In this document: in pieces, positions 1 through 64,000 of the stretch
How the letters are laid out: the number at the start of each line of letters is the position of its first letter
Numbering within the stretch: the first letter of the stretch is position 1
Origin: Ruditapes philippinarum
Lineage: Eukaryota
Length of the DNA: 64,000 nt
Assembly (NCBI RefSeq): GCF_026571515.1
Contig: NW_026865212.1
Location: forward strand, 62,001-126,000
Reading direction: 5' to 3'
Position numbers and translations under genes: made by a program
The notes under the pieces: model-generated
The model's database searches: none
Seen by the model: only the letters and a program-made list of their open reading frames with translations
What the model was told of the DNA's origin: nothing

Positions 1-240
1 CTTGCACTTTCAAGAACCGTCCATGAACCGAGCCTGCAACATTTTCAATTTGTAATTTATACATTTGCATTTTTTTTGAATAATTTTTGGGTTCATTACA
101 TTGATATTTTTTGAAAAGGCAGTGTACAAAAAAAAAATTTAACCTCCTGACGTCAAAGGAAAAAATTATGTAATTAACATAACATGTATTGTTGTATAAA
201 AGAATAGTCCTGTTACATTTTAATAATTTTTCAATTTTTA

Positions 241-3200
241 GCACGTGAGCATTTGTAAAAGGGTGTTCTGGACCCCAATGAACACTTGCTTACCCTACAG
301 GGAAAACCATCTGAGTTACCCTTTTGATCAAAGCTTTTTAATGGAAATGGGAAAACAAAAGGCAGTTACAACTGCCTAGAATGGATGTCAGGGCATTTTC
401 GAAGGTTTTGGACAAATTTATCAAGGCCTTGAGAGATTTTACTTACGCATTGTTTCTCATTAAACGGCTAAATTGCAATAACTATTTTGCTTATCATTCT
501 TGTTTCCATTGCCCTTGCAGGATCTTAATAAGTACTTGTTACATATTTGGTATTGTCTTGAGACCGATATTTTAAAAGGTTTATAATAAATTTTTATCAT
601 GTATTGCTAGCAGGTGTTCTCTATAATTTGTTGTTCGGAAACATTATTCGGAATGAAGCAAAGACACATAAGTCCATATTTTGAATATGTAAATATAACG
701 AAACTCGTGGTTTTTTGTTACAGGCTTAGTAAGGATGCAGCTTTTTTGCCTTTTTATATTGATATTATTAAGAAATAAAATATTATGCAAATATATCTTT
801 TCAGGCAAATTCTTGCAAAGTATTGTTAGCATGTCAAAAGCTAAAAAAGTTCTTGAAATTGGTATGTTTACCGGATATGCTGCTTTGGCATGCGCAGAAG
901 TACTTCCGGAGGACGGCACCGTAACAACATTAGAATTTGATCCCTTTTTAGAGGATGTGGCAAAAGAATTCTTTTCAAAATCCCCACATGTAAAGAAAAT
1001 CAATATAAGAATTGGTAAGTTACAGTTAATAAAACCAAAATAAAAATTGTGAAATACGGATTTATTGGTAATTATTTCGACATAAGGTTTAGATCATATA
1101 AGATAAAATCTATTTAATTTCTTTTTTGAAATCATGATAACCTGGTTGACCAAGCTGACTATGATTATATTGTTTTCGGGCATCTCCCTGTCCGTCCAAA
1201 TTTGATCCAACCGTGTTGCTCTACCAAAACTTAATATTAGAAAATATGATGAATATTACAGTTATTACTTTATTTGTTTTTAGGAGAGATACAGCTGACA
1301 AAAAAATAAATCTTACTTGATCACATTAAAGAATTACCCTTTATTTTATGTTTCATTATAGGGACTTTGTTGCCGAGAAAGCACGTTTTCTCATTTCTAA
1401 TCCCGTATTTTTTCTTCCGAATTATGAACACGACAGTGATACGGTGAAACTCACCGTTTCGAAGCCATTCTTCCCGCACAGAAAATAACATAATCTCACA
1501 AAAATCTGAAAATTCTTTAACCTGGCTTGTTCCACTTGTCAGACTATTAACAGACTAAAGCAACTCGAGCGCGCAGTTTCTTGTTTAGTTTTGATGTTTT
1601 CATTGCATAACCTCCTGAAAAATCCATTTCTTCTTAATTTAGATAAGTTGTACATGTCTATAAACATATATTGTATGTTTTATGCAATAAAATCCTAAGA
1701 CTTTATGTTTGCTTCCGAAAGTTAAAGCTCATTAAGACACGCTTTCTCGCTTACCAGAAAAACCTTCTCGATCCCGACATTAACCATGTATTTTCTATTT
1801 TCAAGATGTTTTTTTCTACATGTTTGCTTCCAAAAGATCTGTCTTTTTCAAGATGATTTTTCTACATATAACATTGACTCAAACGTTTCAGGTGATGCCA
1901 AGGACACTTTGCTAAAGCTTGCTGAAGAACAGGCTCAATACGATATTGTCTTTATAGACGCTAATAAAGCCGGCTACGTTGATTATTTCAAGGTAATCTG
2001 AACTATATTTTGATTAATTGGCAAATTAACGATGCACCGATAGTAATAGAAAAAACACACCCTCCTCTGTGCTGGATTCGAGTTGCACTACGCCGACATA
2101 CACTAAAAGACTTTTTTGACGCAACACTTGTTCTTTTTAGTGTATTTTGGTTTTTAAAGAATGGTTATTGGTGAAATTAAGAGTATAGATATATGAACAC
2201 CTCATACATGTATTGTAAATAAATTATGGTAGTCAATGAATGAAAAGGTATAAAATTTAACAGAAATAAAACATGAGAAACAGATAATAAATCGCAAAAT
2301 TCACAACACACAACGATGTGAAATGATTGTTTTATGACAGCTCTTATCTCAGGATAAGTAAAACATAATATAAATCAATTATATCGAATATGTCCTCCTG
2401 AGCTTGTATAAAACCTAAATACACCTCTGTCTCATGGATATTACATAATTCCTCAGAAATCTCTGTGGAATGTTCCTCCATTCCTGCACCAGGTTCAGCT
2501 ATGGTAGGTTCCAGGGTTGTACCGTCCGCCTGCGCACACGCCTTTTCAACTCATCCCACAGGTGTTCAATAACATTCAAATCTGGAGACTTGGACGGCCA
2601 GGGTAGCTGCTGAATGTTTTGCTGTTGTAGTAGGTCCCGGGTGACATGTGCTGTGTGAGCCGGTGCACTGTCGTGCATAATTATCATACCCCGTCCACCA
2701 GCTAGAAGATGAGGAATAGTGACATGAATAAGAACGTCCTGTTGATATTTACAGCTGTCAGATTTACTCGAATGATGATCGAGTCGGTCTTGGTATGTAG
2801 GGACACACCAGCCCAAACCATTACGGAACCACCGCCATACCGGTCACTTTGAATGATGCAGGCGTCGTTCAACCGTTCCCGTTGCCTTCGGTAAACTCGA
2901 ACCCGACCGTCACTATGAACAAATTAAAGCGGCTTTCATCCGTTAAGAGGACTTTTGCCTACTCTGCATGCGTCATACGCTGATGCCGGCGAGCCCGCTG
3001 TACCCTCTGTTGACGATAAAGTGCAGTAAGGACAAGGCCACTTTATGGTCGTCTCGTTCAAATGTTCTGGTCGCGAATATGCCTGATAACGGTCTTGCTA
3101 CTAATGCGTCTGCGATGCGTAACAACAATTTCTGTTTATGCAGTCGATTCGGTGGTCTTAAATCGGTTTTGAAGATGAGTTACAATAATCTGGGCATCTT

Positions 3201-5452
3201 GTACAGGTGCTGTGACCCTTCCACGAGGCTTAGCCGCCGATCGTCCTCAACTTGGACGGTGCGTTGGTACTTCAACAGAAATCTGGCTATGAGAGACACA
3301 TTTATGGCAAAAACTCGCGCCACATGAAAATATACAAACAAGAGTGATATTTTTTTATCCAATTATAGGAAAGTACATATTATGAGCAAATTATTTGTCT
3401 TATCACAAATATCATAAATAAAACATTGTTAACTTGGAACTATTAGTATTTAAAAATTTAATATAAGACAAACTTACCTGTTTCGCTGAATGATCTGCTT
3501 GAAGCATGACGATTGCGCGTGTGTGCTATTGTAATTAAATGCGAATCATTTTACGTTTTACAGGATGTCTATGATTTTTTCAATTATGCCTACTCAATAC
3601 TATAATTATATTGAAATAAAATCGAAAATGTTTGCCAAAATCGATTCCCTCGTGCAAAAAGTTGATTTTAAACCTACAGAACGTGCGAAACCGATTATCC
3701 GTCCTGGATGAATGATTTCGTTGAAAGTATTTGCAAAAAGTAGTAAAACCGGTTCTGGTAAAATATAAGTAATATATTATCAATAATTAATAAGTCAATA
3801 GTATAATTGAACTGTTTTTGTGAATAACGAATTTAAAAAGTGTTGCGTTAGAAAAGTCTTTCAGTGTATGGCACTGCATCTAATTGAACGGTTTACATGT
3901 TAGCATAACTTGTTTTCGGGTCATGACATGCATCGCAAACTGAAGTTTTTCACATGTTTGTGTTTTCATTAGTTTATGGCTATCTGTAAAGAAAATTGGT
4001 CATTATTTTTGCCATTCATTTAGAGTTTTCGAGAATGTATGTCTATATTTTTGAATATATTATATGGAGAGAAATATTTTTCTGTACGCAACATCTACAT
4101 TTCCTTTGGGATATTTACTCAAATTTCAGGGAATGACTGTAACCAAATGCCATGGCGCATACTTAGTTATTACTGCCTATTTTAGAATAGCTTACTATGC
4201 AGTTAGATTATCTAACTATACAATTCAAAAATCCACACTAAGCAATGTGTTTTCTCTATTTGTATATCTGTACTATTATTTTTTGAATTTTGACAAAGTT
4301 TGTTTGTGCGCTACATCTTGTTGTTTGATAATAATTATGTTTGTCAAGGGATTTATAAAAGATTTGTGATGATTTATATCTAAATTGATCCGCCCGGTTT
4401 ACACATTTCCTCAATGGTGTCCATTTCTAGCCAGTTCAGTACTTGTTCGTTTGGATTACTTATTCTTTAAATTATCTGAATAGTTGTAAATATAGTTAAA
4501 CAATGTTTCATCTAAAAAGTTTTCTTTAAACGATATATCACAAGTTATAAATTTCACTGAGTATGTTCAAAGCTAGTTTTGTTTTGTTTCCAACAAATCG
4601 AGTCTGCAATTTTATTTCAATTTTTGTTGTGAATTATACGTTTGAATAATGCTTCTAGGGACATTTGTCAGGATTTCTGTATAAAAGATATTATGTAGTT
4701 AGATAGAAATGAATATATAATATTTATGCAATGCTTTTTTGTACATGCATATGTCTTTTTATTCTTTTATTTATTATGATATTGTTTTAGTTGTTTGTAA
4801 CATTGTAAAAAAATGAATTGTGCGTCTTCATTTTTCTTTCCTCTTCCACATGGAGAGTAGACTGTGATGCGCAAAGATCTTCTTGCTAAAGGGGGAACGA
4901 TAGTGTTTGACAATTCCCTCATGGCTGGCCATGCTTATAACCCTGAATCAACCAATAAAATCGGACTTGAAATAAGAAAGTGCAATGAATATTTGAAATC
5001 CAGGGACGATATATTCCGAGTAAGTAAAACAGTCAATTTGGTTTATACAAAATTTATTTTAGTTTGATTATGTAGGAAGCTTGTAGCTTATAGGCACATT
5101 ATCAAATCCGTGTGTGAAACCAACTAGTACTGAGCAACGACTGTAAAGTTTCTTGCGCTGCTATTTGACAGTAGATGGCATCCTTTATTCTCCAGTTAAC
5201 CTTTACTGACTTGGATATGTTTAAAGCCTTTGGAATCGAAGAAACCAGTCATACCGAGCCTACAACATTATTGTGTCAACTTGCTTGACATTTTTCTCTA
5301 TTTTAAAATTTCCTAAAGTAATGATGTATCTTGATATATTTAACTTGTTCTTTCAAGGATACACTATCCCTTGTATTATATATTTCCAGGTACTTGTGCC
5401 AATCAGAGATGGTGTTATGATCGTGAGACGAAAAACAGATGTGTTTTTGTAA
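241..5452 (+). CDS. O-methyltransferase copy 1 (OMT1), Methyltransf_3 / CCoAOMT-MdmC family, MysB-like; 5'-partial, spliced
   Basis: Clean GT-AG exons 805-1014, 1892-1992, 4861-5019 and 5390-5452 (TAA) join in frame, giving [37 protein letters not shown]...[10 protein letters not shown]...IVFDN...VLVPIRDG. These contain the SAM-binding motif and the DAxK and DN metal-binding motifs. An indel-riddled equivalent of the preceding exon lies at ~241-404, and the first coding exon is outside the window. AATAAA at 5543-5548. Confidence 0.88.
2101..3866 (-). mobile_element. Tc1/mariner DNA transposon with frameshifted DD34E-type transposase, in an intron of OMT1
   Basis: 29-bp TIRs (CACTAAAAGACTTTTTTGACGCAACACTT versus the reverse complement at 3838-3866, 3 mismatches). 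TA duplications at 2099-2100 and 3867-3868. Minus-strand ORF 2499-2816 has HDSAPAH...[22 protein letters not shown]. Confidence 0.93.
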
Positions 5453-5712
5453 CGCTCGTTCAGTTATAAGAAACAAGAGAATACCGTTGTCACATAAAAT
5501 GACAACCGTATACTAGTAAACTAGTTGTATAAAACGTTGCCCAATAAATATTTACATAATTACAAAGACGATTTTGTTATTTTTTACATTTTGGTTAAGA
5601 CATTTTGTCCTATTCTTTTTTTTCTGAATAAGTAATATGTAGTAATATGCAATTGAAGTATGAAAAATAAAAATTAAATTAGATTTATTATGTATAACGT
5701 TATATACTTTAA

Positions 5713-6051
5713 AGTTGCACGCCTCCAGATGAGCAAAAATATGTCGATAAAATCAAACCTGTGAAAAATGTAGTACTAAGATTTTAGGAAAGGAATAAAG
5801 ATTTAAAATTCTAGTAAAAATTGACATGTTTTATGCGATTAATGACCGAATTTTTTAGTATTTATATCTATATTTCTACTGCGTTACTAACGCAGTAAGG
5901 GCTATTTTTGCATATTTTGACCTCTTTATAGTAACTTACATAGGTTGTAAGTGGCATTGATAATGTGTAAATTGCATTCTTTTGGTAACTTTACAATATT
6001 ATACTGTTAAAAGTTTCATGAAAATCAGCATGAATCTGGAGGTGTGCTGCT
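5713..6051. mobile_element. MITE with TTAA target duplication (Kolobok-like)
   Basis: 18-bp TIR AGTTGCACGCCTCCAGAT / ATCTGGAGGTGTGCTGCT, flanked by TTAA on both sides, AG...CT termini. Confidence 0.75.
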
Positions 6052-6587
6052 TTAAACTATCAAAAAGGTCTGTGCAAAGATTTTATGCTTAAAGGAAGAT
6101 TGGAGGTTGCATCTTAAATGCTGGATTCAATACAAAAGTTCTGGTCCTTGTGCACGTCAATCTTAGAATAAGACAACGTGTCTACAGGGACTAAAGTGGA
6201 AAAAAAGACATTAAACATTTTTTTTTATAATTTTCCTATTTTAACGTTTCATATCCTTTAGATAATTATACAATGTTCAGTTAGAAATACTTGAACCACC
6301 AAAGTTGAAAAAGGTCAAATATTATAAACTGAAATACCACAAACATGTATACATAACAATAATGGCGTGCTGAACGATTTTCAAAATGCTACCCTATATG
6401 GGAATCAATTATTAGTTATTAGTTATTTAAGTCAGAACTTCAAAATTCAATAAAGGTGAGTGAACATTTCATATATAAATTTTCTTGTAAATCATTTTGA
6501 TTTATAACGTGAAAAAACAATTTATCATAATATTGCTTCCATTTCAAGTCGAGCATTTAACTAAAACATTCAGGTAAAATGGATGAA

Positions 6588-7090
6588 CCCTCGGAAGCAA
6601 TGAAAAATAAAATTACATGAAAACTGAAGACTAGGTTTGATTGAGTCTGTACATTTGGGATAATGGAAGTGTGCAACATACATGCTAAAATCACGCATTC
6701 TGACGACAACGCTTAGCCAGAAAAACCTCAAATCAGCATCAGCGACCAATTTCAAAAATCAATTCAAGATTTAAAAAAAAGCATAACTGTCCACAATGAT
6801 AAACGCTATGAAAAAAGCATATCAGCATATTTCTCATATGATAACTGATACATCGAAAACAATATGTATACCTTAGACACTCTTTGTTCCACGTTCTATT
6901 TATCATGCCAGGAGAGTGTTATTAATAGATATAACTGTTTGAACGGGATTGATCCCTCGGAAGCAATGAAAACAAAGTGATATGAAAATTGCAGACTTGG
7001 TTTGATTTGGTCTGTTTATGAGAGATAATTTTTGAAAGTGCAACGTCTCTCACAGCTCCTAGCACCGTCGTAAGGGGTATTCAATATTCA
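6588..7090. repeat. Dispersed repeat family R (two adjacent relic copies)
   Basis: Motif CC[CT]TCGGAAGCA...GACT[ACT]GGTTTGATT at 6588 and 6951. Related copies at 1-52, 9390-9530, 14386-14790, 18658-18780, 24396-24535, 25075-25250 and 29405-29500. Confidence 0.65.
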
Positions 7091-7626
7091 ACACTACCTT
7101 GCTGGAATAAATGATCCTGAAGGCCCGGGAAAATATTACAACACAGAAGTTAAATAAGGGGAAGATGTTTACGGCTTTCACATGAAACTTGACACCTGCT
7201 GTTTTTAACTAAACAAATATTGAAAGGAAGCAAGGATATGACGTACCATATGGTAAGTTATGACGTACAAGTAAACTTGTCTTTTTGTAATGATAACAGT
7301 CCCTGTAACATGCATATTTAAAGACCAGGTTTGTAATTTTATTTCAAAATTCATCGTCCAGTTAGTTTAATAGGTAGAGCGTTGGGCGAATAGTTTCCTT
7401 GCAAAGCTGCTTGAAGAAGTGAATGAAATGTTCTCTTGTAAATTCAGTGTGGCTTTCTGTCGTGATCCTGAGCTGAGTGATAACAGCCAACACCACCATT
7501 ATTTTATTTCACATGACTTGATTTTCAAACGGTAATATCTGACTAAAACGTTTGGTTTGATGGACAATAAAGTCCAAACTAATCGATCTAATCCTGTATG
7601 GAATTCTTAACATCAGTATAAATAGT

Positions 7627-7661
7627 CATCATCATCATCATCATCAACATCATCATCATCA
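7627..7661. repeat. (CAT)n microsatellite
   Basis: About 11 CAT units with one interruption. Confidence 0.9.
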
Positions 7662-7939
7662 CAATTGTTTACAACTTCGCCCAAATGACATTGCTGAGTT
7701 CCCGTTATTAGAAATATATTTGAGCAGTTTTAATACATAAAACAAATACATGCAAGGAGAAAATTAGAAAAAAATTTAATACGGAGTTATTACTATCTTG
7801 TCGTGCAATCATTTGAATTGTTTAATAATTATATTTCAAACTAAATTGAACTATCTCTAATACTGTTGGAGTTATTCGCTAGATAAGAAAATATAGAATA
7901 TGTTAAGCTCTGGCCTCTTTCTGGTTTGCGCATGACAGG

Positions 7940-8615
7940 TTAATATTTTTGTAAAGCTATTACAAAATCACTTGATGGATGAAAAGGTTATGGACCGTAC
8001 GCGAAATATTCCTTCTATGAAACAATGCTTATCTTTGGTCTTGACCTTGCAGATATTGATCTGGGTGTTGCACATGACACAATGTTTTAATATAGTGAAT
8101 ATTGTCTTATTAAATCAAGTAATAGAAAAATAGGTTATGACCCTGACACGACAAGCACACACCACCAAACAATTTTGGGATTTGATCTCCAAGTTCGACA
8201 CTGACCTTTGGCCTCTGAATGTTGCGCTTGAAACGTCGTCATAATAAGGTGAACATTTGTGCCTTGCAGTTTCAAAATATCTTGATGGATAAAAAGTTAT
8301 GGACCGGGTCCGAAATATACCCCTCATCAGAAAACATTTACCTTTGATGACTTCGTGTGACCGTGTCCCTTGGAGGTACCACTTTGGGTGTTTCGCGGTA
8401 CATGTCGTCTGATTATGATATGCAGTGGTGCAAAGTTATTTCAAAATCCCTTGATGAAGTTATATGGGATGCTTTCATTGAATACCACTCTTTCCATGTT
8501 AATCTTATTTTTCGTATTTTATGACTCGAACCCGAAGTAAGAAGATCGGAAGGACAGAAAGATGGACAGGCATTGGGACGAAAGGCAACGCATACACCGG
8601 GTAGGCGAAATAACC
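7940..8615. mobile_element. Decayed Helentron/HINE-like non-autonomous element
   Basis: Repeated GATGGAT-AAAAGTTATGGACCG...GAAATAT units (7975, 8284), TGACCTT motifs and a GGAC-type microsatellite near 8550-8570. Confidence 0.5.
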
Positions 8616-9389
8616 TTCCGAATGACAGGTATCAAGACCGTGCCGATACTAAACAATCAATTTTATGTTGAATAGTATCATTTATTTTACAGCTTGATTT
8701 CGGATTAAAACTTGTACAAACCTATCGTGTTTCGTAATTAAATGTCCTTAAATTACTTTTAATGTACATGTATATTCAAGTTTTGTTTAACTCGGATTCG
8801 TTTATCATAAATTAAATTCAAAATGTGTTTACGTTTTAAATTTAGTTCATGCCTGATTACATGTTAACATCTGTCGTTGAATTCATTGCTTACATGTATT
8901 CTCATATAAAGTGAAATTTGTTAATGCTGAACATGTTTAAATATTCTCAATGCATCCGTTTATTTCATTAAATATTTCTCATATGTTTGTTTCTTTAATT
9001 TATTGTTCTTGATCCATATCTTATAATACGAATGGAGAGTGTGTAACTTCCAACACATTCGAACTAAAATAAATTCGTGATAACAAACATATTTTAGTTA
9101 CTTTACTTTCTTAATACTAGTTTATCTTATTTTCAAATGAATTCCTGTGTTATAAAACAAATTATAAATAACACGTATGTATTATGATATTATATTAAAT
9201 ATTACGATTTCACAGTGAATTTTCCGTAATTCACAATAAGTGACAAGACTTAAATGTTATCACAGGAACTTATTTTACCCAAACTAAAATTACAGCATAA
9301 TAACTACCACATTCCCATCATGGCCGTCGTATGAACACATCTGCGGATTTTTCTAAATTAAAAATTACACAATTTTCATGTTTGAATGT

Positions 9390-9530
9390 TGAATTCTGCT
9401 TAAGCCGGTGCTAAGGGGCATGGGCGGTAACTTGCATTTTTCAGTACCGTCCATGAACAGACTCAATTAAACCGAGCCTGGAACATTTTCAGTTTTGGAC
9501 GTTCTTTAGAGATTCCGTTTTTTCTCTATT
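9390..9530. repeat. Dispersed repeat family R copy
   Basis: TGCTTAAGCCGGTGCTAAGGGGC...ACCGTCCATGAAC...ACCGAGCCTG matches 1-52 and 29405-29500, and is the reverse complement of 25075-25230. Confidence 0.65.
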
Positions 9531-12409
9531 AAATTGCATTTGAAAATTTCAAATTTGTTTTACCTTGATATGCAGCTATTCTGGCTAGGTAAAAATTTCA
9601 GTTAAAACAACTGGAAAATACCTATGAATCGCAAAATAGTTTTTTTCAGTTGCTTTTAAATTTTTGATATTAAAACTGTTAAACTAAAAAAAAATTTTTT
9701 TTGCATATTTGCCGATGAGCATAATGCCATTTAAATACACGCTCTAGCAAACAATATTAATTGATTTATGTAAACCCTATATTAAGCAAGGCTTACATCT
9801 CCTTCCAAGTGTGGAAAATTAATTAAATTCAAGCCAAAATCCTCCCTTTGATCGTAAAGTTTTGTTTGTAAGAAAAACATTTATATTCAAACTGATGAAT
9901 CCGACCCAACTTAGAAGTTTATTTCAATTAACTAGGATATGTACATTTCAACAAATACTTGATCAAAATATGAAATATAGATATTTAAGATGTCATCTTA
10001 TTAAGGACTTTTCAAAAACATGTTGTTGAGTAACAAGTGAAAGGCTCATCAAAAGCAACATTTTTAATAATATAAAAACACATTTGCGACAAGGGGTGTA
10101 CAATAAATACCAAAAGGTAATCCATCTTGCTTCCAAACCTGACATATATACACCAAACAGAAATGAGTAAGGTCACATTAAATAAAGTATAGCTTTTGAC
10201 AGTACGGAAGCCCTTTTAGAGTTTCAGTCTAAATTGTAAATTGTCTTCTTGCAAAAGATTTCTGAATTAATGATAAATTATCAACTTATTTGGCAAGGTT
10301 ATATTTAATGTAGAAGTTCTAGTAAAAGAGGAAGCTTTGAAATTTTTGATATTTGTCTTATTTTCCCCGGACTTTGTTTTTTACTGATTAGAAAAGATGT
10401 TTCCGAGTTTGTATAATTCATAAATATCCCAAAGTACTTGTAGCATGTTTCTTTATCGCAGTCAGATGGACATAAATAATATTGGGAGATTCGAATGTGT
10501 ATAAGAAGTAACATTAGCAATAAATAATAATAAATCGCTTTCATTTGCATTACATGCCGATTTTGATGAAATCTTTCAAAGCTAGCCCACCGTGCATATT
10601 CAGGAACGCTGAGTGTGCAAATAACGTTAAAGTAACGCCGAATCTGTGTAGAAATTTTGACAAAAACGAGTTACACAGTTGCACAATTCTGCATTACTTT
10701 TGCACAATTCCTGTCTAATTTGCATATTCCTGCGTTACTGGATATACACGGTGTAGCCTGTGTCTTTATAAAACTTATCAAGGCATCAGTAAGTATAAAA
10801 TACTTTAAGTACATAGTTTCTCTTGTATGGTTTCACAGAGCACAACACAGTACATGTCATTTGGCCCGTAGTAGAGGAAGATCTCAGGTGCCCTTCCGTG
10901 CATTATTGCAGGCACGAAAGGACGCCTAACAGAATTTTGACATATTTACTGCATTAAATAAGCATTCAAATAATGGTAAATATTTACCTTGTATATTCTT
11001 GCGTTTTGTCTTTTGAATATTTTCACCCCAAAGAGAACACTGAGTATAATCTCCAATCTACATCATCAAAGATACATTGTAGAGCAATCTCCAATCTAAA
11101 TGTTTAAATATTTATATATATTATGTATCAAAAAAGCTTTAACTGTGATATACAGATCATTTCTTTTTATTTATTTCGCGTCATACTATTCTTAGGGTGG
11201 TATAATTGCAATCTGACAACTGACGCAGATCTTGGTATGTTTAATGTACTTCGTCTGAGCATCACGTATTCACTGTCAAAACTGTCAAAATTTGTTATGG
11301 TATGTCCATCTTTCTGTCATTTAAAGCATACTTTAATATGAAAATAAAAAATAATGTTGAATAGTGGCATAGTGGTATTCAATGAACGCGTCCCTAAAAA
11401 CCGCTGGTTTCTTAAGATCTTTGTGCATTACACGCGCTTTGATTTTTCAGAAAGTCATGAATTGGTTCAACGGCTGTTTTAAATAATAACAAAATAGATA
11501 AATACGATCTTCTGCCTGACAGTTTGTAAGCTTGCCATGAATGCGTTGTTTCTCTCTTTAAACTGAGATGACTTCTAGTTCCATTAGAACTAGAGTTTTC
11601 ACTATGAATCCATCATCTACAAATAAAGGAATATTTTGTACTCTTACGATCGTAGTATTTTTACAGTGAGGTCTTATCGGTCATCAGTATCGGTAATATT
11701 TCACAATTATGATCACTGTTTCGGAAAACAATAAAGCTCTATCTATTAGGTTATTCAAATAAGTTCTTAACATACCATTGACCCGTTGAGGACCTGGTAT
11801 GTGCGTAACCCTTGAAAAACTTATAAATTTCTTCATGCATCAGCCACTAAGGAGCTCCAAAAATGATCTCTGTGGAAAGCGGGACGCCATTTTGTTTGGG
11901 TATTGAAAAATTGTTTCCAACTTCAAAGTCTGTTTTTTTCTTCATTTTTGGTGTTATTAAACCTCTAATTTTATATCACAATAAAAAAAACTTTTATTAT
12001 GTTACATATTATAGAGACAAAAAGCATTAACTTATTTTGCCATTAGATTATCATTTAATGTATAAATACACACTACCTTAGCTCTTGTCGCTCCCCTTGT
12101 AGCTTAGAAGCTGCCTTTAAGGGTTTAGGTATCAGAATTGCAGCCATCGTTTATCTCTTCGAGTTTCTAGGCGACTTAATGGATTTACTGGCGTCTATGC
12201 ATATCTTTGCTTCAGTAGAAGTAGTGTGTTGACCCCTGTCTGTGCGTTTAAAATTTTAACTTGAAGTTAGCCAAAAAAAATCTTTCATTTTACGGCGCCA
12301 TATGACCTAAACTGTGTTGGTGCGCGGTAAAAACAAGCAAACAAACACAGCTCATGTTGCCTACATTCTCCCATTACAAAATTAACGTTATCTACATTTC
12401 ACAATTACC

Positions 12410-12776
12410 GCATACATTATAAGGATCTTACACCGGCAGCTGGTAAAGACCGAACGGCGGTCGTGTTTCCACTAAACAGTTATCCGAGAGCTAGATATTC
12501 CGGTACTTAACGGCAGCCGGTGTAAGATACTTTTTCTTGCATATAACATATTTTTCTTTTAAAAAATTACAAAAACTAATATTTTCATTTAGCACTATTT
12601 TTTATAGTAGCTTATGATTCCAACGGTAACATGACGTCATTCTAAAAACGCAATTCATTCATAAAAACTGCATGGGAATGACGTCATTTAAAACACGCGA
12701 CTTGTCTTAGATGGGCGGTGTAAGACAGGTTTTTCGGTAAAAACAGAAGGTAATCCTGTCTGATATGCAAGAAAAT
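12410..12776. mobile_element. Hairpin-containing non-autonomous element (Crypton-like architecture)
   Basis: Inverted pair TCTTACACCGGC / GCCGGTGTAAGA, plus a second pair TTTTCTTGCATAT / ATATGCAAGAAAA. Confidence 0.5.
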
Positions 12777-13341
12777 ATATGTATAAATATGTAATATTCT
12801 ATAACGAAAAGCCTATTTTTAGCACAAGAGAAGTTACTACTTTCAAGCAATGAAAGGAGAGCCCATTTAACAAGAAAATATGTTAAATATATAAATTACA
12901 TTCATACCAGTCACTCATCCATCATAAAACTTGCCCAACCAGTTAAGAAGATAACACTGTGTATTTTGAAAATAAACATAAATTTCATCACGTCTTGTTT
13001 CAGCATTTCTTAATTGTATTTAATTGTGCGCGGATTGAAACATCTGACTGGTAAGTTTTCAGCTTTAAAAATAAATAGGACTATAAAATAAACTGTTATG
13101 ATAGCACCAGGCATGGGTCGCGGTTTAATTCTTGAGTACTCCTTGAGTATTTTGTATTTGGACTTATGAGTTTTGCGTACTGAATTTGTTGAAGTACTTG
13201 AATAGTACTAAAGTACTTGTGAGTATTTATGTATAAGTACTGGGATAATTTATCAGATACAGCTCAAATTTATACTACTACTACCACGTATAATAATAAT
13301 AATAATATATTGGAAGTAGACAACTCCCGGTTTTAGTTCGC

Positions 13342-13533
13342 TGCCTTCTTGGTACCCTGTCGTGTTGGCTGTTGGTGTGTCGGGGGTCGCGTCCTGTGAA
13401 CGTTGCCTTCTTGGTACCCTGCCGTGTTGGATGTGGGTGTGTCGGGGATTGTGCCCTGTGAACGTTGCCTTCTTAGTGCCCTGCCGTGTTGGCTGTGGGT
13501 ATGTCGGGGACTGCGTCTTGTGAACGTTGCCTT
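13342..13533. repeat. GC-rich 62-bp tandem repeat, 3 copies
   Basis: TGCCTT...GTGAACGT units start at 13342, 13404 and 13466, with a partial unit at 13528. Confidence 0.9.
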
Positions 13534-14385
13534 TACCTTGTTGATCTTTGTTCTCGTCTTCTTCGCTGCTGCCTACAATTATGTGTGGGCAGTGACCACA
13601 TTTCGCTTGTACCTTCGAAAGCAATCCCTTCAATGATCAACATGTTTTAACACAAACAATTTTCTTGAAGCAAATACACAATTCATACTGACAGAACCAT
13701 GAACTCACTAATTTGAACATTCAATTCAATAAATAGTCTGATCATTGACGTCAGAGAGTAATCGATAGATCCTTACTCTGACCTTTTACTTGAATAACAA
13801 TAGATATTTAATCACAAATGTTATCATGTGCTCTTTTGTTAATAAATAGTTTGTTGTAAAATTCTTACTGTAGCCACTGATCTGATAAATAGAATTAAGC
13901 AGGTCAGCGATCTATGCATTGGTAATTTGTGGCTGTTATAGGTAAAAGTGATAAACGAATTTGGATAGATTACAATGGATAAACATTTTCATACAATAGT
14001 AAGTTAAGATGAGCGATTTTCAATATCAATATAAAATACAGTTTACAGATATTTAATAGAATACAATAGAATACGTGTAGACAATACGTAGCACAATAAG
14101 ATTAAAAGTCGATTCCGACATGTACAAATGCCTCCGAAGAAGGAAAAAAATATCATAAAAAAGGAAAAATATTTTAAGGTTATCAAACAGATAAAAGTGA
14201 TAAAACATCTAGTTTGAGTGGAAAGGCTAAAGTTAAAAAGATACATATTTCGTTTTTTTTCTCTAGAACAATTAACTTATAAACAAGAAAAACGTTTTTT
14301 GGAAAACTTGATGCAATAAGGACAATTATGTAGCTTTAACGTTTGATTCTATGGCTGTAAGGATCAGGAGATATGGAAAAAGGTA

Positions 14386-14790
14386 GATCCTTCGGAAGCA
14401 ATAATCACAATTAAATTACATGAAAACTGCAGACTAGGTTTGATTGAGTCTGTACATTAGGGATAATGAAAAGGTGCAGCATATCTCATGTCGTATAAAC
14501 ACGCATTACTGCCCACAATGATAAACGCTATGAAAAAAAAGCAATTAAGCATATTTATCATATGATATGTTATACATCGAAAACCATATGTATACTTTAA
14601 ACACTTTATGTTCCTTAATTTTTTTATCATGCCAAAAGAATGCTCAATGACACTTAACATTTTTGATATACTTTATCAAATAGAAAAAACAGGAATCCCC
14701 AAAGAAAGTCCAAAACGGCAAAATTGAAAATGTTGCAGACTCGGTTTGATTGAGCCTGCTAAAAGACGGTACTGTCATGTGCAAACTACC
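14386..14790. repeat. Dispersed repeat family R, longer copy
   Basis: Colinear with 6588-6910 (CCACAATGATAAACGCTATGAAAAAA...ATACATCGAAAAC), and ends in a second GACTCGGTTTGATTGAG core. Confidence 0.65.
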
Positions 14791-16160
14791 GTTTTTTGTT
14801 TTTGTTATAAATATTTTTTCTTGTTGTTTTTTTTGTTTGTTTTTTAATGGTTTTGTTTTTTTAATGTTTTTTTTTTCTTATAGAGAAAGTAATTTTGCAC
14901 TAGAGAGGAGGGAAATCAAGCTCAAGAAGGAACGATATAATTATATTGGATATGTGGCGGAACATTTGCAGGCTACTGTCCTCAAAAACAGGGTGAGAAC
15001 AATCAGCAGGAGGAGGAACCGTTAAAAACTACCACATTATCACACCACTTTAATATGGAAAAGTCACAAATGGTCAATTCATTTTTAGGCCGCCATTAAA
15101 ATTATGAATTTTACAAACATCTTAAAATATTCTCTAGATTCTAGAACATAAGATCTTCTCCAAAAATATTTTTCTTATGCATTTGTCTGATATTGTTGGA
15201 CAAGGGACATTCGACTATGAAATGGAATACATCCTCCAGAGTGTTACAAAGTTTACAAATTCATTGTTCAAATAATATTTTATGTGCTGTATGCCATCTA
15301 TGTACTTCTACTTAAAGATAATGTGATGATACTCTCAGTCTCGTTAATGCTTTTCTAAATTGTGTAATTTTTATAATGTATGAATATGGCAGCCTGATAT
15401 CTAAAATATGAAAATAGTTCATATGTCCTGGCTCTTGTCGTATTTTCTAACTGAACGTTCCAAAGTTGTAATCATTATAATCATACAGTCTTTGCTTATA
15501 TACATCAATAAACATTTTTTTGATTCCAGTTCTTTGAAATAGCCACACATGAAACCTAAGTAGTTAAACAAAGGTTCAACTCCTTGCTCGCTATTGCCTC
15601 GTGCGTTACGCTAAAAGAACCACTCGTGAATGTATATACTAAAGATTTTTAACAATGTCTACAACATGACCGTTAAATGTAAAATTCATATTTCTTTCTT
15701 TTTTTGCATTCTTCTCTAAAATCAATAAAATGTAAATTAGTTTTTCTTTAAATGTTAGCTATTAGTTTCCATTTCATACAATAATCAAATAACAAATCCA
15801 AACCTTTTAGTAAACTTGTTTCTGTTTAAGCAAAAACACAATATCATCAGCATAAAGCAAAAGGAACTGTTTAAACATATCTTTAGCTTTACACCATCAA
15901 ATCCATACAATGAGAGCCTTGTATGGCTGAAGTAATTGCTGAAGTAATTGTTAAGATGCTCCTGAAGTCGTATATTTTGTTGTTTTTTTCCAGATGACTT
16001 ATATTCTTTAAGATTTAACTAATACATGACAGTTTTCAAAATATCTCATCATAAAATGTGTGATCTTTATAATTACATACTGTACAATTTGTTTAGGCAT
16101 TATTTGATTGCTCATTCCCAGTTGTTCTCAAATTCCATCTATAGTCATTGTGTAGCTTCA

Positions 16161-16380
16161 TACGCGCCATTTGTGTAACTCAATACGCGCCATTTGTGTA
16201 ACTCAATACGCGCCATTTGTGTAACGCAATACTCGCCATTTGTGTAACTCAATGCGCGCCATCTGTGTGACTCAATACGCGCCATTTGTGTAACTCAATA
16301 CGCGCCATTTGTGTAACTCAATACGCGTCATTTGAGTAGTTCCATAAGCGCCTTTTGTGTATATCAATACGCGCCATTTG
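16161..16380. repeat. 23-bp minisatellite, ~9.5 copies
   Basis: Head-to-tail TACGCGCCATTTGTGTAACTCAA units with no spacers. Confidence 0.95.
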
Positions 16381-18982
16381 GCACATCACTCACAAAACTT
16401 TCAACTACATGATGTATGATGAAGTACATTTGAAAAACACAAATATTGATATATAATAAAATAAAATTTGATACGCTTTATCACGAGGACATTAAGATTA
16501 AGCTGTGCATTTCATCATGTAAACTTTTTCCCGGCGATGAGACAATAACTTTAATTATTTATTCGATTTATGTTTTGAAGGGAAATGGTGAAAGACATCC
16601 GTGATCCTGCCATTGTAGAGATGTATAAAATAAAAGAACTGTGTGCTGCGAAAGGGGTAGACGAGGAAATTCAAAAGCGACTTGGTAGTGCTATAACTCT
16701 TGCAGAGGCTAGTTGTCCTTTTTAATATTCCTTTCATAAAGTTGTTAATTTGTGAGAAATCGACAACTTAACAAAGATATATGTAATATCGATACGATTT
16801 TTGTTTTTTTGTTTTATAAAAGCTTGACTTTTAAGTATTTACTCGTGTCGTGATTATTATTATCATTATATCAATGTAGATTTCCTTCAATGTGTTATTT
16901 AAGACGTATACGAAAAGAGAGCAATCTTTTCCCAATTGCACTTAAAATGTTATTTGCTTTTATCATTTTGTATGTATAAGTTAAATGATTTGATTCAACG
17001 AATTCTTCTTTTACGAACTTCAGAAAATGTCTTTCAAGACATTGAACATTCGTTGCATATTATAACGATGTTGTCACTATTTCAGGCACGTGATGCATAT
17101 TGTGAAAGTGTCAGTTCTGGACCAAGTGATGCACTTGCTACCCTACATAAAGGCACGCTTAGTTACCCCTTCGATCAAGCTTTTGAGGATGGGAAAACAA
17201 AATGGCCATTGAGTCCTGTAATGCTATCTGGGCATTTGGAAGGTTTGATGTTTCCTTATGGTCAAGGCCAAGGTCACAAATGTATTCGTAAAGTAATGAT
17301 TTGATTTTTTTCATAAAAGTGCAATGATGGTTGTGTCCGGTCTTTAATTCTGTAATTCTACATATTGATGATGCGACGCGCATAGAGGTAAGGTCCCCAG
17401 TCTCCACAATTGTATGTCAATCTTGAAGGTTGTAAATATTTTCTTCTTTTGTACACATCTTTATCGATCATGGATGGACTTTGAAAAGATTATGTATAAA
17501 TTTGCTGCTCATTAAGATGATATGAAATCAATAAAATTTATATCAGCATCCCAAGCGTAAATTTCATACAATAATGTCAAAAGCCATTGATAGCCAGTCA
17601 TGTCCAGTCCATGTCGTTATATAATTAAGTGACATATTTTTTAATATACTAGTTTAAAAATATGGTTCTTTACAACAATTTTCTGATGGGTATATAGCTT
17701 AAGATCAAGGCCTTGCACGTTCATTTAATGAAAGATCGAAGTTTATATGCATTCAATATTTTTGTCAACCATGAATGGATTTTTATAAACTAGGCATTGT
17801 TTTGTGGCACATTTGGAAAAATATCTTACACACAAGCGCCAGATTGACAGTTTAAAAGGTTAAAATTATATTTGAATAACAAAAGAGGACATTGATGGTT
17901 GTGTCTGCTCATATTTTTGCCATTTATTCATATACTTTTTGAAATAAATGGGCTCACTGAAAATATGAGAAAAATATTTGTTAATGTTTCTATATTCTTG
18001 TAACACTTTTTAAGTAACCATGTCTTTGATGCAAGTCAAAGTTTATGTTCCCTCTACTGGGAATTGCTTCCAACATAAGTTCGTTTATAGAATGAATATT
18101 GTTAAGGAATACACGTTTAGAGCGAAACAAATATATCTTTTTAGGCAAATTCTTGCAAAGTATTGTTAGCATGTCAAAAGCGAAAAAAGTTCTCGAAGTT
18201 GGTACGTTTACCGGATATGCAGCTTTGGCATGCGCAGAAGTACTTCCAGAGGACGGCACCGTAACAACATTAGAATATGATCCATTTTTAGAAGATATGA
18301 TAAAAGAATTTTTCTCGAAATCACCACATGGAAATAAAATCACTGTCAGAATTGGTAAGTTAAAAGTGTGTTATATAAAACAAAAGAAAATTGGAAACAT
18401 TAAGGGAAAAGCGATCTTATTCTTAATAATTTCTAAATAAGCACTTCCTGATCCTAAAGGGATGCTAAGGCAAAGTAATGACAAAAATATTAAAATGAAA
18501 TATGTACAGAAATCACGATTAAAATGACATTTTTTAAAGTCCAAGCATGAATTTCTGTTTAAATTCTACATACGTGTATCAGGTGTATCTATTGTTCTCC
18601 TAAATAAGGAAATCGACAAAAACACATTGTTCGATAAAAAAGATCTAGAGAAAAGGTGATACTTCGGAAGCATGAATAACCAAAAGAAATCACATGAAAA
18701 TTGCAGACGACTCGGTTTGATTAAGTCTGCACGTGAGAAATAATGAAATCTGCAACGTCATGCACGTCCCTTACGGTGCTAACTTTTCATCGTTTATATT
18801 GCTGAAATAATGAAATCAGTTTACAAGCACAGAAAAATTACCATATTAAAACATCTTTAATAAAAACTGGAGAGGTGACACAAGATGTATCAACTTAAAC
18901 GTTGATTATAATTATGTGTCAATATAAGTCTCAAAAAGAATCCACCTGGCTTGTCCTACGACCACCCGTCTCTTTATGATAT

Positions 18983-19175
18983 GAGCCGCGCCATGACAAA
19001 ACCAACATAATGGGTTTGCGACCAGCATGGATCCAGACCAGGCTGCGCATCCGCGAAGTCTGATCAGGATCCATGCTGTTTGCTATCAGTTTCTCTTCTT
19101 GTTATAGAGTTTGTAAGCGAACAGCATGGATCCTGATCAGACTGCGCGGATGTTGGATTTGTCGTGACGCGGCTC
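18983..19175. mobile_element. MITE with GAG...CTC termini and ATAT target duplication (Sola-like)
   Basis: TIR GAGCCGCGCCATGACAAAACCAACA / TGTTGGATTTGTCGTGACGCGGCTC. Internal inverted repeat CTGATCAGGATCCATGCTGTT / AACAGCATGGATCCTGATCAG. ATAT on both sides. Confidence 0.85.
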
Positions 19176-19642
19176 ATATGTTGTCTTGCATATCTTAAGA
19201 TTTCAACATTTATAATATTCGCTTGGAACATTCGAAAATTGCATCAGTTATTCCGGTATTACTCTATAAGAATCTGCTTATTGCTGAAACACCCATTTTT
19301 TCAAACAACGTACAAAGAAAGTGAGATCTGGTTTCCGCTTTAATATTGCTGCATGATTTTCATTTTTAATAAAATAATTGATTTTATGAAGCTAAATCAT
19401 CGATTATAATTTTTTTTTTAATTTAATCACTTTCTACTTAATGTAAGTAGTATATAAAAAAAAAAGTTCAAATTTTATTTGCAAATCGGCAAATCCTTGC
19501 CTTTGGCAATACATACAAAACATATACATACATAGATCTTGAAATATAGCACACATAACTACAAGATACATATATAAACATTTCAAATATCAGTATTCGT
19601 TTTGAAATTAACAAATAACAAAGTAGTGTTAATAATATATCA

Positions 19643-22600
19643 TTAATTTCGTCTATTTATCATTTGTTCCATGTTATTAGATCGTAAATCAAAAGCTTTG
19701 TCCAAGTACTTACTTATCAGTAATAATCTATGTTTATTATTAGATGACATGATATAATAAAACTTATTCAGTGTGGGAAAAGATGCATTACGAATAAAAA
19801 GTTTTCTTAATTCTGAATAAAATGGACAACAAAGCAGGAAGTGATATTCGGATTCTATCATGTTTTGAGTACAAAGTTTACATATTCTCTCACTTCTGTT
19901 TAAACCTATATATCTGCCAGTTTTTCAATTTCTAGAGAATGGGAACCAAGTCTGAAACATGTCAAACGTTTTCTTAACTTGTCATTTTGTATTACATTTA
20001 GATATTCCTCAAAACAAAAATTTGATTTTGAAATTCCTAAAATAAAGAGTTTTTGGCATGTTATTTATTTGCTCATGCCAATTTTGTATAAATTGATCTC
20101 TAAGGCGTTGTTTAAAAAATTAAGCTAAAATCAGAAATAACATTATAGTTATCTAACAAATATGAAAATCCTAACTCATTAATAATAGTATGAGCTTGCC
20201 TAGCCCAGCATTTATTATTTCCATTAACACATTGATCTAAATACATGCTATATATAGGCGAATGCTGATTATTAACAATTTTATTCCAAAACTTTAAAGA
20301 TCTTTCTTTACATAAAATTGACAAAGGAAATTTACCAAGTTCTCCATAGACAGCACAATTAGGAGTTTGTTTTTTAACACCAAGTACATATTTATAAAAT
20401 TTTATTTGCAGTTTATCAATATCTTTATATTTGTAAATTCCCCATACATCTGAACCATATAACAGAATTGGAGTTATCAGACTATCAAAAAAGGTGCAGT
20501 TTAGTTTTTACATCTAGCTTTATTCTGTCAAAAATACCCAATAGACTGTTATATGCTCTAAGGCCTTGCTCTGCAAGAGTCTTAGTTGCTTCAGAAAAGC
20601 TACCCGTATAAGAAAATTTTACACCTAAATATGAAAAATTATTCAACAATATCTACAAATTGACCATCAATGTTTATACTAAAATTATGTACAGATTTCC
20701 TTCTTTCAAAAACACAAACTTTAGTTTTATTAACATTTATTTTAAGCCCCCATTTTGACGAATAACTATATACATTATCAACTTGAGCTTGCAAGCTCTC
20801 TGGACTTGTAGTGAAAAGCACGATATCGTCTGCAAAAAGTAGCAAATATTTAGACAAGAGTTCAAGGTCGCTATTCGACATTTTGTTAAGATCTATACAT
20901 TTTTCAATATCATTTAAAAAAAGAATAAATAGCAGGGGAGATAATGGCTCGCCTTGCTTTAATCCAAGAGTTACGTCGAAAAAATCTGACATACTCATAA
21001 AAGCATTAATTTTTACACATGACACTACAGACGAATAAATTGCCTTAACATATTTATCATTTTACAACTAATACCAGTATCTAACAGCTTAATCCATAAC
21101 GCATCTCTTATAACTGTGTCAAAGGCCTTTTCATAATCAATGAAAATACAATAGAGTTTAGAATTTTTTGCTAAAACTTTTCTGAATTATGGAATGAAGA
21201 ATAAAAATAGCATCAGAGGTTGATCTCGAATCTCTAAAACCAAACTGAATATCGCTGAAAATTCTTTCTGACTCACACCATTTATTAATTCTATTGCGCA
21301 ATATCAACGAAAAAAATTTTGGCCATACAATTTACCAAAGTTATGCCCCCTGTAGTTCGAGGGATTATCATGATCACCTTTCTTATGTATTGGGACAATT
21401 ATCCCCTTACACCATGAATCGGGATAAACACCTGTTTCAAATATTTTATTAAAGATAACACACAGATATTTACTTATAAAATAATTAGCATCAATGAAAA
21501 AATCCGCCACTATATTTTGATAATCCGCACTTTTATTTCTATTCAACGATGAAATTGTTTTAGAGATCTCATCTATTGTTATTTGGGTATCTAGCTGCTC
21601 GACGTGTACAGGTGAATCACGTGACTGTGAAAAATCGTCTGCATTTAAAGCGGCTGTGTTGCGTATTGCAAATACGCGAAAAATGATCAACAAAAGCATT
21701 TAAATTTTGACAATTATTGGCTTTCGATTTACTTTTATACTTATTTATATATTTCCAAAATTTCCGGGGAGACGTTTTACACATATCTGAAAGATTTGAT
21801 TTCTCCTTAGAATAATATAAATATTTTGCATGTCTCTTAACCCTTGCATACTTAGTTCTGCTTGTCAAAAATAACAACATATTTTCATTAGAACTGTTCA
21901 AAGCAAAATTTCGTTTTTTGTTTAGAAAATCTGATTTAGCATTTCTGCATTCATGATTAAACCATGGCGATTTTCTATTATTTTTTTGCTTATTTTTATG
22001 AAATGTTTTACCATGACATTTATAAGATATATCATAAATCGTTTGAGATAAAGTGTTTATACAATAGTCAATATCATTTTCACCTGACATTAGTTTATCA
22101 CATATATTTTCAAACACATGTCTATTTTCTTCCAGCAAGTTGCAAAAATTATTATTATTTTCAGTATTCCATACAATTTTATTTATTGGTGGTACCTGTA
22201 TATTTTTGCTATTACTTTGACTATAACTTAATGAAAATGAAATAGGACAGTGATCTGAAAATTCTGTCATATCCATAACACATACATCGTTCAAAGAGGA
22301 AAAATTTTCGAAATCCGTTAAAAGATAGTCCACTGTACTCATAACAGCTCTGTTTCTAAATTTCGAATGAAAAGTACAAAAACCTGGTTCTAAGCGCCCA
22401 TTAGCTATGATAATTTTATTTTCTTTGCACAAAGTTAATAATTTGTAACCAAAAGAATTAACGTGTGTATCGTTGTTTGATCGCTTCGGAATATCCTGGA
22501 TCTCGTCGGTCGGAAGCGCAGTGAAACGATCTAAGTGAATGTTCTCTACATGGTCCAGCCTCTCACCCGTTCGAGCGTTGAAATCGCCCATGCAGAAGAC

Positions 22601-23058
22601 TTGACCAAGGTCACTATATTTACGAATATCCTCATTTAATTGCTCAAAAAAGTCAAACTCGAAAAGTTTGGAATTTACATCTTTATAAACATTTGAATCC
22701 TCAGGTGGAATGTAACATGTACCTAAGTAAATATCTGTTTCACATCCAAAATGCTCTTTTTTTAATTTAATCCAAACGATACCTTTTAAGTTTATATTCA
22801 CAATCTCAAGCTTATTTACCAAACTATCTTTATAATAAATAACAATCCCTCCACTACTACGTTTCGCTTTTGACTTACTGTTAGGTCTAGGACCATGTAC
22901 ATAATCAAAACCATTAATTTTTAAATTTGTAAGTTTTGAAGTCCATGTCTCTGTTAACAGCACAATATCATATGAAGAGATGAGATTTAAAAAGTCAATA
23001 TCATTCAACTTAGACTTTAACCCATTAATATTCCAAGATAATATATTTAAGTATTCCC
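19643..23058 (-). pseudogene. LINE ORF2 (APE endonuclease plus reverse transcriptase), frameshifted
   Basis: ORF pieces 21617-23008 (LTETW, GDFNAR, VDY, SDH), 21304-21699 (IVPIHKKG...NYRG), 20639-21025 (GLKQGEPLSPLLF, LFADD), 20112-20324 and 19643-19861. Confidence 0.9.
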
Positions 23059-23068
23059 ATTTTATTTC

Positions 23069-23511
23069 CTATTTAGTAATGTTGCGGGCAGAATTCTGTT
23101 GCTGGGCACCTGGAATTGTAGGCAAATTTTCTATTTCTTGTATTGGGAGAGAGTCTACCGTGTACATTTTATTATTGACGAAAAGTTTGTCCATATGTAG
23201 ACTTGCTCGTAACCCAGCATCACGCGCTTTCTTCAGAGACGGGTAGAGTAGTCTCCGTCGCTGCTGGACCGGAACCGGAAACTGATCGCTCACACTATGA
23301 TTTATTGATCCTTTCTTGTCTAGTACTCTCTGTTTTATTTCAAGCTTGTCTTTATGATAGTTAAATTTCACAACAATTGGACGTTTTTTGTTGGCCATAA
23401 ATTTTCCGACTCTATGCGCTCTGTCTATTTTCAAGGTGTTGTGTGCGTCTGCAAAACCTAGTGCATCAGTACAAAAATCTAAAATTTTCTTTTCACAGTT
23501 CTCTCCCTTTC
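23069..23511 (-). pseudogene. LINE ORF1 C-terminal part (L1-ORF1-like RRM/CTD)
   Basis: KIDRAHRVGK...RPIVVKF...SDQFP...RRRLL...DKLFVNNKMY. The N-terminal residues of the ORF-track call come from flanking DNA. Confidence 0.8.
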
Positions 23512-24395
23512 TATATAATATATATAATAATCTATGTGCTGTAATAATGTAATAATTGAGAATAAATAATGACAACACCAGGAAACAGAAATACTTATTC
23601 CTTTAAATTACTGATTGATCCAAATTGGCTGTCACCTAAACATAATTATCAAACTTTTCTGTTATAGAAGTGATACTTTAAAACCCGCCATTAAACGACA
23701 GAAACGTGACATGTAAATAATTATTACCAATCATTGCTTTAATTGATTAACATACAGCAATAGCTCTAAAATACATGAGGATAATTCAATCTTGTAATTT
23801 ACATTTAAGAATGTCAAATATGAAGTTGACTTTAGTGGTTTACAGTCACCTATCATAACAAATCGAACCTCAACACAAAATGTTGATTATGACTGCCTTA
23901 ATATATAACAAAATAACTCACCACTGTGCACTACTGTCCACTACAACAGCAACATCACCAAAATGTAACCGAATATCAATAATTTTACATACTGTGACTG
24001 TCAGTAGAAGAGGTTATATCAAACATGTGTCAAGATATTGAAGATATAAAGTGATCTTTTACATTTCGTAAATATAAGAGTCTCATACCTCAATTATCTA
24101 GAATTAGATCTTACTGCTTCTAGCTCATAAAAGATCTTACAATTGATTTATATAAATAGACGAAGCAACATCCAACCGACGATGAAGTTCAGAGTAAAAA
24201 ATGATGCTAACGTACTTCAATCTCTCCTATTTCACAGGAGAAAATGAAGGGTTTAAAACTCTAGGTCCCCTCCTCCCCCTTTTGGCACTTCGCATAAATT
24301 TCATCGTACCGTCAAATTCTATTTATAACCTTAACATATTTTTTGTTTCTGTTAGACATGGTGAACGAAATTGATCAAATCTGGAAACTCAATGT

Positions 24396-25250
24396 GATCC
24401 TTCGGAGGCATTAACCACAACAAAATTACAAAAGAATTGCGGACTCTCTTTGTCTATACATGAGGGATAATGAATAAATGCAACATCACTCACGCCCCTT
24501 AGCACCGGCTTGAGCGGTACTCAATTCTCAACAGCCGACATGTAGAAAAAGTTCTACATAAAAACAAAACACAATTTAAAATGTGTCTCTCTTACGATAC
24601 AGAATTAAAAAAAACAACTTTAATATCATTTTATATTTTAAATAAAATTGCAAATGTATCACCAAAAGTGACACAATATTTATTTTAAATACACAACTGT
24701 CCCTTTATATCGTTGAAATTACTCAAATTCAAAATGCCGGACGAAACACGCCCAAATATTCAATGTTAGCAGCTAGAAAACATAAGCTCCAACGATCAGT
24801 TTGATTACAATTCGCTCCTCCTCAATAACCTACTAAAAACCAACCAATAAAAACTACTTCAACTGGTCAAAGTCTTTTCGATATTATTTTAGTTATTTTG
24901 AATAAATACAAGTCTATGTATTAATTAAAGTAACCTAACTGTTCATTTATCGTACACTCATTACAAAAAATATGCTATCAACAGTAGATCAGAACATATC
25001 TTTGTACAATTATCACATCGGTAACAAATAGAAAAACATTAAAAAAAAATGGAAAAAAAAACAAACAAACAAGCCCCTAAAGAACGCCCCAAACGACAAA
25101 TTGAAAATATTCCTGGCTCTGTTTTATTGAGCCTGTTCATGGACGGTACTGGAAAGTGCAAGATACAGTCCATGCCCCCTAGCACATGCTTAAGCAGAAT
25201 TCAACATTTAAAAATGAAAAACTGTAAAATCTTCAATTTAAAAACATTCA
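24396..25250. repeat. Dispersed repeat family R (5' and 3' cores)
   Basis: GATCCTTCGGAGGCA...GCCCCTTAGCACCGGCTT at 24396-24510, and TTGAGCCTGTTCATGGACGGT...GCCCCCTAGCACATGCTTAAGCAG at 25127-25198. Confidence 0.6.
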
Positions 25251-27139
25251 ATTTGAAACGAATACAACCAGACGTAACGGTGTCTCAAGCAATGAAAAAT
25301 TTGAACTATCACACATTGACAGACTCAATCATACCTGAGTGTGAAATTTACGTGTAATTTGGTTGCTTTAATTTCTTCCAAGGCATCTCCCTTGTTCCAG
25401 ATTTTTCCACAAAATAACCTTGCCCTTAATCGTTTCAGGTGATGCGAAGGACACTTTGCTAGAGCTTGCAGAAGAAAAGGCTTAATACGATATTGTCTTT
25501 ATAGACGCTAATAAAGATGGATACATCGACTATTTCAAGGTAATCTTAACAATATTTGAAATGACCAAAACATCTTTACAAGAAAAATCCCGCCCTTTGT
25601 TTTTTTTTATTTTGTGTAAGAGAAATAGCCTTCTGTTCACAAGGATTATGACCATATCTGAAGTTAATAACCTATCCTTTGGCTTTGTCTTTGTTAAAAA
25701 ATATCTTGACAAAGTTTGTATGAGAGCTACATCTAGTTGTTTATTAATCATGAATTTGTCAAGTGATTTAGCAACGATTTGTAAAGGATTATGTCTTCAT
25801 TGATGCGCCCGCTTTGTTCATATCCTTAATTGTAACCTTTCATGCCCGCCCATAACGTGTTTGTTTAGGGTATTTTCAAATCTGAGTAATTTAACAAACT
25901 TGTTTTCTTTTAATACCTGAAAAGTTGCAATAAGTTTGAATATTGTTTCACATGTAAACATTTTGTTAAAATGATAACTTACATGTAATAAATATCGCTG
26001 AAATTGTAGCTAAAAGATAAAAATAAACTGTCTCTGTAAAATAGTTGTCAATTAGTGCGATATGCAATTAAAAAGGTTTTAAAGCTTTTAAGTATATACT
26101 TGAACAAAGCTTCTTATTAAGGCCTCATAAGTAATATCGTTTGGTTGTTTTTCGTAGTGTTATATACTTTATCCTTTGCTTGTCTTTGTACATGCCTTTT
26201 TTATTCTAACATGTTAAATGAAAGTTGACAAACCCTATTTCGATAGCAGACAACTTTCAGTCGTTTATAATTAATTTATACAGCCATGCGCTTGAGTTTT
26301 GTTTCGATGTTTATTTTTCATTATAATGATGTTGTTCCTTTTTTATGATAGTATCAATTTTATCTGCATTTTTTATCTTCCACATGGGAGAGTAGACCGT
26401 GATGAGCAAAGACCTTCTTGTCAAAGGAGGAACGATAGTGTTCGACAATGCATTTATGGGTGGTCATGCATATAATCCCGAATCAACAAATGAACATGGA
26501 CTTGCAATAAGACAGTGCAATGAATATTTGAAATCCAGGGACGATATATTCCGAGTAAGTAAAACAATTAATTCTATGAAGAAGTCTGCTTCTTTTGCTA
26601 CGTTACAGTTATCTTTGAAACTATTTATAGTTATACTATTATATTTTAACCTATGTGGCTGTTACAATTTTCATCAACTTGCTCGTAACACTAACATAGC
26701 AAATATATTCGCCGTTTTCTAATTAGAAAACATATTTAAAATTCTGAAAAAAAATCCTGGAGAGCCCGAAATGAGATTGTTGTCACAAGCAGTCTTGGCT
26801 TCTCTCTATGTTCGGTTTCTATAATTTCCTATTATGTATTATTAAAATAATCACCCCAACTTTTTTTATGCACAAAATATGGGAAACGAGAAACTTAAAG
26901 TTGCTGAAAGGCCATTTTAGACAAAAAAGCTAAAATATTTAAAAATTCTATCCTCTGCTTTTTCACAAACAAATCGATTCCGTTTATTTTCTCCCCAGTT
27001 TGTTAATCTCTACTGGGTTGAAATGTGATTAATGTTTATGTGGCTTTTTTGGTTTGTTTGTTTTTGGGACTCAAAGGCATCATTAACCAAAACCTGCAAA
27101 TAATTTTGTCCCACCCCGTAATCGTTACATTTGATTAGA

Positions 27140-27995
27140 ATTCAAGTATTCCCGGTAACCAATTGGGGACTGAATATTTTACTTCGAAATATCGATGGTT
27201 TCGATAATCGAAATCGGAATTATGGATAGACGAAAACTCTCCACTTTTGACCCAATCAGCTCAGTCTCCCAGACTACACGTGTTCTAAAACCTTGGTGTA
27301 GACCGTGCCTCTGTGTGAGTTCGTGAGGGAAAAATAGATATTTAAAGAAAAATGCCCGTAAAACTTATTTTATGACATTGAAGACAATAAATTGTGCATT
27401 TTCAATCGTAGCATCTCTCTGTTTTCTTTCGCGCCAAATGCTCTCGTTTACCAATTTTGCTCGTCCTATACGGTATTTACAGCTAAACTCTGGTATTTTC
27501 GATTAGGAAAAATTAAGGCTCTCATGTAGCGTTACAATTAATGAAAAAAATGTTTTGGATGTTTTGACAAATTCACATATACGGAATGTATAAAAAATTA
27601 ATTGCTGTCATCTTAAAACAAAATCGGACACGGTGCACGTTAATTAAAGTTGATTAAAGAACACACGAAGAGTTATTATCATGATTGTCTAATTACACGC
27701 ATGACAGTGGATATTTTTCACAAGTCGACTGGTCAGCGAGTGGATCTGCGTCAATTAGTCTGGCTTCGAATAATAATTAGGCTGGCTTCGAATAATAGGT
27801 GTGAAATTCTTTCGTAATTGTATAATCGGGACCGAAATTTTACTTCGAAAAATAGGAGGTATTCGGATAATGCATTTCGAATAATACGCTCGTATTTATA
27901 TTGTTTTATATAGAGATAAAAACGGGACCAGCGATCTACTTCGGATAATGCCGGGTATTCGAATAAAGGGTTGTCGAATAACCGGGGTCGGACTG
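27140..27995. mobile_element. Truncated pogo/Tigger-like MITE
   Basis: Right end TCGAATAACCGGGGTCGGACTG followed by TA, with many TTCGAATAA subterminal repeats. Left TIR not recognisable. Confidence 0.55.
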
Positions 27996-30473
27996 TAGAT
28001 GAAGATGTATTTTAATAAATGTATTCTTTAACCTTTACGTTAACGGTAATGACATCTCATTAAAGTTGTTCAACTATTTAAATGTCGAGAACGTTTACCA
28101 CTTTATTCCTCTGAGTGACTCTTATATTCGTATATATGTTTCCAGGTACTTGTGCCAATAAGAGATGGTGTCGTTATTGTAAGACGAAAAACAGATGTGT
28201 TTTTGTAAAGATCGTTCAAATAAAAAACAAATGCACACACCGCTTTCATATATCTGAACCAATAAATATCTACTATGGCACTATCAATTGTTTTAGCAGC
28301 AGCTTATGGTTTATCCTTGTCAAAAAATGATTGTTCAGCTTAAAAATGATGTAAAGCTGTATACATCACTGTCTATCAAAAATTCTCGGTTGAATGTACA
28401 TGTATGCATTTTATAGCCAATGATGATGGATATGAAAACTGTACTTATTCGGAACACTGTACAATGTACATATACATCTAAGTTAACTATATATATACAC
28501 ACTAGTTTGTACACGACATAAATAAAGATATTGTGGTGGAGATCTTTGTTTATTTGTTGTTTTTTATGATTATTCATTTGTCGAAATGGTAATGTAATTG
28601 AAGTATGAAAAACAGAAAGTGCAGTAGGTATTTCATGTATAATTTTACATACTTATAAGCAATCCGATAAAGGGCTGACTCGTAGACAAGGGTATATGGC
28701 CATTGTATAATAGACATAGTTGCATCTGTATGTTTGGATGCAATACAAAACTTGTGACCCCAATACACTTAAATTTTAAAAAAAAACAAAATACCACAGG
28801 GAAAAAATTTTTTAAAAATCGCATATCTATTGTTTTTACCAATTACATCTCAATTTAAAACTAAATACTGCAAAGATACGGGTTTTTAAAAACATATTTT
28901 TTGCCAAATTAATACTGTAAAATTTTTCATCTTTATAAATTTTAAAGGGGAAATCTTTATGGAAAAGGGTTACTGTCCATTGAATTCCCTGAAAAGGGGT
29001 TTTGAATACAGCATCTGGGTATTTTAAAATTCAAATAAACATTTTTATCTTTAATGACATTTGTCAAATTCATCAAGTTGACTGAACTGAATAATATTTC
29101 AAAAGATTGATGTTAAAAAAGGTAATTTACAACAGTTCTATTGAAAATTTTAGGATCTCCCGAAAAATAAAAAGACGCCCCGCTCTTTTTATGAAATGAA
29201 TGTTACAGGTAAATTCTAATGGATATTTACAAAAAAAATTCATATGAATCCATGCGTTGTTTATTGTTAATGTGAAATATTTTTTTATATGAAAAGGAAT
29301 TATGGCAAAATGTAAACTTATTTTGACATTCACTTGTGCACTCATTTATACCCTTGGATGGGCATAGTATCACTTTTAATGTAGTATATTGCTTAATGTT
29401 TAATACTGCTTAAGCCGGTGCTAAGGGGCGTGGACGGTCCCTTGCTCAATCAAAATGCAACATTTTCAATTTTGCCGTTTTGGACTTTCTATTGGGATTT
29501 TATTTGTTTCTATTTTAGGACAATACTTTTAAAAAGAAATGTTCAATAATTTTCAAGTCATTAATTTTAAAAATACCATACCTGGTTGATGTATTTGTAC
29601 TATTCTGTTCGAGGTTCTTACCCTTAGTTTGTCGTTAATTGCCCAAATTAATTCAATTGAGCGATTGATATGAATGGCCCTCTTTTAACAGAGACCAAAG
29701 GTTACAACTAGGGCAAAAAGTGCGGTCAACGATTATTATAGGTTTAAGTTCAAACATTTCTTTATTACCTTGTACTTATACAGATTTCAGGAAGTTCATT
29801 TGGACCACAGTACTGATGAAACATGGTAGTGATCATAGGAAGGAAGACGATTGTTACGTAACTTTTTGCGCCTTATTTCTAACAAAACCTGGCATTTGTT
29901 ATGACAGGGGTCAATGTCATTGAAAGAGGAAAATTTTGAAGGCAATAAATCGTGTTCTAATGTCGTCGTTTTTCCTTGTCCAACAAAAACGAAATCTATA
30001 CGCGTTAAAATATAGCTGGATATCTCATTTATGTATGTCAATTCAAAAACATAAATAAATAAAAACTTGTATTAAGTAACCTTTCCTTTCGTAAGCTTTG
30101 TTTTAGCGTTCTATGAAAAATATTTTAACTATCATTTCTATAAAACATATGTATCACTATATATATATTTGTTTAATTTATTTCCAACAAGCATGAATTA
30201 TGTAGCCATTATATTAACTAAACACAGCAAAATATTTAACATGACAATTAATTGTGAGGAATGGGCCACAAAATACCATCAAGAAGCTTTTTCGGAACCA
30301 CTTCACGCTTAAGTTAACTGGTTTTTCGAGTGCAAACTTAAAGTTTTGCAAGAAAATAATATTAACTTTTCCGACATAAATGTGCTTTATCCTATTCATT
30401 TGTGTTAATGGAGTTTTTGAAAACAAAGTATACGGTAATTTTATTAATAATTCTTTATATTCATTTCACATAT

Positions 30474-33017
30474 TTACATATGAGGGCATGCAATCCAATT
30501 TAGGGATGATCCGTAAATAATAGAATCAGCCCATGTCTTTACTGACAGCGTGGCGGAAGAAGTTGTTACAGCTGATACGTTTGACGCAATTCTCACATTA
30601 TGATCCGGATTCACATCCATCATCGCAAATGCAAGTGTTACAACAGGGACCTTTGTGAACGGGGGAGTAAAGTGAATAACTCGGTTTTCTGAACATTTTT
30701 GTATGGCGCATTCCATTGGGTATAAAGTTATTGACCCAGTTCGACCTGCCAAAAATATAAACAAGGTAATCATTATCGCAAGCTGTCCGTCGTTCGTGCG
30801 TAAGCAATTTCGTGACAGCTCACTAGTGGTTTCATTTCTTGTTTGATTTGAACCAAACTAACACTCAAATTTGTATTTCATCGAAAGACATTAATATAAT
30901 CTGTATAATAGCACTTAAAACCTTAAAGTTCAGAAACTGTTCAAATGTCGCTTAATATGGTTTTGATCGAGCATTTAGAAAATTCAAATTAGTCAGAATA
31001 TGGTCTTGTATTTGTTATTTTTTACCAAAATGTCCACTTTCAATTTCGTATTTAGTGTAACAGAATTAAAATATCAAATATGAACAGTAACTGTATTATT
31101 ATAGATTCTTTTTAAAAATAATAACTATCAAACTTACATCTTTCAAGTTTCTCAGCATTCAAACCAGCTTTAAGATCTGAAAGAAAGAAAAACATGACTA
31201 AGAGTCATAGCATGATTACAATTATTGCATTACCTAATGTTAAATGAAGGTTGTTCCCTGTTTTAAAGATTTTTCCCTTTGAATTTGTTTGTTGTTACTT
31301 TAAGCGAAAGACCCTGTAAAAAGAATTTTGTCAATGGGCAATACTACGTTTTATCAAAATTAAACATGTTACAAGCCAACGCCCATACACATTTGTGTTA
31401 CTTTTATACCCAATTCACCAAATTCTATTAGATGATTTATTGATAGATTTCTATTGTTTGTAGGCACAGACATAAGGACTTATTTCATTAAAAAAGTTTC
31501 TGCAGAAACTCTGGTCCGGTCATCTTAAAAATATTTACTACCTTTTTTCAGAGCCAGATAAGTTTTTTAAAAGAGCAACCACGTCTATTTTGAGCATAGA
31601 TAATACAAACCTACATGTCAAGACACATATATCGAAGTATTTTCCCCCATTTTAAGACAGATACTAGTACTCAAAAATAAATATAGATGATTTAAAATTC
31701 TAAATGAATATCCATTACAAAGCGTTTATATCTATATTTGGAGAGCTGAGTGAGATACTTGATTCAAAATATATATGGAATATTATTCTGTAGTACGAAA
31801 ATATTGAATGTGGTGTATGGATTATAGTTTAGAATTCAAGTAAAGCCCTGGAATTGATTTGTCCTATTCAGTTGTCTTGGTACTATTGACATTTGCTTGT
31901 AAATAAGGATGATTTTACTTTGGTTTCAGAAAAAATGTCAGGCTTTTATATGTATTATTTTGTTCTTGGAAATATGGATTATTGTTTGTTGGTCAGTATT
32001 GTCTCAGGTATGCGATTAAGCAAATAATTTTGGAAAGCAATCTCTGCACATAATTTTAACATCAACGATGGGTTTTATTTATTCATAAGAAGAACAATTA
32101 TTGAAGAAAATAAATTTATTTCATAATAAATAATGAAAATGCTGGAGAACTTAATAAATCATATGTTAATACATCATTTTTAGCAAAAAAAGTACATTAT
32201 ATGTAAAAAAATACAATATAATTAAAAGTTAAAGTGCTCATTAGTGTTTCATTTTTTGTATATTTTTTTGTGTCACAACTTTAGAATCTCTAGCTTACCG
32301 ACCAGAAAAATATAACTATGACTGCATTTCTATTTGGATTAACCTTGGTCATCTAAAACGCAATTTGCACGAAATAAACGGGTATCGTTAACTACTGAAC
32401 TGTAGTGTAACATTTAAAAAAAAGTACATGTGCATGACATACGTCGCAGAAGAGAACCGTTAACCTTATTAACATATGTGCACAAAGCCTGATCAATTTA
32501 ATTAAAGACTTAAAATAAATAATGTTGAAATAATGTGGATGTAGTGTCATCAAATTAAATACTTATGAGAACATAATTTACAACAAACGTGTATTTTACC
32601 TGCTCCTTATTTTGCATGTTCAGCCTTCAATTGAGCAACATCCTGATAATGTGTGACATTCAGCTGAGCAACATCCTTATAATGTGTGGCATTCAACTGA
32701 GCAACGTCCTGAGACTGTGTAGCCTTCAAGTTGGCAACTTTTTGGGAATATATAGCATCTAATTGACCCACCTCCTGATCATGTTTACCCTTCATATGAG
32801 CGATATCTTTGGCTTGGGAAGCCTTCAGTTGAGTGATATCTTTCGCATGGGAAGCCTTCAGTTGAGCAATAGTTGTATTTAGCTCCCCAATCTCAGTTCG
32901 AAGTTGATGTATGGCTTCTGCAATGGATACTGGATCATGAAGTAGAAGACGTTTATTCTCGCTGATGACTTCGCTCGATACAATTACTAAAAAGAACTGA
33001 ATGCATGAAAACTTCAT
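30474..33017 (-). pseudogene. Lectin gene L1: signal peptide, hendecad coiled coil, H-type lectin; nonsense codon at the end of exon 1
   Basis: Exons 33017-32600, 31176-31138 and 30745-30474 (phase-1 GT-AG introns). TAA at 32609-32607 where paralogues have GAA. Exon 3 is intact: F.PPF.KVP.V...MDVN...N.RI...VTTSSATL.V.TWAD..IY...LNWIAC. PolyA signal at 30445-30440. Confidence 0.85.
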
Positions 33018-33452
33018 TGTGTAACGTGGCAGCACTACGTTCCGTTGGTAAATGTTTCCTTCGTTGATTTGGTGCGCAAAGTACGATTACGAGTTTTTAG
33101 ATAAGCTGTGACATTTTAATAGTGTAAAGGTACTTTTAATTAATCACTCTTCTCTGCTATGCACATATTTGTTCATTTTTAGAAAATGACAATTATCGTG
33201 AGTGTTCATTATCAAAAACACTAAAATGTGTGGGGTACTTTTCATTTTACTACAAATGGCTCGCTTTTTATCTTTCCTAGCTTATAACTCATTAAATACA
33301 TTGTTATACATTCTAACTATACAAAAAGGGACAAAAGCGTTTTTCCTCGTTGTTAAATAAGATCATTATGTTTATGTGTTGAATTTTAGCAATATTGCAT
33401 GTTCTATCTATGTCTCATGCCTGTAATGTTTCTTACGCTCGCTTTTTTATAT

Positions 33453-34752
33453 AACAAGAGCTGTCACAGGAGATAGCGAAGCTCGACTAATAAAATACTG
33501 AACACAGTAAGGAAGACAAAACTATGAAAAATAATCAATTATGTATAAGTATGTATTAAGTTATAGTAAAAAAATAAAATAGTTAACATAAATTCCAAGA
33601 TCAAGGGGAATAATTCTAGAAATAGTCATGCTAGAGTTATGAACCGTGTCACACAACATGTGTGTAATGGTAAGAAATATATATTTGAACTTTGAAGTAG
33701 ATACCTTAAAAAGTAATGAAGTTATAAATCTGTAAATATTTCTTCAAGAGTTATGAACATTGTCACATAAAATGTAATTGATGATAAGGAATAAGTTTGT
33801 GAAGTTCGAGGTAGATACCTTTAAAACTAAAAATGTTATAGTATAAAAATAACATTTTTCTAGTAAAAGTTTATGGGGAGATAATTCTTGCAATATTGAT
33901 GCTAGATTTATGAACCTTGTCACATAACATGTGGTTAATGATAAGGTACATACATTTGAAGTATGAAGTTGATCCCTTAAGAAATAAATAAGTAACAGTA
34001 AAAAATAATATTTTTAAGGAAAATTCTAAGTTCAAGGGGAGATAAATCTGAAAATATTGGTGCTAGAGTTGTGAACCTTGCCACATAAGATGGGGATGAT
34101 GATAAGGTACATATATTTGAAGTATGAAGTTGATCCCTTAAGAAATAAAGAAGTAACAGTAAAAAATAATATTTTTTAAGGAAAATTCTAAGTTCAAGGG
34201 GAGATAAATCTGAAAATATTGGTACTTTGTCACATAACATGTGGTTAATGATAATGTACATATATTTGAAGTATGAAGTTGATCCCTTAAGAAATAAATA
34301 AGTAACAGTAAAAAATAATATTTTTTAAGAAAAATTTTAAGTTCAATTGGAGATAAATATCAAGATATTGGTGCTAGAATTATGAACCTTGTCACATAAG
34401 ATGGGGATGATGATAAGGTACATATATTTGAAGAATGAAGTTGATCCCTTAAGAAAAAAGATGTAACAGTCAAAAATAGTATTTTTTTAAGGAAAATTCT
34501 AAGTTCAAGGGGAGATGAATCTGAAAATATTGGTTCTAGAGTTATGAACCTTGTCACATAAGATGTGCTTGATGATAAGGAAAATATATTTGAAGTTTGA
34601 AGTTGAAACCTTAAGAAATGACAAAGTTATAGTGAAAAAATTTTACTGCACCTAAACTTTAATCTGAAATCTGGACGCGGACGCAGATGCCGACGCCGAC
34701 GCCGGGGCGAGTAGGGCAGCTCTCCATATTCTTCGTTTAGTCGAGCTAAAAA
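33453..34752 (-). mobile_element. Helentron/HINE-like non-autonomous element with an internal ~161-bp satellite array
   Basis: Subterminal inverted repeat GCTCGACTA (33481-33489) / TAGTCGAGC (34738-34746), a (GACGCC)n microsatellite at 34675-34703 and a terminal stem. Units recur at 33968, 34129, 34278 and 34440. Absent from the paralogous site at ~38160. Confidence 0.85.
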
Positions 34753-34915
34753 TCACTTCAAGTAAATAACAATACATGATGATTAGCATGCATTGTAAGA
34801 AACAAAATGTACACCTTAATATAAAATATAAAAATTCCAAGCCTTACAGGCCATTTGATATTTGAACTAAATAAAACAAGACACATTTATTTGCATATTT
34901 ATATATTTATTAAAT

Positions 34916-37694
34916 TTACATGTTTGGACATGCAATCCAGTTAAGGCTTGATAGGTAGATAACTGTATCAGCCCATGTATGGACGGTTAACGTTGCAGAA
35001 GACGTTGTTACAGCTGATACGCTTGACCCAATTCGAAAATTTCTATCCTTATTGACATCCATAGATGAAAAAGCGAATGTGACTACTGGAACCTTTGTAA
35101 ACGGGGGAGAAAAGTGAATAACTTGACTCTCTGAACATTGTTGCTGGGCGCATTCTTCGTGGTGGAAACCTATCGATCCTGTCCGACCTGTCAAAAATCA
35201 ATTTTATGCCAATCAATTTACTAGTATGTTTGTGTTATCTTTAGTTTTAGAGATTAGAGAGTGTTTATGTTACTAGTTTGTAATTATTGTAATCGTTGTT
35301 TGGCGCATTCCTCATGGTGGAAACTTATTGACCTAGTTCAACCTGTCCAAATATATATATAGTGGTCACGGTGAGCTTTGTGATTGCATTATATCGGTCG
35401 TCCATGCGTTAGACCGTGCGTCAGAAAGTTCCTGTCAGCTCAGTGTAGTTTCATTTTTTTGTTTGATTTGAATTAAACTAACACACAATTGGTATCATAT
35501 AAAATAAAAAAATAAAATTGAAACATCAAATTTGAACAGTGACTTATAATAAGAGATTTTACATAAGTATAATAACTATCATACTTACATCTTTCAAGTT
35601 TCTCAGCATTCAAACCAGCTTTAAGATCTGAAAAATAGCAATCACAGCATAAATACCATTTTTGAAATAGAGAGAATTCTACCAAATATAAAATGAAGGT
35701 TGTTCACTGTTTACTGTTTAACAGATTTTTTGCTTTACATTTGTTTGTTGTAACTTAAAGCAAAAGGCCCTGCCAAAGAAAAAACAAGAAAAAAAACTCT
35801 CGGACAATGGATCCGGATTTCGTAAATGTTACGATTAATCAAAAATTATTCCTGTTACAAGGCAACGCCCATACGCTAACTTTGTACTTTGGAGATAATG
35901 TGTGGTTCATATATTTTACATACTGTATGTAGAATAGAAATAAAAAATTCAAAACCCGTGCTTCTTTTAACTTATCGGAAAATGCTGATAATTGTGATAC
36001 ACAGTGTTATTATATCACCACAGTATTTTATAAATTTATCGCGTGGCAAATCTGTATATATATTTGCATCTTATTTGTCTATAATTAACGAGATGGAGTC
36101 TATATCAAATATGTTACATCGAAATACTGAATCAAATTGAGAAATATTCTATTTTGTTATAGTATTTGATATATTAAGGAATTCATTGGCATTATTTAGT
36201 TCTTGGAAATATGGATTATTGTTTGTTGATCAGTATTATCTCGGGCATATGATTAGGCAAATAATTTCGGACAGCCATCTCTTTCGCTGCACCTATAATT
36301 TTAACATCAACTATCGGGTTTTATTTATTCATAAGAAAAAAACGGTTGATTGATATCGTCCGGTACCTACCATCAAGATCAAATATTGAAGAAAATAGAT
36401 TTATTTCATAATAAAAAAGAATTTGTAGGAGAACTTAATAAATATACATACAATGTAATTAAAAGTAAATGTTCATTAGTGTTTCATTTTTTTTATCAAT
36501 ATCTTTGATGTCACAACTTTAGAATTCCTGGCTTGTACCAACCAGAAAAATATAACTATGACTGCATTTCTATTTGAATTAACCTTGTTCATCTAAAAGG
36601 GAATGTGCACAAAATAAACGGAGTAGCATTTAAAAAAGTACATGCACATTGATACGTCGCAGAAGAGAACTTTTAAAGGGATGACAAAAAAATCAAAATT
36701 ATCTTATGTACTCAAATCACACTAAAATGAAATTTGTAAAAGTCCCAGCATGAATTTCTGTATAAATTCTTTTTTGGCGGTTTGAAGCGTAAATATTTTT
36801 ATATATGTTGAACAAAATTGAGCCGCCAAGAGAATCACCGAGTAGTTTTAAAACTGGATCAAACCCTGGTAGTTACAATTACAGCTATTGTGGATATTGT
36901 ATGATTGGCACAAACCTAAATCATTCATTTGGCGTTTTCTTTAACGATTCCAGACTTCTCTGTTAAAAGTAATGTGGAATCTTAACGCTCTAACCTTACC
37001 TGCGTAGGTCAAGTTAGGAAACCACCATTTTATTCCTTATAAGCTGAAAAGTTTTGTTCCTGTGATTGCCTAGTGTACTCATTTTGAGGAAATTTGCAGA
37101 TTAATAAATGAAAAATTCAAAACGAAGAAATAAAAATTTTGCTTGTGTCTCCCTTTAACCTTATTTACATATGTGCACAAAGCATGACCAATTTAATTAA
37201 AGACTACAAGAAACTATTTTTTTAAATCATGTGGATGTAGTGTACATATGAGAACTTATATTACAACAAACTTTACCTGCTACTTCTTTTGCGTGTTCAG
37301 CTTTTAGTTGGGCAACATTCTGATAATGTGTGACATTCAACTGAGCAACATCCTGGAAATGTTTGGCATTTAATTGAGCAACATCCTTATAATGTGTGGC
37401 ATTCAACTGAGTAACGTCCTGAGACTCTGTTGCCTTCAAGTTGGCAACTTCTTGAGAATATAAAGCATCTAATTGTCCCACCTCCTGATCATGTTTAGCC
37501 TTCATTTCAGTGATATCTTTCGCATGGGAAGCCTTCAGTTGAGCTATAGTTGTATTAAGCTCCCCAATCTCAGTTCGAAGTTGATGTATGGCTTCTGCAA
37601 TGGATACTGGATCATGAAGTAGAAGACGTTTATTCTCGCTGATGACTTCGCTCGATACAATTACTAAAAAAAGCTGAATGCATGAAAACTTCAT
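34916..37694 (-). CDS. Lectin gene L2: secreted coiled-coil / H-type lectin, 242 aa, intact
   Basis: Exons 37694-37277 (418 nt), 35627-35589 (39 nt) and 35187-34916 (272 nt) join in an open frame. MKFSCIQLFLVIVSSEVIS leader, 8 eleven-residue repeats, DLKAGLNAEKLER linker and H-type lectin domain. PolyA signal at 34891-34886. Confidence 0.92.
35296..35347 (-). pseudogene. Relic 5' fragment of a lectin exon 3 inside L2 intron 2
   Basis: Minus strand ttggacag|GTTGAACTAGGTCAATAAGTTTCCACCATGAGGAATGCGCC translates as a decayed (C)*TRSISFHHEECA. Confidence 0.75.
36677..37154. mobile_element. Kolobok-like MITE inserted at TTAA in L2 intron 1
   Basis: TTAA-AGGGATGACA...TGTCTCCCT-TTAA. The paralogous L1 intron has a single TTAA at ~32460. 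A related fragment lies at ~18455-18570. Confidence 0.8.
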
Positions 37695-38371
37695 TGTGTA
37701 ACGTGGCACTACTACGTTCCGTTAGTAAATGTTTCCTTCGTTGCTTTGGTGCGCAAAATATGATTACGAATATTTAGATAAGATGTGGTATTTTAATAGT
37801 TTGTTCCAATTTCGTTAAAGGTACTTGTAGTAAACCACTCTTCTCTGCCATTAACATATTTCTCATTTTTATAAAATGAAAGCTATCGTGAGTGTTTTTC
37901 TATCAAAATACTGAAATATGTGGGTCCTTTTAATTTTTATAAAAATGGCACACCTTTTGTCTATTCTAGCTTACAACTCATTAAATACGTTGTATTACAT
38001 TCTTAACTATACAAAAAGGGACAATAGAGTTTTTCCTCGTTGTTGTATTAGAGCATTGTCTTTATGTGTGTTATTTTAGCAATAATGCATATTCTATCCA
38101 TGTTTTATGCATGTTTTGTTTCTTATTAAATACATTAATTGCAAACGCTCGCTTTTTGTGAAAACACCATGTCTCCAAGCAAATAACGAATAAGGCACGA
38201 TGATAAGCATGCATTATAAGAAAAATATTAATGTTAAACTATATTATGCATACTTGTATTTTTTATAAAATATTTATAAAATATAAAAAATACCAAGTCT
38301 TACAGGCCATTAGATATTCGAACAATATAAAACAAGACACATTTATTTGCACATTTATATATTTCATAAAT

Positions 38372-40819
38372 TTACATATTTGGACATGCAATCCAGTTAA
38401 GGCTTGATCCGTAGACAACTGAATCAGCCCATGTATTGACTGTTAACGTAGCAGAAGACGTTGTTACAGCTTTGACGATGGACCCAATCCGAAAATTTCT
38501 ATCCTTATTGACATCCATAGCTGAAAAAGCGAATGAGACTACAGGAACCTTTGTAAACGGGGGAGAAAAGTCGATAACTTGACTCTCTGAACAGTGTTGC
38601 TGGGCGCATTCTTCGTGGTGGAAACCTATCGATCCTGTCCGACCTGTCAAAAAATCAATTTTATGTCAATCAATATATTTGTGTTGTCTTTGTTTAAAGA
38701 GACAAGTATTTAAACCAGGGTGTTTATTTCAGTTTTTATTTATGGTAATCGTAGTTTTAATCTGTCTTTTTGATAGCAAAGTGCAAGGCTTCAAGCAGAT
38801 TAAGTTTGGTCAATAGTCATGGATGAGTAAAATAACGTTTAGGATTTATGACCACAAACATGATATTTCTTTAATCACATGGCTTCATATCAATATGCAA
38901 ACATTTAAAGAAATATACACGTTTTATGTGCTTTATCAAAATAAAAAAAATTTGAAAGTTGAGATCGATAGAAATGAAAGTTGAAAATCGATGACTCGGT
39001 TGTAGTAAGTCATGTGCCAACATAACATCATGTTTAGCTGTTTAAATATATATTATGATTAAATTTGATATTTGAAATAAAACTGATAATTACTTTACAT
39101 TCTCTTTTGAAATGTAAAAAAAAACATCTTTTGAATACACTCAGAGAAAAAAGGTTATGTTTTAAACTCTACACATTATAGGTAATCACAGTATGATTGC
39201 GTAGTGTCATTAAAATAATGGCAGTTTTTATACAAAAAAAACAAGCTAATTTGACAAGCAATAGAAAATAAAGCTGCCCAATCAAAATAAATACATTCAC
39301 TTCAAATAATGACCCAGAATCCGTTAAGAAAATATGATGTGATAGAGCAATGTTTAGAGAAATCTAAGCCTATAGTTACGAAATTATTTAGGATTATTAA
39401 CATATTGAATTCTATCTTGAAGCGCCAATAATTGTGCGTCATCTGGTTAATGATAAACTATGTTAATGTTTGGGTAAAAAGGTTCTATCGCAGAAATTTA
39501 TTGAAATCAAGTCAATCTTCTTGAATATGTCTACCTCAGGTGTCCCTCTATACATTTTACAGGCACAAACAGCCATCTGAGTAGAACCACTGACATTCCA
39601 TAAGCTAGCTGGATAGCTTTCTTACATCAAAGAATCCGAAGACGCTAGTGCGACTCAAAACTACAGCGGTTTGAAGTCAACGACCTTAACCACTCGCCTA
39701 CGGACGCCCATGAAGCCAATACTGTTGAGAATGATCAAGCACACACAGATCTGCTGCGTTCTTTGATTAAAATTGGACAGTTGGATGTTATCCATGACAA
39801 AGAAAAATTAAGCGATGATCCAAGTATTCTTTCCCGTGACTACAGATTTATTAAAACCTTATCTGCAGCTTCCGCTTATAAATTGGTTCACCATTTAACT
39901 CGCCATGTATTCCCGTAATTGGTTTCGTAAAAAATAAACTTAAAGATAACCAGTGGGTATATGTTTCAAAAGAATTTACACAAACGTAGTAATCATCATA
40001 CTTACATCTTTCAAGTTTCTCAGCATTTAGACCAGCTTTAAGATCTGAAAGAAAAAAAAACATAACAAGATCTATAGGGTCAAAGTATATTAACATTGTT
40101 GAATACTAAATGCAAAATTGTGGTTAAGCTCAAGTGAGATTCCCTGTAAAGATGTGTTTGAAGACCTTTTATTTGTTGCGTCTAAAGCTATAGGTTCACA
40201 CATTTTCTAACCTTACAACTCAATCCCAAATAGAGAGGAAATTATAAGTATTCTAAAGGTATCAGAACTCCTGGACATATATTGACGAAAAAAAAACTGT
40301 GCACTTGGGTTTAACTGTTGTTTTTTCAGGCTAGTCTTGTAAAAACATTTAAATGGCACCATAATCTAGATATTCATCCGCCAACATGATGCAGTGTATT
40401 GTGTCATAATAAAAAATAAACGCCGCTATTTGTTTTTTTTTTCACGATTCCAGTTAATATGCCGGTATATAACTAAAGGAACATTTTTTTCATGTTTATG
40501 TGGATACAATTTAAACCAAATCGTGCATTCATAAACCTGTCCCCCTTACTAAATGAGTTTTACCTGCTACTTCTTTTGCGTGTTCCGCTTTCAGTTGAGC
40601 AACATCACGAGAATGTGTGGCATTCAAATGAGCAACATCCTGGGAGTGAGAAACCATCATTTGAGCAATAGTTGTATTCAGCTCTTCAATCTTTGTTCCC
40701 AGTTGATGTAAGGCATTAGCAATAGATTCTGGATCGTGGAGAAGTAGACGTTTGCTTTCTAGGCTGCAAGATTCATGCAATAAAATTGCCAAAAGGAACT
40801 GAATAAGTAAAGATTCCAT
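38372..40819 (-). CDS. Lectin gene L3: secreted coiled-coil / H-type lectin, 188 aa, intact
   Basis: Exons 40819-40564 (256 nt), 40044-40006 (39 nt) and 38643-38372 (272 nt). MESLLIQFLLAILLHESCS leader, KRLLLHDP, 3 eleven-residue repeats and H-type lectin domain. Confidence 0.92.
39575..39709 (-). mobile_element. tRNA-derived SINE relic
   Basis: Minus strand GGGCGTCCGTAGGCGAGTGGTTAAGGTCGTTGACTTCAAA head. Body shared with 45245-45438 and 49150-49286. Confidence 0.7.
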
Positions 40820-40882
40820 AGTGCACTGACCTATAACTTAACATATGTTTGTGAACTTCGTAATATTTTAGTTTAATTGTTC

Positions 40883-40926
40883 TTATCTAGATAAAATTTG
40901 ACATTATATTAAATCACCTTTTATAA
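40883..40926 (-). promoter_or_regulatory. Candidate core promoter of L3 (TATA-like box and palindromic double GATA site)
   Basis: TATAAAAG on the minus strand ~100 bp upstream of the ATG, and palindrome TTATCTAGATAA at 40883-40894. The same sequence lies upstream of L5, but within a recent duplication. Confidence 0.3.
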
Positions 40927-42424
40927 AGACGGTAACCTTTCTTTATAAATGTTTAAGAATTTAAAACATCTAGAACATGTGTGTTTATTGGTAGAACTTC
41001 AGAGGTTATACAAGTCAAGTTATGACGATAAGAGAGTCTGTTTTGTGCTATATGTCCTGATAATAGGAGTCGATAGGATGACAATATCTACCAATGACGT
41101 TAGAAGAGCCTGCTTCTAGAGTGCCCATTCTCCAACGCTAACAGCAGGCATAAACATTACAGCATAGACTGCATGAAATCATCTGTTGTAATTCAAAATT
41201 AGCAAATCCTGCTTTTCATGTAAAATTAGTTTATGTTGACGTGTTATTAAAGACTGATCATTACTGTTGTACAAAACTAATGCATTAGTATTTTTCATGC
41301 CATAACTTTGATAAAGTGCGTGTCTTTACCTCATCGAAACATAGTAAAATGAAATGAAGAGATCGGAATATTTTTACCCTTTTTATCTAGTTTGAAAGTA
41401 TTTAACTGACAAACTTTGATTCGAATAGATTTCTTTTTAATATAATTGTCTCAAGATTACATTTTACTTAAAACATTTGGGACTCTTTCTTAGAGATATT
41501 TCTTAGAGATATGGCACATTACTGCACGCGGCATGAAGTCGAGAGGTTCTTGACAGGTTTTGTTTTCATGAATTTGAAATTTAAAGAAAGAAACGCTTAT
41601 TAAAATTAAACATATGATGAATAGAATACAAACAAGTGTCTGATATAAAAATTATCAGACTTGGCAGGTAAGCGCCCTTCATTTTTTCTTACCCTTGCCT
41701 GATGAAGTTTGTTAGCATGGTATTCTCTATTCATTCATCGTCTTACATTTCAAACATATAGAAGATAGAAGACAATCCACCTTTATAAAGACAAATAAAA
41801 TAGGACACACATCGTTTGATAACAGTTGAAAGCACCGAAATGACGCTAAACTCTGCGGCCATGCGGTCTTATCTAATTTTCATAGTGCTTCTTATAGACA
41901 TTTATGTCATTTTGAAAGGACTCCACTGGGTTTTTTTTGCATGATGGGACAAGAAATAATTTCCGGATATTAATATTTCATTTAATGTATATCTTGACCT
42001 GTACCTTAAGTGAAAAGTTTTAGATTATACCCTATGTGTATTTTAAGAAGTAGAACTTATATAATACACTATATATATATACAACGCGTCTAAACCAGGA
42101 GTATATATTTATATCTTTTTCAGGATATAGCCCTCAAAATACGCTTTCCGTTTATTTCTAGGTATATTTCCTAATTACATTTTGCATATCTTTTTATGTG
42201 TACCATCAAGTCTATGTAAGAAATTAGAATTATATGTTTTTAGACTTTTGGGCCTAAGTTCCTGTAATCAACCAAATTTATGCTGTTGATAAAATTTCTT
42301 TTATACTGGAGATGTGTCGGTGCATAAAGAATCTTGTTTTGCAACTGTGTATCGTTAGTAGAAATAATGTCCCACCAACAATACTAAGCAGTTGCATAGC
42401 GCATAATGCAGAGTTAAAAGGCAT

Positions 42425-42750
42425 TATGTTGGGTCAATCTGACATTATAAATAATCATGTTAGTGGGTTAGAGTTTTGTTGAGTCAAATTCACTTAATGT
42501 CGGGTCAAATCTGCAGAAATCGGACTCCGCATTATGTAGACTAGAATGGCGTTATGTTGGGTGAATTAGACATTATATAGAATCAGATTTGTGTTATATT
42601 GGGCAATCTGGCATTACGTCGAATCAGATTGGCATTATGTTAGGTCAAATAGACATTATGTAGAATCAGATTGATGTTAAGTTGGGTCAATCTGACATTA
42701 TGTAGAATCAGATTGATGTTAAGTTGGGTCAATCTGACATTATGTATAAC
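42425..42750. repeat. ~42-bp minisatellite
   Basis: GTTGGGTCAATCTGACATTATGTAGAATCAGATTGATGTTAA units. A shorter paralogous array lies at ~52860-53080. Confidence 0.8.
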
Positions 42751-43616
42751 CAGGTTTTCAAGTTCCTGTGGAAAAAAATTCAATATTCTTATCTAGAGCT
42801 AGCATGCCTCCCAAAGTTCATGATGAACCATGTCTTTTGTCTGCCCCTTCATAAATGATAAACAATTCTGGTAAAACCTAATTACCCATTGAAAAGTTTA
42901 TAAGAATATCTGTTCATCAGATGTTTACTAGTTCATCGTCACTTGCTGCATTTCTTGCTTGGATGCCCTTTGATCCTTTGCATCAATGCTTTTCTTGTAC
43001 ACTAATGGGACAAGACCATTTTTCCTCGTCCTGTATGAATATCTATAAATCTGAATATATAAGAGTTTATGTTGGTTGAAAAAATACTTCATCATTCTAC
43101 GTTACGTTCATAAAAACATCACAATCACTTTTATTGAAGACAACGCAATAGATAGTATGTTTAGTTTATTTGCGGAAAACTCTAATCTAAAAAAAAATAT
43201 GTTATTAAAAATATTTTAAATGAGATATTCAACAGTAATTATTTAAGTAAAATATGTTCAAATGTATTGGAGAGGTAAATACTAAATGTATTGAACAATG
43301 ACTTTGAAAGTTTTAGGCTTGTATGTTTTGATAAATTGTTTTTTGTGTTAAATGTCATTCCCTTTTGTACAGAGAATCGTTTCCTTATTACGTATATATT
43401 ATGTAACGTCGATTTGAAGAATAAACGCATTCTCACTGGAACTCTGGTTCATGTTTTTATAAGGAGTAAGATTGTTTACCAAGAAATGGGGATTTTGTTG
43501 TTCATAAGAAAAATTGACAGGGGTTTCCAATTCTCTATCCAACCAATTGATAAATTCAATTAGTATTTTATGTAAGAAAGAAAACTAGCAATGAGATAGT
43601 TTTATTTATATAGACC

Positions 43617-45961
43617 TCACATATTTGGACATGCAATCCAATTTAGTGTTGATTGGTAATTTTCAGAGTCGAGCCATGTTCCGACTGTTAAATTAGCAGA
43701 AGACGTTGTCACAGATGAAACCTATGAGTATATCCGAGTGTTAAGATTTTTGTTTACGTCAATCCTAGAAAAAGCAATTGCTATCACAGGAACCTTTGAA
43801 AATGAAGGAGAAAAATGAATAATCCGACTTTCCGTACAATTATGAGTTGCACATAATTCATGACCAAAATCAACTGACCCTGTTCGACCTGAAATAAAAA
43901 TGTAAGCACTTATTTATGTTTTATTAAACAAATACTTGAAGCCTTCTATCGTTTATTTTCCAACTCCGATTCCATAAGCTACATTATATAGCTGTTTAAA
44001 ATGTACCACATATTATTCATGTATAAATTGTGTAAAAGTAATGTTATAAGTTTGATCTATAACTAGATGTGGTGTATTGTTGTGTGCTTTAAAATTCATA
44101 ATTAGTAAAGATCATTGGCAATATTCTCATCAAACATATTTGGCCCGTCATTAAAAGCAAGAAATCCACGGGATTGGATTTTCTCTCGATGTTTTTATTT
44201 GACAAATACTTGAAGTCCAGGCTTTTTGGTGGCTTTGGCACATACATCAAACGGATATTTAAATCTCTCTAAAACACTAAAATAATGGATAATTTATTTG
44301 CTGCAATTATCCGGCGATTAAATAAATGTGTAATATGTATTAAAGACGTGTTGATGGCGAACCAATTATAGTTTTGCCCAAGCAGTGACTTTGCTAAAAC
44401 AAGAAATAAGAACAGCATTTAACATATGCGACCATTTTGACAAAAATCTAGTATCCATATTCCATTAATCACGATAAGGTTGTCCCTGTACCGTCATTAA
44501 TTCTTACGTACTAACGTACCAAATTGAGGCCAAAAAAATAAGATTACAATATCACCAAGGAAGGGCGGCATTCAATGAAACACATCCCCCCAAAAAAACA
44601 ACTAGAACTCCTTATAAATTCATATATGCATGAACAAAAGATTTCTCTTTTTCCATGATTTAAATAATCATAACAGATCATAATTACTGTTTGCCACTTT
44701 AAGAACGTTGCATGTTTGTGAATTCACAAATAAGATCATTTGAAGCCTTAACTATAACCAATAACACTGCACATTGTGCATCTGTACCTTAATGGCATAG
44801 TAACGCTTTCATTCAGGCAGAACTAGAGTCTAAAATTGTAATAAAGGAAACGTATGATACGTAACAGTGAATGAAAACAAGCAAAAATCTATATAAAGAT
44901 AACCCGTCAAATAACATGATGGATCCTTAACGTGCCCAGTTGGAGGTCTTTTGTCGTCCATTTTGTTATAGTGTTTGCTATCTCTATTCTGATATGCTTT
45001 GGGCTGGCGTTATACGGGTGGAAATATCAATTCTTGTTAACTGTATACATTTCCGTCCAGGAACGGAGATAAATAGTGGTTATGTTAAATAATTTACCAA
45101 TAGTTAATTTTTAAAATACCGGACCAGCAATCGTACTCACATCTTTGAAGTTTTTCAGCATTCAATCCAGCTCGAAGATCTGAAAAATACAATAACATGA
45201 CTTTTTCTAAGTTCAAGATATTAAGGTAACTAATTTTTATTTCATTGGTTGGGTTTTACGCCGCACCAACACATATTGAAGACATCAGGGCACTTAGGTA
45301 GAACCACCGAAGTTCCGGGAGCTAGCTGGATAGCTTCATAACATGAAATAATCCAAAGTCCCCGGTGTGGTCCGAACCCACAGTAGTGATGGCAAGTGGT
45401 TTTAAGTCTACGACCTTAATCACTCGGTCACGGATGCCAGAAATCCTTACTAAATAAATAAAAAAGACAAACAATATACAATAAAGAATAAGTATGAATT
45501 GCATCTTCAAATTGCAATATTGCCATACATAATATACATCAAAGATTATTTTTTATAACACACTTGGAACCTGTGCACAATGAAAGTTGTATTTATTATA
45601 TATTTTGATTAAATCAAGAGATAAATGTTATCCAATTACAAATATATACACTACCTGCTACTTCTTTTGCATGTTCACCCTTTAACTGAGCAAATGTGGC
45701 ATTTAATTGAGCAACGTCCCGAGACTGTGTAGCGTTCAAGTTGGCAACTTCTTGGGAATATATAGCATCCAACTGACCGATCTCCTGAGCATGTTTGGCT
45801 TTCATGTCAGCAATAGTTGAATTTAAATCCCCAATCTCAGTTCGAAGTTGAAATATGGCTTCTGCAATGGATACCGGATCATGAAGTAGAAGACGTTTAT
45901 TCTCGCTGATGACTTCGCTCGATACAATTACTAAAAGAAGCTGAATGCATAAAAACTTCAT
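43617..45961 (-). pseudogene. Lectin gene L4: divergent H-type lectin head with an in-frame TAG
   Basis: Exons 45961-45655, 45179-45141 and 43888-43617. Exon 3 reads CRTGSVDFGHELCATHNCTESRIIHFSPSFSKVPVIAIAFSRIDVNKNLNTRIYS*VSSVTTSSANLTVGTWLDSENYQSTLNWIACPNM. TAG at 43724-43722. Exon 3 is missed by the ORF track. Confidence 0.88.
45245..45438 (-). mobile_element. tRNA-derived SINE in L4 intron 1
   Basis: Head GGCATCCGTGACCGAGTGATTAAGG (A box) ... GGTTCGGACC (B box), followed by a non-tRNA body and an AACC-type tail. Confidence 0.8.
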
Positions 45962-46591
45962 TGTGTAACGTGGCAGTACTACGATCCGTTAGTAAATGTT
46001 TCTTTCGTTGCTTTGGTGCGCAAAATATGATTACGAATATTTAGATAAGACGTGGTATTTAAATAGTTTGTTCCAATTTTGTTAAAGGTACTTGTAGTAA
46101 ACCACTCTTCATCAGCCAATGTATTGACTGTTAACATAGCAGAAGACGTTGTTACAGCTGATACCCTTGACGTAATCCGAATATTATGACCTGCATGCAC
46201 ATCCATCATCGCAAATGCGAATGTAACTACAGGAACCTTTGTGAACGGAGGATTGAAGTGTATGACTTGACTCTCTGAACATTGTTGCTGGGCGCATTTT
46301 TCGTGGTGGAAACCTATCGATCCTGTCCGACCTGTTAAAATCAATTTTATGCCGATCAATATATCTGTGTTGTCTTTGTTTTAAGAGACAAGTATTTAAA
46401 CTAGGGACTGTTTATTTTAGTTTGTATTTATGGTAATCGTAGTTTTTGTCTGTCATTTTGGTAGTAAAGAGCAAGGCTTCAAGCAGATTAAGTTTGGTCA
46501 ATAGTCATGGATGAGTAAAATAACGTTTAGGGCTATTCGACCACGAACATGATATTTCTTTAATATCAATATGGAAATATTTAAAGAAATA

Positions 46592-46990
46592 TATAGAGGA
46601 TATTCAAGTTTTTTCTATAAATACATGATTTATTTTCATTGAGTGGTATGAAAATAAATATTTCATGAGTGGCGGTAGCCACGAGTGAAATATGGTAATT
46701 TTCATGCCACAAGATGAAAATAAATCATGTATTTATAGAAAAAACTTGAATTTTCTGTTTATTTTATATATATTTTTCTTTTTTGCGATAAAATTTGAAA
46801 TACTTTCCCTTAAATTTTGTGTACTGGCAGAATTTAAAAGAAAGTAGTCCGGCAAGACACCAGTGAAAATACGGAAAATATGTTTCACTGCAGTGAAAAA
46901 TAAATTTTTACAGTGAAAATACGGAAAATGAAAATACGCATTTTATTTCATCAATATTTCTCAATATTTCATTTATAAGTATATAATAAA
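46592..46990. mobile_element. Hairpin-type non-autonomous element (Crypton-like) in L5 intron 2
   Basis: Perfect ~37-bp inverted arms TTCAAGTTTTTTCTATAAATACATGATTTATTTTCAT around a GAGTGGCGGTAGCCACGAG core. Absent at the paralogous L3 site (~38915). Confidence 0.75.
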
Positions 46991-47221
46991 CACGTTTAAT
47001 GTGCTTTATCAAAAAAGTTTGTTTATTTAAAGTTGGGATCGATAGAAATGAAAGTTGAAAATCGATGACTCGGTTTTAGTAAGCCATGTGCCAACATAAC
47101 ATCATATTTAGCTATTTTAATATATATTATGCTTAAAATTGATATTTGAAACAAAACTGATAATTACTTTACAGTCTCTTTTGAAAGGTGAAAAATATCT
47201 AGAAAATATGATATGTTTTAA

Positions 47222-47940
47222 CATGCTTAAAGTCGATGTCGAAGGAAATAAGACATATAATAAAAGTAATTGGGCTTATCAAATTAAAATTATACTTGAT
47301 AAATGCGGACTTTTGTATATTTGGCAAAACCAATATAGCATGTTAATTGACTATAATATTATTGAACGACGCATATTATATATTTATTATCAAAGTTGGT
47401 ATTGTTCTATCAATAATTCTAGTCGTCTAGATACATACAGTTCTATAAAATATAAATTTGAATGTGAAAGTTATCTTAATTATATTAACGACAAAAGATT
47501 TCGAGTTGCGCTTACAAAATTTCGCACATCATCTCACGACTTGTTTATTGAAAAGGGAAGATATACAAACGTACCTAGATTGGAAAGAATATGCAATAAT
47601 TGTTCTTCGAGACAAATTGAAAACGAATTTCACTTTTTGTTTACATGCTCACAATATGCTGACCTTCGCAAAAATATCAGAAATTGCAGAAATTTACTAA
47701 TTTATTATTTTCTGAATCTAAAATAATTGTAAGAGATCTTTCTAAATATTTATATTATGCAAATTTGATTAGAAAATAGTTTTACAGAACCTCAAACACG
47801 TCATAATTATGAATTCATATGTTTTAAATTGTATTTTTGTGCTCCTTGAAAAATCCATGTCTTCTGCCTATAGTTATGTTGTATGTGCTATAAACATATA
47901 TTGTATGTTTAATGCAATAAACTTATTTGAGTTGAGTTGA
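47222..47940 (+). mobile_element. 5'-truncated LINE 3' end
   Basis: ORF with FRTSSHDLFIEKGRY...RICNNC...ENEFHFLFTC, then AATAAA and a (TTGAG)3 tail. TSD GTTTTAA at 47215-47221 and 47941-47947. Empty site at ~39160. Confidence 0.9.
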
Positions 47941-49149
47941 GTTTTAAACACTACAAACTATATGAAATCAAAGTATGATTGCGTATGGCCTCAACAGACG
48001 GTAGGATTTAGTTATACAACACTAATTAGAGATAAGATGTACAATTTTCAAAGTAATACAATACTTGCATTCAAACCGTAATTCTGCATTATCAGGGAAT
48101 CATCTCAGGTTTCCCTAATAAAAGTTCCCTCCCAATTGATCCTTTACATACTTTACTCACTATTTTTTCTCCATGAGTGATGATTGAAACACCTCCATTT
48201 TCTTTAATTGTTAATTTTTTTTAATGTACAGCCTGACCGAGACTCAAGTCTGGGATCCTCGGAATACCGTACTGCGGTTCTTCTGATTGAGCTATCCGGC
48301 CGCCTACAAACTACCTCCCCTGATTAGAGAACAGTTAAATACCGTGACATAATCATTTTCGGAACAATGGGATTCAAACATACCACAGCTTAGGGTCTCC
48401 TGAAGAGTTTTTCAACATCATTTTCACCCCATCTTTCTACTATGTTTACCTTTTAGCCCTTATTGTTCTGGAATTTCATTCATTACACCCATTATCAAGA
48501 GATAATTTAATAATCTGTAACTTGTCATTGTGGGAGGTCTGTAGAAATTTGCACGACAAGATTTTCAAAATAGAACATGTCCTATCTCTTACATCTAGAC
48601 TTAAGGTTTACGAATTCAAGAAATAGTAGCTTCACACATAAATATTTGCTTGTCCATCTTAGTTTTAATTGGTGTTATACTTCAAAATACTATCGTCTAT
48701 TGAGGCCTGTAGTGTCATTAATATACTGGCAGTTTTTATACACAAAAAAAACCAAGCTAATTTGACAAGCAATAGGAAACGAAGCCTTCCAATCATAATA
48801 TATATATTTACTTTTTCAAAATAGACATATTCAAGAAGGATTGACTAGATTTCAATAAATTTCTGCGATAAAACTTTTTTACCCAAACATTAGCATAGTA
48901 TTATCATTAACCAGATGAAGCACACTTATTGGCGTTTCACGATAGAATTCAATATCTTAATAATTCTAAATAATTTCGTAATTTTAGGCTTTGATTTCTC
49001 TTAACATTGTTCGATCACATCTTATTTTCTTAACGAATTCTGGGTCATTATGTTTTTATCTTCAAAATAAGACCATTTGGCGGCTTTTCAGCTTTATTGG
49101 TGAACGAATACCTCAGATGTCCCTCTATACATTTTACAGACCAAACAGG

Positions 49150-49286
49150 CATCTGAGTAGAACCACTGACGTTCCGTAAGCTAGCTGGATAGCTTTCTCA
49201 TATCAAAGAATCCGAAGACGCTATCGCGACTCAAAACTACAGCGGTTTGAAGTCAACGACCTTAACCTCTCGCCTACGGACGCCCA
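49150..49286 (-). mobile_element. tRNA-derived SINE relic (duplicated with 39575-39709)
   Basis: Same sequence and position within the segmental duplication. Confidence 0.7.
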
Positions 49287-51442
49287 TGAAGCGAATACTG
49301 TTGAGAATGATCAAGCACACACAGATCTGCTGCGTTCTTTGATTAAAATTGGACAGTTGGATGTTATCAATGACAAAGAAAAATTAAGCGATGATCCAAG
49401 TATTCTTTCCCGTGACTACAGATTTATTAAAACCTTATCTGCAGCTTCCGCTTATAAATTGGTTCACCATTTAACTCACCATGTATTCCCGTAATTGGTT
49501 TCGTAAAAAATAGACTTAAAGATAACCAGTGGGTATATGTTTCAAAAGAATTTACACTTACATTTAGTAATTATCATACTTACATCTTTCAAGTTTCTCA
49601 GCATTTAAACCAGCTTTAAGATCTGAAAGAAAAAAACATAACAAGATCTATAGGGTCAAAGTATAATAAACATTGTTGAATTCTAAATGCAAAATTGTGG
49701 TTAAGCTCAAGTGAGATTCCCTTATTGAACACCTTTTATTTATTGCGCCTAAAGCTAGGTTCACACATTTTCTAACCTTACAACTCAATCCCAAATAGAG
49801 AGGAAATTATAAGTATTCTAAAGGTATCAGCTGGAGGCAATGAAATATCACGCCAAGAGAACTCCTGGACATATACTGACGCAAAAAACTGTGCACTTGG
49901 TTTTAACTGTTGTTTTTTCAGGCTAGTCTTGTAAAAACATTTAAATGGTACCATAATCCAGTTAATATACCGGTATATAACTAATGGAACCTTTTTCTGT
50001 TTATATGGATAAAGTTTAAATCAAAGCGTGCATTTATAAACCTGTTCAACTTAAACGAATTTTACCTGCTACTTCTTTTGCGTGTTCTGCTTTCAGTTGA
50101 GCAACATCACGAGAATGTGTGGCATTCAAATGAGCAACATCCTGTGAGTGAGAAACCATCATTTGAGCTATAGTTGTATTCAGCTCTTCAATCTTTGTTC
50201 CCAGTTTATATAAGGCATCGGCAATAGATTCTGGATCGTGAAGAAGAAGACGTTTGCTTTCTAGGCTGCAAGATTCATGCAATAAAATTGCCAAAAGCAA
50301 CTGAATTAGTAAAGATTCCATTGTGCACTGACCTATAACTTAACATATGTTTGTGAACTTCGTAATATTTTAGTTTAACTGTTCTTATCTAGATAAAATT
50401 TGACATTATATTAAATCACCTTTTATAAAGACGGTAACCTTTCTTTATAAATGTTTAAGAATTTAAAACATCTAGAACATGTGTGTTTATTGGTAGAACT
50501 TCAGAGGTTATACAAGTCAAGTTATGACGATAAGAGAGTCTGTTTTGTGCTATATGTCGTGATGATAGGAGTCGATAGGATGACAATATCTACCAATGAC
50601 GTTAGATGAGCCTGCTTCTAGAGTGCCCATTCTCCAACGCTCACAGCAGGCATAAACATTGCAGCATAGACTGCATGAAATCATCTGTTGTAATTCAAAA
50701 TTAGCAAATCCTGCTTTTCATGTAAAATTAGTTTATGTTGACGTCTTATTAAAGACTGATCATTACTGTTGTACAAAACTAATGCATTAGTATTTTTTCA
50801 TGCCATAACTTTGATAAAGTGCGTGTCTTTTATCAGTCACTCTCAGCGTTATCAGACACCTCATCGAAACATAGTGAAATAAAATGAAGAGATCGGAATA
50901 TTTTTACCCTTTTATCTAGTTTGAAAGTATTTAACTGACAAACTTTGAATCGAATAGATTTCTTTTTAATATAATTGTCTCAAGATTACATTTTACTTAA
51001 AACATTTTGGACTCTTTCTTAGAGATATTTCTTAGAGATATGGCACATTACTGCACGCGGCATGAAGTTGAGAGGTTCTTGACAGGTTTTTGTTTTCATG
51101 AATTTGAAATCTAAAGAAAGAAACGCTTATTAAAATTAAACATATGATAAATGAATACAAACAAGTGTCTGATATAAAAAAAAATTTAGACTTGGCAAGG
51201 CCTCTTTTTGTCTTACTCCATTAGACACTAGCATGGTATTCTCTATTCATTCATCGTCTTACATTTCAAACATATAGAAGACAAATCACCTTTATAAAGA
51301 CAAATAAACTAGGACACACAATGTTTGATAACAGGTGAAAGCACCGAAATGACGATAAACTCTGCGGTCATGCGGTCTTATCTATTTTTCATAGACTAAG
51401 TGCTTCTTATAGACATTTATGTCATTTTCAAACGACACAACT

Positions 51443-52374
51443 GGAGTAGTGGCGACATATAGGGATCACTTCTCCGTCGTCTGTCTGTCCGTCTGTCCGT
51501 ATGTCTGTCTGTCCGTCTGTCCGTCACAAAACTTGTCCAGACTACTGCTCATAAACTACTGGTGCAATTTCATCCAAACTTTACAGGAATGATCAGTACC
51601 AAGTCTAGTTGTGCATATTGTCAGCATTTTCCGGTTCAATAATTTTTGTCAGAGTTATGGCCCTTTAATAATTTTTAATTTTAAAGTTTGTCCGGACTAC
51701 TTCTCTTATACCACTAATGCAATTTCAATGAAACTTTACAGGATTGATCTGTAGCTCAAGTCCTTGCGCATTTTGCACGGGTTTTCTGGTTGAATGATTT
51801 TTGGCCGAGTTATGGCCCTTTGATAAAAAGGTGTTTTTTCTGTGTGTTGCCAGATACACAAAAGCTTGTCCGGGCTACTCCTCATAAACTACTGGTGCAA
51901 TTTCATCCAAACTTTACAGGAATGATCAGTACCAAGTCTAGTTTTGCATATTGTCAGCATTTTCTGGTTCACTGATTTTTGTCAGAGTTATTGCCCTTTA
52001 ATAATTTTTATTTTTTAAGTTTGTCCGGACTACTTCTCTTATACCACTTATGCAATTCCAATGAAACTTTACAGGATTGATCTGTAGCTCAAGTCCTTGC
52101 GTGTATTGCACGGGTTTTCTGGTTGAATGATTTTGGCCGAGTTATGGCCCTTTGATAAAAAGGTGTTTTTTTCTGTGTGTTGCCAGATACGCAAAAGCTT
52201 GTCCGGACTACTCCTCATAAACTACTGGTGCAATTTTATCCAAACTTTACAGGAATGATCAGTACCAAGTCTAGTTGTGCACTGTCCGTCTGTCTGTCCG
52301 TCTGTCACAAAATTTGTCCCAACATGTAATTGGCCATCATGAGGCGACACATGTGATTACTGATCGCTCTTGTT
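51443..52374 (+). mobile_element. Helentron/HINE-like element with a (GTCT/GTCC)n microsatellite and ~335-bp dimeric satellite units
   Basis: Microsatellite at 51475-51525. CATAAACTACTGGTGCAATTT recurs at 51550, 51883 and 52215. CTCTTGTT 3' end. Absent at the paralogous T-run at ~41932. Confidence 0.82.
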
Positions 52375-53404
52375 TGGCATGAAGGAACTTGAAATAATTG
52401 CGGGATGTTAATATTTCATTTAATGTATATCAAGACCTGCAGCTTAAGTGGAAAGTTTTAGATTACACCCATATGTGTATTTCAGAAGTAAAGCTGTACA
52501 TAATACACTTAAGAAAACGGAGTATACTTTATATATATACTCCTGGTTTAGACCCCGTGGTGTTTCAAGGATAAAGCCCCAAAAATACGCTTTCAATTGA
52601 TTTCAAAGTATATTTCTTAACAACCATTTGCATATCTTTCCTTTTTTAATTGAACCATCTAGTCTTTGTAAGAAATTTAAAGTGTATAATTTAAGTCTTT
52701 TTGGGTCTCAGTGAAGTTCCTGTAATCAACCAAAGATATGTTGTTGCTAAAAGTTCCTATATACTCGAGATTTGTCGGTGCATAAAGAATCTTGTTTTGC
52801 TACTGTTAATTGTCCAACCAACAATACTAAGCAGTACATAGCTTATTATGCAGAGTTAAATTGGAATCACATTGGATCAATCTGGCATTATAAATAATCA
52901 TATCAGTGTTGTGTTGAGTTAGGTTTGAGATCTGTTGATTTAAATTAACATTATGTCGGGTCAAATCTGCAGAAATGGGACTCCACATTATGTAGAATCA
53001 GAATGGCGTTATGTTGGGCCAATGAGACATTATTTAGATACAGATTGGCGTTTTACTGGGTCAATAGGACATTATGTACTTAATGGAACTGTAGGTCATA
53101 TATTTACTTTGAAATTGTGTAATTGATTTTTAATCACAATAAGAATACGAAATTATATTGTGCATTTGTAGATTATAAAAAAACTTTCGTTTCTGTAAAA
53201 AAAAACTTTTTTACGGAAGAAACTTTTAATGGTAAAATGCTAAGAGTAATTTAATTGTATTTACGACAAAGCTATATCATGTGTAAAAAGCACTCAGGGT
53301 TTATCAACTTATTTTACAAGTGCAACGTACAGGTGTCCGTCAAGGTGAAAATCTATCACCTATTTTCTTTCTTCCTGAATGATCTTGTGGAGCATATTTC
53401 ATAT

Positions 53405-53600
53405 ATGTACAAGAAAAGCATTGATGCAAAGCATCAAAGGGCGTCCAAGCAAGAAATGCAGCAAGTGAAGATGAACTAGTAGACATATGATGACAAGATA
53501 TTCTTATAAACTACCAGAATTGTATATCACTTATGAATGAGCGGACGAAAGACATTGTACATTATGAACTTTGATTGGCATGCTACAGATTAGAATATTA
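53405..53600. repeat. ~200-bp local repeat present three times
   Basis: Reverse complement of 42782-43001 and a direct copy of 58505-58715 (TGCAAAGCATCAAA-GGC-TCCAAGCAAGAAATGCA). Confidence 0.85.
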
Positions 53601-53624
53601 CTTGTTATTTCTTTATGATCGTGG

Positions 53625-54436
53625 TTATTAATACCAACGGATATAGAGAATAATAGGTTGGTGCCGTGGATGGAGAAAGTTTATCTGGCGAGGCGGAGGA
53701 ATTTATTGGGTGAGCCGAAGGCTGCACTTGTTCTTAATGAGATCTATCATCCTATTATTCTATTTATCCTGTCACCGTTTTTTTTTTAAAGAATTTTATT
53801 AAGCAAACTACCTTTAATCACACTATCGAAAATGTTTCTATATACACAAAGAAGGCCCGAAGCGTGCATTATTCTACAACAATGCACTCGCCGTTCTTAT
53901 TATCTCCCTGTGTATTTTCACATTGAAGGCGCCATTTTGTTTGAAAAATGTGATAAATAAAAACAATTTTTTGTCGAATTTTGTTGTGAAAACTATCTAG
54001 AATGAAAGAAAATGGTCTAACTAAGAAAATGAATTGGAACACCAATATCTTTTATTCAGTCGTAAACGCTGTACAGACGTTTAAAGTATTGTTTACGTGA
54101 CGTCACAATGTAGCGCCAAACAGCACGTGCAAAACAATCAAATCAAATACGCTATTTTAATGTCGCAAACGAGTTAAGTTATACATTTATTTCACTTTTA
54201 TAATTTTTATTTCGCTTGAAAAATTATAGAGTGAAATAAAATAAACAAACAAAGTTTTATCAACGTTTCCAAAATTCGTTATTCTACACACAGAAGATTT
54301 AACGACAGTTTTTTTCATACCACTGGAACGGCCTGTAAAGAAGTCCGGCAAACCACGTGATCAAGTGCCGTAGATCAGTAAAAATATACGGCACCTTGTT
54401 ATCGGGCCGAAATTGATACAAGTGACAGGATAAATA
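53625..54436. mobile_element. Hairpin-type non-autonomous element with a disrupted hairpin
   Basis: AGAATAATAGG / CCTATTATTCT arms, and TATTTATCCTGTCAC (53761) / GTGACAGGATAAATA (54422) inverted repeats. Confidence 0.6.
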
Positions 54437-55689
54437 CATGTATACAATCATTTATAATCCATATGTGTAACGCATGATCAACACGTACCACACTCGTGTA
54501 ATTGTCCCTTATTATATTATCGCTATTAGCGAAGATCCCCTCTTAAGGTATCTGTTCACACTTAGTAAAAATATGCCACTGGTTATATTACCATGTTGAT
54601 CATGTTGAGCATAATTGTTTATTATACAATAATTGTAATGTCTATTAATTCTAATAAAAAATAATACAAATTCTATGAATATTGTTTTCTTTTCTTTTTT
54701 TTGTGTTTTATGTGCTATTTTAATACTGAGTTTTTATGTTTACTACTTTTTTTATAAAAATTGTAAAATAAATTTTAAGAATTCAATTGTCATATTGACC
54801 GACGAGTATAAGACAAAACTTAACTGGAAAAAGTCAGTAAATTAGGGTTAATCTTTCAATATATAATATTGGTTATTCTTAAACCATGTACATGTACATT
54901 TGTATTTTCTTTATCATTTTTTAAATTATCAATCAATTGAATAATTCATAAAATATAATTTGTAACTTTGAATAATTGCTCGGCATCTGTACCAAACACG
55001 AATAACAAATTAAATAAAAATGTTTCAAAGTTGATCATGTTAATTAATACCATAAAAATGTACCTTTTTTCTCAATTATTGTACATATTTATTGTTTTTA
55101 TCTCATATAGATAAAATGAAACATGCTATTGTTATTGTTGTTGTTTTGTTGTTTTTTTCGAATTGTAACGATATCAAACATCTACTCCAAAACCGGGAGA
55201 GACCGGACAATAAACGTGTAGTACTATTCGCCGGTCACTAGTAAATCCCGGTCAAAATAGACCGGGAGAGACCGGAAATTACCGATAGGAGTGATAAATA
55301 GATATATCTATAAATAGACTTTCGGAATATTTAGGTCATCAACTGATCATTCTAGGATACATGTTCAACAATAACATACCATGATAACCCACTGTGTACT
55401 ACAAAATGATAAATAAAAAAACCCGAAGAGCGCGATTTATTGACGGATAGGAAAAGGTTATTTTATTTTTTGAAAATGTTTGCATTGCGAAATTCTCCAG
55501 TTCGCTATTCATTGTAACATATCGCGACATTTTGTTCTTAATTAATAATCAAGCACCCTCATACCGATCGGAATGATCGGCTTTTATTATGACCGACTAA
55601 AAGGCTCGAGAAGTTGCTGTCGCCCTTTCACAAAATCTGATTTCATTCCATAAACAGGGCGCGGACGCCAATAATGGTTTAAATTTACT

Positions 55690-56578
55690 AATAACTAGAA
55701 CTCCGCGAGTCGGATGTGTCGCCTTGTGAACAATAAAGTTTAGGAGAATGGCCAGGACAAAAATGAAATTTGAAAATCAACAAAGGGCAATAACTCAAAA
55801 AATAAGAAATGCAGAGCAGCAGTTTCTGTGCACTGCACTTCTTATCAATAAGATAATAAGTTTCAAGTCTAAAGCTTTTATAATTTATGAGAAATGGCCT
55901 GGACAAAAATAAAGTATGAAAATTAACAAAGGGCAATAACTCAAAAAATCAAAAAAGCAGAGTACCAGTTCTTGGGCACTGCACTTCTTTTTTAAGAGAT
56001 CTATCATCCTATGAAGTTTCATGTCCATTGCTTTTATACTTTAGGAGAAATGGCCTGGACAAAAATAAAGTATGAAAATTAACAAAGGGCAATAACTCAA
56101 AAAATAATAAGTGCAGAGTACCAGTTCCTGGGCACTGCACTTCTTCTTAATGAGATCTATCATCCTATGAAGTTTCAAGTCCATAGCTTTTATACTTTAG
56201 GAGAAATGGCCCGGACAAAAATAAAGTATGAAAATTAGCAAAGGGCAATAAGTCAAAAAATAAGAAATGCAGAGTACCAGTTCTTGTGCACTGCACTTCT
56301 TCTTAATGAGATCTATCATCCTATAAAGTTTCAAGTCCATAGCTTTCATACTTTAGGAGAAATGGCCTGGACAAAAATAAAGTATGAAAATTAACAAAGG
56401 ACAATAACTCAAAAAATAAGAAATGCAGAGTACCAGTTCTTGTGTACTGCACTTGTTCTTAATGAGATCTATCATCCTATGAAGTTTCAAGTCCATAGAT
56501 TATATACTTTAGGAGGAATGGTCCGGACAAAAAATAAGTATGAAAATTAACAAGGGCAATAACTCAAAAAATAAGAAT
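55690..56578 (-). mobile_element. Truncated Helentron/HINE-like element with a 156-bp satellite array (~5.5 units)
   Basis: The GGGCAATAACTC motif or a close variant recurs at 55785, 55931, 56087, 56243, 56399 and 56554. AACTAGAA terminus. The array stops abruptly at a lectin exon fragment. Confidence 0.85.
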
Positions 56579-56579
56579 T

Positions 56580-56736
56580 CCAATTGACCCACATCCTGAG
56601 CATGTTTGGCTTTCATGTCAGCAATAGTTGAATTTAACTCCCCAATCTCAGTTCGAAGTTGATGTATGGCTTCTGCAATGGATACTGGATCATGAAGTAG
56701 AAGACGTTTGTTTTCAAGGCTGACGACTTCACTCGA
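56580..56736 (-). pseudogene. Orphan lectin exon-1 fragment (L6)
   Basis: Minus strand translates SSEVVSLENKRLLLHDPVSIAEAIHQLRTEIGELNSTIADMKAKHAQDVGQL. No start codon and no splice donor. Confidence 0.88.
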
Positions 56737-56899
56737 ACTTGTCCATGGTTCATGTGCTTATAAGGAGTAAGATTGTTTACCAAAAGCAGGGGATTTGTTC
56801 ATAAAGAATAATGACAGAAGGAGGGACATGTATAATTATTACGTTAAGCACACCTTCCGTGCGTAATTAACAATTTTACCATATCTCAATATCGTTTAT

Positions 56900-57535
56900 G
56901 GTTATTTCCATTATGTATGATAGGATATTATTATATGATCTAAATATAGCTGCAATCTCATTGGTCAAAACAGCAGTCAACAAAACTTTTTATAGAACCA
57001 TATTCACTGGGTGTAGTATCATATTCATTGGCTAAATTGGATTTTTCCAGTCTAAAAATAGATTTAGACTTATATTCAATGACCATATATCGTTGACTGT
57101 TAATTGCGCATGATTATTAAAAAATATTATTGTTGCGTTTTGATCTTTATGGTATATTTCTCGATCAAGATATCATTACTTAACTATTATATTTTGAAGT
57201 TGCACCGCAATGATTAGTATAAACTTAAATTACATTTGTATGTGCAACGTTCGCGTAGTTGTTGCACGCCTTCCACTTGCGTCTTTTTTCTCGCGCTTCA
57301 ACGAAACAGACACAAGTTGTACATGTATAAGGTTGTACTTTCTGTGATTTGTTTTTAAATTTGTATAGCCTATTCATATAATTAAACAATTATTGACTAA
57401 TGTGCCATTAAATATGTTGTGATATTCACCGGCAAAAAGTGATATTGGCCTCGGCTTTCGCCTCGGTCAATATGTCATCTGCCGGTTGCATATACCATAT
57501 ATTCAACTGGAGCAGCCTTGTCAATAATTGTTATA
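56900..57535. mobile_element. Hairpin-terminated non-autonomous element (Crypton-like)
   Basis: Terminal hairpin AACAATTATTGAC...GGCCTCGGCTTTCGCCTCGG...GTCAATAATTGTT at ~57385-57532. Left boundary approximate. Confidence 0.5.
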
Positions 57536-59630
57536 TTTTACCCTCCACAGTGTTTTTTTATACCAGATGAATGGGGAGTCATGTTTTATAACTAAGAAAA
57601 TGTTGCAGCAATGCAAGGCAATGGAGAGCTGGCGCAAAAAATGCGCTCAATACTAGTACCTTATGCCCTAATCATGTTCTCGCGCCACAAGTCGGTTCTA
57701 TTTAGATTAAGGAAGTAGTGTACACTATTCCGGATGCTTTTAGTAAATCATCTTTTAATCACTACTTATCGTTGCACTCTGAGTCATGGAGGACAAGGGG
57801 CAGATTTAAATTTTAAAAAATGATAGCGCCCACCGGTAGGAAAGTAATGCTCACTTACGAATGTGAACAGTGACAGTAGGGCAACATTTTTCTCTTTGTG
57901 TCACTACTGTTATAGCACGACAATTGAGTACTTCGCGTTGTGTCTAGTGGAATTTATTAAAGCAGCACAAGTTCTGATAGAATACTAATACAAATCAAAC
58001 TTTTAAAACAGTTTTTATTTCTCGGTTAAATAGTTCCTTATTCCGCGATTACATATTAATGTACATCAACAAAATAGCTCTCCGTTTATTAATTATAAAA
58101 TGCGAATAGAAAAGTACGTAGCTTAAATGAATAAGTCAAACAAAAGTATCAAAGCCGCCCTGACGCTGAATTGGCAAACTTGATTTAACGTGATCTAAAA
58201 AGTATCACCCAGAATGCGCATTTGCATGACCAGTTCAACTGTCCGAATATGACCTAGTACTTATAGTAAACATGTATATACATGAGGCATACCGTTATAG
58301 TGTTATACTGTAGTCAGTAATATTAGATGATAAAAATATCAAAGCATATACATTTTCTTTTTCACCTATACTGCTACTCACTTTCTACAAATATCAACAA
58401 CTAATCATTGTAGGAAATATTAAAATCCACATGTAAATAAGCCAAATCGACTTAATTTTTCAAAATGTCAGTTACATGTTTCGCGCCACATGGTATATCA
58501 TGTTAAATAAGAAAGGCATTGGTGCAAAGCATCAAATGGCATCCAAGCAAGAAATGCAACAAGTGACGATGAACTCGTAGACCTCTGATGACCAGATATT
58601 CTTTTAAACTTTTCCATGGTTAATTGGATTTTACCAGAATTGTACATGTACATGTATATCATAGATGAATGGGCGGACGAAAGACATTGTTCATCATGAA
58701 CTTTGGTCGGCTTGCTAAAAATAAATATATTAAATGCATTTTCTTTGGAACATACAAAACAGTAGTAAAAAAAGTCTGTTTTATTATAATTGTTACAAAT
58801 ATACAAAACAGCATTGCAAAAATATAACAAAAGAGACTACCAATTGTAATATAAATAGGCATTTTTTCCATCAAATTAAGAACAATGGTTTTCTTCTGAT
58901 GCCTTGGACTTAAGATACAGTAGCTATATTTAAGTCTCAGAATAAGAACAAACACTGGAAAGAAAAAAAATTGGTATGAACTTCGTAAAGCCAAAATCTC
59001 AGGATCTTTCTTCTTGTTATAATACGCTGTTAAACAAAAAAATGGTACATATTAAAGTCATAAATAAATCTTGCAATGGTTTATGTTGTATATATTAGGA
59101 ACACCATTGATTTATCAATTGAAACTGTTGTACCTGTATTTAGACAGGATATCATAGGGTATGTGAAAATCACTTAACATCATGGACATGCAATCAGAGA
59201 GATATAGAAAGCTACGTAGGACAGCTTAAGAAGCGTTATAAAATGAAAGAAACTGAAACTGGTTATGAGTTAGACGCCTATATATTTGTACAATTAACAT
59301 GTATTCAACTGGCAGTTTTACCAAAAACATAAATACAGGATTTAAACTATATAATTCTCATATGTATACTGTTGTGTAACAATGAAATGTTCTACTAAGA
59401 ATTGCAAAAAGATACAGATAGATGAAAAGATACCACAGACAAGTATGGAAACAATGTAGAAATTTGCTGTAAGCATATAACGTAGAAATATCAGAAACTC
59501 TAGCACATAGACCAGAAAATAACAAACGAATAGAAATAACTTAAACATGAAAAATATAGTTAGTTCTTACACAGTCATTAAAAAATTCAATACATGTATT
59601 TCTGATAAAACACATAAGTTATGTAACAAT

Positions 59631-59670
59631 ATTACAATACAATACAATACAATAATAGTTTATTCAACAT
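59631..59670 (-). repeat. (ATACA)n run next to a minus-strand AATAAA, probable LINE 3' tail relic
   Basis: TACAATACAATACAATACAATAATAGTTTATT. Confidence 0.5.
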
Positions 59671-60755
59671 TAAACATTTTACAATGTTTTTAGCATACAG
59701 AGTTTAATATACAAAGAGAACATGGTTTACAGAAGAGTACATGATTATCCATAATGATTAATACTTAATTGATAATATTTTACTTTTGATGCAAGAAAAA
59801 AGACTGATCATTTAAATATAAACTACAAGAAAAAAGACTGGTCATTTAAATATAAATTGAATCAGCTACACAAGGTTTCTGTTCATACCTCCCGCGCGTA
59901 AAATGAGATTCTCGCGCGCGTGTAAATACTTAAAATACTTCTATCTAGTAGTAAACCAACTAAATACGGGAAAAATCGTGAGTTAAACTAATTATAGATT
60001 GAACATGCTGTATGAACTTTTATTTACGCGTCGCGACTTAGATTCGCATAGTATATTGTTATGTATGCAACATATTACATGTATATAGTTTGTATCTGAC
60101 CAGTTGGTATTTCCAATATTATCATTGTTCTATTTTTAGAACATAAACTACATGTATGTACTAGAACTTTCTTAATTGTTGTAGATAAACTCATGCATTA
60201 TATTTAGTTAGAAACTTCCGGACTGTTCTTTATTGTTGAAAGTGCTAGATTATGATTACACTAGAACATAATAGACTATTCTGGAATGTTCCTAGTTTAT
60301 ATATATTACGGCATATTTTTCTTTTCTTTTACCTTTTAAAGTCATCAGTGATCTTTAAGTCATCAGTTACCTTTTAAGTCATCAGTGATATATTAAGTCA
60401 TCAATATATATTTGGAGTATTATTCAACTTGGATATAAAGTGAATTATTGGAGCTTGGATTTTAAAATAAATTATTCTTGTGGATTTTATTGTGGGAATT
60501 TATTCTAAAGTGTTCTTGGATTTAACTTGGATTTAACTGTGCTATTGAAAAAGGATCATTCCAGGATCAGACTAGACATTTGTAATTTTTATTTGGACTT
60601 CAGGTATTTGTAAAGATAATTTGTTATTTTATTTTTCTTTAATAATTTTTCTGTAATAAATTTGTTATTGTTACAAGTTTGTTGCTGGCTTTTCTTTCTC
60701 ATTTTGAAATTTTTGAAACACATCACTTTCTGAGTAAAACCAGCAACAAGCAGTC

Positions 60756-61840
60756 ATGTCTTTTAATTTAGAAAAGTTTGTAGCTGAACCTTCCCAGGAG
60801 GTATTAGATTTGGCTAAGAAAACTGATTTGCTCGATCTTGCAAAAAAGTATAATTTATCAGAAATTAAATCTTCAATGCGTAAACAAGAAATTAAAAATC
60901 TTCTGATTCATTATTTTGTGGATGAAGATATTTTTGGACAAGATGCACTTTCTCTGATTGTTGAAACAAACCCAGAAATTAAGATAAAAGAGCTTGAACT
61001 TCAATTTAAATTTGAACTAGAAAAAATGAAATTAGAAAAAGAAAGGGAAGAAAAGGCAGTTTACAGTTAGAAAAAGAAAGGGAAGAAAGGCAGTTACAGT
61101 TAGAAAAAGAAAGGGAAGAAAGGCAGTTACTGTTAGAAAAAGAAAGGGAAGAAAAGGCAGTTACAGTTAGAAAAAGAAAAAGAAGAAAAAGAAAGGGAAA
61201 GGCAGTTTGAAAAAGAAAGAGAAGAGAGAGAATTTCAGTTAAGAATGAAAGAATTAGAAATCAAAGAGAGAGCAAATCAGTATGAACATAGAATAAATTC
61301 AAAAATTTGATGTCACTAAAAATATTAGGCTTGTTCCACCTTTCCAAGAAAAAGAAGTTGATAAGTATTTTTCTTCATTTTGAAAAGGTTGCTGAAAATT
61401 TAAAATGGCCAATTGAGCACTGGACATTACTTTTACAGAGCGTCTTAATTGGCTAAAGCTCGTGAAATCTATACACAACTTACTGTCGAACAAAGCTCTA
61501 ATTATGATAATGTAAAAGAATTAAATTCTGAAAGGTTTATGAGTTAGTACCAGAGGCCTACAGGCAAAAATTCAGAAATTCTAAGAAAGAAATTGGTCAA
61601 ACCCCATGTCGAATTTGCAAGAGAAAAAGAACAACTGGTTTTGATCGGTGGTGTCTATCCAAGAAAATTAATAAAAATCATGAAAAGCTCAGCACAGCTC
61701 ATGTTAGTTGAAGAGTTTAAACGTTGCATTCACTCTGATGTTAAATCTTTCTTAGATGAAAAACAGGTAGAAACTTTAGAAGAAGCTGCCCGTTTAGCTG
61801 ATGATTATTTCTTTAACCCACAAAGTTTCATTTTATAAAT
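60756..61840 (+). pseudogene. Gypsy gag with an E/R-rich coiled coil and SCAN-like capsid region
   Basis: MSFNLEKFVAEPS...; a 33-bp LEKEREERQLQ repeat at ~61032-61200; then FDVTKNIRLVPPFQEKEVDKYF...YELVPEAYRQKFRN...LMLVEEFKRC read across frameshifts. Confidence 0.85.
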
Positions 61841-62939
61841 AAAGGGAAGTCCACACCCTCACATTTTAATTCAAGTTCAGTTCTGGTAAATTATCTGGCT
61901 CATCTAGTCAGTCAAATACCCAAACAAAATACAAATTCTGATGAACATCAAAGGTCATAGTCCTATCTCGTCCTAAGCATGGCAATTATATGCAAGAACA
62001 ACTGGACAGCTTTTTATCTGATTGCGTTTAATCCATTAAAAAGGAGGCAACACAAGGATGAGGCCGAAACGCGCAGTCCTTACCATTCAAGGTACTGAAA
62101 CCTCAGTCTGGTATTGATACAATGGCAATTTTGAAGGTCCAATAGACCCAATCTGATTCTATACGTGGAGGATTTATAAGACCATCTTTCGGGACGGTTC
62201 GAGTGTCACTTATCGGATACTGTGCCCACCTACCCTATTCGAAAAATTAAGCAGACAGCAGGAGTTGTTCGCGAATCTCTTATTTAGCAGATATAGCTAC
62301 TGCGAGGGCACCGGCCTTTTTCTGAAGAAGACATTCTTCTGGATCTAGTGTTCCTTATCATGGTGGTAGAACGTGTGGGTTTTTCTAAGTAGACCCGTCT
62401 CTCATGAATATGGTATTTGTCCTCAGATTTGGTATTCGGGCCGGTGGCTGTAGTACTATAGACTTCTTACCTCTTTAAATTATTGCAGGTAATTACTTAG
62501 CTGGAATAAGAGTGGTTATCGCCACTTGCTAAAACTGACACATCCTGTGGAATAGATAGCCTGACCATTGGAGCAGGAATCCTGACCTTTACCCTTCATC
62601 GTGACCAGTTTCATCGAGCCTAGGGCTAAGAAGGCCATTCAAGAGAATAATATGGTTACAGATATTGACTTGTTTAGCTGATATCATTTAGGTCAGTCTT
62701 TGAATAATGAAAATAATTTCTCTCACTCCTCTCTGCTTCTATGAAACTCAGACATATTTTTCAATTAATCTGACTTTTCTACACCAAGATCTAAAGATCA
62801 AGGTCATGACACGCTGTCAAGGTCACAGCTTATCCAGGAACAACAAAAATGATCCTGAGATTTCAGTCCTTTTTCAAAAGGCCTTTAGTGAAGATGAAGC
62901 TTTACAAGTCCTGTTTGTTATTATGAAAAGAATGGGATT

Positions 62940-64000
62940 TTAATGAGAAAATGGCGACCGCCCAATGTCCCTGCTGAAGAGGAGTGGACAGTTAATCACC
63001 AAATTGTGGTCCCTAAAACATATCGCCAGGAAATATTAAGCTTGGCTCATGAAACACCCATGGCAGGTCATTTAGGTGTAATAATAAACCTACCATAAAA
63101 TTCTCAATCATTTTTATTGGCCTGGCCTTAAAGCAGAGATGTATCTAGGTACTGTAAATCTTGTCATACTTGTCAGATGGTTGGAAAACCTAACCAGACA
63201 ATACCTAAAGCTCATTTACAGCCTATTCCTGCATTTGATGAACCTTTTAGTAGAGTTATTATTGACTGTGATAGGTCCATTACCAAAAAAACTAAATCAG
63301 GTTCTCAGTACTTATTGACTATAATGTGTGCTTCTACGCGCTTCCCTGAAGCTATTCCTTTAAGAAATATTAAAGCCAAAACTATTGTTAAGGCTCTTGT
63401 GAAATTTTTCACTTTGTTGGTTTACCTAAATCAGTACAGTCTGATCAAGGGTCAAATTTATGTCTGGTATTTTCCAGCAGGTCCATGCATGAGTTAGGAA
63501 TTACTCAATATAGGTCTTCAGCCTATCACCCTGAAAGTCAAGGTGCATTAGAGAGATTTCACCAGACTCTGAAAAAGGTCATATTGTTTGACACTGAAAA
63601 AGACTGGGATGAAGGGCATCATTTATTGTTATATTGCTAGTAAGAGAAATCTGTTCAGGAATACTCTTGGCTTCAGCCCTTTTGAATTAGTATTTGGTCA
63701 CACACTGTCCGAGGACCCTTAAAACTTATAAAAGAGAAATTCCTTTCTGAAGATGACATATCTTTAAATTTGCTTCAGTATGTATCAGATTTTCGTAATA
63801 GGTTGACTAATGCATGTGAGTTAGCTAGGGTTAATTTAAAATCAACACAAAGTAAAATGAAATCAAGGTATGATGAGAATGCTCATGAAAGAAGTTTTAA
63901 CCCGACATGGTGATAGTGTACTTGCTCTTTTACCTATACCTGGAAAACCTTTACAGGCAAGATACTTTGGACCGTTTATACTATTGAAAAGAAAGTCAGT
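62940..64000 (+). pseudogene. Gypsy integrase (H2C2 zinc finger plus rve core), frameshifted
   Basis: LAHETPMAGHLG, FYWPGL, CKSCHTCQ, YLLTIMCASTRFPEAIPL, SDQGSNL, SAYHPESQGALERFHQTLK. Confidence 0.9.

Follow-up and report, generated by a model that had tools for sequence, protein, structure and literature searches.

The described enzymes closest to the clam proteins analysed here are cyanobacterial MysB (Ava_3857 type), the methyltransferase half of MT-Ox-type proteins, and methyltransferases fused to a cyclase, an arrangement known from dinoflagellates (relevant sections of PMC6001144 and PMC3083659). According to the MysB passages of PMC10666671, neither a structure nor a mechanism of that enzyme is in print. 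We compared these systems with two tandem, intron-containing O-methyltransferase (PF01596) genes on the + strand of a 64-kb stretch of clam DNA, hereafter the window.

MysB was represented by P0056 and by a set of 75 loci, verified by their mysA- and mysC-like flanking genes; each of these is 70% or more identical to a single query. It shares with the clam protein a PF01596 core, a length of ~270-280 aa, the same catalytic residues, 40-45% identity over almost the full length, an insert helix and a predicted hairpin (H8-23 and H27-50 versus H15-32 and H37-59). The mollusc proteins form a clade separate from MysB, and the clam gene has six coding exons and no mysA or mysC neighbours in the window. 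The MT-Ox-type rows (P0154 from the fish Channa striata, P0163 from Vitrella, P0199 from a Pycnococcus cluster and P0207 from a chytrid) were assigned by their Methyltransf_3 and SDR domains, not by comparison with the zebrafish enzyme. Their methyltransferase half gives the top non-mollusc score against the clam protein P0319 (223 bits), ranks 7 of 150 in a profile search, has the same hairpin and insert, and likewise occurs as an animal gene; however, the SDR half is absent in molluscs, with a stop after codon 270 in both clam copies, and K219 is not kept. The cyclase-methyltransferase fusions (P0198, P0212, P0209) fall in the same long-form methyltransferase group but reach only 126-148 bits, carry an attached DHQ-synthase-type domain and keep K219. 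Human COMTD1 (PDB 2avd), plant CCoAOMT (1sui, 5kva), Synechocystis 3cbg and short bacterial enzymes of the type that carries the NCBI label MdmC-like share the fold (Z 26-28), the metal site and the Lys-Asn-Asp residues, whereas they score 71-106 bits in alignments that begin near residue 65-95.

Organization of the two gene copies

Neither gene copy has an open frame from end to end in the window sequence. Copy A lies at the window edge, with its first coding exon outside, and shows the following features:

241..404, + strand: second coding exon, disrupted by numerous 1-2 base indels; 78% nucleotide match to the copy B exon at 17086-17242
805..1014, + strand: exon with the SAM-binding motif (14 residues), part of a 176-residue translation
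1892..1992, + strand: exon with D186 and K189 (by homology, metal ligand and catalytic lysine); codon 179 reads CAA
4861..5019, + strand: exon carrying D214-N215 as well as positions 218-219, which vary
5390..5452, + strand: last coding exon (VLVPIRDG, D257) and stop

The exons from 805 to 5452 encode 176 residues that are found letter for letter within P0001, whose label MdmC is an automatic NCBI name. The exon at 241-404 is without an open frame, and 14 of its 52 codons are frameshifted in the best frameshift-tolerant fit. It fits P0319 at 41 of 52 residues versus 34 of 52 for copy B, so that its best match is P0319, an intact copy-A allele with an open frame of 270 aa that matches copy A at all but 3 of 176 residues. 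Because this intact allele exists, the garbling of the second coding exon is probably an assembly error.

The coding sequence of copy B spans six exons (813 nt, 270 codons plus stop):

16585..16707, + strand: first coding exon (helical hairpin), with a GC donor at its end; supported by contig piece 16580-16705
16708..17085, + strand: GC-AG intron of 378 bases; a 378-base skip at this joint in contigs of runs X9 and X10
17086..17242, + strand: second coding exon (insert helix 66-80, MLSGHLEG); 42% match to MysB P0056 residues 49-115
18145..18354, + strand: exon with the SAM-binding motif and SPHGNKI
25439..25539, + strand: exon interrupted in frame by TAA at 25483-25485, ahead of the D186 and K189 codons
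26396..26554, + strand: exon with D214-N215; X9 contributes a contig piece here, 97% alike
28146..28208, + strand: last coding exon and stop

The introns of both copies are canonical GT-AG, with one GC-AG in addition. Contig piece 16580-16705 carries 109 upstream letters from elsewhere, which points to a non-coding exon further upstream. Among the rows listed for the four runs mapped to copy B, whose tables are dominated by repeats, one of the five copy-B splice joints appears and position 25483 does not; runs X9 and X10 are taken as RNA by guess, no run being on record as RNA. Codon 179 is TAA in copy B and CAA in copy A. Judged from the sequence, copy B is likely a null allele of recent origin or an error in the sequence, and copy A is likely the working gene in this animal. 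All motifs quoted in the first-pass annotation of this DNA were found in the window, on the + strand and across the two copies; the in-frame TAA of copy B and the garbled exon of copy A had gone unmentioned there. The N-terminal motifs and SPHGNKI occur in copy B only within the window, and copy A reads SPHVKKI where copy B has SPHGNKI.

The TAA and the garbled exon, together with an exon depth of only ~0-2 in two raw RNA runs, are what one would expect if both copies were dead relics without present function. We regard this as highly improbable, since the open reading of P0319 largely refutes relic status for copy A, dN/dS between copies A and B is 0.17, spliced copy-B-like contigs occur in the two presumed RNA runs, and Mercenaria has four full-length paralogues. 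For a mollusc, there is nothing unusual about the locus itself.

Kinship and spread of the mollusc family

By sequence, the mollusc clade is a branch of a long-N-terminus group that comprises MysB, the cyclase-fused forms and the methyltransferase half of the fish and algal MT-Ox-type proteins. In three trees, the long-form clade separates from short generic enzymes with support of 99, 98/89 and 100/99; a quick tree had 2 of its 11 outgroup rows within the long-form clade, and these were dropped. The group is marked by an N-terminal helical hairpin and an insert with aromatic residue 70, both of which are predicted to be kept in molluscs: hairpin and insert columns are occupied at 0.92 and 0.96 in the mollusc rows versus 0.18 and 0.14 in 46 short enzymes. 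Thus, the kinship with MysB proposed at first pass is upheld at the level of the group, on the tree support (98/89, 100/99) and the shared hairpin and insert. COMTD1, CCoAOMT and true MdmC sequences were left out of the trees; by sequence scores, human COMTD1 reaches 71 bits with P0003 and lies below the 68-bit end of the matches listed for P0319. The score against MysB is about three times that against human COMTD1, in agreement with the earlier view that these proteins are not COMTD1-like.

A specifically cyanobacterial likeness, which had also been suggested, is not borne out. P0319 scores 223 bits with the fish MT-Ox-type protein versus 212 bits with MysB (182-223 for both kinds), and the mollusc clade is not nested in cyanobacterial MysB in any of four trees. 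Sisterhood of molluscs and MysB gave an AU p of 0.020 in one taxon set and 0.28 in another, and a sister position of molluscs to the remaining long forms was not rejected (p 0.22). On these values, a specific cyanobacterial donor was rejected as unproven. Grouping molluscs with fish alone was rejected (p 0.032), whereas grouping all animal rows together was not (p 0.21). The sea cucumber (P0244) and ostracod (P0211) rows form long branches in the tree.

Nor do the quoted motifs serve as MysB diagnostics: the exact MLSGHxEG is present in copy B yet in 0 of 45 other mollusc-clade rows, and SPHGxKI is also found in 12 of 46 short generic enzymes.

The gene is not restricted to clams. Relatives turned up in 22 mollusc genera identified by name, from four classes and all in one clade, and the octopus, chiton, limpet, land snails and freshwater snails each carry a family member, at odds with the suggestion of a filter-feeder trait. 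No cyclase or SDR fusion was seen in the mollusc-clade rows examined. We infer that the gene already stood alone before chitons, cephalopods, snails and bivalves diverged; the description of an old, intronised and duplicated gene holds.

Fold and catalytic residues

P0319 matches PF01596 at 161 bits against a cut-off of 22, which is not chance, and its Pfam content is limited to methyltransferase families. No NCBIfam family was above cut-off for five queries, and no MysB-named entry was present among the PDB sequence matches. The structure model of the clam protein (pLDDT 96) compares at Z 26-29 with catechol, caffeoyl-CoA and related enzymes; specifically, it aligns to 5log with Z 28.8 and rmsd 2.9 over 218 residues, consistent with a Rossmann-type fold. 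Assignment to a subfamily by fold was rejected because no more than 3 Z units separate COMTD1, CCoAOMT and bacterial enzymes.

By motif spacing, clam D186, K189, D214, N215 and D257 correspond to D177, K180, D203, N204 and D252 of sorghum CCoAOMT (residue description in PMC6153501). All five are present in the translations of both copies, and across the mollusc clade they are retained in 45/45 (D186), 39/45 (K189), 45/45 (D214), 45/45 (N215) and 43/45 (D257) rows. Position 188 is N instead of the usual Asp in 21 of 45 mollusc rows. The Pfam match, the predicted fold and the metal and Lys-Asn-Asp residues place the clam protein in the cation-dependent class I O-methyltransferases of PF01596.

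In 13 mollusc proteins, the maximum 19-residue hydropathy is 1.0-1.5, and by this measure neither a hydrophobic signal nor a membrane segment was seen. Glycan methylation is generally assigned to the Golgi. The lack of such a segment therefore weakens the idea that the clam-type enzyme supplies the O-methylated sugars of mollusc glycans, which we consider quite improbable. Snail glycans do contain 3-O-methyl mannose, and galactose methylated at O-3 or O-4 (glycan sections of PMC6272458), relatives of the enzyme use sugar-derived cyclitols and the family is mollusc-wide; yet nematodes, which methylate glycans too according to the same sections, are not named among the matches.

Residues near the predicted substrate pocket

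By analogy with their neighbours in plant enzymes, positions 219 and 86 would contact the substrate. Position 219 is Q in 75/75 MysB rows, a conservation inflated by the at least 70% identity of these rows to one query, and K in 4/4 MT-Ox-type rows, 4/4 cyclase fusions and 10/11 other long-form rows, whereas at least six residues occupy it in the 45 mollusc rows (G 10, Y 8, H 6, Q 5, R 4, F 4). At position 86, E stands in 75/75 MysB, 3/4 MT-Ox-type and 3/4 fusion rows, but it does not rank with the six residues most frequent in molluscs. The clam copies have G/A219, V/R86 and A42 where gadusol-pathway members share Q/K219, E86 and G42, a feature set derived in the present analysis rather than from print. 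Position 218, the counterpart of the acceptor-side Trp207, varies too. The Trp that marks catechol-type short enzymes (39 of 46) survives in just 6 of 45 mollusc rows, so that the rows do not imply a plain catechol as substrate either.

Pathway partners and proposed function

MysA, MysC and MysD gave no match in the 64-kb window (best E 0.6), which ends on the upstream side within copy A, and no cyclase, ATP-grasp or ligase gene was found there; the first-pass annotation had likewise seen no mysA/C/D-type gene. A weak cyclase search with one query type recovered Nematostella and returned no mollusc among the 16 organism-named rows in the best 120 of 1433 matches, the other 104 being without organism. 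A look-up of MysA in an atlas gave only fungal and bacterial clusters among the matches listed (5 of 30). A link to the molluscan bursatellin cluster was rejected, since the methyltransferase-like enzyme of that cluster is described in PMC11869996, where the cluster is treated, as an isonocardicin-synthase homologue.

The tandem copies belong to a mollusc-wide gene of the MysB / MT-Ox group and, on balance, probably encode a cytosolic SAM- and divalent-metal-dependent enzyme that would act on a small molecule of the catechol or vicinal-diol type. Demethyl-4-deoxygadusol is likely not its substrate, nor de novo sunscreen synthesis its task. In line with other members of PF01596, the metal would chelate two adjacent hydroxyls and SAM would give its methyl to one of them. 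Most likely this would be an orphaned enzyme, a pathway methyltransferase kept without its cyclase partner, and repeated duplication with a variable pocket would likely fit it to different dietary or endogenous phenolics and catechols. Retention of the MysB-group hairpin and insert counts against this reading, as does Q219 in five mollusc rows.

Dietary mycosporines carry the methyl ether already, and the family, which a vent snail, freshwater mussels and a land snail retain, persists in lineages that receive little or no UV. Both points speak against retained MysB / MT-Ox chemistry, in which the enzyme would methylate a gadusol-type cyclitol enol from an undetected molluscan cyclase, food or microbes. 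This is possible but doubtful: Q/K219, E86 and G42 are not kept and the searches above found no partner genes, so that the gadusol-type role first proposed loses ground, although the cyclase search was weak. Its attraction is that characterised members of the group all do such chemistry (enzyme descriptions in PMC10666671 and PMC4426668), that the predicted hairpin-plus-insert architecture matches MysB, and that the fish MT-Ox-type protein and MysB give the top non-mollusc scores. Mycosporine-like amino acids do occur in molluscs and their egg masses (PMC3083659, section 2.7.2), yet the egg-mass compounds are tied there to the adult diet. We likewise think it unlikely that this mollusc branch of the sunscreen-pathway methyltransferases, kept since before the chiton-cephalopod-snail-bivalve split, still methylates a gadusol-type cyclitol.

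Mollusc genes labelled MdmC-like or caffeoyl-CoA O-methyltransferase in databases thus represent a MysB / MT-Ox branch that spans four classes and was repeatedly duplicated; in the literature searched, we found no paper that places the mollusc family in this group. The family offers a cheap test of whether molluscs have gadusol-type chemistry of their own. If they do, the phylum could itself produce or remodel sunscreen or antioxidant compounds that are credited to diet at present, an ability so far overlooked; if not, it would be a natural case of a pathway enzyme retained without its pathway, and the pocket differences would be candidate specificity residues of MysB. In the byssus regrowth data of PMC12607631, an MdmC-labelled gene, which may belong to the clam family, is up together with tyrosinase-like genes in the mussel foot.

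Two tandem O-methyltransferase genes and their state

Two tandem O-methyltransferase (PF01596) genes, copies A and B, lie in the window, and all the motifs quoted in the first-pass annotation are present, on the + strand, spread over both.

Features of copies A and B and of the elements inside and around them
about 241-404, + strand: copy A exon lacking an open frame, preceding the clean exons
805-5452, + strand: copy A, four clean exons
2499-3327: DDE transposase fragment within a copy A intron
13342-13533 and 16148-16380: tandem repeats
16585-28208, + strand: copy B, six coding exons, 270 codons and a stop
18980-19180: short inverted-repeat element in a copy B intron, where RNA from copies elsewhere in the genome piles up very deeply
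19643-23602, - strand: LINE-type retroelement with frameshifted endonuclease and reverse transcriptase pieces, inside copy B's third intron (7 kb)
25483-25485, + strand: in-frame TAA in copy B
60700-64000: degraded frames of LTR-retrotransposon type, with a sub-threshold match to an integrase zinc-binding domain

Joined by coordinates, the copy B exons are separated by four GT-AG introns and one GC-AG intron of 378 bases; a joint skipping these 378 bases occurs in contigs of two sequencing runs, which we guess to be RNA. Over their common part the two copies are identical at 152 of 176 residues, with a dN/dS of 0.17. The first-pass annotation mentioned neither the exon without an open frame nor the TAA, which is codon 179 of copy B (CAA in copy A) and would cost this copy D186, K189, D214, N215 and D257 (numbered on the 270-aa clam protein). 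P0001, a Ruditapes philippinarum protein labelled O-methyltransferase MdmC-like by NCBI, contains the four clean exons of copy A letter for letter. The second member of its cluster, P0319, is an open 270-aa protein from a 966-base contig, with 3 differences from copy A over 176 residues. The closest match to the garbled exon is P0319, at 41 of 52 residues with 14 frameshifted codons (34 of 52 for copy B), and the four exons downstream have zero indels; a local assembly error in copy A is therefore probable. Run X9 holds copy-B-like contig pieces over parts of exons 1, 2, 3 and 5, and raw RNA depth on the exons is about 0-2 in the 4-6% of runs X22 and X24 sampled. A reading of both copies as dead relics would accommodate the stop, the garbled exon and the low depth; with P0319 open and the dN/dS low, we consider it extremely improbable.

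Distribution in animals

A Mercenaria relative used as query matched 1404 proteins, of which the best 120 were examined; a profile built from 27 of them gave 150 further representatives, 29 of which, plus P0001, were named by cluster look-up. Among the matches listed and named, at least 22 mollusc genera carry the gene: 11 of bivalves (Solemya and two freshwater mussels among them), 9 of gastropods (including Lottia, Gigantopelta, Aplysia, Lymnaea and Bradybaena), Octopus and the chiton Liolophura. Four full-length paralogues occur in Mercenaria, and divergent members in a sea cucumber (P0244) and an ostracod (P0211, within a mis-joined RNA polymerase model). Given this spread, the gene is not confined to clams, and the proposed filter-feeder link fails on Octopus, the chiton, the limpet Lottia, and land and freshwater snails.

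Kinship with MysB and MT-Ox-type enzymes

The best named non-mollusc among the 120 listed matches of the Mercenaria query is Okeania MysB (P0056; 41%, 198 bits). Of 80 loci fetched with it, a MysA-like gene is present in 78, a MysC-like gene in 77, and the pair in 75 (ORFs, Pfam); the methyltransferases of these 75 are MysB by context, because such genes flank them. As first noted, searches for MysA, MysC and MysD gave zero matches within the window. Seventh in the profile search is a Channa striata protein (P0154) with Methyltransf_3 and SDR domains, the same layout as the MT-Ox of the vertebrate gadusol pathway described in sections of PMC4426668 and PMC7826186. Against P0319, this fish protein scores 223 bits, compared with at most 212 for the 75 MysB and 157 for the 46 short generic enzymes; with the core domain only, the values are 180 for MysB, 173 for P0154's group and 152 for short enzymes. 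Human COMTD1 (2avd) reaches 71 bits against P0003, a related query protein, and is missing from the P0319 match list, whose lowest entry is 68 bits; these scores bear out the claimed difference from COMTD1, the trees being built without COMTD1, CCoAOMT and true MdmC. MT-Ox-type methyltransferase-SDR fusions are also seen in Vitrella (P0163), Pycnococcus (P0199) and a chytrid fungus (P0207), beyond the two algae named in a section of PMC4426668.

FastTree on 225 rows places a 55-row mollusc clade (96) within a 153-row clade (99) of long-N-terminus enzymes, the long forms. A quick 63-row tree recovers the same two clades (97, 97), with 2 of 11 outgroup rows inside, beside the ostracod. Removal of 26 long-branched or redundant rows, including those two, left a careful 37-row tree in which molluscs (98/97), cyanobacterial MysB (99/92) and a eukaryote MT-Ox/fungal clade (96/91) fall within one 98/89 group with no firm branching order among them. 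The best tree joins molluscs with the eukaryote clade (77/79); the tests on this set reject molluscs with cyanobacterial MysB (p 0.020) and with fish (p 0.032), but not a mollusc branch that is sister to the rest of the long forms (p 0.22). In a second, 32-row set including sea cucumber and ostracod (long-form group 100/99, molluscs 91/87), neither all animal rows together (p 0.21) nor molluscs with cyanobacterial MysB (p 0.28) is rejected. These trees make membership of the long-form group firm but single out no donor; descent from an ancient eukaryote gene that was lost many times is no less possible than transfer. The proposed MysB kinship thus stands at the level of the group, and specifically cyanobacterial sisterhood is rejected in one row set and not in the other. 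Our search of mostly open-access literature found no published report of this kinship, and the O-methyltransferase tree in PMC6001144 and the MT-Ox tree in PMC7826186 may include mollusc rows; the kinship is real, testable and apparently unremarked so far.

Motifs, fold and likely activity

The motifs first taken as MysB-typical are not diagnostic. Exact MLSGHxEG occurs in copy B and 75/75 MysB, close kin of one another whose conservation counts must be read accordingly, but in 0/45 other mollusc-clade rows (named as mollusc or placed there by the 225-row FastTree); the copy-A allele reads MMSGHFEG. SPHGxKI and LE[IV]GMFTGY also occur in 12/46 and 9/46 short enzymes, so the match is partly coincidence. 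More telling is the loss of the residues shared at positions 219, 86 and 42, which may be pocket positions. Position 219, adjoining that of the acceptor-side Trp207, is Q in the same 75/75 MysB, K in 4/4 MT-Ox-type, 4/4 cyclase-fused and 10/11 other long-form rows, and free in molluscs; positions 86 (E) and 42 (G) show the same pattern. R43 is the molluscs' own (42/45 rows).

The P0319 model (pLDDT 96) has helices at 8-23, 27-50, 56-67 and 70-75 ahead of the core, and their counterparts in a MysB model lie at 15-32, 37-59, 66-77 and 80-85. Column occupancy is 92% in the hairpin and 96% in the insert for molluscs, against 18% and 14% for short enzymes. The core fold matches catechol-type enzymes at Z 26-29, a score that does not tell those enzymes apart. 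Clam D186, K189, D214, N215 and D257 correspond to residues that part of PMC6153501 gives as metal and acceptor sites of sorghum CCoAOMT, and a section of PMC6543040 describes the family as binding vicinal hydroxyls through a divalent ion. The mollusc proteins scanned contain no hydrophobic segment hinting at export or a membrane anchor. We lean slightly towards a working cytosolic O-methyltransferase, orphaned from its relatives' gadusol-type pathway and acting on catechol- or diol-type small molecules. A role in glycan methylation seems very unlikely for such a protein.

Gadusol-type activity, suggested by the relatives, is doubtful given the altered positions and the partner search. A cyclase-domain search matched 1433 proteins; among the 16 with an organism name in the best 120, a weak search, there was no mollusc and one animal, Nematostella. 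According to the review sections seen, the four-gene pathway belongs to cnidarians, algae, fungi and bacteria, whereas egg-laying vertebrates have EEVS with MT-Ox. Section 2.7.2 of PMC3083659 relates mollusc egg-mass compounds to diet and phylogeny, and a portion of PMC10384724 lists mycosporines, not gadusol or deoxygadusol, for Mollusca. Kinship does not amount to evidence for sunscreen production by clams. The sole functional hint in print, from part of PMC12607631, concerns an MdmC-labelled mussel gene that may belong to this family: both its RNA and its protein increase in the foot while the byssus regrows.

Neighbouring lectin cluster

A tandem gene cluster follows, with six first exons. 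Its genes encode a hydrophobic leader and a repeated coiled segment, and they end in an H-type lectin domain at the C-terminus.

Features of the lectin cluster
30477-56736, - strand: whole cluster
30477, 34919, 38375, 43620 and 46111, - strand: five lectin exons
39532-41929 and 49109-51444: recent segmental duplication inside the cluster, about 91% identity

What the first reader, a model, noticed from the sequence alone, without database searches (positions are those of the whole stretch)
30474..56736. Tandem array of secreted stalk-and-head H-type lectins: a candidate collectin-like recognition system
Seen: five three-exon genes and one orphan exon on one strand, with a constant layout of leader plus stalk exon, 39-nt neck exon and 272-nt lectin exon, all with phase-1 introns. 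Known: H-type lectin domains (Helix pomatia agglutinin, discoidin C-terminus, coral SLL-2) trimerise and bind Gal/GalNAc, and the characterised snail and coral proteins lack a long stalk. Inference: these are trimeric rod-plus-head proteins analogous to collectins, ficolins and bivalve C1qDC proteins, but with a coiled-coil stalk and an H-type head. They evolve by rapid birth and death, with 2 of 6 intact. I know of no characterised family with this architecture. Immune recognition or mucus particle sorting are the obvious candidate roles.
Basis: partly seen in the sequence, partly recalled or inferred. Interest (0 to 1): 0.85.

Follow-up and report, generated by a model that had tools for sequence, protein, structure and literature searches.

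The report
Clam stalk-and-head H-type lectin cluster
A Manila clam gene cluster encodes secreted proteins with a snail-agglutinin-type sugar-binding head on a predicted three-stranded helical stalk of variable length; I found no description of this design for this lectin family, though its logic matches other bivalve lectins, and its function is untested.

Summary
On the minus strand lie five three-exon units and one stalk fragment. Each unit has a leader plus stalk exon, a 39-nt neck exon and a 272-nt head exon, all with phase-1 introns. Only L2 and L3 are intact. The head is a true H-type lectin by Pfam score (56-60 bits against a cut-off of 24) and by fold match to SLL-2 and Helix agglutinins. 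The residues I recall as the snail agglutinin's sugar contacts are invariant in six heads.

The stalk is an array of 11-residue repeats, 33 nt at the DNA level, with about one to eight such repeats among the paralogues. A three-copy model scored 0.83 against 0.01 for the best control and showed an in-register parallel coiled coil with histidines in its core.

The genome is Ruditapes philippinarum, and RefSeq lists these genes as uncharacterised proteins. Two more intact copies lie just outside the window. All 14 H-lectin matches in the genome belong to this cluster or to a second, longer stalked subfamily.

RefSeq second isoforms join intact exons of broken units to neighbouring genes. Expression and sugar binding could not be tested. 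This is a new variant of a known kind, of moderate interest.

The parts
37277..37694 (-). L2 exon 1: signal peptide, conserved N-terminal motif and stalk, 11 hendecads in register (residues 30-150, the last from the neck exon), 33-nt DNA period; intact
   Evidence: equals the N-terminus of RefSeq P0001
35589..35627 (-). L2 exon 2: 39-nt neck encoding the last hendecad of the stalk
34916..35187 (-). L2 exon 3: 272-nt H-type lectin head with stop codon; AATAAA signals 7 and 27 nt after the stop
   Evidence: Pfam H_lectin 58.2 bits, E 9e-16
40564..40819 (-). L3 exon 1: type-B leader and short stalk of three histidine-bearing hendecads; intact
   Evidence: P0006
40006..40044 (-). L3 exon 2: neck
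38372..38643 (-). L3 exon 3: H-type lectin head; intact
   Evidence: Pfam 60.5 bits
32600..33017 (-). L1 exon 1: L2-type stalk with a TAA at codon 137 (32609-32607)
31138..31176 (-). L1 exon 2: neck, identical to the L2 neck
30474..30745 (-). L1 exon 3: intact head, used as the last exon of RefSeq isoform X2 of the L2 gene (P0166)
   Evidence: Pfam 56.2 bits
45655..45961 (-). L4 exon 1: type-A stalk; intact
   Evidence: P0002
45141..45179 (-). L4 exon 2: neck with 5 mismatches to the L2 neck
43617..43888 (-). L4 exon 3: head with an in-frame TAG
50066..50321 (-). L5 exon 1: type-B stalk, intact, used as the first exon of RefSeq isoform X2 of the L3 gene (P0167)
49584..49622 (-). L5 exon 2: neck
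46115..46331 (-). L5 exon 3: head truncated at its 3' end (break near 46115) and fused to an L2-type upstream region
   Evidence: Pfam 37 bits over profile positions 2-53
56584..56736 (-). L6: orphan stalk fragment without start codon or splice donor
6072..6215 (-).
   Evidence: tblastn E 4e-4 to 5e-4, with a stop in frame

Best explanation
This is a venerid-clam tandem cluster of genes for secreted, homotrimeric, stalked H-type lectins. A cleavable leader directs secretion (inferred). The mature chain starts with a conserved N-terminal motif beginning KRLLLHD. It then forms a parallel, in-register, three-stranded alpha-helical coiled coil, with heptads first and 11-residue hendecads after. 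In the hendecads the core positions are Val, Leu and His. The separately encoded 13-residue neck is the last hendecad and is almost invariant among the paralogues. It delivers the three chains into a trimeric H-type lectin head. The head's three binding pockets lie at the subunit interfaces and most likely take Gal/GalNAc-type sugars. Paralogues differ in two ways: in stalk length, through gain and loss of 33-nt repeats, and in the loops around an invariant Asn-x-Arg / Trp / Tyr pocket. The cluster therefore offers heads of different fine specificity at different reaches. Shown here are the gene structures, the domain identity, the fold, the repeat structure, the mosaic history and purifying selection. 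Predicted only are the trimer and the coiled coil. Inferred are secretion, sugar binding and a role in recognising foreign or food-particle glycans.
For: Intact heads score 56-60 bits against the Pfam H_lectin cut-off of 24. The best sequence matches among solved structures are SLL-2 (E 1.2e-10), which shares the same four cysteines in the alignment, and Helix agglutinins. AlphaFold2 with alignment A1 gave mean pLDDT 89.2, with one long helix over residues 30-93 followed by six strands. Foldseek matched the head to SLL-2, HPA, HAA and discoidins with target-normalised TM 0.78-0.81 for the small lectins. Residues aligned to HPA Asn61, Arg63, Trp83 and Tyr89 are invariant in six heads, and variable columns cluster beside them. 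The trimer test on P0006 residues 21-188 in three copies scored 0.83, with a best control of 0.01. The mark was reached by 21 of 30 proteins solved as pairs of one chain and by 0 of 23 solved as single chains. Runs agree in at least 89% of contacts and the partner's pLDDT is at least 84. Contacts are same-residue pairs (40-40, 44-44, 47-47) and run through I33, L37, L40, I44, L47, I51, M54, H58, V62, L65, H69, V73, L76, H80, V84, L87 and L91, plus head-to-head contacts. The hendecad register has His exactly 11 residues apart and a 33-nt DNA period. dN/dS is 0.10-0.52. Leader, stalk and neck are conserved in Mercenaria (P0155). RefSeq models match my exon models exactly.
Against: The trimer score may partly come from the model's memory of solved HPA, SLL-2 and discoidin trimers. 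The test was calibrated on two copies rather than three, and mostly on microbial proteins. The residue aligned to HPA His84 is Ala in L1, L2 and L3. I recall His84 as contacting the N-acetyl group, so the specificity may differ from GalNAc. H-type heads can be repurposed for peptide binding, as in CofB, which does not bind GalNAc (PMC6048534). A single-headed trimer has no obvious way to cross-link particles, and type-A mature chains have no spare cysteine for higher-order assembly. No signal-peptide predictor was available. The N-x-T sequons in the hendecads lie next to core positions, which would clash with glycosylation if they are used.
Confidence: 0.75

Rival explanations
1. The locus works as an exon-cassette system rather than as independent genes. 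Transcripts starting at one unit's stalk exon splice to the neck or head exons of downstream units. Intact exons of 'broken' units (the L1 head, the L5 stalk) would therefore still be used, and stalk-head combinations would be made at the RNA level.
For: RefSeq isoform X2 of LOC132728180 (P0166) is L2 exon 1 plus neck plus the L1 head. Isoform X2 of LOC132728181 (P0167) is L5 exon 1 plus neck plus the L3 head, skipping all of L4. All introns are phase 1 and the neck is 39 nt, so every combination stays in frame. The truncated L5 head has lost its stop codon and poly(A) signal, which would favour read-through. The L1 head keeps a good acceptor, an open frame and a poly(A) signal although L1's own exon 1 carries a stop.
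Against: The neck exons are 95-100% identical among L1, L2, L3 and L5, and the L1 and L2 necks are identical. Short reads across the neck therefore cannot be assigned to a unit, and automatic models may have chained exons wrongly to avoid the stop codons. I saw no reads. The L5-to-L3 model needs an intron of roughly 10 kb (9.5-11 kb, depending on which neck exon is used) that skips a whole gene.
Confidence: 0.3
2. The 11-residue repeats are not a coiled coil. Instead they form an amphipathic, LEA-, apolipoprotein- or synuclein-type helix that binds lipid or membrane surfaces or protects against drying, and the lectin head serves as a targeting module.
For: Sub-threshold Pfam LEA_4 hits on the stalk exons: 30.2 and 27.5 bits in the clam and 23.9 bits in Mercenaria. 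Eleven-residue periodicity is typical of such helices (my own knowledge).
Against: All LEA_4 scores are far below the cut-off of 51.1 bits. The three-copy model places Val, Leu and His in an in-register core with low expected error. The head it feeds into is natively trimeric in every solved relative. The N-terminal third of the stalk is heptad-like.
Confidence: 0.07
3. The head no longer binds sugar and instead docks a peptide or protein partner at the subunit interface, as in the ETEC minor pilin CofB.
For: There is the CofB precedent (PMC6048534). The His84-equivalent position varies (A/A/A/L/H/S), and the loops around the pocket are the most variable columns.
Against: The residues aligned to HPA Asn61, Arg63, Trp83 and Tyr89 are invariant in six heads. 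CofB covers its pocket with a long inserted loop, and no such insertion is seen here, where the head length equals that of SLL-2 and HPA.
Confidence: 0.12
4. The cluster is a decaying, unexpressed remnant, and the 'intact' copies are merely not yet broken.
For: Three of the five units in the window, one fragment and one relic are disabled. No expression data were obtained here.
Against: dN/dS is 0.10-0.52 between heads at dS up to saturation. Splice sites, the neck exon and the pocket residues are all conserved. Leader, stalk and neck are conserved in another venerid genus. There are four intact genes on the contig. RNA-labelled runs hold part of the L2-L3 words.
Confidence: 0.05

Closest known systems
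SLL-2, galactose-binding lectin of the octocoral Sinularia lochmodes (PDB 3wmp, 3wmq, 5x4a)
   Same: It is the best sequence match (E 1.2e-10) and among the best fold matches (E 5e-8, TM 0.78, 34% identity). In the alignment it shares the four-cysteine pattern, including a Cys just before the head and one in the C-terminal W-I-A-C, as well as the Asn-x-Arg and Trp pocket residues.
   Different: The SLL-2 chain is 94 residues and is head only. The clam proteins add a 75- to 130-residue helical stalk and a separately encoded neck.
Helix pomatia and Helix aspersa agglutinins (HPA 2ccv/2ce6/2cgy; HAA 4q56)
   Same: They share the H_lectin domain and fold (TM 0.81). The residues aligned to HPA Asn61, Arg63, Trp83 and Tyr89 are conserved. 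The binding site is predicted to lie between subunits of a trimer.
   Different: The snail lectins are about 100 residues with no stalk. They form hexamers of two disulphide-linked trimers (PMC4795696 and my own knowledge). The His84 equivalent is Ala in L1-L3, Leu in the broken L4, Ser in L8, and His only in L7.
Collectins and ficolins (MBL, SP-D)
   Same: The working logic is the same: a secreted trimer with a rod, a short alpha-helical neck and a globular sugar-binding head. From my own knowledge of collectin genes, the neck there also has a small exon of its own.
   Different: The clam proteins have no collagen Gly-X-Y repeats, no C-type or fibrinogen-like domain and no N-terminal cysteine-rich region in type-A chains. 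The similarity is analogy, not homology.
Bivalve C1q-domain and fibrinogen-related lectins with N-terminal coiled coils
   Same: The architecture class is the same: signal peptide, coiled coil and a head. PMC8878817 describes it as common in bivalves, with the coiled coil taking the place that collagen holds in vertebrate proteins and possibly allowing oligomerisation. These genes also occur in tandem, fast-turnover families.
   Different: The head fold differs (H-type). The same paper states that H-type lectins are not expanded in Mollusca and describes no coiled-coil form. This family is small, with 14 domain matches in the genome.
Phage tailspikes, R-type pyocin fibres and the ETEC minor pilin CofB
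   Same: All carry a trimeric H-lectin-like head at the tip of a trimeric fibre (Foldseek ranks 11-22; ESM Atlas structure rows with collagen or tail-fibre proteins; PMC6048534).
   Different: These are prokaryotic or viral proteins. The shaft is beta-structured, collagen-like or a pilus rather than an alpha-helical hendecad coil. Sequence similarity is negligible (9-19%).
Second stalked H-lectin subfamily of the same clam (P0158-P0163) and the oyster protein P0119 (Saccostrea echinata XP_061178999)
   Same: They have a signal peptide, a coiled coil and a C-terminal H_lectin head, with a Cys just before the head and a W-M-A-C ending.
   Different: In subfamily 2 the last long coiled coil and the head lie in one exon. 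The stalk is 250-350 residues of heptad type and includes a Thr/Ser/Pro-rich linker, with no histidine ladder and no 39-nt neck exon. Identity to L2 is 22-27% for the four long stalk-plus-head matches.

Membership tests
H-type lectin family (Pfam PF09458; HPA, SLL-2, discoidin C-terminal domain) | Sequence match to the H_lectin profile above the curated cut-off | tested here: met
   56.2, 58.2 and 60.5 bits for the L1, L2 and L3 heads against a cut-off of 24; 37 bits for the truncated L5 head
H-type lectin family | Six-stranded beta-sandwich fold superposable on solved members | tested here: met
   AlphaFold2 model with pLDDT 89.2; Foldseek matches to SLL-2, HPA and HAA with TM 0.78-0.81 and probability 1.00
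H-type lectin family | Homotrimer with the binding pocket at subunit interfaces | tested here: met
   In silico only. Three-copy model scored 0.83 against a best control of 0.01. Residues 145-154 of one chain touch residue 176 and residues 179-183 of the next. The pass may come from memory of solved trimers.
H-type lectin family | Conserved sugar-contact residues (HPA Asn61, Arg63, Trp83, Tyr89 and His84; roles recalled from Sanchez et al. 2006, not re-read here) | tested here: inconclusive
   Four of the five are invariant in six heads. The His84 equivalent is A/A/A/L/H/S.
H-type lectin family | Binding of GalNAc/Gal-terminated glycans | not testable with these tools
   Needs glycan arrays or a haemagglutination-inhibition assay.
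Collectins | C-type lectin carbohydrate-recognition domain | tested here: not met
   No Lectin_C hit on any exon. The only related hit is a sub-threshold match to the hepatic lectin N-terminal coiled coil, at 11-13 bits against a cut-off of 28.3.
Collectins | Collagen-like Gly-X-Y stalk | tested here: not met
   The stalk is alpha-helical with an 11-residue period. No Collagen Pfam hit.
Bivalve coiled-coil C1qDC / FReD lectins | C1q or fibrinogen C-terminal head | tested here: not met
   H_lectin is the only Pfam domain above its cut-off.
LEA_4 (late embryogenesis abundant) 11-mer repeat proteins | Profile match above the curated cut-off | tested here: not met
   24-30 bits against a cut-off of 51.1.

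The most novel reading that the evidence does not exclude
The array may be a combinatorial exon-cassette locus. All introns are phase 1 and the neck exon is nearly invariant, so a stalk exon of any unit can be spliced to the neck and head exons of downstream units, including units whose own partner exon is broken. Two RefSeq second isoforms already predict this. Mixed trimers could then add further combinations of stalk length and head specificity. A second layer is possible: the histidine layers in the hendecad core could make trimer assembly depend on pH or metal ions. Because the pockets lie between subunits, ligand binding would then depend on them too.
Probability: 0.25. Interest if true: 0.75.

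Novelty: new variant of a known kind. Interest (0 to 1): 0.5.

Why it matters
H-type lectins are valued as glycan probes; HPA, for example, detects Tn and GalNAc epitopes. In the sources I read they are known only as small stalkless proteins or as domains in discoidins, and Gerdol et al. (2017) stated that none had been characterised in a bivalve. This cluster shows that a commercially important clam builds its whole H-lectin repertoire as stalked, predicted-trimeric proteins. That converges on the rod-neck-head plan of collectins, ficolins and bivalve C1q or fibrinogen-related lectins, but with a third kind of head and an unusual histidine-cored hendecad rod. It offers a natural series of heads with an invariant pocket and variable rims, mounted on rods of about one to eight histidine-bearing repeats. 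Such a series suits tests of how reach and valency tune glycan recognition, and could supply new GalNAc/Gal reagents. If the chimeric isoforms are real, it would also be a small, tractable example of diversity made by splicing between tandem genes in an invertebrate recognition family.

Tried and rejected
That used the only call, so nothing was laid. Those places were not sent to any search tool afterwards, and later scripts stayed at or above 38300 for L3.
3. Single-sequence AlphaFold2 of P0001 folded the stalk but not the head, where pLDDT was below 50 from residue 166. It was replaced by a run with alignment A1.
4. Word-indexed homologue searches found only Ruditapes proteins and one Mercenaria protein. 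They cannot show absence elsewhere.
5. The exhaustive HMMER search with the head exon was dominated by fungal and algal proteins with three tandem H-lectin domains, which outscore single-domain animal relatives. The spread of the stalked form among molluscs therefore could not be mapped.
6. The ESM Atlas shows no large cluster with a stalk. This says little, because small clusters are not searched.
7. LEA_4 membership was rejected, as all scores were below the cut-off.
8. One script that held typed head sequences came back unrun. It was redone from the files.
Exons were searched singly by reference. The full-length proteins used later (P0001, P0006 and others) are database records returned.
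10. A paper search for the HPA contact residues found nothing usable. Their roles are quoted from memory.

Full report
**What is there**

The window is Ruditapes philippinarum contig C13699, positions 62001-126000. All elements of the finding lie on the minus strand.

A tblastn of the window against itself finds five head exons and six stalk exons between 30474 and 56736. A fuzzy search with the L2 neck finds five 39-nt exons, each between a polypyrimidine-AG acceptor and a GT donor, with 0-5 mismatches.

Exon 1 runs from an ATG to a G|GT donor and measures 418, 418, 256, 307 and 256 nt in L1 to L5. Each length is 1 modulo 3, so both introns are phase 1. The head exon is 272 nt in L1 to L4.

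**State of each unit**

- **L2** (37694-34916, 242 aa) and **L3** (40819-38372, 188 aa) are intact.
- **L1** has a TAA at codon 137, three codons before the exon 1 donor. Its neck and head are intact.
- **L4** has a TAG inside the head.
- **L5**: the head follows its closest relative down to about 46115. From about 46120 to 45962 the DNA is 95-100% identical to the region upstream of the L2 start codon. A deletion or unequal exchange therefore removed the head's last ~50 nt, its stop codon and its poly(A) signal.
- **L6** (56736-56584) is a stalk fragment without a start codon or donor.
- A decayed head relic lies at 6072-6215.
- Outside the window, the same contig carries two more intact genes (P0003, 169 aa; P0005, 188 aa).

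**The head**

I searched the spliced models exon by exon, by reference, and joined nothing myself. The full-length proteins used later are the RefSeq records that one search returned, and they equal my exon models residue for residue.

- The heads of L1, L2 and L3 score 56-60 bits against Pfam H_lectin, whose cut-off is 24.
- Among solved structures, the best sequence match is the octocoral lectin SLL-2 (E 1.2e-10), which shares the same four cysteines in the alignment. The Helix agglutinins follow.
- With a 73-sequence alignment, AlphaFold2 gives pLDDT 89.2.
- Foldseek returns SLL-2, HPA, HAA and the discoidins, then phage tailspikes and R-pyocin fibres.
- Residues aligned to HPA Asn61, Arg63, Trp83 and Tyr89 are invariant in six heads. 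I recall these as the sugar contacts from Sanchez et al. 2006 and did not re-read the paper.
- The His84 equivalent is Ala, Ala, Ala, Leu, His and Ser across the six heads.
- The columns with three or more residue types cluster right beside the invariant residues, at 105-115, 145-154 and 168-177 in P0006 numbering.

**The stalk**

- Written in rows of eleven, L2 residues 30-150 fall into eleven in-register hendecads, the last one being the neck exon.
- Histidines sit at positions 57, 68, 101, 112, 123 and 134, exact multiples of eleven apart.
- The DNA shows a 33-nt tandem period in the exon 1 sequences of L1 and L2.
- L3 and P0005 have three histidine-bearing hendecads, P0003 has one or two, and L4 has about five with a seven-residue step.
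- Both AlphaFold2 runs give one uninterrupted helix.
My analysis agrees with it.

**The trimer**

I folded three copies of P0006 residues 21-188. The tool did not use my alignment.

- The score was 0.83, against a best control of 0.01.
- The mark was reached by 21 of 30 proteins solved as pairs of one chain and by 0 of 23 solved as single chains.
- The runs agree in at least 89% of their contacts, and the partner's pLDDT is at least 84.
- The tool warns that its calibration used two copies and mostly microbial proteins, and that a pass may come from memory where a like complex is solved, as it is for the head.
- Contacts are same-residue pairs, so the coil is parallel and in register.
- Contacts follow 3-4 spacing up to residue 61 and 4-4-3 spacing after it. 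The core is Ile/Leu/Met, then Val, Leu and His (H58, H69, H80).
- Residues 145-154 of one head, which include the Asn and Arg, touch residue 176 and residues 179-183 of the next head, as expected for an interface pocket.

**Evolution**

- Between heads, dN/dS is 0.10-0.52. dS runs from 0.14 (L2-L3) and 0.29 (L4-L7, L5-L8) up to saturation. The family therefore combines old lineages under purifying selection with a few young events.
- The broken copies do not yet show relaxed ratios. Their lesions are thus recent, or may be segregating null alleles.
- The units are mosaics. In upstream DNA, exon 1 and intron 1, L1 pairs with L2 (81-97%) and L3 pairs with L5 (94-98%). In the head exon and the 70 nt after it, L2 pairs with L3 (93% and 90%), while L1 is only 74% like L2. 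This agrees with note s1-808231.
- The neck is the best-conserved piece, and the L1 and L2 necks are identical.
- The Mercenaria mercenaria protein P0155 has the same leader, N-terminal motif, histidine hendecads and neck. Its RefSeq model then runs into the intron, so its head is simply not modelled.

**Repertoire**

The genome gives 14 H_lectin matches.

- Seven are on this contig.
- The other seven belong to a second subfamily (P0158-P0163). It has a signal peptide, a first coiled coil, a Thr/Ser/Pro-rich linker, a long heptad coiled coil and a head. The last long coil and the head lie in one exon.
- Every H-lectin match found in this clam thus belongs to one of two stalk-bearing subfamilies, though several matches are fragments or broken copies.
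- An oyster protein, P0119 from Saccostrea echinata, has the same plan.

**An unexpected point**

RefSeq isoform X2 of the L2 gene (P0166) is L2 exon 1 plus neck plus the L1 head. Isoform X2 of the L3 gene (P0167) is L5 exon 1 plus neck plus the L3 head, skipping L4.

Phase-1 introns and an in-frame neck make any such join legal, and the L5 head has lost its terminator. However, the necks are 95-100% identical, so short reads cannot tell the units apart. The models may be artefacts that avoid the stop codons. I could not test this.

**Literature**

- PMC5549309 (2017) states that no H-type lectin had been characterised in bivalves.
- PMC8878817 (2022) calls the family poorly characterised and not expanded in Mollusca. 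It describes coiled-coil stalks for bivalve C1q and fibrinogen-related lectins, but not for H-type ones.
- PMC4795696 describes slug H-type lectins as small, with a predicted hexameric arrangement like the Helix agglutinin's.
- Bivalve papers mention the domain only by name.
- PMC6048534 shows an H-type head at a pilus tip that binds a peptide rather than GalNAc. This is a caution against assuming sugar binding.
- I found no description of a stalked H-type lectin.

**Limits**

- Expression therefore rests only on two indirect points. The second is the existence of the RefSeq models.
- Secretion is inferred from a 12- to 14-residue hydrophobic leader with small residues at positions -3 and -1.

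**Verdict**

The structural reading is supported in silico. Function is untested. This is a new variant of a known kind, of moderate interest.

Noticed in passing
window 30474-30745, 50066-50321 and RefSeq proteins P0166, P0167: RefSeq second isoforms join L2 exon 1 to the L1 head, and L5 exon 1 to the L3 head across the whole of L4. This is either real splicing between tandem genes or an artefact of the near-identical 39-nt neck exons.
   Followed up: partly
window 6072-6215 (minus strand): A decayed H-lectin head fragment with a stop in frame lies 24 kb beyond L1. The array once extended further.
   Followed up: partly
P0001 residues 22-52 and equivalents in P0006, P0005, P0003, P0002, P0155 and P0004: The first residues after the leader, starting with a Lys-Arg pair and then LLLHD, are almost invariant across both leader types and in Mercenaria. 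They are better conserved than the leaders themselves. This could be a convertase site or a docking motif at the far end of the stalk.
   Followed up: no
P0001 His57, 68, 101, 112, 123, 134; P0006 His58, 69, 80; P0155 His57, 68, 79, 90: A histidine sits at the same hendecad position in nearly every repeat and lies in the core of the predicted trimer. It is conserved between two clam genera. Three-histidine layers suggest sensitivity to pH or metal ions.
   Followed up: partly
window 33724-34641: A satellite with a 162/311-nt period (about six copies, 81-93% matches) lies between L1 and L2.
   Followed up: no
window 18099-18437 (+), and a similar stretch near 644-1003: An exon of an O-methyltransferase (Pfam Methyltransf_3, E 2.8e-19) is present. 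A second, similar stretch near 644-1003 suggests a duplicated neighbouring gene.
   Followed up: partly
window 20639-23578 (minus strand): A LINE-type retrotransposon with endonuclease (Exo_endo_phos) and reverse transcriptase (RVT_1) ORFs. A further ORF with no Pfam hit sits in L5 intron 2 at 47139-47726; I read it as LINE-tail-like, but no search shows that.
   Followed up: partly
L004 2804-3346, L005 2780-3372, L006 900-1319, L008 22-729: A tandem repeat lies next to the subfamily-2 H-lectin genes at all four of these loci and reads as long open frames of a recurring ~20-residue unit. It may be a satellite that travels with the gene duplicates.
   Followed up: no
P0162 compared with P0161 (contig C5716): Two RefSeq isoforms of one subfamily-2 gene differ by a run of extra 7-residue Thr/Ser/Pro-rich repeats in the linker. 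The mucin-like linker length varies.
   Followed up: no
P0155 (Mercenaria mercenaria XP_053380082): This RefSeq model reads through the neck donor into the intron and so lacks a head. The Mercenaria orthologue is probably mis-modelled.
   Followed up: no
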